Source of the DNA: Macrostomum lignano
Lineage: Eukaryota
Direction of reading: 5' to 3'
Length of the DNA: 64,000 nt
NCBI GenBank assembly: GCA_002269645.1
Contig: NIVC01003057.1
Coordinates: forward strand, 1-64,000
Part shown: positions 1-64,000 of the stretch, piece by piece
How the letters are laid out: the number at the start of each line of letters is the position of its first letter
Position numbering within the stretch: the first letter of the stretch is position 1
Notes under the pieces: generated by a model
What the model was told of the DNA's origin: nothing
Databases searched by the model: none
Seen by the model: the letters and a program-made list of their open reading frames with translations, nothing else
Translations under genes and position numbers: made by a program

Positions 1-18
1 CGCTTGGCTGTTGGGTTG

Positions 19-701
19 GTGAGGAGAATAGCAGAGCTCAGTGAAGGATCGGCTGAGGAGAATAGCAGAGCTCAGTGAAAGATCAGTGAGGAGAATAGCA
101 GAGCTCAGTGAAGAATCGGTGAGGAGAATAGCAGAGCTCAGTGAAGGAGCGGGGAGGAGAATAGCAGAGCTCAGTGAAGGATCGGTGAGGAGAATAGCAG
201 AGCTCAGTGAAAGATCAGTGAGAGAATAGCAGAGCTCAGTGAAGGAGCGGGGAGGAGAATAGCAGAGCTCAGTGAAGATCGGTGAGGAGAATAGCAGAGC
301 TCAGTGAAGGATCGTGAGGAGAATAGCAGAGCTCAGTGAAGATCAGTGAGGAGAATAGCAGAGCTCAGTGAAGGAATCGGTGAGGAGAATAGCAGAGCTC
401 AGTGAAGAATCGGTGAGGAGAATAGCAGAGCTCAGTGAAGGATCGGGGAGGAGAATAGCAGAGCTCAGTGAAGATCAATGAGGAGAATAGCAGAGCTCAG
501 TGAAGGATCAGTGAGGAGAATAGCAGAGCTCAGTGAAGGATCAATGAGGAGAATAGCAGAGCTCAGTGAAGAATCGGTGAGGAGAATAGCAGAGCTCAGT
601 GAAGGATCGGGGAGGAGAATAGCAGAGCTCAGTGAAGAATCGGTGAGGAGAATAGCAGAGCTCAGTGAAGAATCAATGAGGAGAATAGCAGAGCTCAGTG
701 A
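19..701. repeat. 30-bp minisatellite (TRPA1-like intron)
   Basis: Unit GTGAGGAGAATAGCAGAGCTCAGTGAAGGATC-like, about 23 copies with small indels. Confidence 0.95.
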
Positions 702-737
702 GTTGAGGGGATATGAGTTGATGAATCAGACCCTCAC

Positions 738-3700
738 CTGAAGCAGCAGCAGGTTCAGTGCGTTGACCCGATCAAAAATGACAGCCTTGTGCAGCGGAGT
801 CTGCCCATTGATGTCGCGTCGTGCCAAAACGATCGCAGCTCTCTGTGGCTGGTGCCGCAGCATCAGGTCCAGCATTTCGGTTTCACCTTTCAGCGCCCCA
901 AGATGGACGGCGGTGCTGCCGTCCCCAGTTGATTCCACATCGTGCTCGGAAACTTTGTACGGCCTCGGCGGAGTGTCAATCTCGGCGCCCAGCTGCAGGC
1001 AGAGCCGGAGGCAGTCGGGTCACCCGAAGTCACGGCCAGGTGCAGCGGCAGGTTGCCCTCCATGTCTGGGTGACTCATCAGGCCGCAGCTGGCATGCCGA
1101 GAGTCTCACAATTGGCTCTGACCATGAAGTCGAGGCACCGCTTGCTGGCATGGACAACCGACACGTGCACCGGATAGCTTCCCAAGCGATTGGGGATGCA
1201 GAGCTTCAGACCGCGCTGCGTCTAAGTTTGAGTATGGATTGAGTATGGATTGAGTATGGATTGAGTATGCTTGAGTATGGTTTGAGTATGGTTTGAGTAT
1301 GGCTTGAGTATGGCTTGAGTATGGCTTGAGTATGGCTTGAGTATGGCTTGAGTATGGCTTGAGTATGGATTGAGTATGGTTTGAGTAAGGATTGAGTATG
1401 AGTTTGAGTATGGTTTGAGTATGGCTTGAGTATGGATTGAGTATGGCTTGAGTATGGCTTGAGTATGGCTTGAGTATGGTTTGAGTATGGTTTGAGTATG
1501 TTTGAGTATGGTTTGAGTATGGTTTGAGTATGGTTTGAACGCAGTTAAAGCACTGCCTAAGCATGAGTTTCAGTGTGGTTCGAACTGTAAATTTTAACAT
1601 TGTTTTACTTAAAATTGTTCCTAAGTCAATCATTAGTGCTATGGAACATTAATATATATATTGCAATAAACTTTGGTTCAGTTCTAATCTGTTGAAATTC
1701 CCACAAGCACAGTAGGGCTTAGCTCATCTGGAAACACAATAGCGCCAATTCAAATTTACAATATCAACAAAATAACGAGCCCATTGGTGACTCAGTGTAC
1801 ATGTACCTGTGCAAATATCCTATTAGTAAGCGGCCAACTTCTTCAACCCATAGCCATCTATTTGGTGTGATAAGGGGATAGGGCTGGGTGAGACAACTGG
1901 AGTGAATCTGGTAGAGCTGGAGTGAATCTGGTAGGCCTGGAGTGAATCTGGTAGGCCTGGAGTGAATCTGGTAGGCCTGGAGTGAATCTGGTAGGCCTGG
2001 AGTGAATCTAGTAGGCCTGGAGTGAATCTAGTAGGCCTGGAGTGAATCTAGTAGGCCTGGAGTGAATCTGGTAGGCCTGGAGTGAATCTGGTAGGCCTGG
2101 AGTGAATCTGGTAGGCCTGGAATGAATCTGGTAGGCCTGGAGTAAATCTGGTAGGCCTGGAATGAATCTGGTAGGCCTGGAGTAAATCTGGTAGGCCTGG
2201 AGTGAATCTGGTAGGCCTGGAGTGAATCTGGTAGGCCTGGAGTGAATGTCTCACTCACCAGAACCTCCAGCGCCTCAGCCGAGTCATTTAGGCAGGCAAA
2301 GTGAGCGGCCGTGTATCCCTGATAGCCCTGCAGATTCAGCTCGATGCCTGGCGACTGGCACAGCTCCACAATGCAGGCTGTCAGGTTCATCTCGCTGGCC
2401 AGGTGAATTGGGGCAGTTTTGGTTGCTCGCGCCAGCACGTTTGGCTCGGCGCCAAGTCTCAGCAGCTGGCGGACGGCGAGAGGCCGATCCGAGGCCACTG
2501 CCTCGTGCAGCGGGGTCGACCGAAGCTGTCCTGCGCGTTCAGGTCTGGAGGGGAGGGCACAGCCGAGACTAACAATTAGCCTACGAGTTAGGCCATCAAT
2601 TAGAATAATAATTAGTCTACGAGTTAGGCAATCAATTAGACTAATAATTAGCCAACGAGTTAGGCAATCAATTAGATTTATAATTAGCCTACGAGTTAGG
2701 CAATCAATTAGACTAATAATTAGCCAACGAGTTGGCAATCAATTAGATTTATAATTAGCCTACAGTTAGGCAATCAATTAGACTAATAATTAGCCTACAA
2801 GTTAGGCCATCAATTAGACTAATAATCAATTAGGCTAACAGTTAGGCTATCAATTAGAATAATGATTGGGCTTTTGAGTGGGTTGTCAGACAGCACCACG
2901 AAGTAAGAATATCTATTGTGCTGTTAGGGATTAAAATAAAAACCGGCCGTTTAAATAGGCTACTGATTAGACTAACGAAAAGACAAAAAAAATAAGGTAC
3001 TTACTTAACTACCTTTTAGACTAATAAATAAGCTATCAATTAGACTGCCAAATAAACTACTAATTTGGCCTATGAAGACTATGAATTAGGTTACACGAGG
3101 GTAAATTAGACTACAAATTATACTATAAATGATACTACGAAGTAGACTATAAACTAAACTACGAATAAAACTATAAATTAGACTACGAATAAAACTAGAA
3201 ATTAGACTACGAATAAAACTAGAAATTAGACTACGAATAAAACTAGAAATTAGACTATGAATAAAACTAGAAATTAGACTACGAATAAAACTAGAAATTA
3301 GACTATGAATAAAACTAGAAATTAGACTATGAATAAAACTATAAATTAGACTACGAATAAAACTAGAAATTAGACTACGAATAAAACTAGAAATTAGACT
3401 ACGAATAAAACTAGAAATTAGACTACGAATAAAACTAGAAATTAGACTATGAATAAAACTAGAAATTAGACTACGAATAAAACTAGAAATTAGACTACGA
3501 ATAAAACTAGAAATTAGACTACGAATAAAACTAGAAATTAGACTACGAATAAAACTAGAAATTAGACTACGAATAAAACTAGAAATTAGACTACGAATGA
3601 AGCTATAAATTAGACTACGAATAAAACTAGAAATTAGACTACGAATAAAACTAGAAATTAGACTACGAATAAAACTAGAAATTAGACTACGAATAAAACT

Positions 3701-6700
3701 AGAAATTAGACTACGAATAAAACTAGAAATTAGACTACGAATAAAACTAGAAATTAGACTACGAATAAAACTAGAAATTAGACTACGAATAAAACTAGAA
3801 ATTAGACTACGAATAAAACTAGAAATTAGACTACGAATAAAACTAGAAATTAGACTATGAATAAAACTAGAAATTAGACTACGAATAAAACTAGAAATTA
3901 GACTACGAATAAAACTAGAAATTAGACTACGAATAAAACTAGAAATTAGACTACGAATAAAACTAGAAATTAGACTACGAATAAAACTAGAAATTAGACT
4001 ACGAATAAAACTAGAAATTAGACTACGAATGAAGCTATAAATTAGACTACGAATAAAACTAGAAATTAGACTACGAATAAAACTAGAAATTAGACTACGA
4101 ATAAAACTAGAAATTAGACTACGAATAAAACTAGAAATTAGACTACGAATAAAACTAGAAATTAGACTACGAATAAAACTAGAAATTAGACTACGAATAA
4201 AACTAGAAATTAGACTACGAATAAAACTAGAAATTAGACTACGAATGAAGCTATAAATTAGAATAAGAGTTAGTGCTTCTGCCAGTATTGAAATTGTATT
4301 GCAATGAGTTTTCTATGATTTTTAGAAATAGACGAAAAATTCCCTAATCGAAGCATCGACTTATTTCAACTTTCACCACTGATTCCTTATGCAAGGTTTT
4401 ATTGCCACTTTTTGTGTAACCCCAGCAAACAGTCGACTTACTGCAAACACGGTACCACTTTATCGAAATATTTTTCAACTTAATTATTTGCTCAAAGCTT
4501 CGAAGCCATGTTAGGTTTTGCATCAAGATCTCGATCTGTTTGCCATGCAAAAAATAAATATTATAGCCCTGAACTGTAGAAGTGGTTGCCATGGTAACTC
4601 AAGACGAAACTGAAAAATGTTTTTAGAAACCTTCATCTATTTTTTCGCGGCGGGAAATGTTGATACAGGGTGAAAGCAAGACACGAGAACTACTTAGTTA
4701 TTCAGTCTGAACTTTCATAGCTGTAAGGGTTTTCGTAAGCTTCGGATCTGAAGGCTTTTAGGAGCTGAAGGCTTTTAGGAGCTGAAGGCTTTTAGGAGCT
4801 GAAGGCTTTTAGGAGCTGAAGGCTTTTAGGAGCTGAAGGCTTTTAGGAGCTGGAGGCTTTTAGGAGCTGAAGGCTTTTAGGAGCTGAAGGTTCTCAGGAG
4901 CTGAAGGTTCTTAGGAGCTAAAGGTTTTTAGGAGTGAAGGTTCTTAAGAGCTGAAGGTTTTTAGGAGCTGAAGGTTTTTAGGATCTGAAGGTTTTTAGGA
5001 GCTGAAGGCTTTTAGGAGCTGAAGGTTCTTAGGAGCTGAAGGTTTTTAGGAGCTGAAGGTTCTTAGGAGCTGAAGGTTTTTAGGAGCTGAAGGTTTTTAG
5101 GAGCTGGAGGTTTTTAGGAGCTGAAAGCTTTTAGGAGCTGAAGGCTTTTAGTAGCTGAAGGTTCTTAGGAGCTGAAGGTTCTTAAGATCTGAAGGTTTTT
5201 AGGATCTGAAGGTTTTTAGGAGCTGAAGGCTTTTAGGAGCTGAAGGTTCTTAGGAGCTGAAGGTTCTTAGGGGCTGAAGTTTTTTAGGAGCTGAAGGTTT
5301 TTAGGAGCTGAAGGTTCTCAGGAGCTGAAGGTTCTCAGGAGCTGAAGGTTCTTAGGAGCTGAAGTTTTTTAGGAGCTGAAGGTTTTTAGGAGCTGAAGTT
5401 TTTTAGGAGCTGAAGGTTCTTAGGAGCTGAATGCTTTTAGGAGCTGAAGGTTTTTAGGAGCTGAAGGTTCTTAGGAGCTGAAGGCTTTTAGGAGCTGAAG
5501 GTTCTTAGGAGCTGAAGGTTCTCAGGAGCTGAAGGTTCTTAGGAGCTAAAGGTTTTTAGGAGCTGAAGGTTCTTAGGAGCTGAAGGTTTTTAGGATCTGA
5601 AGGTTTTTAGGATCTGAAGGTTTTTAGGAGCTGAAGGCTTTTAGGAGCTGAAGGTTCTTAGGAGCTGAAGGTTCTTAGGGGCTGAAGTTTTTTAGGAGCT
5701 GAAGGCTTTTAGGAGCTGAAGGTTCTTAGGAGCTGAAGGTTCTTAGGGGCTGAAGTTTTTTAGGAGCTGAAGGTTTTTAGGAGCTGAAGGTTCTCGGGAG
5801 CTGAAGGTTCTCAGGAGCTGAAGGTTCTTAGGAGCTGAAGTTTTTTAGGAGCTGAAGTTTTTTAGGAGCTGAAGTTTCTTAGGAGCTGAATGCTTTTAGG
5901 AGCTGAAGGCTTTTAGGAGCTGAAGGTTTTTAGGAGCTGAAGGTTTTTAGGAGCTGAAGGTTTTTAGGAGCTGAAGGTTCTTAGGAGACTGAAGATTCTT
6001 AGGAGAACTGAAGGTTCTTAGGAGACTGAAGGTTCTTAGGAGAACTGAAGATTCTTAGGAGACTGAAGGTTCTTAGGAGACTGAAGGTTCTTAGGAGACT
6101 GAAGGTTATTAGGAGACTGAAGATTCTTAGGAGACTGAAGGTTCTTAGGAGACTGAAGGTTCTTAGGAGACTGAAGGTTCTTAGGAGACTGAAGATTCTT
6201 AGGAGACTGAAGGTTCTTAGGAGAACTGAAAAGTTCGCTGCAACGAAAAGTTTTAGTAACTAAAAAGACTCATCAAGACTGCTCAAGCGGCATGTTACCT
6301 GCTCCCATATCCGCCAGCAGTTGAATCGCGTCCACTCGACCTTGCTTCGCGGCCGCGTGCATCAAACCCTGACCGGTGTCGTCTGTTTCCCTTAGCAGCA
6401 GACGGTTGCTAAGCAGTCTGGATTTAAGCTGCTCAAAGCTGGTATTGGAGATCTGTCGTGGAAATATTAGGCAACAAATAATGCTTGTACGAATTCTATT
6501 TAATATTTCTGCCACCTGTAATCACTAAATGCACTCACAGAGACCAACTCCGATTTATCCAGCTGATATTCGCTTCTATCGAAGGTGTCAGAAGCTGCCA
6601 GAGCGGTCTGCATGGAGACCATAGAAACGTTGAACGAGGCATCCGACTGCTTTTTCAATAGTTTTATCACAGAATTCATTAAGTTTGATCTGTTTGAAAG

Positions 6701-6893
6701 CTAACTATGTATATTCGTTAGATATGATCGACTCGCAAGAAAGCATTTTCTGCTCCGTGATTTTATAGGCCAAGGTTATCAAACCCATAGCTGTCAGGCC
6801 AGGATCAGAGCTTTTGGAATCAGGAGACGATCGAGGCCGGCCAATCAGGAGCAGCCTTGGACAATTGGAAATGTCCAACCATTTTTCCACTTC
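738..6893 (-). CDS. TRPA1: TRPA1-like ankyrin-repeat cation channel, N-terminal exons (partial; gene continues past the left edge and probably has further upstream exons)
   Basis: Exons with GT-AG ends: 6733-6893, 6539-6689, 6299-6452, 2259-2544, 738-1221. The spliced product has consecutive ankyrin repeats (GADLNAQDSFGSTPLHEAV, APIHLAS, GYTAAHFACLNDSAEALEVL, GNLPLHLAVTSGD, STAVHLGALKGETEML, GQTPLHKAVIFD). Their order and spacing match my recollection of TRPA1 ankyrins 2-9. Three 1-bp homopolymer deletions (about 2520, 1081, 1018) must be corrected; exon lengths are short of the required phase by exactly 1 and 2 nt. The channel domain is not in the window. Confidence 0.7.
1226..1537. repeat. 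10-bp tandem repeat ending at the TRPA1-like acceptor
   Basis: Unit TTGAGTATGG with variants, about 31 copies. Confidence 0.95.
1897..2247. repeat. 20-bp minisatellite
   Basis: Unit GGAGTGAATCTGGTAGGCCT, about 17 copies. Confidence 0.95.
2570..2850. repeat. 36-bp minisatellite
   Basis: Unit CTAATAATTAGCCTACGAGTTAGGCAATCAATTAGA, about 8 copies. Confidence 0.9.
3125..4262. repeat. 24-bp minisatellite
   Basis: Unit GACTACGAATAAAACTAGAAATTA, about 46 copies. Confidence 0.95.
4748..6230. repeat. 17-bp minisatellite switching to an 18-19-bp variant at its right end
   Basis: Unit GAAGGYTYTTAGGAGCT; from about 5985 GAAGGTTCTTAGGAGACT. Confidence 0.95.
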
Positions 6894-7055
6894 CTGAAGA
6901 CAAAGTTTGAACTGATGTATAGGGCAGGAGGGTTAGGCCTCGGGTCCTTTGAAACTTCACTATAGCAATCCGGCCCACACAAAGTTTGTGTCTCTTCTTA
7001 GCTCTCTTCTCTCACCTCTCCTTCAACTCTCCTTCTCTCTCTCCCGCAGTCATGC

Positions 7056-8484
7056 GCTAGGTTCTCTACGAGTATCTGTATCTGCTAGGTTCTCTACGAG
7101 TATCTGTATCTGCTAGGTTCTCTACGAGTATCTGTATCTGCTAGGTTCTCTACGAGTATCTGTATCTGCTAGGTTCTCTACGAGTATCTGTATCTGCTAG
7201 GTTCTCTACGAGTATCTGTATCTGCTAGGTTCTCTACGAGTATCTGTATCTGCTAGGTTCTCTACGAGTATCTGTATCTGCTAGGTTCTCTACGAGTATC
7301 TGTATCTGCTAGGTTCTCTACGAGTATCTGTATCTGCTAGGTTCTCTACGAGTATCTGTATCTGCTAGGTTCTCTACGAGTATCTGTATCTGCTAGGTTC
7401 TCTACGAGTATCTGTATCTGCTAGGTTCTCTACGAGTATCTGTATCTGCTAGGTTCTCTACGAGTATCTGTATCTGCTAGGTTCTCTACGAGTATCTGTA
7501 TCTGCTAGGTTCTCTACGAGTATCTGTATCTGCTAGGTTCTCTACGAGTATCTGTATCTGCTAGGTTCTCTACGAGTATCTGTATCTGCTAGGTTCTCTA
7601 CGAGTATCTGTATCTGCTAGGTTCTCTACGAGTATCTGTATCTGCTAGGTTCTCTACGAGTATCTGTATCTGCTAGGTTCTCTACGAGTATCTGTATCTG
7701 CTAGGTTCTCTACGAGTATCTGTATCTGCTAGGTTCTCTACGAGTATCTGTATCTGCTAGGTTCTCTACGAGTATCTGTATCTGCTAGGTTCTCTACGAG
7801 TATCTGTATCTGCTAGGTTCTCTACGAGTATCTGTATCTGCTAGGTTCTCTACGAGTATCTGTATCTGCTAGGTTCTCTACGAGTATCTGTATCTGCTAG
7901 GTTCTCTACGAGTATCTGTATCTGCTAGGTTCTCTACGAGTATCTGTATCTGCTAGGTTCTCTACGAGTATCTGTATCTGCTAGGTTCTCTACGAGTATC
8001 TGTATCTGCTAGGTTCTCTACGAGTATCTGTATCTGCTAGGTTCTCTACGAGTATCTGTATCTGCTAGGTTCTCTACGAGTATCTGTATCTGCTAGGTTC
8101 TCTACGAGTATCTGTATCTGCTAGGTTCTCTACGAGTATCTGTATCTGCTAGGTTCTCTACGAGTATCTGTATCTGCTAGGTTCTCTACGAGTATCTGTA
8201 TCTGCTAGGTTCTCTACGAGTATCTGTATCTGCTAGGTTCTCTACGAGTATCTGTATCTGCTAGGTTCTCTACGAGTATCTGTATCTGCTAGGTTCTCTA
8301 CGAGTATCTGTATCTGCTAGGTTCTCTACGAGTATCTGTATCTGCTAGGTTCTCTACGAGTATCTGTATCTGCTAGGTTCTCTACGAGTATCTGTATCTG
8401 CTAGGTTCTCTACGAGTATCTGTATCTGCTAGGTTCTCTACGAGTATCTGTATCTGCTAGGTTCTCTACGAGTATCTGTATCTG
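7056..8484. repeat. Perfect 28-bp minisatellite, 51 copies
   Basis: Unit GCTAGGTTCTCTACGAGTATCTGTATCT; no variant unit seen. Confidence 0.97.
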
Positions 8485-10489
8485 GCCCATGAGGTAAAAG
8501 GTCTGCCGCGACTCCTGGTTTAGGCACACGAAATTCAAGTGCACGGGTCAAGTTCTTCTTGCCCACTTTTAAATATAAGAATCAAGTTGCCAGCCCTCCG
8601 GATCGTCGAGATATTCAACGATTCTGCCAGAAGGTCGGATTTTTCCCATAAGCACCAGTGTATTCAAATACATGCCTGTGCGCCAATCAGCACTGAGCCT
8701 CAGTGCAGCCTTGCCAAGCCTCCAAATTTCATCAGCACGTCGACCACATGTGTCTGCATCAGCTCTGCCTACGTTGGTCACTGGCTTTCACCCAGGCGGA
8801 GCTTCTGGACCTTCAACAGGCTGGTGCAACTCAGATGATCAGTTATTCTTGACATTAGATCGTAGGCGAACCTCAACTGCTGGGCATCCTCAACTAGTCT
8901 CTCAAGCATGCAGCCATCGTCCTGGCACCGTCGGCACGTTCAGCAGGTGGCACTGGGAAAAATTCAAATGAATTCCAATTTTTAATCCTCAGGTATATAC
9001 AGTTGAAATGAGTTTAAACTCAATTGAAGTCAATTGATTGCGATTAAATTACCAACAGAACTCCTGTCTCTAGGCCAGGACCTCGTGGGGACAGGACAGG
9101 CCTCACAACAAGAGATTCGCTTCACAGTCTCTTCTTGCTACTTTTCAGTAGTCAGTCTCTCATATTCATAGTTGTTGTTGTTAAACGGGGGTGGAAAGCC
9201 AGGGCTTACCGCGGATCAGCCCGAAAGTGGGCTCTAACGCAGGGATCTATCTGTGGGCCATACTGCCAGGGGCATGTAGCCCGAGAGGCCACGATTGGGA
9301 CCAGAGCTCAGGACTCTGGTGAGAACATGGAGTATTGGTGCTACTAGCCCAAACCTACAGTACAAGACACAGCCAACCCAAAAAGTGGAATCAGGGACGG
9401 TGCTAGGACCGAGACCACACAGGCCACCTCCCAGCAGACAAGTCTTCGGGAGTGCGCAGAAAAAATTGGAAATAGCGAAAAAAGCTTGGGTTATTACTGA
9501 AAGCGGTCCGAGAGCAGGGAAACCCCGAAGTCTACGGAAAAGGCTTTAATATTGGAGCGAGTCTGGAAGGCTTGTTTCCGAGGGCGAGTCTCCTATCAAG
9601 AGGTAAAAGTAGACAAAAACCCACGAGGGCATCGCCTATCCAGCTCAATATTGGAGGCCAGGCCAAGGGGTCGGGAAGGGGCACAAGGAGCAAGAGGACC
9701 CGGACTCAGCCGGTATCCCGATTCGGGACGAACATCCAACCCAGGACACCAATCCACTGCCAGGATGAGAGCCAGAGACACTATTTCATATTCATAATTT
9801 CAACCAGTTACAGATAAGTTTCTCAGACAGCAAAGAAATATTTGCAAGTCAAGGCAGGCCATCCACAAGACGATTGTCTTAATTGTCACAAAAAAGGAAA
9901 AAAAGCAATGGTTTATCAGACAAAAAAGCTCGCATGTTTTACATCCCTTAGAATACCAGTAGGTGTAGTAAAAACAATATATTTATTGTGCATACATAAT
10001 TCATACATACTGTCTCGACAGGCCATGCATATCTTTATTGTTTACATCGAATAGGAGAGAAGGAGAGCTCGGTCGTAACAGGCTTGACCTGAATAAGCCC
10101 AAGTACTGCTAGTTACAGTGTTCGCAAACACCCAGTTTTTATCTCTATGACAACGACTGAACACCCGAGGGTTTTGGCCATAGACATTTTTATTACTAAA
10201 TTCAAACAATCTGCAATCTGTAGACAGAATAATTGAAAACAAAGAGAAACATCACATTACAAACGGAAACTAATTCTAATAGCTGGGGGCACCGTGAATT
10301 CCGGCACAGATGAAAGTATAAAATAAATTCAATTTTTACGCATTTAAACAAACAATGCAGAAAGGTAAGCGATAGGAAAAATGGATATAAACTGCAGTTT
10401 TTTTCTTTTCTAACATTAAATGATAATTCACTATTCTTTAGTTGGCCATACTGAAGTTAGTACTGCGTTCGTGTGTCAGACATATTTTA

Positions 10490-11262
10490 AGCCTGTGTCA
10501 GCGATGTTTGACACTCTGTGTCAGTAATGTTTGACAGTCTGTGTCAGTGATGTTTTACAGTCTGTGTCAGTGATGTTTGACAGTCTGTGTCAGCGATGTT
10601 TGACAGTCTGTGTCAGCGATGTTTGACATTCTGTGTCAGCGATGTTTGACAGTCTGTGTCAGTGATGTTTGACAGTCTGTGTCAGTGATGTCTGACAGTC
10701 TGTGTCAGTGATGTCTGACAGTCTGTGTCAGAGATGCTTGACAGTCTGTGTCATTGATACTTGATAGTCTGTGTCAGTAATGTTTGACATTCTGTGTCAG
10801 TGATGTTTGACAGTCTGTGTCAGTGATGTTGGACATTCTGTGTCAGTAATGTCTGACAGTCTGTGTCAGAGATGCTTGACAGTCTGTGTCAGTGATGTTT
10901 TACAGTCTGTGTCAGTGATGTCTGACAGTCTGTGTCAGTGATGTTTGACAGTCTGTGTCAGAGATGCTTGACAGTCTGTGTCAGTGATGTTTTACAGTCT
11001 GTGTCAGTGATGTCTGACAGTCTGTGTCAGAGATGCTTGACAGTCTGTGTCAGTGATGTTTTACAGTCTGTGTCAGTGATGTCTGACAGTCTGTGTCAGT
11101 GATGTTTTACAGTCTGTGTCAGTGATACTTGACAGTCTGTGTCAGTGATGTTTGACAGTCTGTGTCAGTGATACTTGACAGTCTGTGTCAGTGATACTTG
11201 ACAGTCTGTGTCAGTGATACTTGACAGTCTGTGTCAGTGATACTTGACAGTCTGTGTCAGAC
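10490..11262. repeat. 23-bp minisatellite downstream of UBE3A
   Basis: Unit TCTGTGTCAGTGATGTTTGACAG, about 33 copies. Confidence 0.95.
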
Positions 11263-11634
11263 ACAATCAATCGCCAGTCTGTAACATCTGTCAGACAAAA
11301 ATGATATAGAAAACATAGAAATCTATCTGACAGCTGACACTAGATTAAATTTACACAAATCATATCTCAATGCCAGTAATGGCGAAGTGTGGGTAAAAAA
11401 AGCATTATTATTAAGCAAAACTAAAATCCAGAGCCACATTGGGTTAAGGTTAAGAAAAGTTGGCGCATTAAAAATGTTAGTCACATATTTTAAAGCTGAT
11501 CATGAGCAAAACTACTGACAACAGTAGTATCTGTATGCTGTCAGTCTGAGCCCACAGACAATAATATTTATAACTCTCTCATTTATCAGATTAGCACCCT
11601 GACAGTTTAGCCAACACAAGCATGAGGATTGATT

Positions 11635-14600
11635 TCACAGCATGCCGAAGCCTTTGCTGTTGGCTATTGCTTTCAGTAGGCGGTCTTGCAGCTTGTCGTA
11701 ACTGCTGTACTCGGGCAGTAACAGGACGTTGAAGCACGTGTGAGCAGTCGGCAGTCTGACAATGGAATTGAGAAAGGATGGCTCTTAACATGCTACTGAA
11801 AGTAAATTGAGGACATTGCCAGACAAATATTAGATCACACTACTGACAGTAGATTGAGGACATTGTCAGACATGAATAACAGATCACACTACTGACAGTA
11901 GATTGAGGACATTGTCAGACATGAATAGCAGATCACACTACTGACAGTAGATTGAGGACATTGTCAGACATGAATAACAGATCACACTACTGACAGTAGA
12001 TTGAGGACATTGTCAGACAAATATTAGATCACACTACTGACAGTAGATTAAGGACATTGTCAGACATAAATAACAGATCACACTACTGACAGTAGATTGA
12101 GGACATTGTCAGACATAAATAACAGATCACACTACTGACAGTAGATTAAGGACATTGTCAGACATGAATAACAGATCACACTACTGACAGTAGATTGAGG
12201 ACATTGTCAGACAAATATTAGATCACACTACTGACAGTAGATTAAGGACATTGTCAGACATGAATAGCAGATCACACTACTGACAGTAGATTGAGGACAT
12301 TGTCAGACATAAATAACAGATCACACTACTGACAGTACTCACAAGCCTGCGCACTCACCTATCAGTGTCCGGTCCCTGCCTAGCAATGATAAACTTCATT
12401 TTCTTCATTCCACCGAGGGGCACACGGTCCGAACCGGTGACGAACTCAAGCAGTAGCCTCTTGTCAACGTCTGACATTGTGTGAACCAGCTTCCAGAAGT
12501 GCGCAATGATCGGCGAGTTTTCGGTGTAGCCGCCGTCATATTGAGTGTACTTCTGCAGCTCGTGAAAGTTGTAGGTCTGAGAAGCGGAGTTGAGTAAATA
12601 CGGCTGTTGACTGGCTGTGTCAGACTCGGGTGAGCTGGCTGTGTCAGACTCATGGGTGAGCTGGCTGTGTCAGACTCGGGTGAGCTGGCTGTGCCAGACT
12701 CATGGGTGAGTTGGCTGTGTCAGACTCGGGTGAGCTGGCTGTGTCAGACTCGGGTGAGCTGGCTGTGTCAGACTCATGGGTGAGTTGGCTGTGTCAGACT
12801 CGGGTGAGCTGGCTGTGTCAGACTCGGGTGAGCTGGCTGTGCCAGACTCATGGGTGAGTTGGCTGTGTCAGACTCATGGGTGAGCTGGCTGTGTCAGACT
12901 CGGGTGAGCTGGCTGTGTCAGACTCGGGTGAGCTGGCTGTGCCAGACTCATGGGTGAGTTGGCTGTGTCAGACTCGTGGGTGAGCTGGCTGTGCCAGACT
13001 CATGGGTGAGCTGGCTGTGTCAGACTCGGGTGAGCTGGCTGTGTCAGACTCGGGTGAGCTGGCTGTGCCAGACTCATGGGTGAGCTGGCTGTGTCAGACT
13101 CGGGTGAGCTGGCTGTGTCAGACTCATGGGTGAGCTGGCTGTGCCAGACTCATGGGTGAGTTGGCTGTGTCAGACTCGGGTGAGCTGGCTGTGCCAGACT
13201 CATGGGTGAGCTGGCTGTGTCAGACTCGTGGGTGAGCTTGCTCAGGCTGTGTCAGACTCATGGGTGGACTGGCTGATGGACAGTTTGCGTCAAACATATT
13301 GGGTTTGACAGTTTGTGTCAGACAGAGCTTGACAGCTTGTGTCAGACAGAGCTTGACAGTTTGTGTCAGACATAGCTTGATAGTTTGTGTCAGACATAGC
13401 TTGATAGTTTGTGTCAGCAGAGCTTGACAGTTTGCGTCAGACAGAGCTTGACAGTTTGAGTCAGACAGAGCTTGACAGTTTGCGTCAGACAGAGCTTGAC
13501 AGTTTGAGTCAGACAGAGCTTGACAGCTTGTGTCAGACAGAGCTTGACAGTTTGTGTCAGACAGAGCTTGACAGTTTGTGTCAGACATAGCTTGACAGCT
13601 TGTGTCAGACAGAGCTTGACAGTTTGTGTCAGACATAGCTTGACAGCTTGTGTCAGACAGAAGTTGACAGCTTGTGTCAGACAGAGCTTGACAGCTTGTG
13701 TCAGACGGAGCTTGACAGCTGGATCGAAATCGAATAGCTTTATCAAAAGAAGCAATAGCAGGCAAGCATTCACCTTGCTGCCGCAGACCAGCAGTTCTAT
13801 CTCGGTTGGGGCAAACAGTTGCAGCAATAGCGAGTTATCAATCACCAAATGGAAGCCTTTACAGAAAGCGTTGAACTGTTTCTCAATCATTCCATTGAGC
13901 AGGAAGTCCGAGTAGAGGTCCACGAATTCCTGCAATTATTTTAGGTAACAGTGCACCCTGATCCTAACGACACCTTATCTATTAATTAGCTCTGTAGATA
14001 CCCATGTACCCAATTCCACCACCAGTTAATCACCTCTGTAGATACCCATGTACCCAATTCCACCACCAGTTAATCACCTCTGTAGATACCCATGTACCCA
14101 ATTCCACCACCAGTTAATTACCTCTGTAAATACCCATGTACCCAATTCCACAACCAGTTAATTACCTCTGTAGATACCCATGTACCCAATTCCAACACCA
14201 GTTAATTACCTCTGTAGATACCCATGTACCCAATTCCACCACCAGTTAATCACCTCTGTAGATACCCATGTACCCAATTCCACCACCAGTTAATCACCTC
14301 TGTAGATACCCATGTACCCAATTCCACCACCAGTTAATTACCTCTGTAAATACCCATGTACCCAATTCCACAACCAGTTAATTACCTCTGTAGATACCCA
14401 TGTACCCAATTCCAACACCAGTTAATTACCTCTGTAGATACCCATGTACCCAATTCCACCACCAGTTAATCACCTCTGTAGATACCCATGTACCCAATTC
14501 CACCACCAGTTAATCACCTCTGTAGATACCCATGTACCCAATTCCACCACCAGTTAATTACCTCTGTAGATACCCATGTACCCAATTCCAACACCAGTTA

Positions 14601-17600
14601 ATTACCTCTGTAGATACCCATGTACCCAATTCCAACACCAGTTAATTACCTCTGTAGATACCCATGTACCCAATTCCACCACCAGTTAATTACCTCTGTA
14701 GATACCCATGTACCCAATTCCACCACCAGTTAATTACCTCTGTAGATACCCATGTACCCAATTCCAACACCAGTTAATTACCTCTGTAGATACCCATGTA
14801 CCCAATAACTACCACTTAATTACCTCTGTAGATACCCGTGTACCCAATAACTACCAACTACCTCTGTAGATACCCGTGTACCCAAAAGACTAACAGAGAT
14901 ACCCATTTGTTTAGCAGGTAAAACATCCACCTGTCTGTTCTCCTTAGTAACGGGAATATTGGCCCCGTCAGGTTTCAGTTCGTGATTCAGGGTGCTGCCA
15001 AATGCGTCCTGAAAGCTGATTGAGAAGCAGCCGAAAATGTCTTCAAAGCTGTCGCCATCGTATTCCAGCAGCTGCTGCATGCCCTGGGCCAGCTCCTGTT
15101 GGGGTATTGATGGCGCAGGAAGTGGAAATATCTGCGTTGTCAACTTATTGATTCGCCGCCAGATTCTCCTTTTCCCAGCCGAGAACAAATTCCCGGTCCC
15201 GTCCATCCATCAAGAGAAATTCCCCAGTCCATCAACCAAGAGAAATTCCCCAGTCCATCAATGAAAAGAAATTCCCCAGTCCATCAACCAAGAGAAATTC
15301 CCCAGTCCATCAATGAAAAGAAATTCCCCAGTCCATCAACCGGGAGAAATTCCCCAGTCTACCAATCAAGAGCAATTCCCCGGACCATCAACCCAAAGAA
15401 ATTCCCAGTGCACCAACTAAGAGAAATTCCCCAGTCCATCTACAAAGAGAAATTCCCCAGTCCATCTACAAAGAGAAATTCCCCAGTCCATCTACAAAGA
15501 GCAATTCCCCAGTCCATCAACCAAGAGAAATTCCCCAGTCCATCTACAAAGAGAAATTCCCCAGTCCATCAACCAAGAGAAATTCCCCAGTCCATCTACA
15601 AAGAGAAATTCCCCAGTCCATCAACCAAGAGAAATTCCCCAGTCCATCAACCAAGAGAAATTCCCCAGTCCATCAACCAAGAGAAATACCTCAGTCCATC
15701 AACCAAGAGAAATTCCCCAGTCCATCTACCAAGAGAAATTTCCCAGTCCATCTACCAAGAGAAATTCCCCAGTCCATCTACAAAGAGAAATTCCCCAGTC
15801 CATTAACCGAGAGAAATTCCCCAGTCCATCTACAAAGAGAAATTCCCCAGTCCATCTACAAAGAGAAATTCCCCAGTCCATCTACAAAGAAAAATTCCCC
15901 AGTCCATCTACCAAGAGAAATTCCCCAGTCCATCTACCAAGAGAAATTCCCCAGTCCATCTACAAAGAGAAATTCCCCAGTCCATCTACGAAGAGAAATT
16001 CCCTAGTCCATTTACGAAGAAAAATTCCCCAGTCCATCTACCAAGAGAAATTCCCCAGTCCATCTACAAAGAGAAATTCCCCAGTCCATCTACCAAGAGA
16101 AATTCCCCAGTCCATCTACAAAGAGAAATTCCCCAGTCCATCAACCAAGAGAAATTTCCCAGTCCATCTACAAAGAGAAATTCCCCAGTCCATCTACAAA
16201 GAGAAATTCCCCAGTCCATCAACCAAGAGAAATTCCCCAGTCCATCAACCAATTGAAATTCCCCAGTCCATCTACCAAGAGAAATTCCCCAGTCCATCAA
16301 CCAAGAGAAATACCTCAGTCCATCAACCAAGAGAAATTCCCCAGTCCATCAACCAAGAGTAATTCCCCAGTCCATCAACCAAGAGAAATTCCCCAGTCCA
16401 TCAACCAAGAGAAATTCCCCAGTCCATCAACCAAGAGAAATTCCCCAGTCCATCAACCAAGAGAAATTCCCCAGTCCATCAACCAAGAGAAATTCCCCAG
16501 TCCATCAAACAATCAATTCTCTCACCGGATGCGATCCTTTGAGATCGTGAAAAGCGCCCAGCTTGCCAGTGAGTTTTTTATACAACACCGTTGGGAACCG
16601 CACATCCAGGATGATGTTGTTGTAGATGGCCAAACCCAACAGCATGCCAACCAGCACGAACTCCCGTTCGCAGTCCTCAGAGCCCGGATAGAACCAGAAG
16701 GACTGGGTGCGCTGGTTCAAGCTGAACATACCATAGTCCGGATTGAATATCTGTTCGATAATCAGCTGGAAAAATTCCTTTGACAAGCCGCCCTCATCGA
16801 TGCCCTGTTCGCCTTCGAATTCGATAACCAGCTGTTTTTTGAGATCGCCTGGAGACTCCAGGCCAACCATTTCCAGGGTCAGGAGAGCGTCCTGGCAAAC
16901 AATGTTATTGGGAGAATTAACTCAGTGGGTTCGAACATGCAACCACTTTACCAAAAATTTACAAAGGACCATAGACAGTCCATCATCAAAGCTAGACAAA
17001 GGACCATGGGCAGTCCATCATCATCAAAGCTACAGACAAAGGACCATAGACAGTCCACCATCATCAAAGCTACAGACAAAGGACCATAGACAGTCTACCA
17101 TCATCAAGGCTATAGACAAAGGACCATAGACAGTCCACCATCATCAAGGCTACAGACAAAGGACCATAGACAGTCCACCGTCATCAAGGCTACAGATAAA
17201 GGACCATAGACAGTCCACCATCATCAAGGCTACAGACAAAGGACCATAGACAGTCTACCATCATCAAAGCTACAGACAAAGGACCATAGACAGTCTACCA
17301 TCATCAAGGCTACAGACAAAGGACCATAGACAGTCTAACATCATCAAAGCTACAGACAAAGGACCATAGACAGTCTACCATCATCAAAGCTACAGACAAA
17401 GGACCATAGACAGTCTACCATCATCAAAGCTACAGACAAAGGACCATAGACAGTCTACCATCATCAAAGCTACAGACAAAGGACCATAGACAGTCTAACA
17501 TCATCAAAGCTACAGACAAAGGACCATAGACAGTCTACCATCATCAAAGCTACAGACAAAGGACCATAGACAGTCTACCATCATCAAGGCTACAGACAAA

Positions 17601-20600
17601 GGACCATAGACAGTCTACCATCATCAAAGCTACAGACAAAGGACCATAGACAGTCTACCATCATCAAAGCTACAAACAAAGGACCATAGACAGTCCACCA
17701 TCATCAAAGCTACAAACAAAGGACCATAGACAGTCTACCATCATCAAAGCTACAAAGGACCATAGACAGTCTACCATCATCAAAGCTACAGACAAAGGAC
17801 CATAGACAGTCTACCATCATCAAGGCTACAGACAGAGGACCATAGACAGTCCACCATCATCAAGGCTACAGACAAAGGACCATAGACAGTCTACCATCAT
17901 CAAAGCTACAGACAAAGGACCATAGACAGTCTACCATCATCAAGGCTACAGACAAAGGACCATAGACAGTCTAACATCATCAAAGCTACAGACAAAGGAC
18001 CATAGACAGTCTACCATCATCAAAGCTACAGACAAAGGACCATAGAAAGTCTACCATCATCAAAGCTACAGACAAAGGACCATAGACAGTCTAACATCAT
18101 CAAAGCTACAGACAAAGGACCATAGACAGTCTACCATCATCAAAGCTACAGACAAAGGACCATAGACAGTCTACCATCATCAAGGCTACAGACAGAGGAC
18201 CATAGACAGTACACTATCATCAAGGCTACAGACCTGCACAATATTGGCCCTGCGAACGTTAATCCTCAGGTACATATTGTGATCGCTGTGCAGCATCAGC
18301 GACTGCAGCAGCGCCCCTCGACGCTCTCTAAACATGCGAATCCTGGAGTCTAAGTACAGAGCCACGCTCTTGGTGAAGGTGGTCAGCAGGAACGGATGAT
18401 TTAAGAAGCTGAATGGCGGCATTTCGTCTCGTTGACGATTTGCCAAAGTTGGCGATCGATCCGATTCTAGAAAAAAATTGTAGTCGCGATCAACTGACAT
18501 CAGTTCGTTTAAAGTGTCGTTGATGAATTCTTCGTCCGGGATGGCCGGGCGGATGCAGTCGGCTGGGCGACGAAAGCAGAGCTGTTCGGCCAGAGGGTCC
18601 GGCTTCCACAGCTGGTGGCCTTGACGGCGGCGGTCGGGCAGGTTAGTCTGGGGGCGATTGTCAGGGTGGTTTGATGTCGATTGTCAGGGTGGTTTGATGT
18701 CGATTGTCAGCGTGGTTTGGTGTCGATTGTCGGGGTGGTTTGATTTCGATTGTCAGGGTGGTTTGATGTCGATTGTCAGGGTGGTTTGGTGTCGATTGTC
18801 GGGGTGGTTTGATTTCGATTGTCAGGGTGGTTTGATGTCGATTGTCAGGGTGGTTTGGTGTCGATTGTCAGGGTGGTTTGGACCGATCCTCAGGCGGTGT
18901 CGAGACCGTTTTCAATGTGGCTAAAGGACGATTTTTACGAGTACAGTAAATAATTTCTTCAAGGTGATTTTCTATCCAGCCTCAACTCCGTTGCAGAATC
19001 GCACAGAAACCTCACCCGATCGTAGAGAGCATTGAGCGAAGCCAAGAATGTCTCCGTCTTCTCCCGCTCTCGGGCCAATGCCTGTCTAGAGTCAACATCT
19101 CCGAGCAGACCAGATGCGTAATAAACCAGCTTAATAACTCGACAGACATCGCAAATCACTGCGTCTTCGTTTAAACTGCGCTCTGACTCCTCGCCAGCCT
19201 CATTCTCCATCAGTAGACAGCGCAAAGTCAGGAGCTGCATCAGCACTAGCAGCAGCATGCGCAGATCCTCCACTGTTTTGTGCCGGCACCAGAAATGAAT
19301 CTGAGTTGCATTTGTGGTGTTAATAACTAGATTATGCTGTAACTAATATTACGAATTATAATTTCAACGGAATGTATACTGAAACTATATGTTCAACGAG
19401 GCTATGGGAAATCCCTTGATTATACCCATGTACATTGTGACCAACGGGAATCCCCTAGACTAAACCCATGTACATTGAGACCAACGGGAATCCCATAGAC
19501 TATACCCATGTAAATTTAGACCAACGGGAATCCCCTAGACTAAACCCATGTACATTGAGACCAACGGGAATCCCATAGACTATACCCATGTAAATTTACA
19601 CAAACGGAATCCTCTAGACTATACCCATGTACATTGAGACCAACGGGAATCCTCTAGACTATACCCATGTACATTGAGACCAACGGGAATTCCTAGACTA
19701 CACCCCATATTCATTGAGACCAACGGGAATCCCCTAGACTATACCCATGTTCACTGAGACCAACGGGAATCCCTGGACTGTATCCATGTACATTGAGACT
19801 ATCGGAAATCCCTAGATCCCAACTAGTGTACATTGGAGTCACTTGGAATCCTTATATTCTAGCCATGTACATTTGAAGAATCTAAATAGTACATAGATAG
19901 ACAGTAGAGATAAAACTGGGGCTGACAAAAGAGACAGTCATAGGTGCAGATTCGAACTGAAGCAATGCACAATTAGTATCTAAACAATATTGCACGAACC
20001 AGGGCAGCCTGATGCTCTGTAGGCAGCCGACCAGCCAGCATGCATATTGACGGCACCACAGTTTCCATATTGTTCGGATCGAATAGCACAGAGAATTCAA
20101 ACAGTACAGCAGCGACGCACAGATGCAAGGGTCTAGGATGATCCGACAGTTCTAATCGAACTTGGCGGCAAAGAAAGTTCACGGAACCGCACAGGGGATC
20201 CATCACGGATTTCTCGTAAGGAATCAACCGCGTGAGAGTGTGCACGCAGTGAACATCGATACGGGCCAGAGCATCGGCCGCATTCTTCTCAGACAGTTCG
20301 CTCTCGTGCTTCTCGTGGACACCGTCGTCGTCGACGCCGTGCGACGGTCTGAAAGCTTCGACGGTGCGCTCTGGCGAGGTGAACACGCTGCTGAGCAGGC
20401 GGATCAACGGCTGCTTGTCTGGCTGGCCGGACATCCGACGCAAGGTGGCCTCGTTGAACACTTCGTCAATTGGAGGAGGCGAAGGCAGCGGCTGTTGCGG
20501 CTGGTTAAGCCTAACCGACTCGCTCTGATTCTCATTCATAGCTGACGAATTATGGGACTCTACAGTTTGCATCCCCAGCACCTCGCGGTTCGGTGTTGGA

Positions 20601-21010
20601 GCAAAAGCCACCGCTGCTGCTGCACCAACCTCGCTATCGTTAATGTCCATCATAGCCATTGCTGCCCCTTCGCTGACGCTACCAACGCTGCTTCTGCTTT
20701 CGCCGCCTCCGCCGCTGCCGCCGCCAGAACTTTCCAGCACAATGGGCGGCGACACGGACCTCTTGCCTGAATTTGATGAAGTCTGCCTCACAAGACTGGC
20801 ATTGCCGCAGACTTCAGTATCTGATTTGGCCAATTCTACAGCCAGCAAAGCCAAAGAATTCTTATTTCCACCCAGTTGAGAGTGCCGAAACTGCTGACTA
20901 GATGCACAATGCGGACTCAAGCAGCTGGCGTCGCCGCATCCAACTGTGAGTCTTTGAAAATGATCTTTGATGCTGATGGCAATTCGTTCTCGAGATGAAG
21001 ACGCTGCCAT
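11635..21010 (-). CDS. UBE3A: HECT E3 ubiquitin ligase UBE3A/E6AP ortholog, complete, 911 aa
   Basis: Eight coding exons with canonical GT-AG ends and consistent phases: 20000-21010, 19016-19300, 18234-18647, 16526-16891, 14931-15095, 13774-13929, 12359-12576, 11635-11755 (2736 nt). Motifs: N-terminal AZUL zinc finger ([21 protein letters not shown]), HECT N-lobe ([28 protein letters not shown]) and catalytic C-lobe ([17 protein letters not shown]...KGFGML-stop). No frameshifts. Confidence 0.96.
11805..12337. repeat. 49-bp minisatellite, UBE3A last intron
   Basis: Unit AGATCACACTACTGACAGTAGATTGAGGACATTGTCAGACATGAATAAC, about 11 copies. Confidence 0.95.
12610..13268. repeat. 24/26-bp minisatellite, UBE3A intron
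   Basis: Units CTGGCTGTGTCAGACTCGGGTGAG and CTGGCTGTGTCAGACTCATGGGTGAG. Confidence 0.95.
13303..13720. repeat. 24-bp minisatellite, same UBE3A intron
   Basis: Unit TGTGTCAGACAGAGCTTGACAGTT. Confidence 0.95.
13990..14885. repeat. 44-bp minisatellite, UBE3A intron
   Basis: Unit GATACCCATGTACCCAATTCCACCACCAGTTAATYACCTCTGTA, about 20 copies. Confidence 0.95.
15200..16507. repeat. 26-bp minisatellite, UBE3A intron
   Basis: Unit CCCCAGTCCATCWACMAAGAGAAATT, about 50 copies. Confidence 0.95.
16962..18233. repeat. 40-bp minisatellite starting at a UBE3A donor site
   Basis: Unit GGACCATAGACAGTCTACCATCATCAAAGCTACAGACAAA, about 31 copies. Confidence 0.95.
18655..18881. repeat. 23-bp minisatellite, UBE3A intron
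   Basis: Unit TCAGGGTGGTTTGATGTCGATTG, about 10 copies. Confidence 0.9.
19410..19800. repeat. 40-bp minisatellite, UBE3A first coding intron
   Basis: Unit TAGACTATACCCATGTACATTGAGACCAACGGGAATCCCC, about 10 copies. Confidence 0.9.
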
Positions 21011-22021
21011 TTGTCCTTTGATGCTTCTTATGCTCTAGAGACAGTCTTAGTAACTGGTTGAGTCCAATGAAAAATGAATAAGTGGGCATTTTTGCAAAAA
21101 TATAATGGAAAACATTGATTTTGTTACATATCTTGCTTCAAGGTGAGAATGAGATTAAAAAGTTTTGGATTATATTTCTATTCTTATAATCCCTATAGTG
21201 CAAATTTTAAATGGTTCAAATTAATATTATTAACAAAAATTGATAATGCAATCATTAATTAACATTACTATTATTAAACTAATATTAGCCTTTAATTAAT
21301 AGTAATATATATATTTATCAATTTATATGTATACAATATGCTATATATCATATATGCGCAACCCCCCTGATTTACACTAACTATGCAACCTACTTTTTGA
21401 CCAAAAATGCAATTTACCTATAAAAGAAACCCTAAAGCAAAATTAACACAATTTTGAGTAAATGGCAAGAGTATTACTGTCTTATTAAGGCTAAATGCCT
21501 TATCATCTAATTAGTAGTATCTATATTTTAGGTAGGTATTTTTGCAACTTACCTTTTGGTCTACCACAATTTATAGTGGCTAGATCAGCCAGGTTGGCCA
21601 GCAGTTGTGCATGAACACTAATATGATACAAATATAGAATTAGGCTTATAAAAAGCTAAGGATTCTGGCTATATAAAAATTTATAGATATAAAGGTTTTT
21701 AAGCAGAATATATAAATATAGATATTGTTCTAGAAATGTAATATTTCTTATCTTTAGTTCTTATATTGGCCAACTAATAAATAAGACTTAGCTATTTTTC
21801 TTGTACAATTAATAAATGAGACTTATTATTATTAATGACTAATAGCCTTAATTAGAAAAATGTTATAATATTTTTAATAGGACCTACTTTGATTTAATAT
21901 TTTATGATTTAATGATTTATAAGTTCTATGTTAGAAGAATAAAAAAGTATTTTTGAAAAATATATAAAATAGAAATATCTATAATTCTATATGGCTTAGA
22001 TAATAAGCCTAGACTCCTAGA

Positions 22022-22725
22022 GAGGATTACAGTTGTTTTGGTGACAAGATGTTTTGGTGATAGTCATTTTGGTGACAAGCAAAAGTCATTTTGGTGACAA
22101 GACAAATACTTTTTAGTAAAAGCTATTTTGTTTTTAAAAAGTAAAATTACCTAGTGCAAATCTTAAGGGATCTCAAACCTTAACTTTTCAATCATTTTCT
22201 ACAATGGTTAAGTATTGCTTTCTTTAATTTTGTTTATATAAAATTCTAAAGTTGCAATCTTTTGAATTTATATGTTTTCTAATCCAATTAAACCAATTGT
22301 CAATTATGTCTAGTCTAGTGAATATCTCTGCTTTTCTCATAGTCAGCATTTCATGAGGATTCTCTATAGGTTTATGGTTTATGTGTCTGAATATTCTGGG
22401 ACAATTCAAAACAATCTGCATAGAAAGAAAACCATCAAATAATCAAATAAAAGAAATCAAATAAGAGTTTGATTTCTTTTTCCTACAACTAATCTTTTGA
22501 AGGAAATTTTCAAATATGAACAAAGCATAAATCTTAACAAAATAACTATAAGCTGATATTATAAAGCACCTCCTGTCACAAAAAATGATTATACTTATAA
22601 ACTTTATAATTTTTTATAAAAAATAAAGTGTCTCTATAACAAAAGCAACTTATCACTGAAACAACTATTTGTTGCCGAAATATCTGTCAATAAAACGACT
22701 TGTCACCAAAATAACTGGTATCCCC
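22022..22725. mobile_element. Non-autonomous DNA transposon (MITE-like), 704 bp
   Basis: Imperfect terminal inverted repeats of about 43 bp (left GAGGATTACAGTTGTTTTGGTGACAAG; right reverse complement GGGGATACCAGTTATTTTGGTGACAAG). Internal TTTTGGTGACAAG sub-repeats. Identical 4-bp flanks TAGA at 22018-22021 and 22726-22729. No transposase. Confidence 0.7.
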
Positions 22726-23496
22726 TAGAGAGAGGCTATATTATATAGGCCCTATTATATAATATTTCATAAGGCATAGTAATATTAATTTAATAATTTA
22801 ATTATTATTAATTTAATAAGACTAACAAAACCTAAAAAGTAAAATAAATAGGCCTAGATTGCAATTAAATCTAAGTCACTTGGATTTAGAACTAATCATT
22901 GAGTGTGCATTTAGGCCCAAGTCTTAAGCAAAAGCCAAAGCCCAAAGCCAAAGGTAGATTAAAAAAATATGTTATATATCTAACAAAGTCAAGACCAAAA
23001 TTTATTAGGGCCTAGGATTATAACATAGGGAATAGATCCTATGCCTAGGCCTACAGAGCAATTTTCAACTAAACTAGAGTCTAGAATTAATAATGCCTAC
23101 CTAAATTTTTGTTAGACCTATTAGGCCTACACTAAGCTCCAGACTCAGTCTTCTGGGGCTGGGGCCTGGGGCATGTCTAAGCATATGATTAGGGCCTAGG
23201 CCTAGGAAATCGAAAGGGAATAACTTATTAAGTTAAATAAGGCCCAAAGTTAATGCTTTGAACTTTGTTCAGTTCAGTCACAGCCTGACTAGACAGGTAA
23301 CAGGTTTAAAAACAATCCGGCTTCTCGCATTTTCTAATTTACAATCAAATGACAAACCAAGCTGCTGCAGTCAGTCAGGCAATAGGCCTGGGCTCCTAAC
23401 AAAAAAATATTATGCTAAATTTGTAGCATCAATACGAAATATTTTTGTTCACATGACGAAGAGTCTGTTCATTTCGTTCAGTTCAGGTATACTTAC

Positions 23497-23600
23497 TTCT
23501 TGGATCATTTCGATATTTCATTTCATCGGCCGGCGCAGTTTAATTTCAGTTTGTTCCGCGAAAGTCGATTCACACCGGCATTTCGCAATGCATGTCAAAC
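23497..23600 (-). other. Probable non-coding first (5' UTR) exon of UBE3A
   Basis: Minus-strand donor AAGAA|GTAAGT at 23496. Acceptor TCTCTAG at 21036-21035, 24 nt upstream of the ATG. CpG-containing sequence follows a CpG-poor block. The exon's 5' end is uncertain. Confidence 0.45.
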
Positions 23601-24170
23601 ACTTAAAAATGTCACTTTCATTGCTTAATTGCTTAAGATTAAGTTCAACAGCATTGTATTATAACTCCTTTATGAAAAAAAAACGAAACAAAATATTTTC
23701 ATTTCTTGGAGGAGAAGGGTATTTAGCTCCTAAGGATTTACGAATATAATTCTGGCTTAACAAATGATTCTTCCCTTTTACGTCGGTATAATTTTATTTA
23801 ATGACTCTAGTAGATTTTTTCAAGCGTAAGTCTAGAGTATATATTATATAATTTTCAAAAAGTACATTTTTGAGCTTGTTAATAGAGTCACCTCTAGGCT
23901 TTAAATCGTATCTATTTTAGATTTTTTCATTTGATTGGGTAGACGTGTGACGTGCATTTCGTATGTTTTGTGTTTTAGATCATGCGGGTGGTTTTAATTG
24001 TAATTGCTCGGTAATAATTTCTGAGTATAGTATCTATAACATCCAATGAAATAAATTGTCACATACTAAATAAGGCAATAATTTATTGCTCAACTTTCAA
24101 CCAAATCTAGCTAGTCCAAATTTCATTGAACCAGAAATTTCTTATCATTATCCCTAGCAATATAAAGCTT
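23600..24170. promoter_or_regulatory. Putative bidirectional promoter between UBE3A (-) and CCDC175-like (+)
   Basis: Positional inference from the divergent orientation of the two genes; no specific motif identified. Confidence 0.35.
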
Positions 24171-27100
24171 ATGGAAGACGCTACGAACGCAAATACATCC
24201 CTTGTTGAGGTCACAGAAGTTGTTGCTGCAGTAAAGCGACTGGGTGAACTGAGTAAGTCATGTAATTGTCACTAAATTGTCACTTGAATATTAATTAATC
24301 AATCGCTGCATGGATCGGTAATTTGTATTTTAGGCGAAAGAATGAAAACAAAAGCACTCGGATTTAGTGAAAAAGACATTGGGCACATTGACAACATTAT
24401 CGATGCTCTTCATGAGCTGGTAAGAAAATTGCATAGTACAACCTCCTGGTCCCATAAATTAGGCGGTTTAATCAATCATTAAAAACGCGCCTTTTGACAG
24501 GAATTACACAAATACAACGCAAAGGACGTATTGGAGACAGAGACAATTAAATGCGCTGCTGTACGGCACAAACTGATGCACTTTCCGGACGAGATCAACA
24601 GAGAAATTCACGGTAAATTCAAGTGCATTGGCTGTCTAGAATCAAAGTTTGCTATTCTCACTTTATGTTTTTTTAATCTGGACACTTTAGAAGCTGTACT
24701 GGTTGCCAGACAGAGCAATGAGGCCTTCATCGACCGAGTCAAGAAGCAACTGGAACAATTGCAATGCGAAACTGACCAAGTGGAACAGCAGGCAACTAAA
24801 GTTGAGGCAGAGAACAACGCGCTAAGGTCGGGGAATTGCTTCTAATTGCTTTTAAATGCTTTTAAATGCAGCTATTAGCTAAGCTTATGGAATTCTATTG
24901 AAGATTCAATTATTTAATTTTCTAGTCCAGATCTCACCTCGGTACAACTTCTTGAAGAAAAAATAGACACTCAACTAAATTTCCGTATCCTTGAGGTTGT
25001 TGCATCATCGTTTTACTCTTCTAATAGTGGTTCCTATGTACTAAAACTTATGTACTAAAAGTACATTGAGCTTCCGTAAAATTTACAGGCCGGAACTTGA
25101 CAGCCTCAAAGAGGCTCACGACGCTAATTTCGTCCGCCTTAACGAGCTCCTGGCAGAGAAGGCTGCCAGACAGATCGAGTTGAATGAAATGCGAGAATCC
25201 ATTCGCAGAGCGAGCTCAAGGATTGTAGACCTAGAAGAGGACACGGTGCTGCTGGCTGAGCAAATGGTTGAAGAGCGGCAGCAATACGCGGACACCATGC
25301 GGAGCATTCGGGAACAAACGGTGATGACGGAGAATGGAATATGTAATATTAGGGGGGGGGGGGGGGGCAGAGCAGCTCTGCGGTAAACTGCGGTAATTCA
25401 CACAAACTTTGGCAGCTTACCTACATGGTAATTGTGTAGTGAAGTGGCAATGAAAATGATGGGGCAAAGTTATTGATAATAATACTACTGAATTGAAAGT
25501 AGTAGGATAACAAAAATGCTAATGCTGTCCTCATGCTTTCATATACGGGTTTTTCAATGTCGTGCAACTTTGGATGCTTGCAGAAGCTGATTGATGGACA
25601 TTGTCACATGCAGTGTACCTTGGTTACACGTATACAGTCTAGTAACCGTTTCTAAAACATAATTATTCATTACACAGTATGAAGTCGAACACCAGTTGAA
25701 AGACTGCACCGACAAAGAGGACAAGAAGAGTCGAGAATTTCTGGCTGTTCACGCCACCCTCGAAGAGTCGAAATCCGAACTGGGTGAACTTGTTCAGGTT
25801 CGTATAATTTCAAGGCTTATTAACGATATAGATAAATACATGAACCCGACAATTAAATGCCTCAGTTAGACTCTCACGTACTGTTTGACTGCCTTAAGAC
25901 CTGTAAGGGTTTGGTTGGGGTTTGGTTTAGGTTTGGTTAGGGTTTGGTTTAGGGTTTGGTTGGGGTTTGGTTAGGGTTTGGTTTAGGTTTGGTTTAGGTT
26001 TGGTTTAGGGTTTGGTTGGGGTTTGGTTATGGTTTGGTTAGGGTTTGGTTTAGGGTTTGGTTGGGGTTTGGTTATGGTTTGGTTAGGGTTTGGTTTAGGG
26101 TTGGTTAGGGTTTGGTTTAGGTTTGGTTAGGGTTTGGTTTAGGGTTTGGTTGGGGTTTGGTTAGGGTTTGGTTTAGGTTTGGTTTAGGTTTGGTTTAGGG
26201 TTTGGTTGGGGTTTGGTTATGGTTTGGTTAGGGTTTGGTTTAGGGTTTGGTTGGGGTTTGGTTATGGTTTGGTTAGGGTTTGGTTTAGGGTTTGGTTAGG
26301 GTTTGGTTAGGGTTTGGTTTAGGTTTGGTTTAGGTTTGGTTTAGGGTTTGGTTGGGGTTTGGTTATGGTTTGGTTAGGGTTTGGTTTAGGGTTTGGTTGG
26401 GGTTTGGTTATGGTTTGGTTAGGGTTTGGTTTAGGGTTTGGTTGGGGTTTGGTTATGGTTTGGTTAGGTTTTGGTTAGGGTTTGGTTAGGGTTTGGTTAG
26501 GGTTTGGTTAGGGTTTGGTTAGGGTTTGGTTTAGGGTTTGGTTGGGGTTTGGTTATGGTTTGGTTAGGTTTTGGTTAGGGTTTGGTTAGGGTTTGGTTGG
26601 GGTTTGGTTGGGGTTTGGTTTAGGGTTTGGTTGGGGTTTGGTTAGGGTTTGGTTAGGGTTTGGTTAGGGTTTGGTTTAGGTTTGGTTTAGGTTTGGTTTA
26701 GGGTTTGGTTGGGGTTTGGTTTAGGGTTTGGTTAGGTTTTGGTTAGGTTTTGGTTAGGATAAGGTTTAGGGTCATAATTAGGGTCAAAGATCATATAAAC
26801 ACCGGCAATATAAGATCTATGCTTGCGGTTTGGGTATGGTTTAGGGTTAGGATTAGGGCTTGATTAGTGTCGTTGGTTAGATAGTGGCACATCGACAGCT
26901 GCAGATTTTCTTAGAAATCAACTACATGTCGACAAGAATAATACTTAAAAGGCAAACTTAAATTGCATTACACCCTAATTTTTGGCCTGACGAAGAGCCC
27001 AGAGGCTTGAAACCGATAGCCTACCTATATACTAAATTTTTAACACGCCGTGAGCTCTCTCTCTCTCTCCCCCCTCTCTCTCTCCCTCTCTCACCCCCCT

Positions 27101-27239
27101 CTCTCTCTTCCCCCCCCCCTCTCTCTCTCTCTCTCCCTCTCTCTCTCCCTCTCTCTCTCCCCCCTCCCTCTCTCTCTCCCCCTCTCTCTCTCTCCCCCCT
27201 CTCTCTCTCTCTCCCCCCTCTCTCTCTCCCTCTCTCTCC

Positions 27240-27278
<39 letters not shown>

Positions 27279-30200
27279 CCCTCTCTCTCTCTCTCCCCCT
27301 CTCTCTCTCTCTCTCTCTCTCCCCCTCTCTCTCTCTCCCCCCTCTCTCTCCCTCTCTCTTTCCCTCTCTCTCTCCCCCCTCCTCTCTCTCTCTCTCTCTC
27401 CCTATCTCACTCTTAACTATACCGAATCGACAAGGGAGCAAGAGGATATTTTTTTTTCGTGCGATTGACTAAAAGTTTATCAAAGAAATGGTAGAAGTTC
27501 AAATATAGCATCAAGCAGCAATTTTTTTCCTGCCGTTTAATCTAAACAAAATCAAATCTGCATCTACCAGATAAATATAAAAAATGATTTCAGGAGCACA
27601 ACTCACTTGAGCACGGCATCGCAATGCTGCAAGTGCAACATCAGGACTCGGTCAAGCAGCAGGCGCAGGTTCAAGCAAAAAGTCAACAGTTAAAAACTAA
27701 CATGTAAATTAATTAGGCTTCGCAACTAATGCCCATTCAAGCTACTATAAGTAGAAATAACGCTAATTACCATACAAAATTTTTTCCAGCGAAGCTCTTT
27801 CCACACAGAGCCGAGTGCTGGAAGCAGAGCACCAGACTCAGGTGGCAGAGATGCAGAAGACTCTAGAAGATCTGGAGGTCAAAACTCAGCAGCAGACAGT
27901 TAAGAAAGAGAAGGTTGTGGCGCAAAAGACTGAAGTTACAGGTATGTACAGCATTGTATTTTGATGCAAATTCAGACAAAACTGATGCATCTCGTTTTCA
28001 ATAAACTCCACTTCCTCCCAGCCCGCACTGTTGCGGTGGCAACCAAAGTCAAAGAGGAGACTTCCAAGGATTCAGAGGAGAAGAAGCAGATGTGAGCAGG
28101 TTTTCGTCGATAGTTTTCAAACAAACTGAAACAGCGAAGCGCACATTAAAATTCATTTTGCAGCCTCGCACAGGCCAAAAAAGCTGTGGCAGCAAAAGAA
28201 TCCGACTTAGTGAAGATGAGGCAAGAGATTCTGGACATGGAGGGTCGCCACGCTGAGCTGGAGGATGCTGAGAGGCAGGTTTCTCAAATACTTATTTTTG
28301 CTTATTTAAATAAAATTTCAAAGATTCTTGAATTTTTTATAGGGCCGAAAAGGAAGGATGGATTAATCCTGCGGAATTACTCGAAAGGTGAGCATTTGAA
28401 TAGCGTAGCTGAATTATTAAAGTACGTCGTACTTCTGAAGGCCTGTTAATGTTACTCCTCGATACCCCATCTAGCTCAAATAATTTTTGTTTTTTTTAGT
28501 TTTTTTGCTCGTAGTTAATCAGCAGCATCAATTTTTGTTCAAACAATCGTAGATTTATAAGTTTACTTTGAGAATCTCGTACTTAATGTCTGAATTAGCC
28601 TACTAATTTTGTCAGTAGTATTAGTTCGAATTAACAATATTATTCTTAATTGCGTGAAAAAATCGTCAGCGGCTCTGAAAAGCTGGTCCACTTCATGGAG
28701 TCACGTGATCAGCAGGAAACTGCCAACGTCTCAGAGGAAGCTTCTGCGATGCCTTCGGCCACTGTGATGGAGATTCAGGACACCATCGAGATGCACAGGC
28801 GCCGACGGCAGCAGCGGGAGGCCCGCCTAGCCAAGGAGGCTGGCGGCAGGCCTGCGCTGTTCCGCAGGGCCACAGAGTTTGACATGTGCGAGGCTGTTGA
28901 TGGGGCATTTCCTTGATCGTGGATTTACTCGCTTCTCTTGTGTGCGTGTGTGTGTGTTGTCATTTGAAACGTTTTATTTTTTTCCATGCACATCAGATGT
29001 AATTGTGAAGTGTTGCACTTTACTTGACAGATTTCAAATTTTTATATTCGTCATCTGAAACTTTTATTTTACTTTTTTGGGGCTTCTTTTGATCAGGTTT
29101 ATATCTTAATTTCCTCTACAGTGTAAAATTCATTGTTAAAATCTGCTGTAAAATATTCTCTTTGCAGCAACAGCGTCTTGGGCTTCAATCGACAAATTGC
29201 CGAGTGGAAAGAAAAACTGGAGCAAGAAACAGCTGAAAGGTGAGTTCTTTCGTCAAAGGTTACGGTTAAGATTGTCACAAATAACCGAACACAATAAATC
29301 TGGAAAGATAGATGAATACGCCAAAAAGCAGAAAAGAAAAAATCCACGTTCTAATAATTAAAAATTACGACATACGCACATGATGATCTGAGAATAGAAA
29401 ATTATAAAAAAAACATCCACTGTTCTAAAAATAGAAAATGACGCAGTGCGCACCCTTTGATCTAAAAATAGAAAATGACGAGATGCACATTCAGTGTCTA
29501 AAAATAGAAAATGGCGCTATGCACATCCACTGTTCCCATTATATCTAATAACTGAACAAAGATAGCTCAGAAACCTAAGCTTTATCAACAGGCTGACAGT
29601 CCAATCTGTCAGCGAGAAACTACAGGCCGATATCAAAGAGTTCAACGCGAATGAAGCGGCCGAAACTTCAGCGATCAATCAAGAGATAGACAAGTTGAAA
29701 CACGAGAAGGCTGCTCTTGAGGCTGAGGTAAGAATCGCGTGAGAGTATATGGTATTGATTTTTCCAATGAAGATCTCCAGAAGTCAATGGTAGATGCTCA
29801 CTTTGATAAATAAAACCGACATTGCAGCAAGCCAGACTTCAATCGGCGATGCGTGCCGACGAAGCGCGTCAGTCCACGCTGGCCGATCGGCTCCAAGACG
29901 AACGGCGCCAACTGGAGGAATGGCGCTCGGCGCGCGAAGCCGAAGCTGAGGCTCTGACCGTCGAGATTGAACAACTGCGCCAAGAGGCGGCCAGTCGCGC
30001 CGCTGAATTGGAAGATTTGGCACCAAAATTTTCCGAATTCGAGGACTTCTACCGCCGCTCCATCAGCGACTATGACGCCTTGAAGCGGAGTCTGGTGGCT
30101 ATGAAGAATCGCAAGGCCGGTCTTGAAGCTTCGTCGAACAAAGCCGGTCATGAGATCGACCGGCTGACGCAGGAGATCGCCAGACTTCAACGCGACAAGG

Positions 30201-31101
30201 AGCTGCGGAAGGCGCAGTCAGCCCAGGAGCTGGAGAGCATGGTGGATGACCGAGTCAAACTGGAGCGGGAGATCTACGTGCTGGGCTGCAAACTGCAGAC
30301 TGTGCTGGCTGAGAATGCCAAACTGACGAGTGGCGTTGACAGGTGCGCTACTGCAGTGGCCTTGAAACGAAACGAAACGAAATTTGAGTCACACTTGGTC
30401 AGGCTAGCAGTTCTGACCATTTCGCTGATCCCTGCACCCAGACTTTCAAGGATCACGTACATAGACACGCACTTATACAAAGTGCACAGCGGCACTGACT
30501 CCCTTCCCCCCTCCGAAGGAATGTACGCACCCTGTACCCTGGTGGGTTGGCCCTCATGAATAGAGCAACAAGCTTGCAGGCTAATTTTCGAGGGTACACG
30601 GGTACTTGAAAGCGAAATTGTTAGGCCTATTTGGTCCAAATCTCACCTTCTGGACCAATTGAAGAAATGATATGCTTTGCATGTAGAGGTGCACTCAGAG
30701 GTGCACTCTGAAGCTTATTTCCTTCTGGGTCCTGCTTGGTTTGTCCATGTTTGGATGTCAAATGCTTTAAATATGATTTTCTAAATTTATTTAACCATTT
30801 CGACAGGCTGGAACGACAGATGCGAACAATGCAGAGCTCCTGGGAACGAGCTGTCCCGGCCAAGGCTCGAACTGAGCAGCATCGAGGCCGGCTGGCTGTC
30901 CAGCTCGAGTCCGGACGCCGGAGAGACTTTCAACTTGCCGAGGAGTTCCAGAACAAGGATCGGCACTTCCTGACTGCTCTCGCTGCCATCATCAATGACA
31001 CGGAAGCGCGGCAGGCTATCGTGGAGGCAGTCGCCGAAAAGCTCGAATCTGAACTGGACTGTTTGGACGAGTTTTTGAAAACTTCGAAGGATGATAATTA
31101 A
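24171..31101 (+). CDS. CCDC175: Coiled-coil protein, CCDC175-like, multi-exon
   Basis: Exons include 24171-24252, 24334-24419, 24501-24612, 24691-24826, 25089-25320, about 25677-25797, about 27594-27670, about 27790-27941, 28021-28091, about 28165-28274, 28343-28387, about 29170-29239, 29591-29727, about 29829-30342 and about 30807-31101. Heptad-rich throughout. The segments DVLETETIKCAAVRHKLMHFPDEINREIHEAVLVARQSN and LKEAHDANFVRLNELLAEKAARQIELNE resemble CCDC175 as I recall it. Some junctions are not fully resolved. Confidence 0.6.
25905..26757 (+). repeat. G/T-rich telomere-like 11-12-bp repeat, CCDC175-like intron
   Basis: Units GGTTTGGTTAG, GGTTTGGTTTAG, GGTTTGGTTGG and GGTTTGGTTAT, with many embedded TTAGGG. 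Confidence 0.95.
27052..27405 (+). repeat. (CT)n / C-run polypyrimidine microsatellite
   Basis: Uninterrupted C/T tract of about 350 bp. Confidence 0.97.
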
Positions 31102-31348
31102 TTCAATTTTATTGGACTTATATAGCTGCAATACTGACTAGATAAGTCGCAGAAACCATATTTACTACTAAGCTACTGTCAATTTTGTAGTAAGTACTGC
31201 TTTCGTCAATCGTAAGTTTAAACGGGCCAATCAATTTTGAAATTGCGTAGGATCAAGGCGTTTCATAGATTCATATACGATAGTAACTATACTACATTTA
31301 TATTATTATATTATTTTGTTTTAATTTACTATATTACTAATACATTAG

Positions 31349-32033
31349 GCTTAGTGGTCACTTCTCTGCCCCATTTTATTGCCCAACCCCACGCTGTGGG
31401 AGGGAGTTTAAGCTAGTGGTCACTTCTCTGCCCCATTTTATTGCCCAACCCCACGCTGTGGGAGGGAGTTTAAGCTAGTGGTCACTTCTCTGCCCCATTT
31501 TATTGCCCAACCCCACGCTGTGGGAGGGAGGTTAAGCTAGTGGTCACTTCTCTGCCCCATTTTATTGCCCAACCCCACGCTGTGGGAGGGAGTTAAGCTA
31601 GTGGTCACTTCTCTGCCCCATTTTATTGCCCAACCCCACGCTGTGGGAGGGAGTTTAAGCTAGTGGTCACTTCTCTGCCCCATTTTATTGCCCAACCCCA
31701 CGCTGTGGGAGGGAGGTTAAGCTAGTAGTCACTTCTCTGCCCCATTTTATTGCCCAACCCCACGCTGTGGTAGGGAGGTTAAGCTAGTGGTCACTTCTCT
31801 GCCCCATTTTATTGCCCAACCCCACGCTGTGGGAGGGAGGTTAAGCTAGTAGTCACTTCTCTGCCCCATTTTATTGCCCAACCCCACGCTGTGGTAGGGA
31901 GGTTAAGCTAGTGATCACTTCTCTGCCCCATTTTATTGTCCAGCCCCACGCTGTGGGAGGGAGGTTAAGCTAGTGGTCACTTCTCTGCCCCATTTTATTG
32001 TCCAGCCCCACGCCGTGGGGAAGGGGGTTTACT
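31349..32033 (+). repeat. 61-63-bp tandem array (about 11 copies), each unit resembling a Helitron 3' terminus
   Basis: Unit GGTCACTTCTCTGCCCCATTTTATTGCCCAACCCCACGCTGTGGGAGGGAGTTAAGCTAGT. It contains the hairpin CCCAC-GCT-GTGGG, then 11-12 nt, then CTAG followed by T. Confidence 0.9.
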
Positions 32034-32574
32034 CTAGAACGTATGTACATATGTACACATATGTACACCAATCCTGTACTGATAAAAGTTTAATGCGGGA
32101 GTCGCGTGCCGACACTGCGTCTATATCGGGACCTATCGTTTTCTTCTTAATCTACTGAATTGACAGTAGTGTAGAGTGAAAAATACGAGCTAAACACAAA
32201 CCTATTTTAACTGTTGTAGAGATTTTTCGTCCCTGCCTTTCTTTGTTCTACAATTCTCTATCTAGTCAATTACTACTGATCTAGCCAAATCCTTTTCCTT
32301 GTCATATATTTTTTATTTTCCTTTAAACTTTAAGGTTGTTTTCTATTCTTTTTTACTAGGCACTCATGTCTTGCAACAAACACTTTACGAGTTCTTTACG
32401 AGTAAATTTTAAATTACTATTGAAATTAAAAGTATTGAATTGTAAAATTGAAAATATAAAAATAACTATTTCTCTTGAGGATTTTCCCTCAGCCTTACTT
32501 TTGATTCAACCTTGGAACATTGATCGCACGAACTTGGTTCCACGATTGTTCTTTTCGCGTGACAGTGTATGTTA

Positions 32575-32712
32575 CCTTGTCAGGATGTCAGTTTGTCAGG
32601 ATGTCGGTGTGTCAGGATGTCGGTGTGTCAGGATGTCGGTGTGTCAGGATGTCGGTGTGTCAGGATGTCGGTGTGTCAGGATGTCGGTGTGTCAGGATGT
32701 TGGTGTGTCAGG
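32575..32712. repeat. 14-bp tandem repeat upstream of the dynein gene
   Basis: Unit GTGTCAGGATGTCG, with a degenerate continuation to about 32820. Confidence 0.9.
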
Positions 32713-33410
32713 ATTTACAGTTTAACAGGCTTTACAGTTTGCCAAGATGACAGTTTGTCAGGATATCAGTGTGTCAGTGTGTTAGTGAGTCAGAATGTCA
32801 GGATGTCAGTTTGTCAGTGATGCTAGTATCAGGGACTTCACTGCTCTTATTTTTGTAATGAGGCTTTGGGTGCCTGGTCAGACAGACCTCTGGCGATTGC
32901 TACAATGCCTTGACCAAGTCTTAACTACGCAGAAAGTGCCAGGACTGACTCACTGGGCCTGACCATGCAACCTAGTGAGTCGACACTCAGTTGTCATGGC
33001 GACACAATATTAATAATTAATTAAACTGACGGACACGACCCAGCTAAAGAGTTGAGAAGACTTAGCAGCATCTCGCTCCAGAGGTATAGGATGGGAAAAG
33101 CTTGTGGGAGAACAAAGAAAGGGATCATAAAATAAGTTTAATCTTAAGTCCCCAGACAATGGCGGCGCTCATACTCCATCTAGTCCATACCTACAGAGGC
33201 TTGTCCGTTCATTCCCATGACAACGAGCAGTTTTCAGCAGGTAGTTGTGCTCGGTAAAAACTCTGCCATTTCCGGAACGCAAGAGAGAGGTTTTTGATTC
33301 CCCTAATCCCAAAACACAATTCTCCCACAACATTTCTACCTTGTTTTAAAACAGTTTAAACAAAAATATTAACAGCAGATCTTGCTGTTTTTTCTACTCA
33401 GCATCCTACG

Positions 33411-36400
33411 ATGACTGATCGACAGTCGAAAACCGCTTTTCAAGAAGGTGAGTGCTCGATTCTCGCCTTTGTTGAAATTGAAGTGACTGGCGCTAATATC
33501 TGAGTGACTATCACTAGTATCGGAGTGACGATCATTAGTATCGGAGTGACTATCACTAATATCGGAGTGACTATCATATTAGTGTCGGAGTGAATATCAC
33601 TAGTATCGGAGTGACTATCATATTAGTGTCGGAGTGACTATCACTAGTATCGGAGTGACTATCGCAAGTATCGGAGTGACAAAAACCTACAAGCAGATTA
33701 TTAGATTATTATTAGAATTTTCAGATTATTAAGAGTTTTAAATTTCCTTTCATTTATCAAAACCCAGACTCCGATGGCATGGCAACCCCAACTGGCAAGG
33801 TGACCGATATTTTTTTGGAAATATATTTTTAACTATTAAATCTCTGTCAACCATGTCAATAATTTCAATTCGAAAATTCAAACCAGTCCACATCGGGCTC
33901 GGGTGCCGACGGCGATTCCCCGACTTCCGGCGACAAAAAACAGCAACAGCAGCCACCGCCGCCGCCACCGAAGATCAGAGAGTTTCGAAGGTCTCAGGTG
34001 AGATTGCTCAGGTAGAATTGTGGTTCTGGATTCGGGGGAATTTAGGGACTGTGAGAAAAGAATTTTGATTTGGGGACTGTGATTCAGTGACTGTGATTCA
34101 TGGACTGTGATTCAGGGACTGTGATTCATGGACTGTGATTCATAGACTGTGATTCAGGGACTGTGATTCATGGACTGTGATTCATCGATTGTGATTCATG
34201 GACTAGGATTTAGGGACTGTGATTCATGGACTGTAATTCATGGATTGTGATTCATGGACTGTGATTCAGGGACTGTGATTCATGGACTGTGATTCATGGA
34301 TTGTGATTCATGGACTAGGATTTAGGGACTGTGATTCTTTGACTGTGATTCATGGACTGTGATTCAGGGACTGTGATTCATGGACTGTGATTCATAGACT
34401 GTGATTCAGGGACTGTGATTCATGGACTGTGATTCATGGATTGTGATTCATGGACTAGGATTTAGAGACTGTGATTCAGTCACTGTGATTCATGGACTGT
34501 GATTCATGGACTGTGATTCATGGACTGTGATTCATGGACTGTGATTCATGGGACTGTGATTCAGGGACTGTGATTCAGGGACTGTGATTCAGGGACTGTG
34601 ATTCAGGGACTGTGATTCAGGGACTGTGATTCATGGACTGTGATTCATGGACTAGGATTTAGGGACTGTGATTCATGGACTGTGATTCAGGGACTGTGAT
34701 TTAGGGACTGTGATTTAGGGACTGGGATTTAGGGACTGTGATTCATGGACTGCGATTCAGGGACTGTGATTCAGGGACTGTGATTCATGGACTGTGATTA
34801 AGAGACTAGGATTTAGGGACTGTGATTCATGGACTGTGATTCATGGACTGCGATTTAGGTACTGTGATTCATGGACTGTGATTCAGGGACTGTGATTCAG
34901 GGACTGTGATTCATGGACTGTGATTCATGGACTGTGATTCATGGATTGTGATTCATGGACTGTGATTTATGGACTGTGATTCATGGACTAGGATTTAGGG
35001 ACTGTGATTCATGGACTGTGATTCAGGGACTGTGATTCAGTGACTGTGATTTAGGGACTGTGATTCAGTGACTGTGATTCAGGGACTGTGATTTAGGGAC
35101 TGTGATTCAGGGACTGTGATTCAGGGACTGTGATTCAGGGACTGTGATTCAGGGACTGTGATTCATGGACTGTGATTCAGTGACTGTGGTTTAGGGACTG
35201 TGATTCAGGGACTGTGATTCAGGGACTGTGATTCAGGGACTGTGATTCAGGGACTGTGATTTAGGGACTGTGATTCAGGGACTGTGGTTTAGGGACTGTG
35301 ATTCAGGGACTGTGATTCAGGGACTGTGATTCAGGGACTGTGATTCAGGGACTGTGATTCAGGGACTGTGATTCAGGGACTGTGATTCAGGGACTGTGAT
35401 TCATGGACTGTGATTCAGGGACTGTGATTCAGGGACTGTGATTCAGGGACTGTGATTCAGTGACTGTGATTTAGGGACTGTGATTCAGGGACTGTGATTC
35501 ATGGACTGTGATTCAGGGACTGTGATTCAGTTGATTCAGGGACTGTGATTCAGGGACTGTGATTCAGGGACTGTGATTCAGGGACTGTGATTCATGGACT
35601 GTGATTTAGGGACTGTGATTCTAGGGACTGTGATTCAGGGACTGTGATTCAGGGACTGTGATTCAGGGACTGGATTCATGGACTCTGACTCAGAGAGTTA
35701 AATCTATGTCCCCTAGAAAAATCATCTCAAGGCATGAGAAGAAATTCGCTTTCTGTTTGCCTATCTTCGAGTTCATGTTTGCATGAATTGGCCAAGTGCA
35801 CACAAAATCGGGAGCATAGCTATATAGTAAATATTATTAGAAATCGTTCCAGATTTGAAGTCTAGCTCTATGCTACCAATATGCTGTATGAACTCCCAAT
35901 TAGGAAAGTTAAAACATTACTTTGCTGACTGAAACATACGCTAAGCAAAAAAACTTTCCTTTTCCCATTTCAGTCGAAAGTTTTCCGCGTGAGTAGTGCG
36001 TTATGCGTCTTTTGCCATATTTTGGAAAAAAAGTGAAAACATTTGTATCAAATTGTAAATTGTAAATCGAGGTTTTGCATTTGCTTAAATTACTTGCCTA
36101 AAATCATTTCAGATGGACGTCAGGCACATGTACATGGCCGAGAGAATGGCAGTGGTGCTGGGACTTGAGTCCAACCAGCTGGAGGAATGGATCATGTTCG
36201 ATGCGAAATTTCCCAAGTTTGACAATTTTTTGCCCCAAATGGAGCAAAAACTATGCTATTCTATTATCAGGCTAAGGTGCTGCATTGCTGTCAAGGTTTT
36301 ATTGGTATTATTAGCACATGTAAAACTGATTAACAATTCAATGTAACTATTTTCCCTATTTTAGCCGGGAATTTCTACCGACACGAAGCAGCTGGTAATA

Positions 36401-39400
36401 AGCGATGTTCGCGACATCGTGAGTAGTTTCTTTTCGTTACAGGGAATTGTTTCAATCCATGATTCAAGAATAAGATTCCATTGGTCCATTGGTTTGCGTT
36501 GGGGCTTTTGGCTTTGGGCCAACTGTGCTTAGGGCCTCGGAGGTTGGCTCTCATGTTGCAGAGTGGATCATCTCTCAGATCCGGTGGGTCCCGAACCCAC
36601 TATGATCTCAAACTCCCAGCAAGCAAACTGCACTTTCCCCATGCTCGGCTTTACAGCCACTGCTTGGCCTGGCATTTGTCTTCACCCGGACAACTCAGCG
36701 AGCCATCACCACCAGCAACTACGCCAACGAGGTGAACTTCACCTACATGGACGCAAGCGACGGTCGCCTTCTTGAAGCTCTGGAAGGCTACTTGGCCTCC
36801 ATTGTGCTGCCAGGACTTGCCAACCTGACTGATTGGGGCGGTCAACTGTCTGCCTCGGCACCTGGTGGCAGCACGAGCGGCAAGGCCAAGATTGACGAAT
36901 ACCTGAACGCGCTGCAGCGTCTACTGGAGTCGCTCGCTGGCGCCAGGGCGAGCATGCAGAACCAGATTCTGCTCAGCGATCCACCAGATGAACTGGCGCA
37001 GAGGGTCCAATCGCCCGTGGATCTGCAGCTGGCTGGTGAGTCCTTGCTGTCGTGTAAAATGCATTCGTCGAGGATCAGTCAGTTAGAACTCTCTAAGGCC
37101 AGCTCAACCCACCGACGGACTGCTAGGAAGACATCGTATACTGTATGTGGCATGTACAGTTTGATGGTAGGAAGAGCTATGATTTTAACTGAATATTACC
37201 TAGTACCTGAGTTATAGTTTGGCACCAAACTCTTACATATATCAGACGCATAAAGCATATAAGGTTTCTCGTAAGTGCGATATTCTAAAAAGGTGACAAA
37301 CAATCTACCTTTTAAAAATTTCCCACTTTTCTGGCCTGCGAAATGGTAAATTAGTTAGCCAGCGAGGAAAAGGGCAAGCTCGTAAGGTGTGCACAGCGAT
37401 AGTCACAGTTAAACTTAGCGAGCCGCCTGACCCGCTAGGGAGCTTAGAGAGCACCGGTCGCGTGCAGGCCTAGCAGTCACACACGATACTTAAGCCTAGC
37501 ATCCTTCTTAGTCTACAAGCCCTTAATGTTGATCCGCAGTGCACAGCTCCGAAGCGCTTGAAAAACTGGAGAGACTGCTGCTGCACTGGGCCAAGGAGAT
37601 CGAACAGGTGCTCAACGAATCCGAGCAGGTCCGACGCGAAACAGACGACGTTGGTCCGACTGCCGAGCTGACCTTCTGGAAGGGTAGAATGGCTCGGTTC
37701 AACAAGTGAGAGAGTCGCTGGGGAGTCACCCCTGGCACAGGCAAATACCATTAGCCAGTTAATTTGCAAGATATCTCATAAAGGTGTCAGTCGACCTACA
37801 GCCGATGATAGTCCAATAAGTCACGTCTTGCAGTTGAAAGTCTTGTAAAGCCTACGGGCGGAGGGATACAATGTCACAGCTTAGCCTCAATAAACTGGTT
37901 TATTAGCCTTAGAATAGATTTTAGTAAGGGATCCTATTATAAAAATATCTTCTTTTGACTGCCCTCCGCAGCCTTATGGAGCAGATGGCCCGGCCAGAGG
38001 TGCGCAAAGTTGTCGCCATGCTGCACAACGCCAAATCGCGCACTCTACGCGTCTGGCACACCCTCGACGCTCGTATCACGGATGCCGCCAACGAGGCCAG
38101 GGACAACGTGAAGTACTTATACACCCTAGATAAGTTCTTCGGTCCATTGACAAAAAGCAACCCGGTGAAAATGCGGGAACACCTGCCGGCGCTAATTAAC
38201 GCCATCCGGATGGTGCACACAGTGTCCCGCTACTACAACACATCGGAGCGGATGACTTCTCTGTTCGTCAAAGTCACCAACCAGATGATTTTCGCATGCA
38301 AAGCGCATGTTCGCTGCGGCTCCGACGGCGGCAGCCTGTGGGACCAGCCGCGCGATCAGCTGATCGAGCGCATGCGCCACTGCCTCGACTTGAACGCCGA
38401 CTATCAGGCCGCGTTTCGGCGCGTTCGCGACCAGCTACACCAGACGCCGCAGGAGCGACAGTTTGACTTCAGCGAGAACTACATATTTGGCAAGTTCGAC
38501 ACCTTCTGCCGTCGTCTAGTGAAGATCACGGACAGTCTTCAGGTAGTGCAGAGCCTTCGCAGTCTGCTCGACATGCGAACAGAGGGCATCGAGCATCTCA
38601 TCGAAGGCTACAAGGGTCTCGGTGAAATTTTCCGCCGTCGAAAATATGACCATTGGATCACCGAGACGCGAGCTTCGACGCCGATTACGATGAGTTCAAG
38701 CAAAGCGTCGGCCAGTTGATTGCCTCTCTTACGCCTATGTGGATGAAATCTTCCGGCGGCCCATGTCGGTGCCACAGCAGCTGGCGGTGCTCGGAAGATT
38801 CGAGCGAATCGAAGGCGTTCAATTTGACTGGAGCGAGAAGCACGCTCGGATACTGCACACCTACGCCAAGGAGCTGGACACGGTGAGGCAGCTCTACCAG
38901 AGGAACAAAGACGACCCTCCGGTAGGTCGTAACCTGCCTCCGATTGCCGGAAAAATCGCCTGGTCGCGTCACCTTCTCGAGAAGGTTGAGAAGCCAATGA
39001 TGGTGTTCAAGCATCAGAAGAAGGCTATCCTGCAGCTGCCGGAAGCTAAAAAGGTTGTGCGCGACTACAATCGAACGGCGGAAGTTCTCCTGGCCTTTGA
39101 AGTTCTGTACCACCAGCAGTGGCTGGCCAGGGTGAAGCAGTTTCACGCCAGCCTGAACTCACCTCTGCTGACCAAGGACCCGGTCACGGGTAGCTTGTCG
39201 GTGAATCTGGACTCTGCTGTGACTGAGCTGCTCCGGGAGGCGGCCTACATGCAACGCTTGGGCCTGTCGGTGCCTGATCAGATTGTGCGGCTCATGTTCT
39301 GCGAGATGGGCATTCGAGAAACCTACAGAGAGTGAGTCTGTTGTTTACGTCCTTTGTAAGCGTATCGCCCACGATCCCTCCTACATGCTCCTACGAGCGT

Positions 39401-42400
39401 ATGCATCTGAATGTTCCTTGTCTGTCTGAGGAAGTTCTTAAAAAATCTAAAAGATAAAATGACCCACTTCTAGATTGGACGAAACTCTGCGAGAATTCGA
39501 CAAAGTTTGCGCCGACATTCCGGCGCCAATCCAGCCGTTGATGAAGCCGTTCAAAGAGCAAATCGGCGACACATTGGAGCCGGGGCTCGGTCAGCTTACC
39601 TGGGTGTCCAGCAAGACCAAGGAGTGTAAGTTTTGAAGGGCGTTGACTTGAGTCGTTTGTCGGTGTGATTTTTTAGATGATTTTTTAAACAGATGAATAA
39701 TTCCTGCAAGTATTGTCTTTGCAATAAAGGTATAGTTATTGGATCATCGTAATCGTTTACTACCTCAGACAATAAATTTACTGCAGACATCGAAAGCGTT
39801 CGCAGCGAGATTGCCAACTTTCGTATCGTCGCCAAACAGCTGTCGGACATGATCCAGTGCCGGGTGGAATCCCCTCTGGAGGAGATGTCGCTGACCGCTC
39901 TCATCGACCTGCCCGACGATGAGCCGGTGACGGCCGACGAGTTCGTGGCGATGACGGAGTCGACCTGCTCAGATGCGGCAGCCTATTTGACAAAGTGAGT
40001 TTCGGCTGAAACTGGAGAATATTTAATTATCTGAAAGTTCAAATCGTCAGAGGAACAATCCTTCACGACTCGATACTTATCGAAAGGAGGAGTCGCTTCA
40101 GAAGAAAAAAAATTCACAAGAACTTGGCCTCTATGGCCGAAAATTCTTGGAAAACATTTCATATGAAGCTTGAAAGAACGCTCCATTTCGATTTTTCTAC
40201 ATTACATTGTAAAACTTCTGATGAGACACCGTCCTTTGGCTGCCAGCCTATTTGACTGCTATGCCTAGGGTAAGGTTTACGTTCGGCAGTCAATTTGCGG
40301 CAGTTTTTTAGACTCATTTCTGTATTTTTTTAGTAAACGATTTACGGTAAATCACAGTACGAGTAATTCTTGAATAAAAGATAAGAAACAAATATCTCTG
40401 AAGTTTCACAATTATAAGTTGTGGAATTTTGACGTGAACACAGATTGTCATGCATGTAGTCGCTTGTAGTAACATTGCAAACAAGCAATTTCATGCTTTC
40501 AGACAAAGCCACCTAGTCGAAGCCGCAGTTGACAATGTGGTTCAGACGATTCTGGAAAGCCTGCCAGAAGGCAAGAAAATTCAGCCGGACCCCAGCCAGG
40601 CCTGGGACTGCTTGGGAGATCAGGCGGTCGCGGCTGCTTCTTCAACGACTGCTGGCGGTAGCAGTGGCTCGGGCAAGCGCCAGCGCTGTCAGGAGTGCCT
40701 GCACTGCCTCGTGTTCTCTTTCCTCAGCTACTACACCAACAGAAACACGGAGGCGCTGGTCCGCTGCACCCGGCTCAGCCTCGACAGTCTGCGGCGTCGC
40801 GCCAACCGATCCGCGCGCTCCGGACATCCGCCTGGAGGCGCCGCCGCCGGTGACGAGACGCGTCGTCGCGTGGCTGCCGTGTCGGCGAACCCATCGAATA
40901 ATGAATTGTCAACAGTGACGGCAACTCCGGGTCCGGTGTCCGGCGTTGGAGCCGGTGGTAGCAGCGGCGTTTCCACCGTCGCGACTACTTCAAGTGGTCC
41001 TCTGTTCAAGGCGGATGTGGTCCTGCAATTGCCGCGAATTGTTGCCCAGCCAACGCTGGACGAGATGCAGCAGCGGGTGAATAAAGCGATTCGCACGGCT
41101 TTAAAGATGGCAGCGGATATACCGCAGTGGCGTCACCTGGCACTGACGCAGCGTCAGCACCAGCGTAAGCTTCAAGAGGAGAGCGCCAAAGCCGAGGGTC
41201 GTGACGTTGACAAGATGACGCCCGAGGAGCTGGAAGAGCTGAAGCTGCCAGCCGGTAGCGCCATCAAGCCGCTGCATCGGATCATTGCCGATCACAAGGA
41301 TGTGGCGAAGGTTGCCTCGCAGTTGGGCTTGCTGATTGGAGGCGGGCGCAGCGCTGAAGAGCGAGGCACCTTCAAGGAGTTTTACCGATTTCAAGGCCTG
41401 TGGATTGAGGTGACTTTCTTCACCGTACGAGACATAGCATTAAAAGATGATAATACATCAGTCTAGTACCCCTTTCAGGAGATTAACGTGAGGGTGAAGG
41501 AGTACATGGACACTCAGCCGACTTTGTCAGACATGGCGGCCGTATTCAAGGATCTATTTGTGAGTGTCTACAGTAATCTAGTTAGATCCTAGGGATTGTC
41601 CTTTCTATCCTTTGCGAAAGTCTTCGTCAGTTACATTTCAGATAAGTCGCTTGCACATACACGATTAAGCTAATCAGTGCAGTAGTAGTATTTTATCTCT
41701 CTGTCTAACCCCATCACTTCACTTATTAACCATTTGGTTTTTCATTAGCTTCTGTACAAAAATAGTAAAACATCTCTGCACGTGAATACATGTAGTCGGC
41801 GCCACACGTCACGGTAGAATCCTTTTAAACAACCCTTTTCTAGGAAACGGAAGCGGAAATCATCAACCTGCCGCAAAGCTACCAGGTGGGGCCAGTTCTC
41901 TACTGCACGGAGCGGCTCAAGACCGCCCTGGCTGAAGAGTGCCGAGCCTGGCGACTGGCCTACGGCAAGGCGCTAAACGACCGGTGCGGTCGAGCTATGG
42001 GCGAAGTTCTGGAGTGGTTTGAAAATCTCAAGAAGCTTCTCGCTCGGCCCGTGCAAGATCTGGACGATGTTCGGGCCCACATGGCCGCCCTGTCTGAAGT
42101 GCGCGAGGGCGAAGTTCGCATCGACCTGACCATTGGGCCGATTGAAGAGACGTACGCTTTGCTCAGCAAGTACGAGATCTTCTTTAACGACGGCAACGCC
42201 GAGCGAGTAGACTCTCTCACGTACGAACGGTCGAATCTCAAAGAGCAGTCGCGCGGTGTCCAAGACCACCTGTTGGACATCCAGCCTAAGTTTCGCGACG
42301 ACCTACTGGCCGGTGTAGGATCTTTTCGTCGGGATCTGGCAGCTTTTGTTGCGGACTACGACTCAAAGTACGTTGCTGCTGGGGATGCTTCATCGATGGC

Positions 42401-45400
42401 CTTAACTTCTGTTAACTTCTGTACTTTCGATTGTAATTTAAAAAACCCTAATATTCATTTGAAATTCCTTTGTCGCTAGTAATACTCGTTAGTAGGCGTT
42501 GTCTCAATGAGTATCGTAGCACACGACCCGGGTTCAATGCTATTTCGGGCCAATAAATTTAAGCATGTCACACCTTGAGTCTCAGCTTAAGAATCTCTGT
42601 AAGTGCGCATGTAGGTAAAAAATGTACCAGTACATGTCTGACGTGACAATACAAAGGTTACCATCGTGCTTGTAAATCTGCTCGAAAAGCATAAATAGGG
42701 GTCAAATTAGACCCAAAATGGATGCGATGTATAAGAGAGGCGCTTTCGTTATCGCGGATCCCTCTATCGGATTGGCAATGATTATGAAATAATTGATATT
42801 CCATCCCTCTACGTCTCACTAGACTCCAGTGGGATAATATGGGATAAATGGGGATCTTTTGTCAACTTAAGGCTCCACAGAGTGCTTCAATACTCGAAAG
42901 ACAGCAAAAGCACCGCTCCACTCTGGTACATCGGTTCAATTCACACTCCGCAAGGGGCCTCGCCTCTGCGTCTATATATATTTATATATTAATGCAACAA
43001 AGCTAAGACTCTCGATTACGCTGTCAATACAATTTAGAGGCCCCAAGGAACCGGAAATCTCGCCGGAGGAGGCTTCCGACCGGTTGGCCCTATTCCAGGG
43101 TCGATTTAACGATCTTTGGCGCAAGTACGAGACGTACACCGGTGGCGAGGAGCTGTTCGGGTTGCCTGAGAGTGACTACCCTGAGCTGCAGCGAATCCGC
43201 AAGGACCTCAGCCTGTTGCAGAAGCTGTACGGCCTGTACAATCAAGTGCTGGACACCCTCAGCAGCTGGAAAGACATCACCTGGTCTGAGGTGAACATTG
43301 AGAACATTCGTCGCCAGTTGGAGGCCTTCCACGATCGCTGCCACCACCTGCCAAAAGCTCTGCGCACCTGGCAGGCTTACGTCGATCTGAGCAAAATCAT
43401 TGACGACTTTGGCGAGGTGATCCCACTGCTGGAGATGATGTCAAGCGGGGCAATGATGTCGCGACACTGGGAACGACTTGAGGCGTTGATGGATCTGCGA
43501 TTCGACGTTGAGTCGGAGAGCTTCCTGCTGCGCAGCCTTATGGAGGCGCCGTTGCTGGAGAAGAAGGACGACATTGAGGAAATCTGCTTATCCGCTGTCA
43601 AGGAGAAAGAAATCGAAGGAAAGCTCAGGTAAGTCGGGGTTTTATGCCAACAAATGCGGAGGAACTTACAAAATTACACTTTGGAAGTCATGATAGCTCG
43701 TAACCGTCAGACAGCGTCTTAATCTGTCTAATTTAACCTTCAAGATCATTCTTGAGAAAAAACTTCGCAAAAAAACTCTCACCTTCGACTTCCACAGGCA
43801 GGTCATCAGCGACTGGTCGGCCATCATTTTCCAGTTCGCTTCGTTTAAAACTCGCGGCGAATTGCTACTGAAAGCAGACTCGGCTGGCGAGCTGATCGCC
43901 GTCACTGAGGACTCGCTGATGGCGCTCGGCTCGCTGCTAAGCAACCGTTACAACGCGCCGTTTCGTTTGAAAATCCAGGAGTGGATGTCAAAACTATCGA
44001 CTACATCCGAGATTATCGACAGCTGGCAGCAGGTGCAGAATCTGTGGATCTACCTGGAGGCTGTCTTCGTCGGAGGCGACATCGCCAAGCAGCTGCCGGG
44101 CGAGGCAAAGCGGTTTAGCAACATCGACAAGAGCTGGCAGCGGGTGATGCAGCGAGCTCACGAGATCACCAACGTCGTGCAGTGCTGCACAGCCGACGAC
44201 ACGCTGTCTCAGCTGCTTCCGCATCTGCTTGAGCAGCTCGAGCTATGCAGGAAGTCGCTCACTGGCTACCTGGAGAAGAAAAGGCTGCTGTTTCCCAGGT
44301 TCTTTTTCGTGTCCGATCCGGCACTGCTGGAGATTCTTGGCCAGGCGTCCGATTCGCACGCGATTCAGGTAAGCCCCGACTCCCTTTGCATAAATTTATC
44401 CCGTTTTAAAAGTAAGACAACGCAAATAAAAATTGTACATTGCATTCAATAAACCAGGCCCACCTGAGCAACATCTTCGGCTGTCTGAAATACGCAACAT
44501 TCGACGACAAAATGTACGACCGCATCGTGTCCGTGAGCTCCCGCGAGGCCGATGCCATGCAGCTGGAGACACCCGTGATGGCGCAGGGGAACGTGGAGGC
44601 CTGGCTGGGCGAGCTGCTGCGCAGCTGCAGGGCCTCCGTGCACGCTAGCATCTGCAGCGCCTTCCGCGGAGTGAAGGTGCGAATGAATCCTCTCTGCTAG
44701 GTTTTGAGCTCTGGAAAATGGGTCGGTGAGGCAGATTCTCAGGCACTGAGGGAGAGAGGAGAGGCAGATTCTCAGGCACTGAGGGAGAGAGGAGAGGCAG
44801 ATTCTCAGGCACTGAGGGAGAGCGGAGAGGCAGATTCTCAGGCACTGAGGGAGAGCGGAGAGGCAGATTCTCAGGCACTGAGGGACAACAGAGAGGCAGA
44901 TTCTCAGGCACTGAGGGACAACAGAGAGGCAGATTCTCAGGCACTGAGGGAGAGAGGAGAGGCAGATTCTCAGGCACTGAGGGAGAGCGGAGAGGCAGAT
45001 TCGCAGGCACTGAGGGACAACAGAGAGGCAGATTCTCAGGCACTGAGGGAGAGCGGAGAGGCAGATTCTCAGGCACTGAGGGAGAGAGGAGAGGCAGATT
45101 CTCAGGCACTGAGGGAGAGCGGAGAGGCAGATTCTCAGGCACTGAGGGAGAGCGGAGAGGCAGATTCTAAAGCACTGAGGGAGAGCGGAGAGGCAGATTC
45201 TCAGGCACTGAGGGAGAGAGGAGAGGCAGATTCTCAGGCACTGAGGGAGAGCGGAGAGGCAGATTCTAAAGCACTGAGGGAGAGCGGAGAGGCAGATTCT
45301 CAAGAACTGAGGGAGAGCGGAGAGGCAGATTCTCAAGAACTGAGGGAGAGCGGAGAGGCAGATTCTCAAGCACTGAGGGAGAGCGGAGAGGCAGATTCTC

Positions 45401-48400
45401 AAGAACTGAGGGAGAGCGGAGAGGCAGATTCTCAAGCACTGGGGGAGAGCGGAGAGGCAGATTCTCAGGCACTGAGGGAGAGCGGAGAGGCAGATTCTCA
45501 GGCACTGAGGGAGAGCGGAGAGGCAGATTCTCAAGCACTGAGGGAGAGCGGAGAGGCAGATTCTCAGGCACTGAGGGAGAGCGGAGAGGCAGATTCTCAA
45601 GCACTGAGGGAGAGCGGAGAGGCAGATTCTCAGGCACTGAGGGAGAGAGGAGAGGCAGATTCTCAGGCACTGAGGGACAACAGAGAGGCAGATTCTCAGG
45701 CACTGAGGGAGAGCGGAGAGGCAGATTCTCAGGCACTGAGGGAGAGCGGAGAGGCAGATTCTCAAGCACTGAGGGACAACAGAGAGGCAGATTCTCAGGC
45801 ATTGAGGGAGAGAGGAGAGGCAGATTCTCAGGCATTGAGGGAGAGCAGAGAGGCAGATTCTCAGGCACTAAGGGAGAGCAGAGAGGCAGATTCTCAGGCA
45901 CTAAGGGAGAGCAGAGAGGCAGATTCTCAGGCACTAAGGGAGAGCAGAGAGGCAGATTCTCAGGCATTGAGGGAGAGAGGAGAGGCAGATTCTCAAGCAC
46001 TGAGGGACAACGGAGAGGCAGATTCTCAGGCACTGAGGGACAACGGAGAGGCAGATTCTCAAGCACTGAGGGACAACGGAGAGGCAGATTCCAACACCGC
46101 AACTTCTCCCTCTTGCAGGCTGCAGGCTTTCGAACCCTCGATCTCCTGTCGGCAGCGCCAGCCCAGGCCGGCCACGTGGCCCTCCAGCTGCTGTGGACCA
46201 GCCAATCGGAGGAGGCGGTGACTCAGGCCAAGTCCGACCGGAAAATCATGCAGCAGACCAGCGATCGCTTTCAGGCCATTCTGACAGACCTGATTGGCGC
46301 AACTACCTCTCAGGACCTGCCGAAATTGCAGCGCGCCAGAGCCGAGGCTCTGGTCACCTTGCAGCTGCACCTTCGAGATTCGTTTGAAGAACTACTTCGC
46401 GCCCAGGTTTGAAATAATTTTGAAAGATAAGCAGTGCTACTGTCACTTCTTATCTGGCTTGATCATTTTAGCCAATTAACCTCCGTGATTAGTGAGAATT
46501 GAGTTGTGTTCTTACCTGGAAGTGTTCCTGACCTCCTCCCCCCTAACCAGGTGAGACACATCAGCGAATTCGAATGGCAGAGGCGGATCAGATTCTACCT
46601 AAGAAACGAGTCAAGGGGTCACTGCACGATTAGCATCACGGATGTGGATTTGCCCTACATGAACGAATTCTTAGGCTGCCCAGAGAGGCTGGTGGCCACC
46701 CCTCTGACAGAGCGGTGCAGCATCGCCATGGCTCAGGCGCTCGGCATGGCCCTGGGAGCCATGCTTGCCGGGCCCACGGGAGCGGGCAAAACCGAAACTG
46801 CCAAGGATGTCGGCAGGACTCTAGGCAGATACGTGGTGCTGCTGAACTGCTCCGATCAGATAGACTATCGAGCTCTGGGACGAATTGTCAAGGTGAGCGA
46901 ATTTCTGGGTTGTAAGGATTTGCTGGTTGTTGAGCAACCAAGGACTACTAGACTATAACGAAGTGTTCCTAGTGGTCCTTGTGAGCAACATGAGTCGTTG
47001 GTGTTGGTTTTTGAGCAACGTGCTTTTTGTTGTTTGTTGAGCAACATGCTTCGTTGTTTATTGAGCAATATGTTTTTTGTTATTGAAAACGATTAAGTGA
47101 ACAGAATGATTTGTTTCACTTAATGATTTCACTTAATGAAAACATGGTTAGTGAACAGAATGATTTTATGGTTTTTGAGCCATGTTATTTGTTGTTAATT
47201 GAGCAACATGATTTGTTGTTTATTAAGCAACATGATTTGTTGTTTATTGAGCAACATGATTTGTCGTTTATTGAGCAACATGATTTGTTGTTTATTGAGC
47301 AACATGATTTGTTGTTTATTGAGCAACATGATTTGTCGTTTATTGAGCAACATGATTTGTTGTTTATTGAGCAACATGATTTGTTGTTTATTGAGCAACA
47401 TGATTTGTCGTTTATTGAGCAACATGATTTGTCGTTTATTGAGCAACATGATTTGTTGTTTATTGAGCAACATGATTTGTCGTTTATTGAGCAACATGAT
47501 TTGTTGTTTATTGAGCAACATGATTTGTTGTTTATTGAGCAACATGATTTGTCGTTTATTGAGCAACATGATTTGTTGTTTATTGAGCAACATGATTTGT
47601 CGTTTATTGAGCAACATGATTTGTCGTTTATTGAGCAACATGATTTGTTGTTTATTGAGCAACATGATTTGTCGTTTATTGAGCAACATGATTTGTCATT
47701 TATTGAGCAACATGATTTGTTGTTTATTGAGCAACATGATTTGTCGTTTATTGAGCAACATGATTTGTTGTTTATTGAGCAACATGATTTGTCGTTTATT
47801 GAGCAACATGATTTGTCGTTTATTGAGCAACATGATTTGTTGTTTATTGAGCAACATGATTTGTTGTTTATTGAGCAACATGATTTGTCGTTTATTGAGC
47901 AACATGATTTGTTGTTTATTGAGCAACATGATTTGTCGTTTTGAAATATTTTAAAATTACGAGTATATGTTATCGTTCTTCTTCTGGTCGCTCACTTCTA
48001 TGGCTCTTGTTCTACTTCAAATATCAATGTGAGAGCCAAATAACTGAGGCGGCGGATTCAACTGACTTTTCCTGATGATGCAAACACTTGATGGTAACTT
48101 ACAGACCGTTGTATTTGATGGTCACAATCTCGAGATGTTATCTTACAAAATATAACGTCTAAGATGGAATTCCAAATAAGAAGCTCGTTCGATTTAAGTC
48201 ACAAGGTGTTTCTAGTTGTTTGGGTGAACCGAAGGTTCAGTCTATTGTAAAACGTGGATTGGGTGTTGGTTTAGCTTTAGTAAGTCAATTTATCAGTTTT
48301 AGCGTTTGGGTTGAGACCCTAACTATGTCAATCAAAAATAGTCAAAGGAGGTAGGCTAGGAGAAGGGTGAAAGAGAGGCAAGGGCGAGGAGAGGCGGAAG

Positions 48401-51400
48401 AGAGAAAAAGGCGAGCTTATTGCTTGGTTAACATGAGCTTTTATAGTACTTTTCAGTCTTAATCGCATTGGATGGTACATACCAGTAACTGCTTTTCATT
48501 GGTTGACGTTGGGGTCGTGTCCTCAGCTTTTGCTATTTGGAGCGCATTCATTGGTTAAAATACATTCAATCTGGATGGGAACTTTCTAGAGCCAAAATGT
48601 ATCACTTCAGTTTATTGAGTAACATGATTTGTTGTTTATTGAGCAACATGTTTTTGTTATTAAAAAACATGATTTGTTCGTTAGTGAACATTACGATTTG
48701 TTGGTCGTTAATCGACATGATTTTTTTGTTGTTCAGAAACATATTTTTTGTTTGTTGAGCAAAGCGATTGGATGATAGTTGAACAACATGATTTGTTGGT
48801 TGTTGACTTCTTGATTATCGTTTGCTGAATTTGAAGTTATTGATTCAGCCAATTGTGTTTTGAACGGAATTAAAGTACATAGGGATTTTCTGAGCTGTTT
48901 CGGAAGCTAACTCGTAATTCTTCGATTTCAAAACTGCTGAAGTCTGTGTTTTGTCGAATCACACAGAGTTACATTTTTGGCAACTCCGCAGGGCCTGGCG
49001 CAGTCAGGCAGCTGGGGCTGTCTGGACGAGTTCAACCGCATGGATCCGTCCGTGATGTCCGTGGCCGCCCAGCAGGTGTCCCTGGCGTTGGCCTGCAAGA
49101 AGGAGCGCCGTCAGCAGTTCGTGTTCACTGACGGCGACACTGTGGAGCTAAATGCCGAGTTTGCCGTCTTCATCACCACGGTGGGTTTGATTAAAGATCT
49201 TAAAAAAATAATTGGCTTGATCCATCGACACTCGCGCAGGGTATATCGCATCCCTGACATTCTTATCGTCAAGTTGCTGCCTATGATTCGTGCCTTTGAG
49301 GGCCAACCACAGACAGCTCAGCCGCAGCTATTGCGCGGCGCATCTGAAGGCTGCGTACGGCTGTTCAGTCCAAGGACTGGTGGGTCGCCACACACACCCT
49401 CAATTACCCCAGCTAATGCTGGCACCCATTTTACAGCTGGTTGAACTGAAGCAATGCAGAGTTAGGTGTCCTGCTCAAGGACACAAACTGTTCCGAGTCC
49501 GACTTTTCAATCGCGAGTCCAACGCTCTAACCACTAAGCTGCAGCCGCCTAACTCAACTGTAATAAAGCAGGGTCCAATGCATTCTCAAACCCTCTGCAA
49601 ACACAGACTACTTCTATCTTTAAAAGTCCTCTTTTCCTGCTCCACTCCCCCAGAGCCCCGGTTATCCAGGCAGGCTGGAGCTGCCCGAGAATCTCAAGAC
49701 CAGTTTCCGACCAGTTGCCATGGTAACCCCGGATGCCACTGCGGTACTGCGAGTGCGACTGACGGCGGCCGGCTATCAGCTTCAGGCGGCCGGCCAGCTG
49801 GCCAGGAAGACCGTTGCGCTTCTTCGCGCCTGCGATGATCAGCTGAGCCATCGGCCGCAGTACGACTTTGGCATGCGGACCGCTGTGGCTGCTGGCAGGG
49901 CGCTGGTGGCAGCCAGGAGGGAGCTCCTGACGACTGCTCAGAAACAGCCACCGGTGCAGGCCTCAGCCAGGTAAGTTGACTGATTTGAATCCTGTGTGCG
50001 TTATATCTTCATTTAATATTTTATTGCTGAATTCATTAATTTGTGCATCTGATTACAATTTAATAAATCTACCTACTGCCTGACCAACTGACTCATTAAC
50101 AGGTTCGATTCTCTGTCGTTCAACCGTAGGCCGTCGCTCAGCGCCAGCGGCTACCATCAGCTCCAGCAGCTCCAGCAGCAGCAGCAACAAGACTCTGAGC
50201 AGTCTGTGGCCGTGCGAGCCCTTCGCGACGCTCTCCTGCCTCGTCTGGATGAATCGGACGAGCCGCAGTTGCTCAGCCTGCTAGAGGATCTGTTCCCGGG
50301 CTGCGGCCCAGGCCCGGACAGGCGTCCGGCGGCTCCGGATGTTGAAGCGGCTGTTGCTAGACAAGTTGAAAACCTGGGCCTGACGCCTCATCCAGCTTGG
50401 ATGCACAAGTGCGCTCAGCTTTACGAGACGCAGTTGAACAGGTGAGCTAAGAGTAAAGGAAAGAATTGGAGATCTGGGATCATGATGGGTATAGGGCGAA
50501 GGATCGATCCTCTCTCGCTCCAACCGGCTCACCGAGCAGACACGGCGTGATCCTCCTGGGCGAGTCCGGCTCCGGCAAGACCAGCTGCGGCGCCGTTCTC
50601 CTGCGCGCCCTCGCCGAGTTAGGCGCCCCGCGCCGCGAGCTGCGCCTGAATCCCAAAGCCCTTGGAGACGGCGCCCCAGCCGAGCGACTTTTCGGCAAGC
50701 TGGACGCCGCTAGCAACGATTGGCGCGACGGAGTTTTCTCGGCGCTTTGGCGCCGGATTCGCCGCGCCAAGAGAGAACAACAGCAGCAGCATCAACAGCA
50801 GGCAGCCTGGCTGGTGCTGGACGGACCCATTGATGCCGTGTGGGTGGAAAGCTTGAACTCGGTGCTGGATGACAACCGGCTGCTGACTCTGGCTAATGGT
50901 GAGTGATTTGCCAAACTCTGGTCGAATCGATCGACATTTCGTCACATGCTCTGCTGCGAATTTCTAGCGATAGGTCGACACGCAGCCAGTGATGCCCTCC
51001 CTGATGCCCTCCCTCCATTCCATGCGTGATGCCCTTCGATCCCTCCATTCCATGCGTGATGCCCTCCGATCCCTCCATTCCATGTGTGATGCCCTCCGAT
51101 CCCTCCATTCCATGCGTGATGCCCTCCGATCCTCCATTCCATGCGTGATGCCCTCCGGTCCTCCATTCCATGCGTGATTCCGATCTTCATTCCATACGTG
51201 ATGCATTCCGATCCCTCTTCCAGTGATGCTGCTCACCTCCATTCGTACAATTTTCATTTTTTCAGGTCCCAGAGTGCAACTACATTCATCAGGCCACAAG
51301 CTTATTGTCCAGTCTCATAGCTGCCACAGAAGATTCTTCGCCAAACCAGCAACAGCAGCAACAGCAACAGCATCATCAACAACACCTAGAGCAGCAGCAC

Positions 51401-54400
51401 CTGCAGAGACTAGCAATTTTCTCGCTGATCTGGTCTTTGGGCTCCCTTCTGGAGCCTGAACAGCAGCACCGGTTGGAAGAACACCTGAGATCCTCCGCTG
51501 CCTACCCAACTCTGCAGCCGCTGCTGCCTCCGACAACTTTCAACGGCGGCGAAGATGCTTCCACTGCCGCTGCTGCCACAATATTTGACTTCTACGTTGA
51601 CTCGGTCAGCGGTGAATGGCTGCACTGGTCGAAACTGCTGCCGGGTCGGCCGAGACCGGCGACTGCGTCGTCCACATCCGAAGAAGCTCTGCCGGTAGCG
51701 AGGCCCGTGACTCACTCGGACGCTGTCAGAATGGACTACCTGATCCGAACGGCGGCTCGGGGCGGCGGCGTCCTTCTTGTCGGTGGCCCTGGCGTCGGCA
51801 AAACCACAGCAGCCCGCGCCTACGGAGCGGCCGCCTGCGATCCGGAGTCGCATCTGTTCCGTCACGTCGCCTTCTCGAGCGCTAGCACGCCAAGCGCCTT
51901 CCAGCGCAGCGTTGAGTCGTACGTCGACAAACGGATGGGAACGACATTCGGCCCCCCGGCTGGCAAGCGACTGACGATGTTCATTGACGACATCGGCATG
52001 CCGGACCGAGACGCCTGGGGCGACCAGCCGACCAGTGAGGCGCTCCGTCAGCTGATGGAGTCAGGCGGCTTCTACAATCTGAAAAAGCCTGGAGAGTTCA
52101 CCACCATCGTTGATGTCCACTTTCTGGCTGCCATGGCGCATCCGGGTGCCGGTCGTGGTGACATTCCGGCGAGACTGAAACGCCAGTTCCGCATCTTCAA
52201 CTGCTGCCTGCCCAGTCCGGCCAGCCTCGACAAAATCTACGGCTCCCTGGCTGCCGGTCACTTCAGCGTCGAGCGCGGCTTTACTGAGGACGTGTGCGCC
52301 GTGGCCGAGCGTCTGGTAGCGGCCACGCGGCGCCTGTGGCAGCGCGCACGCATCAAATTGGCGCCAACGCCGGCCAGGTTTCATTGCCAGTTCACGATGC
52401 GCGACCTCGGCCGGGTCTGGCAGGGCATGATGAACGCGGCGCCGAAGACGGCCACCAGCCCAGCCGCTCTGATTGCCCTGTGGCGTCACGAGTGCGCCCG
52501 CTCGATGTCCGACCGCCTGCCGGAGCCGGCCGACCGAGACTGGTTGGAGCGGATGGCCCGTCTCACCGCCGAGGAGGAGTGCGGAGCCGCCGCAGCGGTT
52601 GCCGCCGGAGGCGATGCCGGTCTGTTCGTCCACTTTCTACCGAACGGCGATGCTCCTGGCTCAGAAGCTCGATCATCTGCAACACCGGCTGAGATTTGGG
52701 AGGCTGTCAAAGGTGTCAGTCTCTATCAGCAGGCGTGGAGCGACGATCAGTTGACTGGCAGGCTCAGCGACTGCCTTGCCGCATATAACAAAGCGGCCAA
52801 AGAAGCCGCCGATCCCGTCGGGATGCCCAGCTTGGGCAACATGGTGCTGTTCGACGAGGCTGTCGCTCACCTGGCTCGAGTGTCCCGGATCATTCGGACG
52901 CCAAGCGGTCACGCGCTGCTGCTTGGGCCACCAGGCTGCGGCCGGAGATCGCTGACCCGACTGGCCGCTTTTGCTGCCGGACAGACCGTGCGTCGGCCGG
53001 ACCCCAGCTGCCGGTACAGCCAGGTAAGTGCAGGCTGTATTTTTCATATTCCCAAGCTTCCCAAACACTTTAAACAATTTAACACCTTTAAAAACAAAAA
53101 ATCTAAACGATTGCACATTTCATGCAAGCACATTCATTCCCGTTTTAAGGCCAGCCTCATCGAGGATCTGCGGCAGCTGCACAGAACCGCAGGTCTGCAG
53201 AACAGCGGTGTCACCTTCCTGTTGACTGAGGCCGACCTAAGCAACGACGATGAAGGCCCGCTTGAGACGATCAACAGTCTGCTGGCTGTCGGCGAGGTGC
53301 CCGGTCTTTTTAGCAGAGACGAGCTCGAAGAGATGCTCGGAGAGCTAGTCCCAGCCATGAAGCGGGATTTTCCTCGCAGACAGCCGACAAATGAAAACCT
53401 GTTGGACTATTACAGCAACAGGCTGAGCCGGAACCTTCACCTCGTGCTGTGCCTGTCGCCACAGGAGCCGCTGCTTCGTCAGCGAGTTCTTCGCTACCCG
53501 GGACTGCTCTCGGGTTGCACGGTGGACTGGTACCGGCCGTGGCCGCGGCCGGCTCTCATCAGCGTGTCGCGCCATTTTCTAGCCAGCCGGCGAGTGGAGT
53601 TCGGCGACGATCTGGAGGACTCCGTGGTGGCGGCAATGGCGCAGTTTCAAGTGGCCGCGGCCGAAGTGGCAGATGAGCAGCTGCGGAAATGCGGTCGACG
53701 CGGGGACGCCACAACGCAGGTTGGTAGTGCGGGTCAGAGCGGCAGCAGGAGAGAAGGGCAATGTCGCATTTGCGCTATTAAAGTTTCAAAATTATTTAGG
53801 ATTATCCATGATTTGCTGTCCTGGGGTCCGTGCGAGAGGAGAGGAGAGTAGATAGATCGGAATGGGGGAGCGTGAAGAGAAGAGAGGAGAGAATAGTGGG
53901 CTAGAAAACTGTTTCTAGCAGTTTCTTCTGAAGCTTTGAGTAGCTTCTCAAACAACTCTTTCCCATCGAACGCAGGCCTTCCTAAGCTTCGCGGCTGCCT
54001 TCGCCGACGTGTACTCCAGTCGACGCGATGAGCTGGACCTCCGGGCTTCTCGGATGGACACCGGCCTGCGCAAGCTGCTGGATGCCGCCGGCTCCGTCGG
54101 CGGTCTGGCGCGTGACCTGTCAGCTAAGGAGGCCGCTCTGGTCGACATCAGCCGAGTGGCTGACGAGGCGCTCAAGGAGCTCACCGAGACGGCTTCAACT
54201 ATGCAAGAAATCCGTGAGCAGGTGGATGTGGTCCGCGAGCGAGCCCAATCTCTGGTCGAGGCTATGGACGTGGATCGGGAGATAGCGGAGGAGAAGCTGG
54301 AGGCGGCCAAGCCGGCGCTCGAAGAGGCGGAGACGGCGCTGCAGACGCTGAAGCCGGCCGACATCTCGACAGTGAAGAAGCTGGCAAAACCGCCGCATCT

Positions 54401-57400
54401 CATCATGCGCATCATGGACTGCGTGCTGCTGCTGTTCCGACGGCACATCGACCCGGTGACAATGGACCCGGAGAAGAACTGCATCAAGCCGTCCTGGAGT
54501 GAGGCGTTGAAATTGCTCAGCGGAGATTTTCTAGGGGCGCTGCTTAACTTTCCGAAGGTCTGGAGTGTATAAAGCACATTTTCTTAATTACAATTTTTGG
54601 GTTCTTAATGAGGTGGTGCCTTAGTGACCTCAAGAGGGTGTAGCTAATTATAGATTGGTGTTAATTAGGTTCTTTATTGATACACCCCACCTGTAACGAG
54701 TGGAACCCGGAGATTCGGGTTGGGAAGTTAAGTGACCCTGTCAGGTGTACGAGCTACTTAGTGGAAGTTTTAAATTGTGGCTTGTAGGTTTGAGTAGCCC
54801 CTACCAGGGGTAAACGCATTAGTAGTAGTAGTGGCATATGAGCCGGAGGACTCCAAGAGTACGAGTATCTAGCTGTACAGTGCTCACAAAAACAATCCTA
54901 GGACACAATCAACGGTGAAACTGCCGAGCTGCTGCAGCCCTACTTCGAGATGGAGGACTACACCATGGAGACGGCTCGGAAAGTGAGCGGCAACGTAGCC
55001 GGACTGTGCGCCTGGACCCAGGCCATGGCCACGTTCTACAGCATCAACAAGGATGTCATGCCGTTGAAGGTTGGTGGGACTTTTACCCGTGTATATAAGA
55101 TTTTTACTTGCACTTTTAGAAGGTGAGCCAGCCAAACACAAACGGAATCTACGCATATTCTTTTGGTTATTATTAATTAAGATGCCTTGGATGTCCGTCG
55201 CTTTGTATGAGAATACACACAGATACTATAATTAATAGACTAGATGGACTACTTAGCGTATCTACGTGTAAGCTAACTTCGGTTTTATTACTCGTAGAAA
55301 GTCAAATATCGGATATGTCTGGGGACCGGGAAGGCCAGCGCAGAGTGCGCAGTTGTAGCTGTTCTTTCAGTTGACTAACAGCATCGGCTCGGTGCGGCGG
55401 CGCGTTGTTATCCTGGACAACCCCCAAGTAGCAATGAGCTTCGCGCGTGCCGTAAGTTGCGTCACTCGCAAAGTGAGAAAAATTCATCTCGATTGGAGGG
55501 TGGAACTTTTGACTGTTGCTGAGTATATATGTATTTAGGAGACTCGTTTATTGGCCCTTTTAAGGCTCATTCACACCTACCAAATGAGCCAAAATCACAC
55601 GACCAATGTACAAAGGAATCAAATTTGATCTACAAGTTGTGTTTATCACTCGAAATCTGGCCTTATTTGATGGCGGTGCTTAGCAGAACCCTTCCGGCTT
55701 AGTCTTGCTCTTGCCTGAGCAACCGCCCCGCCTCCCAATTTTTATTGCCTTTCTCGGTGCTTCCTGCCTAAGACTGCCTGCCATGTACATTATACAGGCT
55801 CGTTTATTGACCCTCCTCACCCCCACCAGAACCTCTTCCGACCCGTACAAAATCTCTACCCCCAACCTGCCGTCCAATTTACAGTGCCTTCCAAGCCTAA
55901 AACTGCCAGCCATGTACATTTCCAGTGGCGCTGGCTAATGTACATTATGACTGCACCAATAGCGCGAGTTGTTTACGTGTCTGCAAGTCACGCTTGCTGC
56001 CTTTCTTTTTTCATAAAATAGCTTACACATTCCCTCCTTGCTACTAAACTGAAACTATAGAGTAGCAGAGAGTTTTAACAAGCAAACATGCCTAAGTGGT
56101 CTATCTAGTCCTGTGGTATCTGTGTTGAGAATCCATCAAATTGTGCTAATTCATTTATTAATAAATCATAACACAGGACGGCAGCAGGAGGATTATGAGC
56201 GCCAGCGATCTTAAAGTTCGATATGAAAATTTTCTATTTTATACTTTTACTTTGTTATTCAGTAGTTGATTTTTTATTGAATCTTATAGTCAGCTAGAAA
56301 ACGGCCAAATTCTTCACATACGCTGTGAGTAGCAAGTATCACAAACTAGCTTTTATCGTGTAGAGGACAAAAGACGTATTCAATTTCGAATAAAATACGA
56401 TTTTCAACAAGCAACTCTTTGCTCCCCCACGTAGGAGGAAGTGGACGACGAAGAGGAGGCTCAAAAGAGTCTGAGGGTAACATCAGCTTTCATTTTTTCT
56501 AAGCTTAACTGAGGTACTTGAAGACTGCATGCGAGGCGCCAACTGTTAATCTAAGATGGCTTTCTAAGCTATCGTAGTTTTCCATATTTCAAAGAGCATG
56601 CAAATATTCGGTTCTAAGCATGCGCATGAGCAGTTAAAACCGATGATATCTTACTGACGATATGTATAGAAAATAACTTAATAAAGGTAAAATTTTGCAT
56701 GATAAAACTCAATGAATAGCAATAGAAAAAAAAGATATTTCACTGCAACACCGGAATACGAGATGGCATGCAACTAAAAGAAGTGAATTAAAAAAATATT
56801 GATCTCTATTCAATCAATTTATCAAATTTTCCTCTCTGCTACTTGTTACGGTACTCCGCCAACTCCTTGGTACGATGCGTCATAAAAATGCAACCCAAAT
56901 AAAATTTCTTTGACCAGGCCAATCTGGCCATTCAGGAGGGCCGCCTCAGCCGCACCCGTCGCGAGCTGCGGCACGCCCAGCTGACCATGGCGGAGCGGGA
57001 GGCGGAGCTGGAGGCTGCTCAGGAGCGCTACGACACCGCGGTGGCGCAGAAGCAGACTTTGACAGCGGAAGTTGAGTTCTGCAGGAAGAAGGTGGGACAG
57101 CGAAATTTAAACTTCACCCGGTGGTCGAGGGGCGCCTAAGTAGGAATCGAGGGGCGCCTAAGTAGGAATCGAGAGGCGCCTAAGTAGGAATCGAGGGACG
57201 CCTAAGTAGGAATCGAGGGACGCCTAATTAGGAATCGAGGGGCGCCTAATTAGGAATCGAGGGGCGCCTAATTTTGAATCGAGGGACGGCTAATTAGGAA
57301 TCGAGGGGCGCCTAATTAGGAATCGAGGGACGCCTAATGAGGAATCGAGGGGCGCCTAATTAGGAATCGAGGGACGCCTAATGAGGAATCTAGGGACGCC

Positions 57401-60400
57401 TAAATAGGAAACGAGGGCCGTCTAATTAGGAATCAAGGGATGCCTAATTATGAATCGAGGGACGCCTAAATATGAATCGAAGGACATCTAATTAGGAATC
57501 GAGAAGCGCCTAATTATGAATCGAGAAGCGCCTAATTATGAATCTAGGGACGCCTAATTAGGAATCTAGGGACGTCTAATAAAGAATATAGTAGCGCCTA
57601 ATTAGGAATCGAGGGGCGTCGCTGACAAGCCTGTTTCACTCCATTCAGGTGCACAACGCCACGGCACTAATCGAAGGCCTGTCAGCCGAGCGCATCCGCT
57701 GGACCGAGGCCAGCAAAGGCCTGGAAACGCTGCGCCATCGGTTGCTAGGCGACACTCTCCTAGCAACGGCATTTGTAGCCTACGGCGGACCATTGACAAC
57801 CGAGTTCAGGGAGCTGGCAGTTCGAGCTTGGAAAAAGGAATTAATGCTGGATAAAATTATTTTCACCGATGTGAGTTTCATTTATTAATGAGAGGGGCTG
57901 ATTTTATCTGAGCTATCCGTGTGTGCATAACATGAGACAAGAATTATCAAAGCATCATCAAAGCTAGGGGTGAGAGATTTACCCAAGGAGGGTTAAGGTT
58001 GGAGCAGCTCGTTCGACTCTCGCTTCATAGTAGCCCCTGGTTCGATTCCGTTTGAACACCCACTCACCCTCCCACTCACCCTCTCACTGACCCTCTCACT
58101 GACCCTCCCACTGACCCTCTCACAGACCCTCCCACTGACCCTCCCACTCACCCTCTCACTGACCCTCTCACTGACCCTCTCACAGACCCTCCCACTGACC
58201 CTCCCACTGACCCTCTCACTGACCCTCTCACTGACCCTCTCACTGACCCTCCCACTGACCCTCCCACTCACCCACCCACTCACCCTCTCACTGACCCTCG
58301 CATTGACCCTCCTCTTGACCCTCTCACTGACCCTCCTACTGACCCTCCCACTCACCCCTCCCACTGACTGCTTGATTGGGTCCACAGAGGGCTATGGATC
58401 ACCATGGATGCAATCCGGCTCCATCTTCAGGAGCCGAGCGCTCTGGTCTCCGCTTTGGTCGACCCGACCAGCCAGGACGAGTGGCGCCTCCTTGGCCTGC
58501 CCGGCGACGATTCCTCGGCTCAGAGCGGGCTGGTCGTCAGTCGGCAGGCGGCTGCGGGTCGCTGGCCGCTCCTGGTGGATCCGCACGGTCTCGGGCGCAC
58601 CTGGCTGCGCAGCTGTCTGGAACAGCGGCACCGAGGCCCGGTGACCATCACTGCGCCAAGTCTTCGAGGCTTCCGCGCCGCCCTGGAGGAGGCCGCCACC
58701 GCCGGCAGGCCAATCATTGTCGAGGACGTCGGCGGCGGGCGGCTGCATCCGCTGCTGGCCGGCCTCCTGGCCACCGCAGCCGCCCTCGTCGGTCGCATCC
58801 GAATCGGCGAGAAACTCGTCGACGTGGCCGACGGTTTCCAGCTCTACCTGACTTGCCGACAGGCCGCCCCGGCGCACCCTGCCGATGTCCACGCGCTGAC
58901 GGCTGTCGTGGACTTCGGCGTGACGCCCGGAGGACTTGAGGAGCGGCTGCTGGACACGGTGGCCGAGGCTGAGAAGCCGGAGCAGGAGGCTGAGCGAGCC
59001 AAGCTGCTGGCCGAGGCCGGGCAGCAGCGTCGCCGACTTGAGCAGCTCGAGGAGGGCCTGCTGCGCCGGCTGAGCGACACCGACGGCGCTCTCGTCGATG
59101 ACGCCTCGCTAGTTGAAGTTCTCCGAGAGGCCAAGCAGGCCTCCGAGGAGGCTCGCGAGCGACTGTCGGCGGCCACAGAAGGCGAGGCCCGACTGTGCCG
59201 AGCCCGCGAGGATCTGCGCCCGGTGGCGTCTCGGGGCCGCCTGCTGTACTCCCTGGTGGCGGACCTGGCCCTGCTCAGCCCGATGTACTCGCAGTCGCTC
59301 GACCTGTTCCTGCGGCACTACCGAGCCAGCCTGGCCGAGGCGGCCAAATCGCCGATCGCTCTGCGCCGCATCGCCAACCTGATTGACAGCTTGACTCGAC
59401 GAGTCTATCGAGCCACGTCGCGCGGCCTCTACGCCGCAGACCGGGCCGCCTACAGCCTGCTGCTGGCGCTGCGGCTGCAGACGGCGTCTGGTCACGTGCG
59501 GCCGGACGAACTGGACGTTCTGCTGCGTGCTGGAGCCGATGTTGACGCCAGCGAAGTCGGCGTCAAGCCGCAACGCCGGTGGCTCTCTGACGCCGTTTGG
59601 CTGAACGCACACGCCCTGAGCCGACTGGCGCACTTCAGCCTCATCGTCGATCAGCTCACCAACAATGAACGCGCCTGGCGCGCCTGGTACGAGGAGGAGA
59701 CGCCAGAGCTGGCCGACCCGCCTGACGGATACGCTCGGCTCGGCGCCTTCCACCGCCTGCTGCTGGTCCGCTGCCTGGCCCGGAGCGAACACCCGCGATG
59801 GCTGCCCGCTACGTCAGCGAGACGCTCGGCCCGAGCTTTGCCGACGAGTCCGCCGACACGTCGGGAAGCGGCGGCGGAGGCGGCCTGGAGGCGCTGGCAG
59901 AGGAGGCTGGACAAAGGCGAGCTCCGCTGCTCTGCCTGCTGGCGCCAGGCTGCGGGGACCCCGTGACGGATGGGGTCGAGCGACTGGCGCGTCGGCAGGG
60001 CGTGCCGTGCTCGGTGGTGGCTCTGGGTCGCTGCGAGCAGCAGCAGCAGCAGCAGCAGCATCCGACGCATTCGCAGCAGCATCCGACGCATTCGCAGCAG
60101 CAGCAGCAGCCAAGCAACACTCTGGGCGAGGTCCTCGCCCGTCGGCTGCTGCACTCGGCGATCACCGAAGGTCGCTGGCTGGTGCTGCAGAATCTGCACC
60201 TGTGCAGCGCCGCCTTTCTCGACGAGCTCAGCGACACCCTGGCCGCTTGGTCGGCGGCCGCCGCAGCTGCTAGCGCCGCCTCAGGCAACAGCGGCGGCGG
60301 TGTCGGTGGCAGCGGCGCTGGGACTGGCGGCGCTTCATCCACATCCGCCCCGATGTCGGGCGAGACTTCCGCGGCAGCTGCGGCATCGGCGGCCGCCACG

Positions 60401-63400
60401 GCTGCCGGCGGCGACGTCGTCATAGCAACCGCGGCGGCGGCCTTGGCGTCGGCGGCGGCAGCCGTCAGCAGCGGCACCGGAGGCTCGGCAGGTGGCGGCG
60501 GCGGCGGGGTCGACGGTCAGCTGGAGGGCGGAGTCGTTAGCGGCGGCGGCATCGGCGGCTTCCGCTGCTGGCTGACCTCGGAGCCGCTTCAAGCTTCTGC
60601 GGCCGCCGGCTTTCCCGCCGCTCTGATTGGCGGCTCGCTGAAGTTCACCGCCGACCAGCCGGCCAGCGTCAGGGCCGGGCTGGCGCGCACCTTCGCCCAG
60701 ATCGGCGCCGAGCAACTGGAGTCCAACGGGACGCCGCAGTGGCGCCCGATGCTGTTCTGCGCGGCATTTCTCCACGCCGCCGTCAACGCCCGCCTGCGCT
60801 TCGGCGCCGTCGGCTGGTCAGCGGAGCCTCGACTGTCGCCGACGGATCTCGGCGCCGCGCTGCAGGCCCTGCAGAATCACCTGGATGAGGTCGATGCTCG
60901 CCGTGGCGTCGCTTGGCCAGCGGTCCGACACATGATCGGCGAGGTCGCTTTCGGTGGACGATTCCTCGACGACTGGGACCGCCGCCTGCTGAGCGTGTAC
61001 TGCCGCCTGTGGCTGACGGAGTCCCTGCTGACCGACAGCTTCCAGTTCGCTCGCGGCTACCGGCTGCCGCGGTGTCGCAACGTCGACGAGTTTCGAGCCT
61101 TCGTTGAAGCGCTTCCTGCGATTGACACACCGGAGACCTTCGGACTGCACGCCAATGCGGATGTTGGGTGAGCGGCTGCGTGTGCGCCCACTGACCCTCC
61201 CCTGACCTTCCACTGACCCTCCCCAGACCTTCCACTGACCCTCCCCTGACCTTCCACTGACCCTCCACTGACCTTCCACTGACCCTCCACTGACCTTCCA
61301 CTGACCCTTCCCCAGACCTTCCACTGACCCTCCCCTGACCTTCCACTGACCCTCCACTGACCTTCCACTGACCCTTCCCCAGACCTTGCACTGACCCTCC
61401 CCAGACCTTGCACTGAACCTCCCCTGACCTTCCACTGACCCTCCCCTGACCTTCCACTGACCCTCCCCTGACCTTTCACTGACCCTTCCCTGACCTTTCA
61501 CTGACCCTTCCCCAGACCTTCTACTGACCCTCTCCTGATCTTCCTCTGACCCTTTCCCTGAATTTCCACTGACCCTCCCCTGACTTCCCACTGAACCATT
61601 CACTGAGCCACCTACCCATCTAGATGCAGAATCTGCCCTTGTACATCCTTGATGATGCGTTAGTCATGCCCTCTGTACACCCTATGTGAGCGTGTGCTTG
61701 CGTACGTAACTGTGTTTCGCTAGCCCCATGCAAGCTCACTAGAAACTTCCACAAACCCTTCCATCCTTCCAGCTGCCAGAGGGTCAGAGCGAATGCCATA
61801 TTAGAGTCGGTTTGCCTGATGCAGCACTATCCGCCAAGCCAGCGACTGTCGGGGCTGGCTGACAGGCGCTCCATCGCGGATATCAGCGAGGATGCGCTGG
61901 GAAAACTGCCGGACGAGTTCGGACCCACAGAGGTAATCCGACACACTTTAACACTGCCGCAAATCCAGGCCACAGAGGCCTTCCATTCCATCAAAGTATC
62001 ACCGATCCCATCAAAGTATCACCGATCCCATCAAAGTATCATCGATCCCATCAAAGTGTCATCGATCCCATCAAAGTATCACCGATCCCATCAAAGTATC
62101 ACCGATCCCATCAAAGTATCACCGATCCCAACAAAGTATCACCGATCCCAACAAAGTATCACCAATCCCAACAAAGTATCACCGATCCCATCAAAGTATC
62201 ACCGATCCCATCAAAGTATCACCGATCCCAACAAAGTATCACCGATCCCATCAAAGTATCACCGATCCCATCAAAGTATCACTGATCCCAACAAAGTATC
62301 ACCGATCCCATCAAAGTATCACCGATCCCATCAAGCACCGACTATCCCAGCTGACGTCACTCCTCCAACATCCACATCCGCATTCCACATCCCAGATTCG
62401 CGACCGTCTCCGCAAGCTGGATCATCAGCAGCGCCCGCTGAACGTCTTCCTGCGCACCGAGCTCAACCGAATGCACCGTCTGCTAACCGCAGCCCGCGCC
62501 GATCTGGCCGCCTTGGCCGCCTCATCCGAGGACGTCATCGAAGCAGCCAAATTGGTGGACCTGCCGGACACTCTTCTGGACGTGCTGGAGGCCCTTCGCG
62601 AGCTCCGGGTGCCGACTCGATGGCTGCGACTCGCCTGGGAGGAGGAGTCGCCGTCGGAATCCGTTGAGTCGCCAGGTGGCCTCGCTGTCTGGCTGACGGA
62701 CCTTCGCGAGCGTCACGCTCAGCTTCGCTCATGGCTGGTTGAGGGCCGGCCGCCTGCGGCGCACTGGCTGGCGGGCTACTTCAGGCCTGCGGCGTTTCTT
62801 GTCGCCCTTCGACAGGAGGCCGTCAGGGCGAGGCGCGGATGGTCGCTGGAGACGGTGCATCTCGTCAGCGATGTCACCCGGCTGTCTAAGTGAGTGCAGG
62901 AATTCTAAGACGGGTAATTCTAAGACGGGGAGTTCTAAGACGGGGAATTCTAAGACGGGGAATTCTAAGACGGGGAATTCTACGACGGGGAGTTCTAAGA
63001 CAAGGAATTATAAGACGGGAGTTCTAAGACGGGGAATTCTAAGACGGGGAATTCTAAGACGGGGAATTCTAAGACGGGGAATTCTAAGACGGGGAGTTCT
63101 AAGATGGGGAAGTCTAAGACGGGTAATTCGAAGACGGGGAATTCTAAGACGGGGAATTCTAAGATGGGGAATTCTAAGACGGGGAATTCTAAGACAGGGA
63201 TTCTAAGACGGGGAATTCTAAGATGGGGAATTCTAAGACGGGGAATTCTAAGACGGGGATTCTAAGACGGGTAATTCTAAGACGAACCCCTGTCCCCGAC
63301 AGAGAGGAGGCCCACGCTGCACCACCAGACGGCGCCTTCGTCCACGGTCTTGTCCTGGACGGCGCAGGCTGGGATCGCAGGAACAGCCGACTCACGGAGG

Positions 63401-63657
63401 CCGCCCCCAAGGCCGGGCCGGTGCAGCTGCCCCTGGTGCACCTGTTCGCCGTGTGCAGCAGCGGCGGCGGTGGAGCGGGCGGAGCTGGCGGAGGTTCGGG
63501 CGCGGGTTCAACGGGACTGTACGAGTGCCCGGTGTACACCCGCTCTGAGCGGGGTCAGAAGCGTCAGCTGTGCTGCCTGCAGCTGCGCAGTCAGCGCGAT
63601 CCGGAGCACTGGACGCTCAGAGGGGTTGCGGCTGTGCTCGGCGACGCTGCGAAATGA
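33411..63657 (+). CDS. DNAH5: Axonemal outer-arm dynein heavy chain, DNAH5/DNAH8 (gamma) class, full length, about 33 exons, with divergent motor ring
   Basis: Domains in order: tail (EANDNVKYL-type [23 protein letters not shown]); linker ([49 protein letters not shown]); AAA1 GPTGAGKT (46770-46793) and GCLDEFNR; AAA2 GESGSGKT and [20 protein letters not shown]; AAA3 GPGVGKT and [18 protein letters not shown]; AAA4; stalk/MTBD ([17 protein letters not shown]); AAA5; AAA6; C-terminus HWTLRGVA. Four 1-bp homopolymer deletions at about 36228, 38653, 38729 and 59780. I cannot separate DNAH5 from DNAH8 orthology by eye. Confidence 0.93.
33495..33680. repeat. 21-bp minisatellite, dynein intron
   Basis: Unit CACTAGTATCGGAGTGACTAT. 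Confidence 0.9.
34068..35690. repeat. 14-bp minisatellite, dynein intron
   Basis: Units GGGACTGTGATTCA and TGGACTGTGATTCA, more than 110 copies. Confidence 0.97.
44727..46090. repeat. 33-bp minisatellite filling a dynein intron
   Basis: Unit GAGGCAGATTCTCAGGCACTGAGGGAGAGCGGA, about 41 copies. Confidence 0.97.
47185..47942. repeat. 24-bp minisatellite, dynein AAA1 intron
   Basis: Unit TGAGCAACATGATTTGTYGTTTAT. Degenerate copies at about 46985-47185 and 48610-48800. Confidence 0.97.
49255..49550 (-). mobile_element. tRNA-derived CORE-type SINE in a dynein intron
   Basis: The minus strand begins GGCGGCTGCAGCTTAGTGGTTAGAGCGTTGGACTC (tRNA head, A box). It continues TGTGTCCTTGAGCAGGACACCTAACTCTGCATTGCTTCAGTTCAACCAGCTGTAAAATGGGTGCC, which resembles the CORE domain of MIR-like SINEs. 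The B box appears deleted and no target-site duplication (TSD) is seen. Confidence 0.7.
50992..51182. repeat. 30-bp minisatellite, dynein AAA2 intron
   Basis: Unit GATGCCCTCCGATCCCTCCATTCCATGCGT, about 6 copies. Confidence 0.9.
55300..55440 (-). mobile_element. Tc1/mariner transposase remnant
   Basis: Translation [15 protein letters not shown]...[13 protein letters not shown] matches the Tc1 DDE-domain motifs QDNAxxH and WPxxSPDLNPIE. Short and truncated; intronic. Confidence 0.7.
57128..57620. repeat. 22-bp minisatellite, dynein intron
   Basis: Unit GGAATCGAGGGGCGCCTAATTA, about 22 copies. Confidence 0.95.
58060..58368. repeat. 12-bp pyrimidine-rich repeat, dynein intron
   Basis: Units CTGACCCTCTCA and CTGACCCTCCCA. 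Confidence 0.95.
61188..61605. repeat. About 22-bp pyrimidine-rich repeat, dynein intron
   Basis: Unit CACTGACCCTCCCCTGACCTTC with variants. Confidence 0.9.
61985..62335. repeat. 20-bp minisatellite, dynein intron
   Basis: Unit ATCACCGATCCCAWCAAAGT. Confidence 0.95.
62899..63283. repeat. 15-bp minisatellite filling the last dynein intron
   Basis: Unit GGGGAATTCTAAGAC, about 25 copies. Confidence 0.95.
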
Positions 63658-63771
63658 ACGCCAGAAAATTACGAGCGTAAAATTAAAACAAAATAAAAAC
63701 TTTTACTTTGCATTCCTAAGACTCAAACTCGTTTTTTTAACAAATCAGATTCTAGTCTAGAGAAATGAGAT

Positions 63772-64000
63772 ATTCTTAGAAAACTGATATTCTGTTTTAA
63801 TTTGTTAAAATAATGTAATTAACCATTTTCAAACAAAAAATTTAACATTCTTAGAAAACTGATATTCTGTTTTAATTTGTTAAAATAATGTAATTAACCA
63901 TTTTCAAACAAAAAATTTAACATTCTTAGAAAACTGATATTCTGTTTTAATTTGTTAAAATAATGTAATCAACCATTTTCAAACAAAAAATTTAACATTC
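63772..64000. repeat. 75-bp AT-rich tandem repeat, truncated by the window edge
   Basis: Identical units start at 63772, 63847, 63922 and 63997. Confidence 0.95.

Follow-up and report, generated by a model that had tools for sequence, protein, structure and literature searches.

Within the window, the 64,000-nucleotide stretch of Macrostomum lignano DNA analysed here, a single dynein heavy-chain gene lies on the forward strand (Table 1). Spliced protein-to-genome alignment resolves it, once frame-corrected, into ~40 exons and ~4530 codons, and the dynein Pfam domains are all present, each above its gathering score, in the order DHC_N1, DHC_N2 (linker), AAA1 (AAA_6), AAA2 (AAA_5 plus lid), AAA3 (AAA_7), AAA4 (AAA_8), stalk and microtubule-binding domain (MTBD; MT), AAA5 (AAA_9), AAA6 (Dynein_heavy, AAA_lid_11) and Dynein_C; AAA2 is truncated within this otherwise complete set, and the DYH2-5-8_CC match is weak. 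Human DNAH5 (PDB 8j07 chain n0) and Bufo gargarizans DNAH8, the vertebrate reference for domain scores, share the domain order from DHC_N1 to Dynein_C and are collinear with the gene over ~4500 residues. A first-pass annotation had started the gene at 33411; dynein homology begins at 36113, none was found upstream of that point in the window, and 33.4–36.1 kb consists mostly of tandem repeats. The normal C-terminus that it described is there, with Dynein_C present and the reading ending at the stop at 63657. No record was found for the window's open reading frames (ORFs) in the assemblies index.

Among solved structures the matches rank human DNAH5 above 9fqr_I3 above Chlamydomonas outer-arm gamma (PDB 7kzm chain C), both in the tail (444, 424, and 302 bits; beta and inner-arm chains at most 142) and in AAA5 (337, 325, and 283 bits; other chains at most 237). 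The second of these, a 4730-residue chain of PDB entry 9fqr, looks like a DNAH8-type chain despite its deposited name, CFAP57. The third-best match, whose tail aligned from residue 1, differs from the window gene in being a functional motor whose AAA1 site is complete. These match scores identify the predicted protein as a member of the DHC3/DNAH5-DNAH8/outer-arm gamma class, leaving it unassigned at the level of the sub-classes 3A, 3B, and 3C (PMC5100056).

Table 1. Features of the dynein gene in the window, in order of position; a slash marks the point at which the reading frame changes.
Feature	Coordinates	Strand	Basis
Recognisable gene, DNAH5/8-class (DHC3, outer-arm gamma type)	36113..63657	+	Spliced protein-to-genome alignment and Pfam
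Tail (DHC_N1), neck, and first two thirds of linker (DHC_N2); well-kept part	36113..44368	+	Pfam, DNAH5 alignment
Frame break 1 (probable): T6 where T7 is needed, ..FDNF/	36226..36236 (~36232)	+	DNAH5 33-86 homology
Frame break 2: one base missing, gaccattgg, ..RRRKYD/	38645..38655 (~38651)	+	tblastn HSPs, DNAH5 alignment
Frame break 3: one base missing, ctcttacgcc, ..GQLIASL/YAYVDEIF..	38728..38738 (~38733)	+	Ungapped human DNAH5 alignment
Intron with 33-bp x 41.5 minisatellite (44724-46091)	44677..46118	+	Repeat analysis, spliced alignment
AAA1 Walker A, GPTGAGKT (GxxGxGKT intact)	46770..46799	+	Motif reading
AAA1 Walker B, LDEFNR (Asp-Glu intact)	49013..49039	+	Motif reading
AAA1 sensor-I codon AGC (Ser) in place of Asn	49654..49656	+	Alignment to dyneins
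AAA1 sensor-II Arg, QYDFGMR (dyneins ..DFGLR..)	49858..49878	+	Motif reading
AAA2 Walker A, GESGSGKT, intact	50559..50582	+	Motif reading
Gap for ~83 missing AAA2 codons	50898..51272	+	Spliced alignment, tblastn, hmmsearch
586-codon exon: AAA2 lid, AAA3, AAA4 start	51266..53023	+	Spliced alignment
AAA3 P-loop GGPGVGKT, intact	51782..51805	+	Within 586-codon exon
AAA3 Walker B FIDDIGMP	51977..52003	+	Within 586-codon exon
AAA4 P-loop GPPGCGRRS, Lys to Arg	52925..52951	+	Within 586-codon exon
Stalk exons: CC1, MTBD, CC2/strut	53976..57870	+	Alignment to Bufo DNAH8
MTBD, 66% identical to Bufo DNAH8	54351..55069	+	Alignment
AAA5 and AAA6 block (the '2.7-kb exon' of the first-pass annotation), GC 0.70	58434..61165	+	Spliced alignment
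Frame break 4: one base missing, ctggcccgg	59773..59783 (~59778)	+	Collinear with Bufo DNAH8
C-terminal domain exons and stop codon	61773..63657	+	Spliced alignment, Pfam

Conservation along the protein is a mosaic, as had been proposed from a reading of the letters. Of the alignment columns conserved at 90% or more across 20 diverse dyneins, the gene retains 95% in the tail, 97% in the linker, 95% in AAA3, and 94% in the C-terminus, and in the ring 77% in AAA1, 80% in AAA4, 79% in AAA5, and 71% in AAA6; pooled, 126 of 134 (94%; tail, linker, AAA3, stalk/MTBD, C-terminus) are kept against 175 of 228 (77%; AAA1/4/5/6; Fisher p = 1e-5). Pfam bit scores relative to Bufo DNAH8 follow suit, with ratios of 1.0–1.16 in the tail and linker (DHC_N1 533/461, DHC_N2 408/403) and 0.39–0.83 in the ring (AAA_6 351/424, AAA_7 182/224, AAA_8 210/283, AAA_9 165/252, Dynein_heavy or D6 49/125); the stalk/MTBD domain MT scores 116/147 and Dynein_C 192/333. 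The proposed list of degenerate domains holds for AAA1, AAA4, AAA5, and AAA6; the C-terminus keeps its conserved columns, though its Pfam score is reduced. The tail aligns in order with residues 33-86 and 125-644 of human DNAH5 (E = 4e-128), and the stalk segments each equal Bufo DNAH8 in length to within one residue. To say that tail, AAA3, and MTBD read almost like DNAH5/8 is nevertheless an overstatement: identity to Bufo DNAH8 is 46% in AAA3 (53–63% to the best database fragments) and as tabulated in the MTBD, and even the best exon (43627-44368) reaches 64%, against 81% to a canonical invertebrate relative.

That relative, L001 (ERZ26052378), is one of three canonical invertebrate DNAH5-type genes on metagenome or assembly contigs (with L002 and L003) that are closest to the window gene by the linker exon, at 80–88% identity. 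L001 also has the window gene's intron between ..TM and NPGY... Unlike the window gene, all three retain GPAGTGKTET, FDEFNRI, TMNPGYAGR, and GDRIPM..NASPATVSRNGMV and are free of frame breaks. Identity to L001 is 56–81% over the well-kept part and falls to 41–62% from the late linker onward, the rate of window-specific change rising from ~44.4 kb. In the neck and early linker 56 changes are unique to the window and 33 to L001 (p = 0.015); from the late linker to AAA2 the counts are 159 and 45 (Tajima test, p = 1.4e-15), and the two ratios are heterogeneous (p = 0.01). The onset of heavy change had been put at about 44.5–46.1 kb; 44724-46091 itself is an intronic minisatellite rather than degenerate coding sequence. 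It is open in one frame but is not dynein sequence, and between it and the exons on either side lie a stop codon and a change of frame; recognisable dynein sequence returns at 46119. Conserved columns, Pfam scores, and the Tajima test support the conclusion that the rate of evolution in the ring, above all in AAA1, AAA4, AAA5, and AAA6, has far exceeded that in the tail, early linker, AAA3, stalk, and MTBD, the reverse of the usual dynein pattern; the uniform divergence that the first-pass annotation had named as contrary evidence was not found. The neighbouring UBE3A gene is normally conserved, with a HECT domain collinear with human E6AP (E = 5e-83), so the acceleration is specific to the dynein gene and the lineage is not hyper-divergent.

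Replacements in the ring shift composition toward Ala, Arg, and Gly, as had been noticed by eye, the fraction of G/A/R/P being 0.30–0.42 there vs 0.20–0.28 in the tail and linker. Where L001 and Bufo DNAH8 agree, the window gene shows 49 gains and 21 losses of G/A/R/P, and 16 gains and 63 losses of F/Y/M/I/N/K. Since GC3 is high in every exon (0.65–0.88), it is the replacement sites that have moved GC-ward; three-base GC periodicity is retained. Compared with DNAH5 and DNAH8, the gene further differs in carrying Poly-Q/His and Ala/Gly/Ser inserts (AAA2, AAA3, AAA6), besides the greater divergence of ring than tail, the loss of ~83 AAA2 residues, the sensor-I Ser, and four frame breaks. The AAA5 and AAA6 block has an Ala/Gly/Ser-rich insert of ~100 residues at ~60242-60540.

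These frame breaks, three firm and one probable, are all of a single base. At the first, DNAH5 33-86 homology spans the frame change, though the N-terminal match is weak (10 bits). At the second, adjacent tblastn HSPs lie in frame 2 and then frame 1 with contiguous query coordinates, and the human DNAH5 alignment is ungapped across the site; at the fourth, collinearity with Bufo DNAH8 leaves no space for an intron. The frame thus does not stay open as had been claimed, and the supposedly uninterrupted 2.7-kb exon consists of a pair of overlapping ORFs, 58404-59966 and 59798-61171, whose frames differ. The argument from an open frame against a dead pseudogene fails with it; the apparent loss of AAA2 coding sequence, moreover, leaves mismatched splice phases at the first acceptor. 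Coding constraint is nonetheless written into the gene: no in-frame stop occurs in 4477 codons, where 6–16 would be expected per large exon, and there are ~38 in-frame indels, with a single frame-breaking indel in the motor part. The divergence therefore accrued under coding constraint. The lack of stops counts against a dead gene, as ~1–3 nonsense changes would be expected alongside four fixed indels, and past constraint of this strength shows that the gene kept its function at least into the recent past.

Hydrolysis in AAA1 requires the sensor-I Asn and an Arg finger from AAA2L, and the full AAA1 catalytic set is retained in all known dynein isoforms (PMC4879348). In the window gene the sensor-I context, split by an intron at the same position as in L001, reads ITT/SPGYPGR instead of ITM/NPGYAGR. 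The altered catalytic residues of the first-pass annotation are thus real for the sensor-I Asn and, through a deletion, for the Arg finger; AAA1 Walker A, Walker B, and sensor-II are intact, the sensor-II Arg at a spacing that agrees with yeast K1802 to R1971. In AAA4 the P-loop lysine is replaced by Arg (GCGRRS vs GSGKQS in DNAH5/8). The AAA2 exon ends LTLAN(G)/GTGAGTGA and the next homologous sequence is VPECNYIHQ (51266); missing is the segment DRIPM..FEV..NASPATVSR.GMV.. through the first lid helices, and no remnant of it was found in the gap in six frames (tblastn, hmmsearch). The gap holds non-coding DNA that includes a 30-bp repeat (51010-51217), and LTLANGDRIPM sits within one exon in L001 and L003. 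The lost segment spans the columns of R2366 and R2392 (Bufo DNAH8 numbering), both invariant in 20 of 20 dyneins, the latter at a spacing that fits the Arg finger of yeast (K1802 to R2209). Provided that the deletion is real, the AAA1 site as encoded would lack its AAA2L Arg finger. With neither the sensor-I Asn nor the arginine-finger segment, the AAA1 site as encoded would not be expected to drive a normal power stroke. A perfect G/GTGAGT donor stands at the break in phase 1; the first acceptor is in phase 0, and a second AG 7 nt downstream (51271-51272) restores the frame, so that together with the donor it could possibly permit a translated product.

As assembled, the predicted product cannot be a working motor. 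We tentatively favour, at slightly less than even confidence, a lineage-specific, fast-evolving copy of the DNAH5/8 class, long kept open with its ring relaxed, and most probably now a recently inactivated, unprocessed pseudogene. A copy of an outer-arm gene of this class would have been maintained for a long time as an open reading frame, with the geometry of tail, early linker, AAA3, and stalk/MTBD remaining constrained while the ATPase ring (late linker, AAA1, AAA4, AAA5, AAA6, C-domain) came under relaxed selection, and ring replacements would have drifted to GC-rich codons (Ala, Arg, Gly, Pro). Loss of the AAA2 Arg-finger segment, the sensor-I Ser, and the four single-base deletions would then have abolished a working motor, with recent death as an unprocessed pseudogene the endpoint of the long relaxed phase. 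Relaxed selection as the cause, and the loss of motor activity, are what we infer from this pattern; assembly errors or a real scaffold role are possible. The chief competitor, distinctly less probable, is an intact, translated, fast-evolving heavy chain whose frame breaks and missing AAA2 exons are assembly artefacts, with a complete ring in which AAA1 binds and perhaps hydrolyses ATP with changed kinetics, for example in a tissue-specific outer-arm isoform of sperm or sensory cells. It draws on the intact AAA1 Walker motifs and sensor-II Arg, the intact AAA2 and AAA3 P-loops, the preserved stalk length, the missing stops, and the excess of in-frame indels (~38) over the one in the motor that breaks the frame. 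All four breaks, moreover, are one base missing in a short homopolymer, which fits long-read consensus errors as much as mutation, and collapse of AAA2 in assembly is possible since the gap adjoins a tandem repeat and related repeats recur in other introns of the gene (58059-58368 and 61188-61594). Against it, ~9.7 kb of homogeneous minisatellites are without indels, which argues weakly against a high rate of random-deletion error, and 110 nt of unique sequence separate the left edge of the gap from the repeat. The sensor-I change is independent of the assembly lesions, at a conserved intron position, and 20–30% of conserved columns are replaced in AAA1, AAA4, AAA5, and AAA6: retention in AAA5 and AAA6 is below that of all references, AAA4 ties the lowest, and for AAA1 one reference lies lower (0.31).

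The 'pseudo-motor' of the first-pass annotation, taken here as a translated outer-arm chain with tail, AAA3, and stalk kept and a catalytically dead, partly deleted ring, serving as passive partner, brake, or cross-link, appears rather unlikely, and a dying or non-motor copy is more likely than a proven new protein of this kind; to our knowledge, no dynein pseudo-motor has been described. In such a chain the conserved tail would dock and the stalk/MTBD would grip the neighbouring doublet without hydrolysis in AAA1. The distribution of constraint (tail, N-terminal part of the linker, AAA3, and MTBD kept, catalytic ring relaxed), the incomplete AAA1 site, and a frame upheld across the diverging ring all fit, and an in-frame splice from 50898 to 51273 exists. 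The reading needs every frame break to be a sequence error and the AAA2 deletion to be real and spliced through the second AG, whereas the first, better-placed acceptor yields a frameshift, all four breaks have to be explained away, and loss of ~83 core AAA2 residues (beta strand, ATVSR.GM, first lid helices) should harm the ring fold. That nothing special has happened, the gene merely sharing the uniform divergence of a fast-evolving, GC-rich lineage, is highly improbable; high GC3 throughout and the mild window-specific excess in the tail (56 vs 33) lean that way, but divergence is strongly non-uniform, the UBE3A HECT domain is normally conserved, L001, L002, and L003 all carry canonical AAA1/AAA2 motifs, and no database protein was found nearer to the divergent ring than canonical dyneins.

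Dynein heavy chains rank among the most conserved large proteins. If tail and stalk were selected while the ring relaxed, the outer-arm scaffold would be usable without its motor, and the gene would serve as a natural experiment showing which residues of the ring folding and assembly can do without; should it simply be a dying paralogue, it would still be a clean example of relaxed selection and GC-biased substitution reshaping a protein toward Ala, Arg, and Gly. Non-catalytic relatives are established in the kinesin superfamily, where the motor fold of KIF26A/B and Vik1/Cik1 serves binding and assembly without ATP turnover, the kind of role that the first-pass annotation proposes. Those proteins, members of another superfamily, have functions demonstrated by experiment, whereas the window gene is disrupted as assembled.

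A frame that is mostly open in GC-rich DNA, together with repeat introns open by chance, can mislead annotation by eye. The introns of the C-terminal domain carry 20-bp and 15-bp minisatellites. Drosophila kl-3 is a testis dynein of the DNAH5/8 class and, unlike the window gene, encodes a functional motor. Both are dynein heavy chains and lineage-specific specialised copies with introns filled by tandem repeats (for the Y-linked kl-3, PMC12965833). In the window, repeat-filled introns are common to all genes rather than confined to the dynein.

The dynein heavy-chain gene was modelled with a purpose-written protein-to-genome spliced aligner, which permits frameshifts, gaps, and GT/GC-AG introns of any phase, guided by DNAH8 of the toad Bufo gargarizans (XP_044147017.1), the closest full-length protein found, and then by a Percolomonas heavy chain. 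The model comprises approximately 40 exons and 4530 codons, and all Pfam dynein domains are present in order and above threshold. Among solved structures, the tail and AAA5 are best matched by human DNAH5, followed by 9fqr_I3 (a 4730-residue chain deposited as CFAP57 that looks DNAH8-type) and the Chlamydomonas outer-arm gamma chain; judged from sequence, these matches assign the gene to the dynein heavy-chain family and its DNAH5/8 (DHC3) class. The first-pass annotation had placed the gene start at 33411, which falls in tandem repeats; dynein homology first appears at 36113, with none in the window upstream. Introns are scarce for the family, about 10 in the window gene versus 19 over the same 1325 residues of L001 (ERZ26052378), a canonical invertebrate DNAH5-type locus, and the ring is encoded in very long exons (586 and ~910 codons), suggesting extensive intron loss in the lineage or in the window copy. 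Several products of the aligner were rejected: "exons" at 50903-51120, which are 23-33% identical and need two additional frame shifts, and frame shifts at 40.2-41.2 kb in the poorly conserved tail (Percolomonas guide) as artefacts, and short in-frame "introns" at 59860-59916, 60046-60114, 60250-60540, and 63458-63493 as low-complexity runs that are more likely coding inserts.

Coordinates of genes, lesions, and coding low-complexity runs in the window
Feature	Position	Strand	Remarks
Ankyrin-repeat ORF	2028-2738	-	
UBE3A (E6AP) orthologue	~13414-21010	-	three HECT exons collinear with human E6AP
UBE3A N-terminal ORF	19973-21010	-	345 codons
Coiled-coil gene	29822-31101	+	ORFs of 245 and 121 codons
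Dynein heavy-chain gene	36113-63657	+	stop at 63657; spliced protein-to-genome alignment
Frame break (probable)	~36232	+	T6 run where T7 needed
Frame break	~38651	+	adjacent HSPs, contiguous query coordinates; ungapped human DNAH5 alignment
Frame break	~38733	+	adjacent HSPs, contiguous query coordinates; ungapped human DNAH5 alignment
Coding low-complexity	50778-50801		QQQQHQQQ in AAA2
AAA2 gap, left edge	50898-50906	+	LTLAN(G) / GTGAGTGA; exon stops here
AAA2 gap, right edge	51266	+	VPECNYIHQ; homology resumes
Coding low-complexity	51347-51397		Q8HHQQHLEQQ before AAA3
Frame break	~59778	+	homology gapless while frame changes
Coding low-complexity	60052-60102		21-bp tandem duplication (QQHPTHS)
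Coding low-complexity	~60242-60540		Ala/Gly/Ser run, ~100 residues, AAA6

The mosaic conservation noticed at first reading is upheld. Pfam scores (bits, window vs. toad DNAH8) are 533 vs. 461 for DHC_N1 and 408 vs. 403 for DHC_N2, compared with 351 vs. 424 for AAA_6, 182 vs. 224 for AAA_7, 210 vs. 283 for AAA_8, 116 vs. 147 for MT, 165 vs. 252 for AAA_9, 49 vs. 125 for the D6 P-loop domain, 117 vs. 170 for AAA_lid_11, and 192 vs. 333 for Dynein_C. At columns at least 90% conserved in an alignment of 20 diverse dynein heavy chains, where the median reference retains 96-100%, the window keeps 95% in the tail, 97% in the linker, 94% in the aligned part of AAA2, 95% in AAA3, and 94% at the C-terminus, vs. 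77% in AAA1, 80% in AAA4, 79% in AAA5, and 71% in AAA6 (pooled, 126/134 vs. 175/228, p=1e-5). These 20 dyneins and L001, retrieved via the linker exon as a canonical invertebrate yardstick, were chosen because Bufo DNAH8 is atypical in AAA1. Its motifs there are non-canonical (GPAAAGKTET, FDEFSR, and TMSPKHADFQ, with a sensor-I Ser as in the window) and its tail carries a MADF-domain insert; either it is mis-predicted or it is another DNAH8-type chain whose AAA1 site is altered.

Identity to L001 is 56% for the window vs. 36% for the toad in the neck, 58, 81, and 42% vs. 55, 68, and 52% in parts of the linker, 61, 62, and 48% vs. 70, 71, and 71% in parts of AAA1, and 60% vs. 80% in the AAA2 core. 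With the toad as outgroup, changes unique to the window and to L001 number 56:33 in the neck and early linker (Tajima p=0.015) and 159:45 from the late linker to AAA2 (p=1.4e-15; heterogeneity between regions p=0.01), indicating that acceleration starts near 44.4 kb, close to where the first-pass annotation had set the onset of divergence. The 44.5-46.1 kb interval that it gave for this onset is largely a 33-bp x 41.5 minisatellite (44724-46091) within an intron (44677-46118), and not degenerate coding sequence; the array is open by chance, and a stop as well as a change of frame part it from the flanking exons. Its description of the tail and early linker, AAA3, and MTBD as reading almost like DNAH5/8 was overstated: identity in the best exon is 81% with L001 and 64% with toad DNAH8, the MTBD shows 66%, and AAA3 matches the toad at 46% and the closest fragments in a set of 5.8 billion proteins at 53-63%. 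A word-indexed protein search with AAA3 returned nothing above 63% identity, and one with the linker exon returned short exon fragments and no full-length reference; in an exhaustive search of representatives the best identity was 45%, with Bufo DNAH8 the closest full-length protein.

Divergence of the ring has left its coding character in place. The four largest ring exons contain no stops, vs. 16.0, 5.9, 8.5, and 8.5 expected from composition-matched shuffles, and none occurs in 4477 aligned codons; relative to the toad protein the motor has approximately 38 in-frame indels and one that breaks the frame, and the stalk segments differ in length from those of toad DNAH8 by at most one residue. 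Most of the divergence therefore accrued while selection maintained an open frame and the overall architecture, and an old pseudogene is excluded. The Ala/Arg/Gly shift reported at first reading was recovered as a change in the amino acids used: where L001 and the toad share a residue, the window shows 49 gains and 21 losses of Gly/Ala/Arg/Pro, and 63 losses and 16 gains of Phe/Tyr/Met/Ile/Asn/Lys. The GC shift thus lies at replacement sites. Codon positions 1 and 2 have GC contents of 0.61 and 0.39 in the gene's first part, and the lowest two of the three codon-position values in the last part are 0.51 and ~0.76. A simple equation of GC-rich with diverged exons fails, since GC3 is high (0.65-0.88) in every exon, whatever its conservation, and is uncorrelated with per-exon identity. 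Relaxed purifying selection under a GC-rich local substitution equilibrium would explain the shift with no need to invoke a new function. Low-complexity tracts of poly-Gln/His, and one of Ala/Gly/Ser ~100 residues long, have also expanded within AAA2, AAA3, and AAA6.

The claim that catalytic residues are altered holds for some sites and not for others. Sensor-I of AAA1 is Ser (AGC) rather than Asn, at a site whose flanking intron position is common to L001; the AAA4 P-loop reads GPPGCGRRS, with Lys replaced by Arg; and the Arg-finger segment is absent. The AAA1 Walker A (GPTGAGKT), Walker B (LDEFNR), and sensor-II Arg are unchanged, the kept DFGMR fitting the spacing of yeast sensor-II R1971, as are the P-loops of AAA2 and AAA3. 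Two of the five features checked for a complete AAA1 site are lacking in the gene as assembled. AAA1 hydrolysis involves both the sensor-I Asn and the Arg finger of AAA2L, and a full catalytic set in AAA1 has been reported for all dynein isoforms (PMC4879348). The absent segment belongs to ~83 missing AAA2 codons, spanning both arginines invariant in 20/20 dyneins (R2366 and R2392, toad numbering), of which R2392 fits the yeast AAA2 arginine-finger spacing (K1802 to R2209). The 365 nt across the gap hold nothing but a 30-bp repeat. Six-frame tblastn and profile-HMM searches of the whole window for the segment gave chance-level matches only, and aligning the gap with L001 at the nucleotide level gave no convincing match, so a decayed remnant in place was rejected. 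In L001 and in L003, another canonical locus, LTLANGDRIPM.. lies within a single exon.

The frame was said to stay open to the C-terminus; the C-terminus is normal, but the frame changes four times (one of them probable) across gapless homology, HSPs around the second and third breaks run in frames 2, 1, and 3, and the supposed 2.7-kb exon resolves into a pair of overlapping ORFs that differ in frame. Assembly error would account for these breaks in that each of the four is a single base missing from a short homopolymer and that the gene has no nonsense codon, and for the AAA2 gap in that it adjoins a tandem repeat; dynein introns at 58059-58368 and 61188-61594 carry related arrays of one common unit (CCACTGACCCT), so that unequal crossing-over, or a conceivable assembly collapse, could delete exons. 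Against such errors, ~9.7 kb of highly homogeneous minisatellites is without an indel, where an error rate of four per 13.7 kb predicts ~2.8 (P ~0.06). At the gap, 110 nt of unique sequence separate its left edge from the repeat, and splice phases are mismatched (donor phase 1, first acceptor phase 0), so that an in-frame message is obtained only via a second AG 7 nt downstream. In our estimate, the frame breaks are slightly less likely than not to exist in the organism, and the AAA2 deletion slightly more likely than not. Should all lesions be artefacts, the gene would be an intact, fast-evolving, possibly still active isoform, a possible but rather unlikely reading. Divergence that is uniform and typical of the lineage is highly improbable given the non-uniform column retention (p=1e-5) and the UBE3A HECT domain, which is collinear with human E6AP over 221 residues (E=5e-83, ~60% identity by eye) and is ordinary for an invertebrate. 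AAA1/AAA2 motifs are canonical in L001, L002, and L003, the three loci closest by linker exon, and with the ordinary HECT domain this argues that ring divergence is not a lineage effect; protein collections held nothing nearer the divergent ring than canonical dyneins, although one of these negatives, from a word-indexed search with AAA5 that gave no match, is weak because that search reached its candidate cap.

The reading we favour, with not quite an even chance of being correct, is a now disrupted paralogue of the outer-arm gamma-type heavy chain that drifted towards GC through a long phase of relaxed selection and died recently. Among pseudogene hallmarks it shows frame breaks, with neither stops nor loss of coding signal. 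The DNAH5/8 class duplicated twice early in animals, and outer-arm chains have often been duplicated in single lineages (PMC5100056), making an extra, relaxed copy plausible. The first-pass annotation, its observation borne out in part, proposed a pseudo-motor, an interpretation supported in part: with a real deletion and artefactual frame breaks, the product would be a passive microtubule-gripping partner, which we consider improbable. If a protein were made with the deletion, its conserved tail would assemble it into the arm, and its ring, lacking the Arg finger and having a sensor-I Ser, could not complete AAA1 hydrolysis; beyond that point we infer that the stalk/MTBD would hold one affinity state and act as a brake or cross-link. 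Loss of 83 AAA2 core residues may prevent folding outright. A literature search found no described dynein heavy chain with a well-kept tail and stalk and a diverged, gapped ring. To our knowledge, motor-fold proteins without ATPase are known only in the kinesin superfamily. Exact-product look-ups of three ORFs from the window matched no source record and no transcript. Novelty is conditional on expression; unless expressed, the gene is an ordinary decaying paralogue.

The window DNA is eukaryotic. Minisatellites occur in almost every intron and spacer, with units of 11-75 bp and up to 116 copies (e.g., 3103-4262, 7056-8484, 15201-16512, 34073-35693, and 47187-47941), and several arrays form accidental open reading frames. 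Copies in the 28-bp x 51 array at 7056-8484 are 100% identical. Between the UBE3A and coiled-coil genes lies an 853-bp array (25906-26758) of AGGGTTTGGTT, an 11-bp unit with many 12-bp variants.
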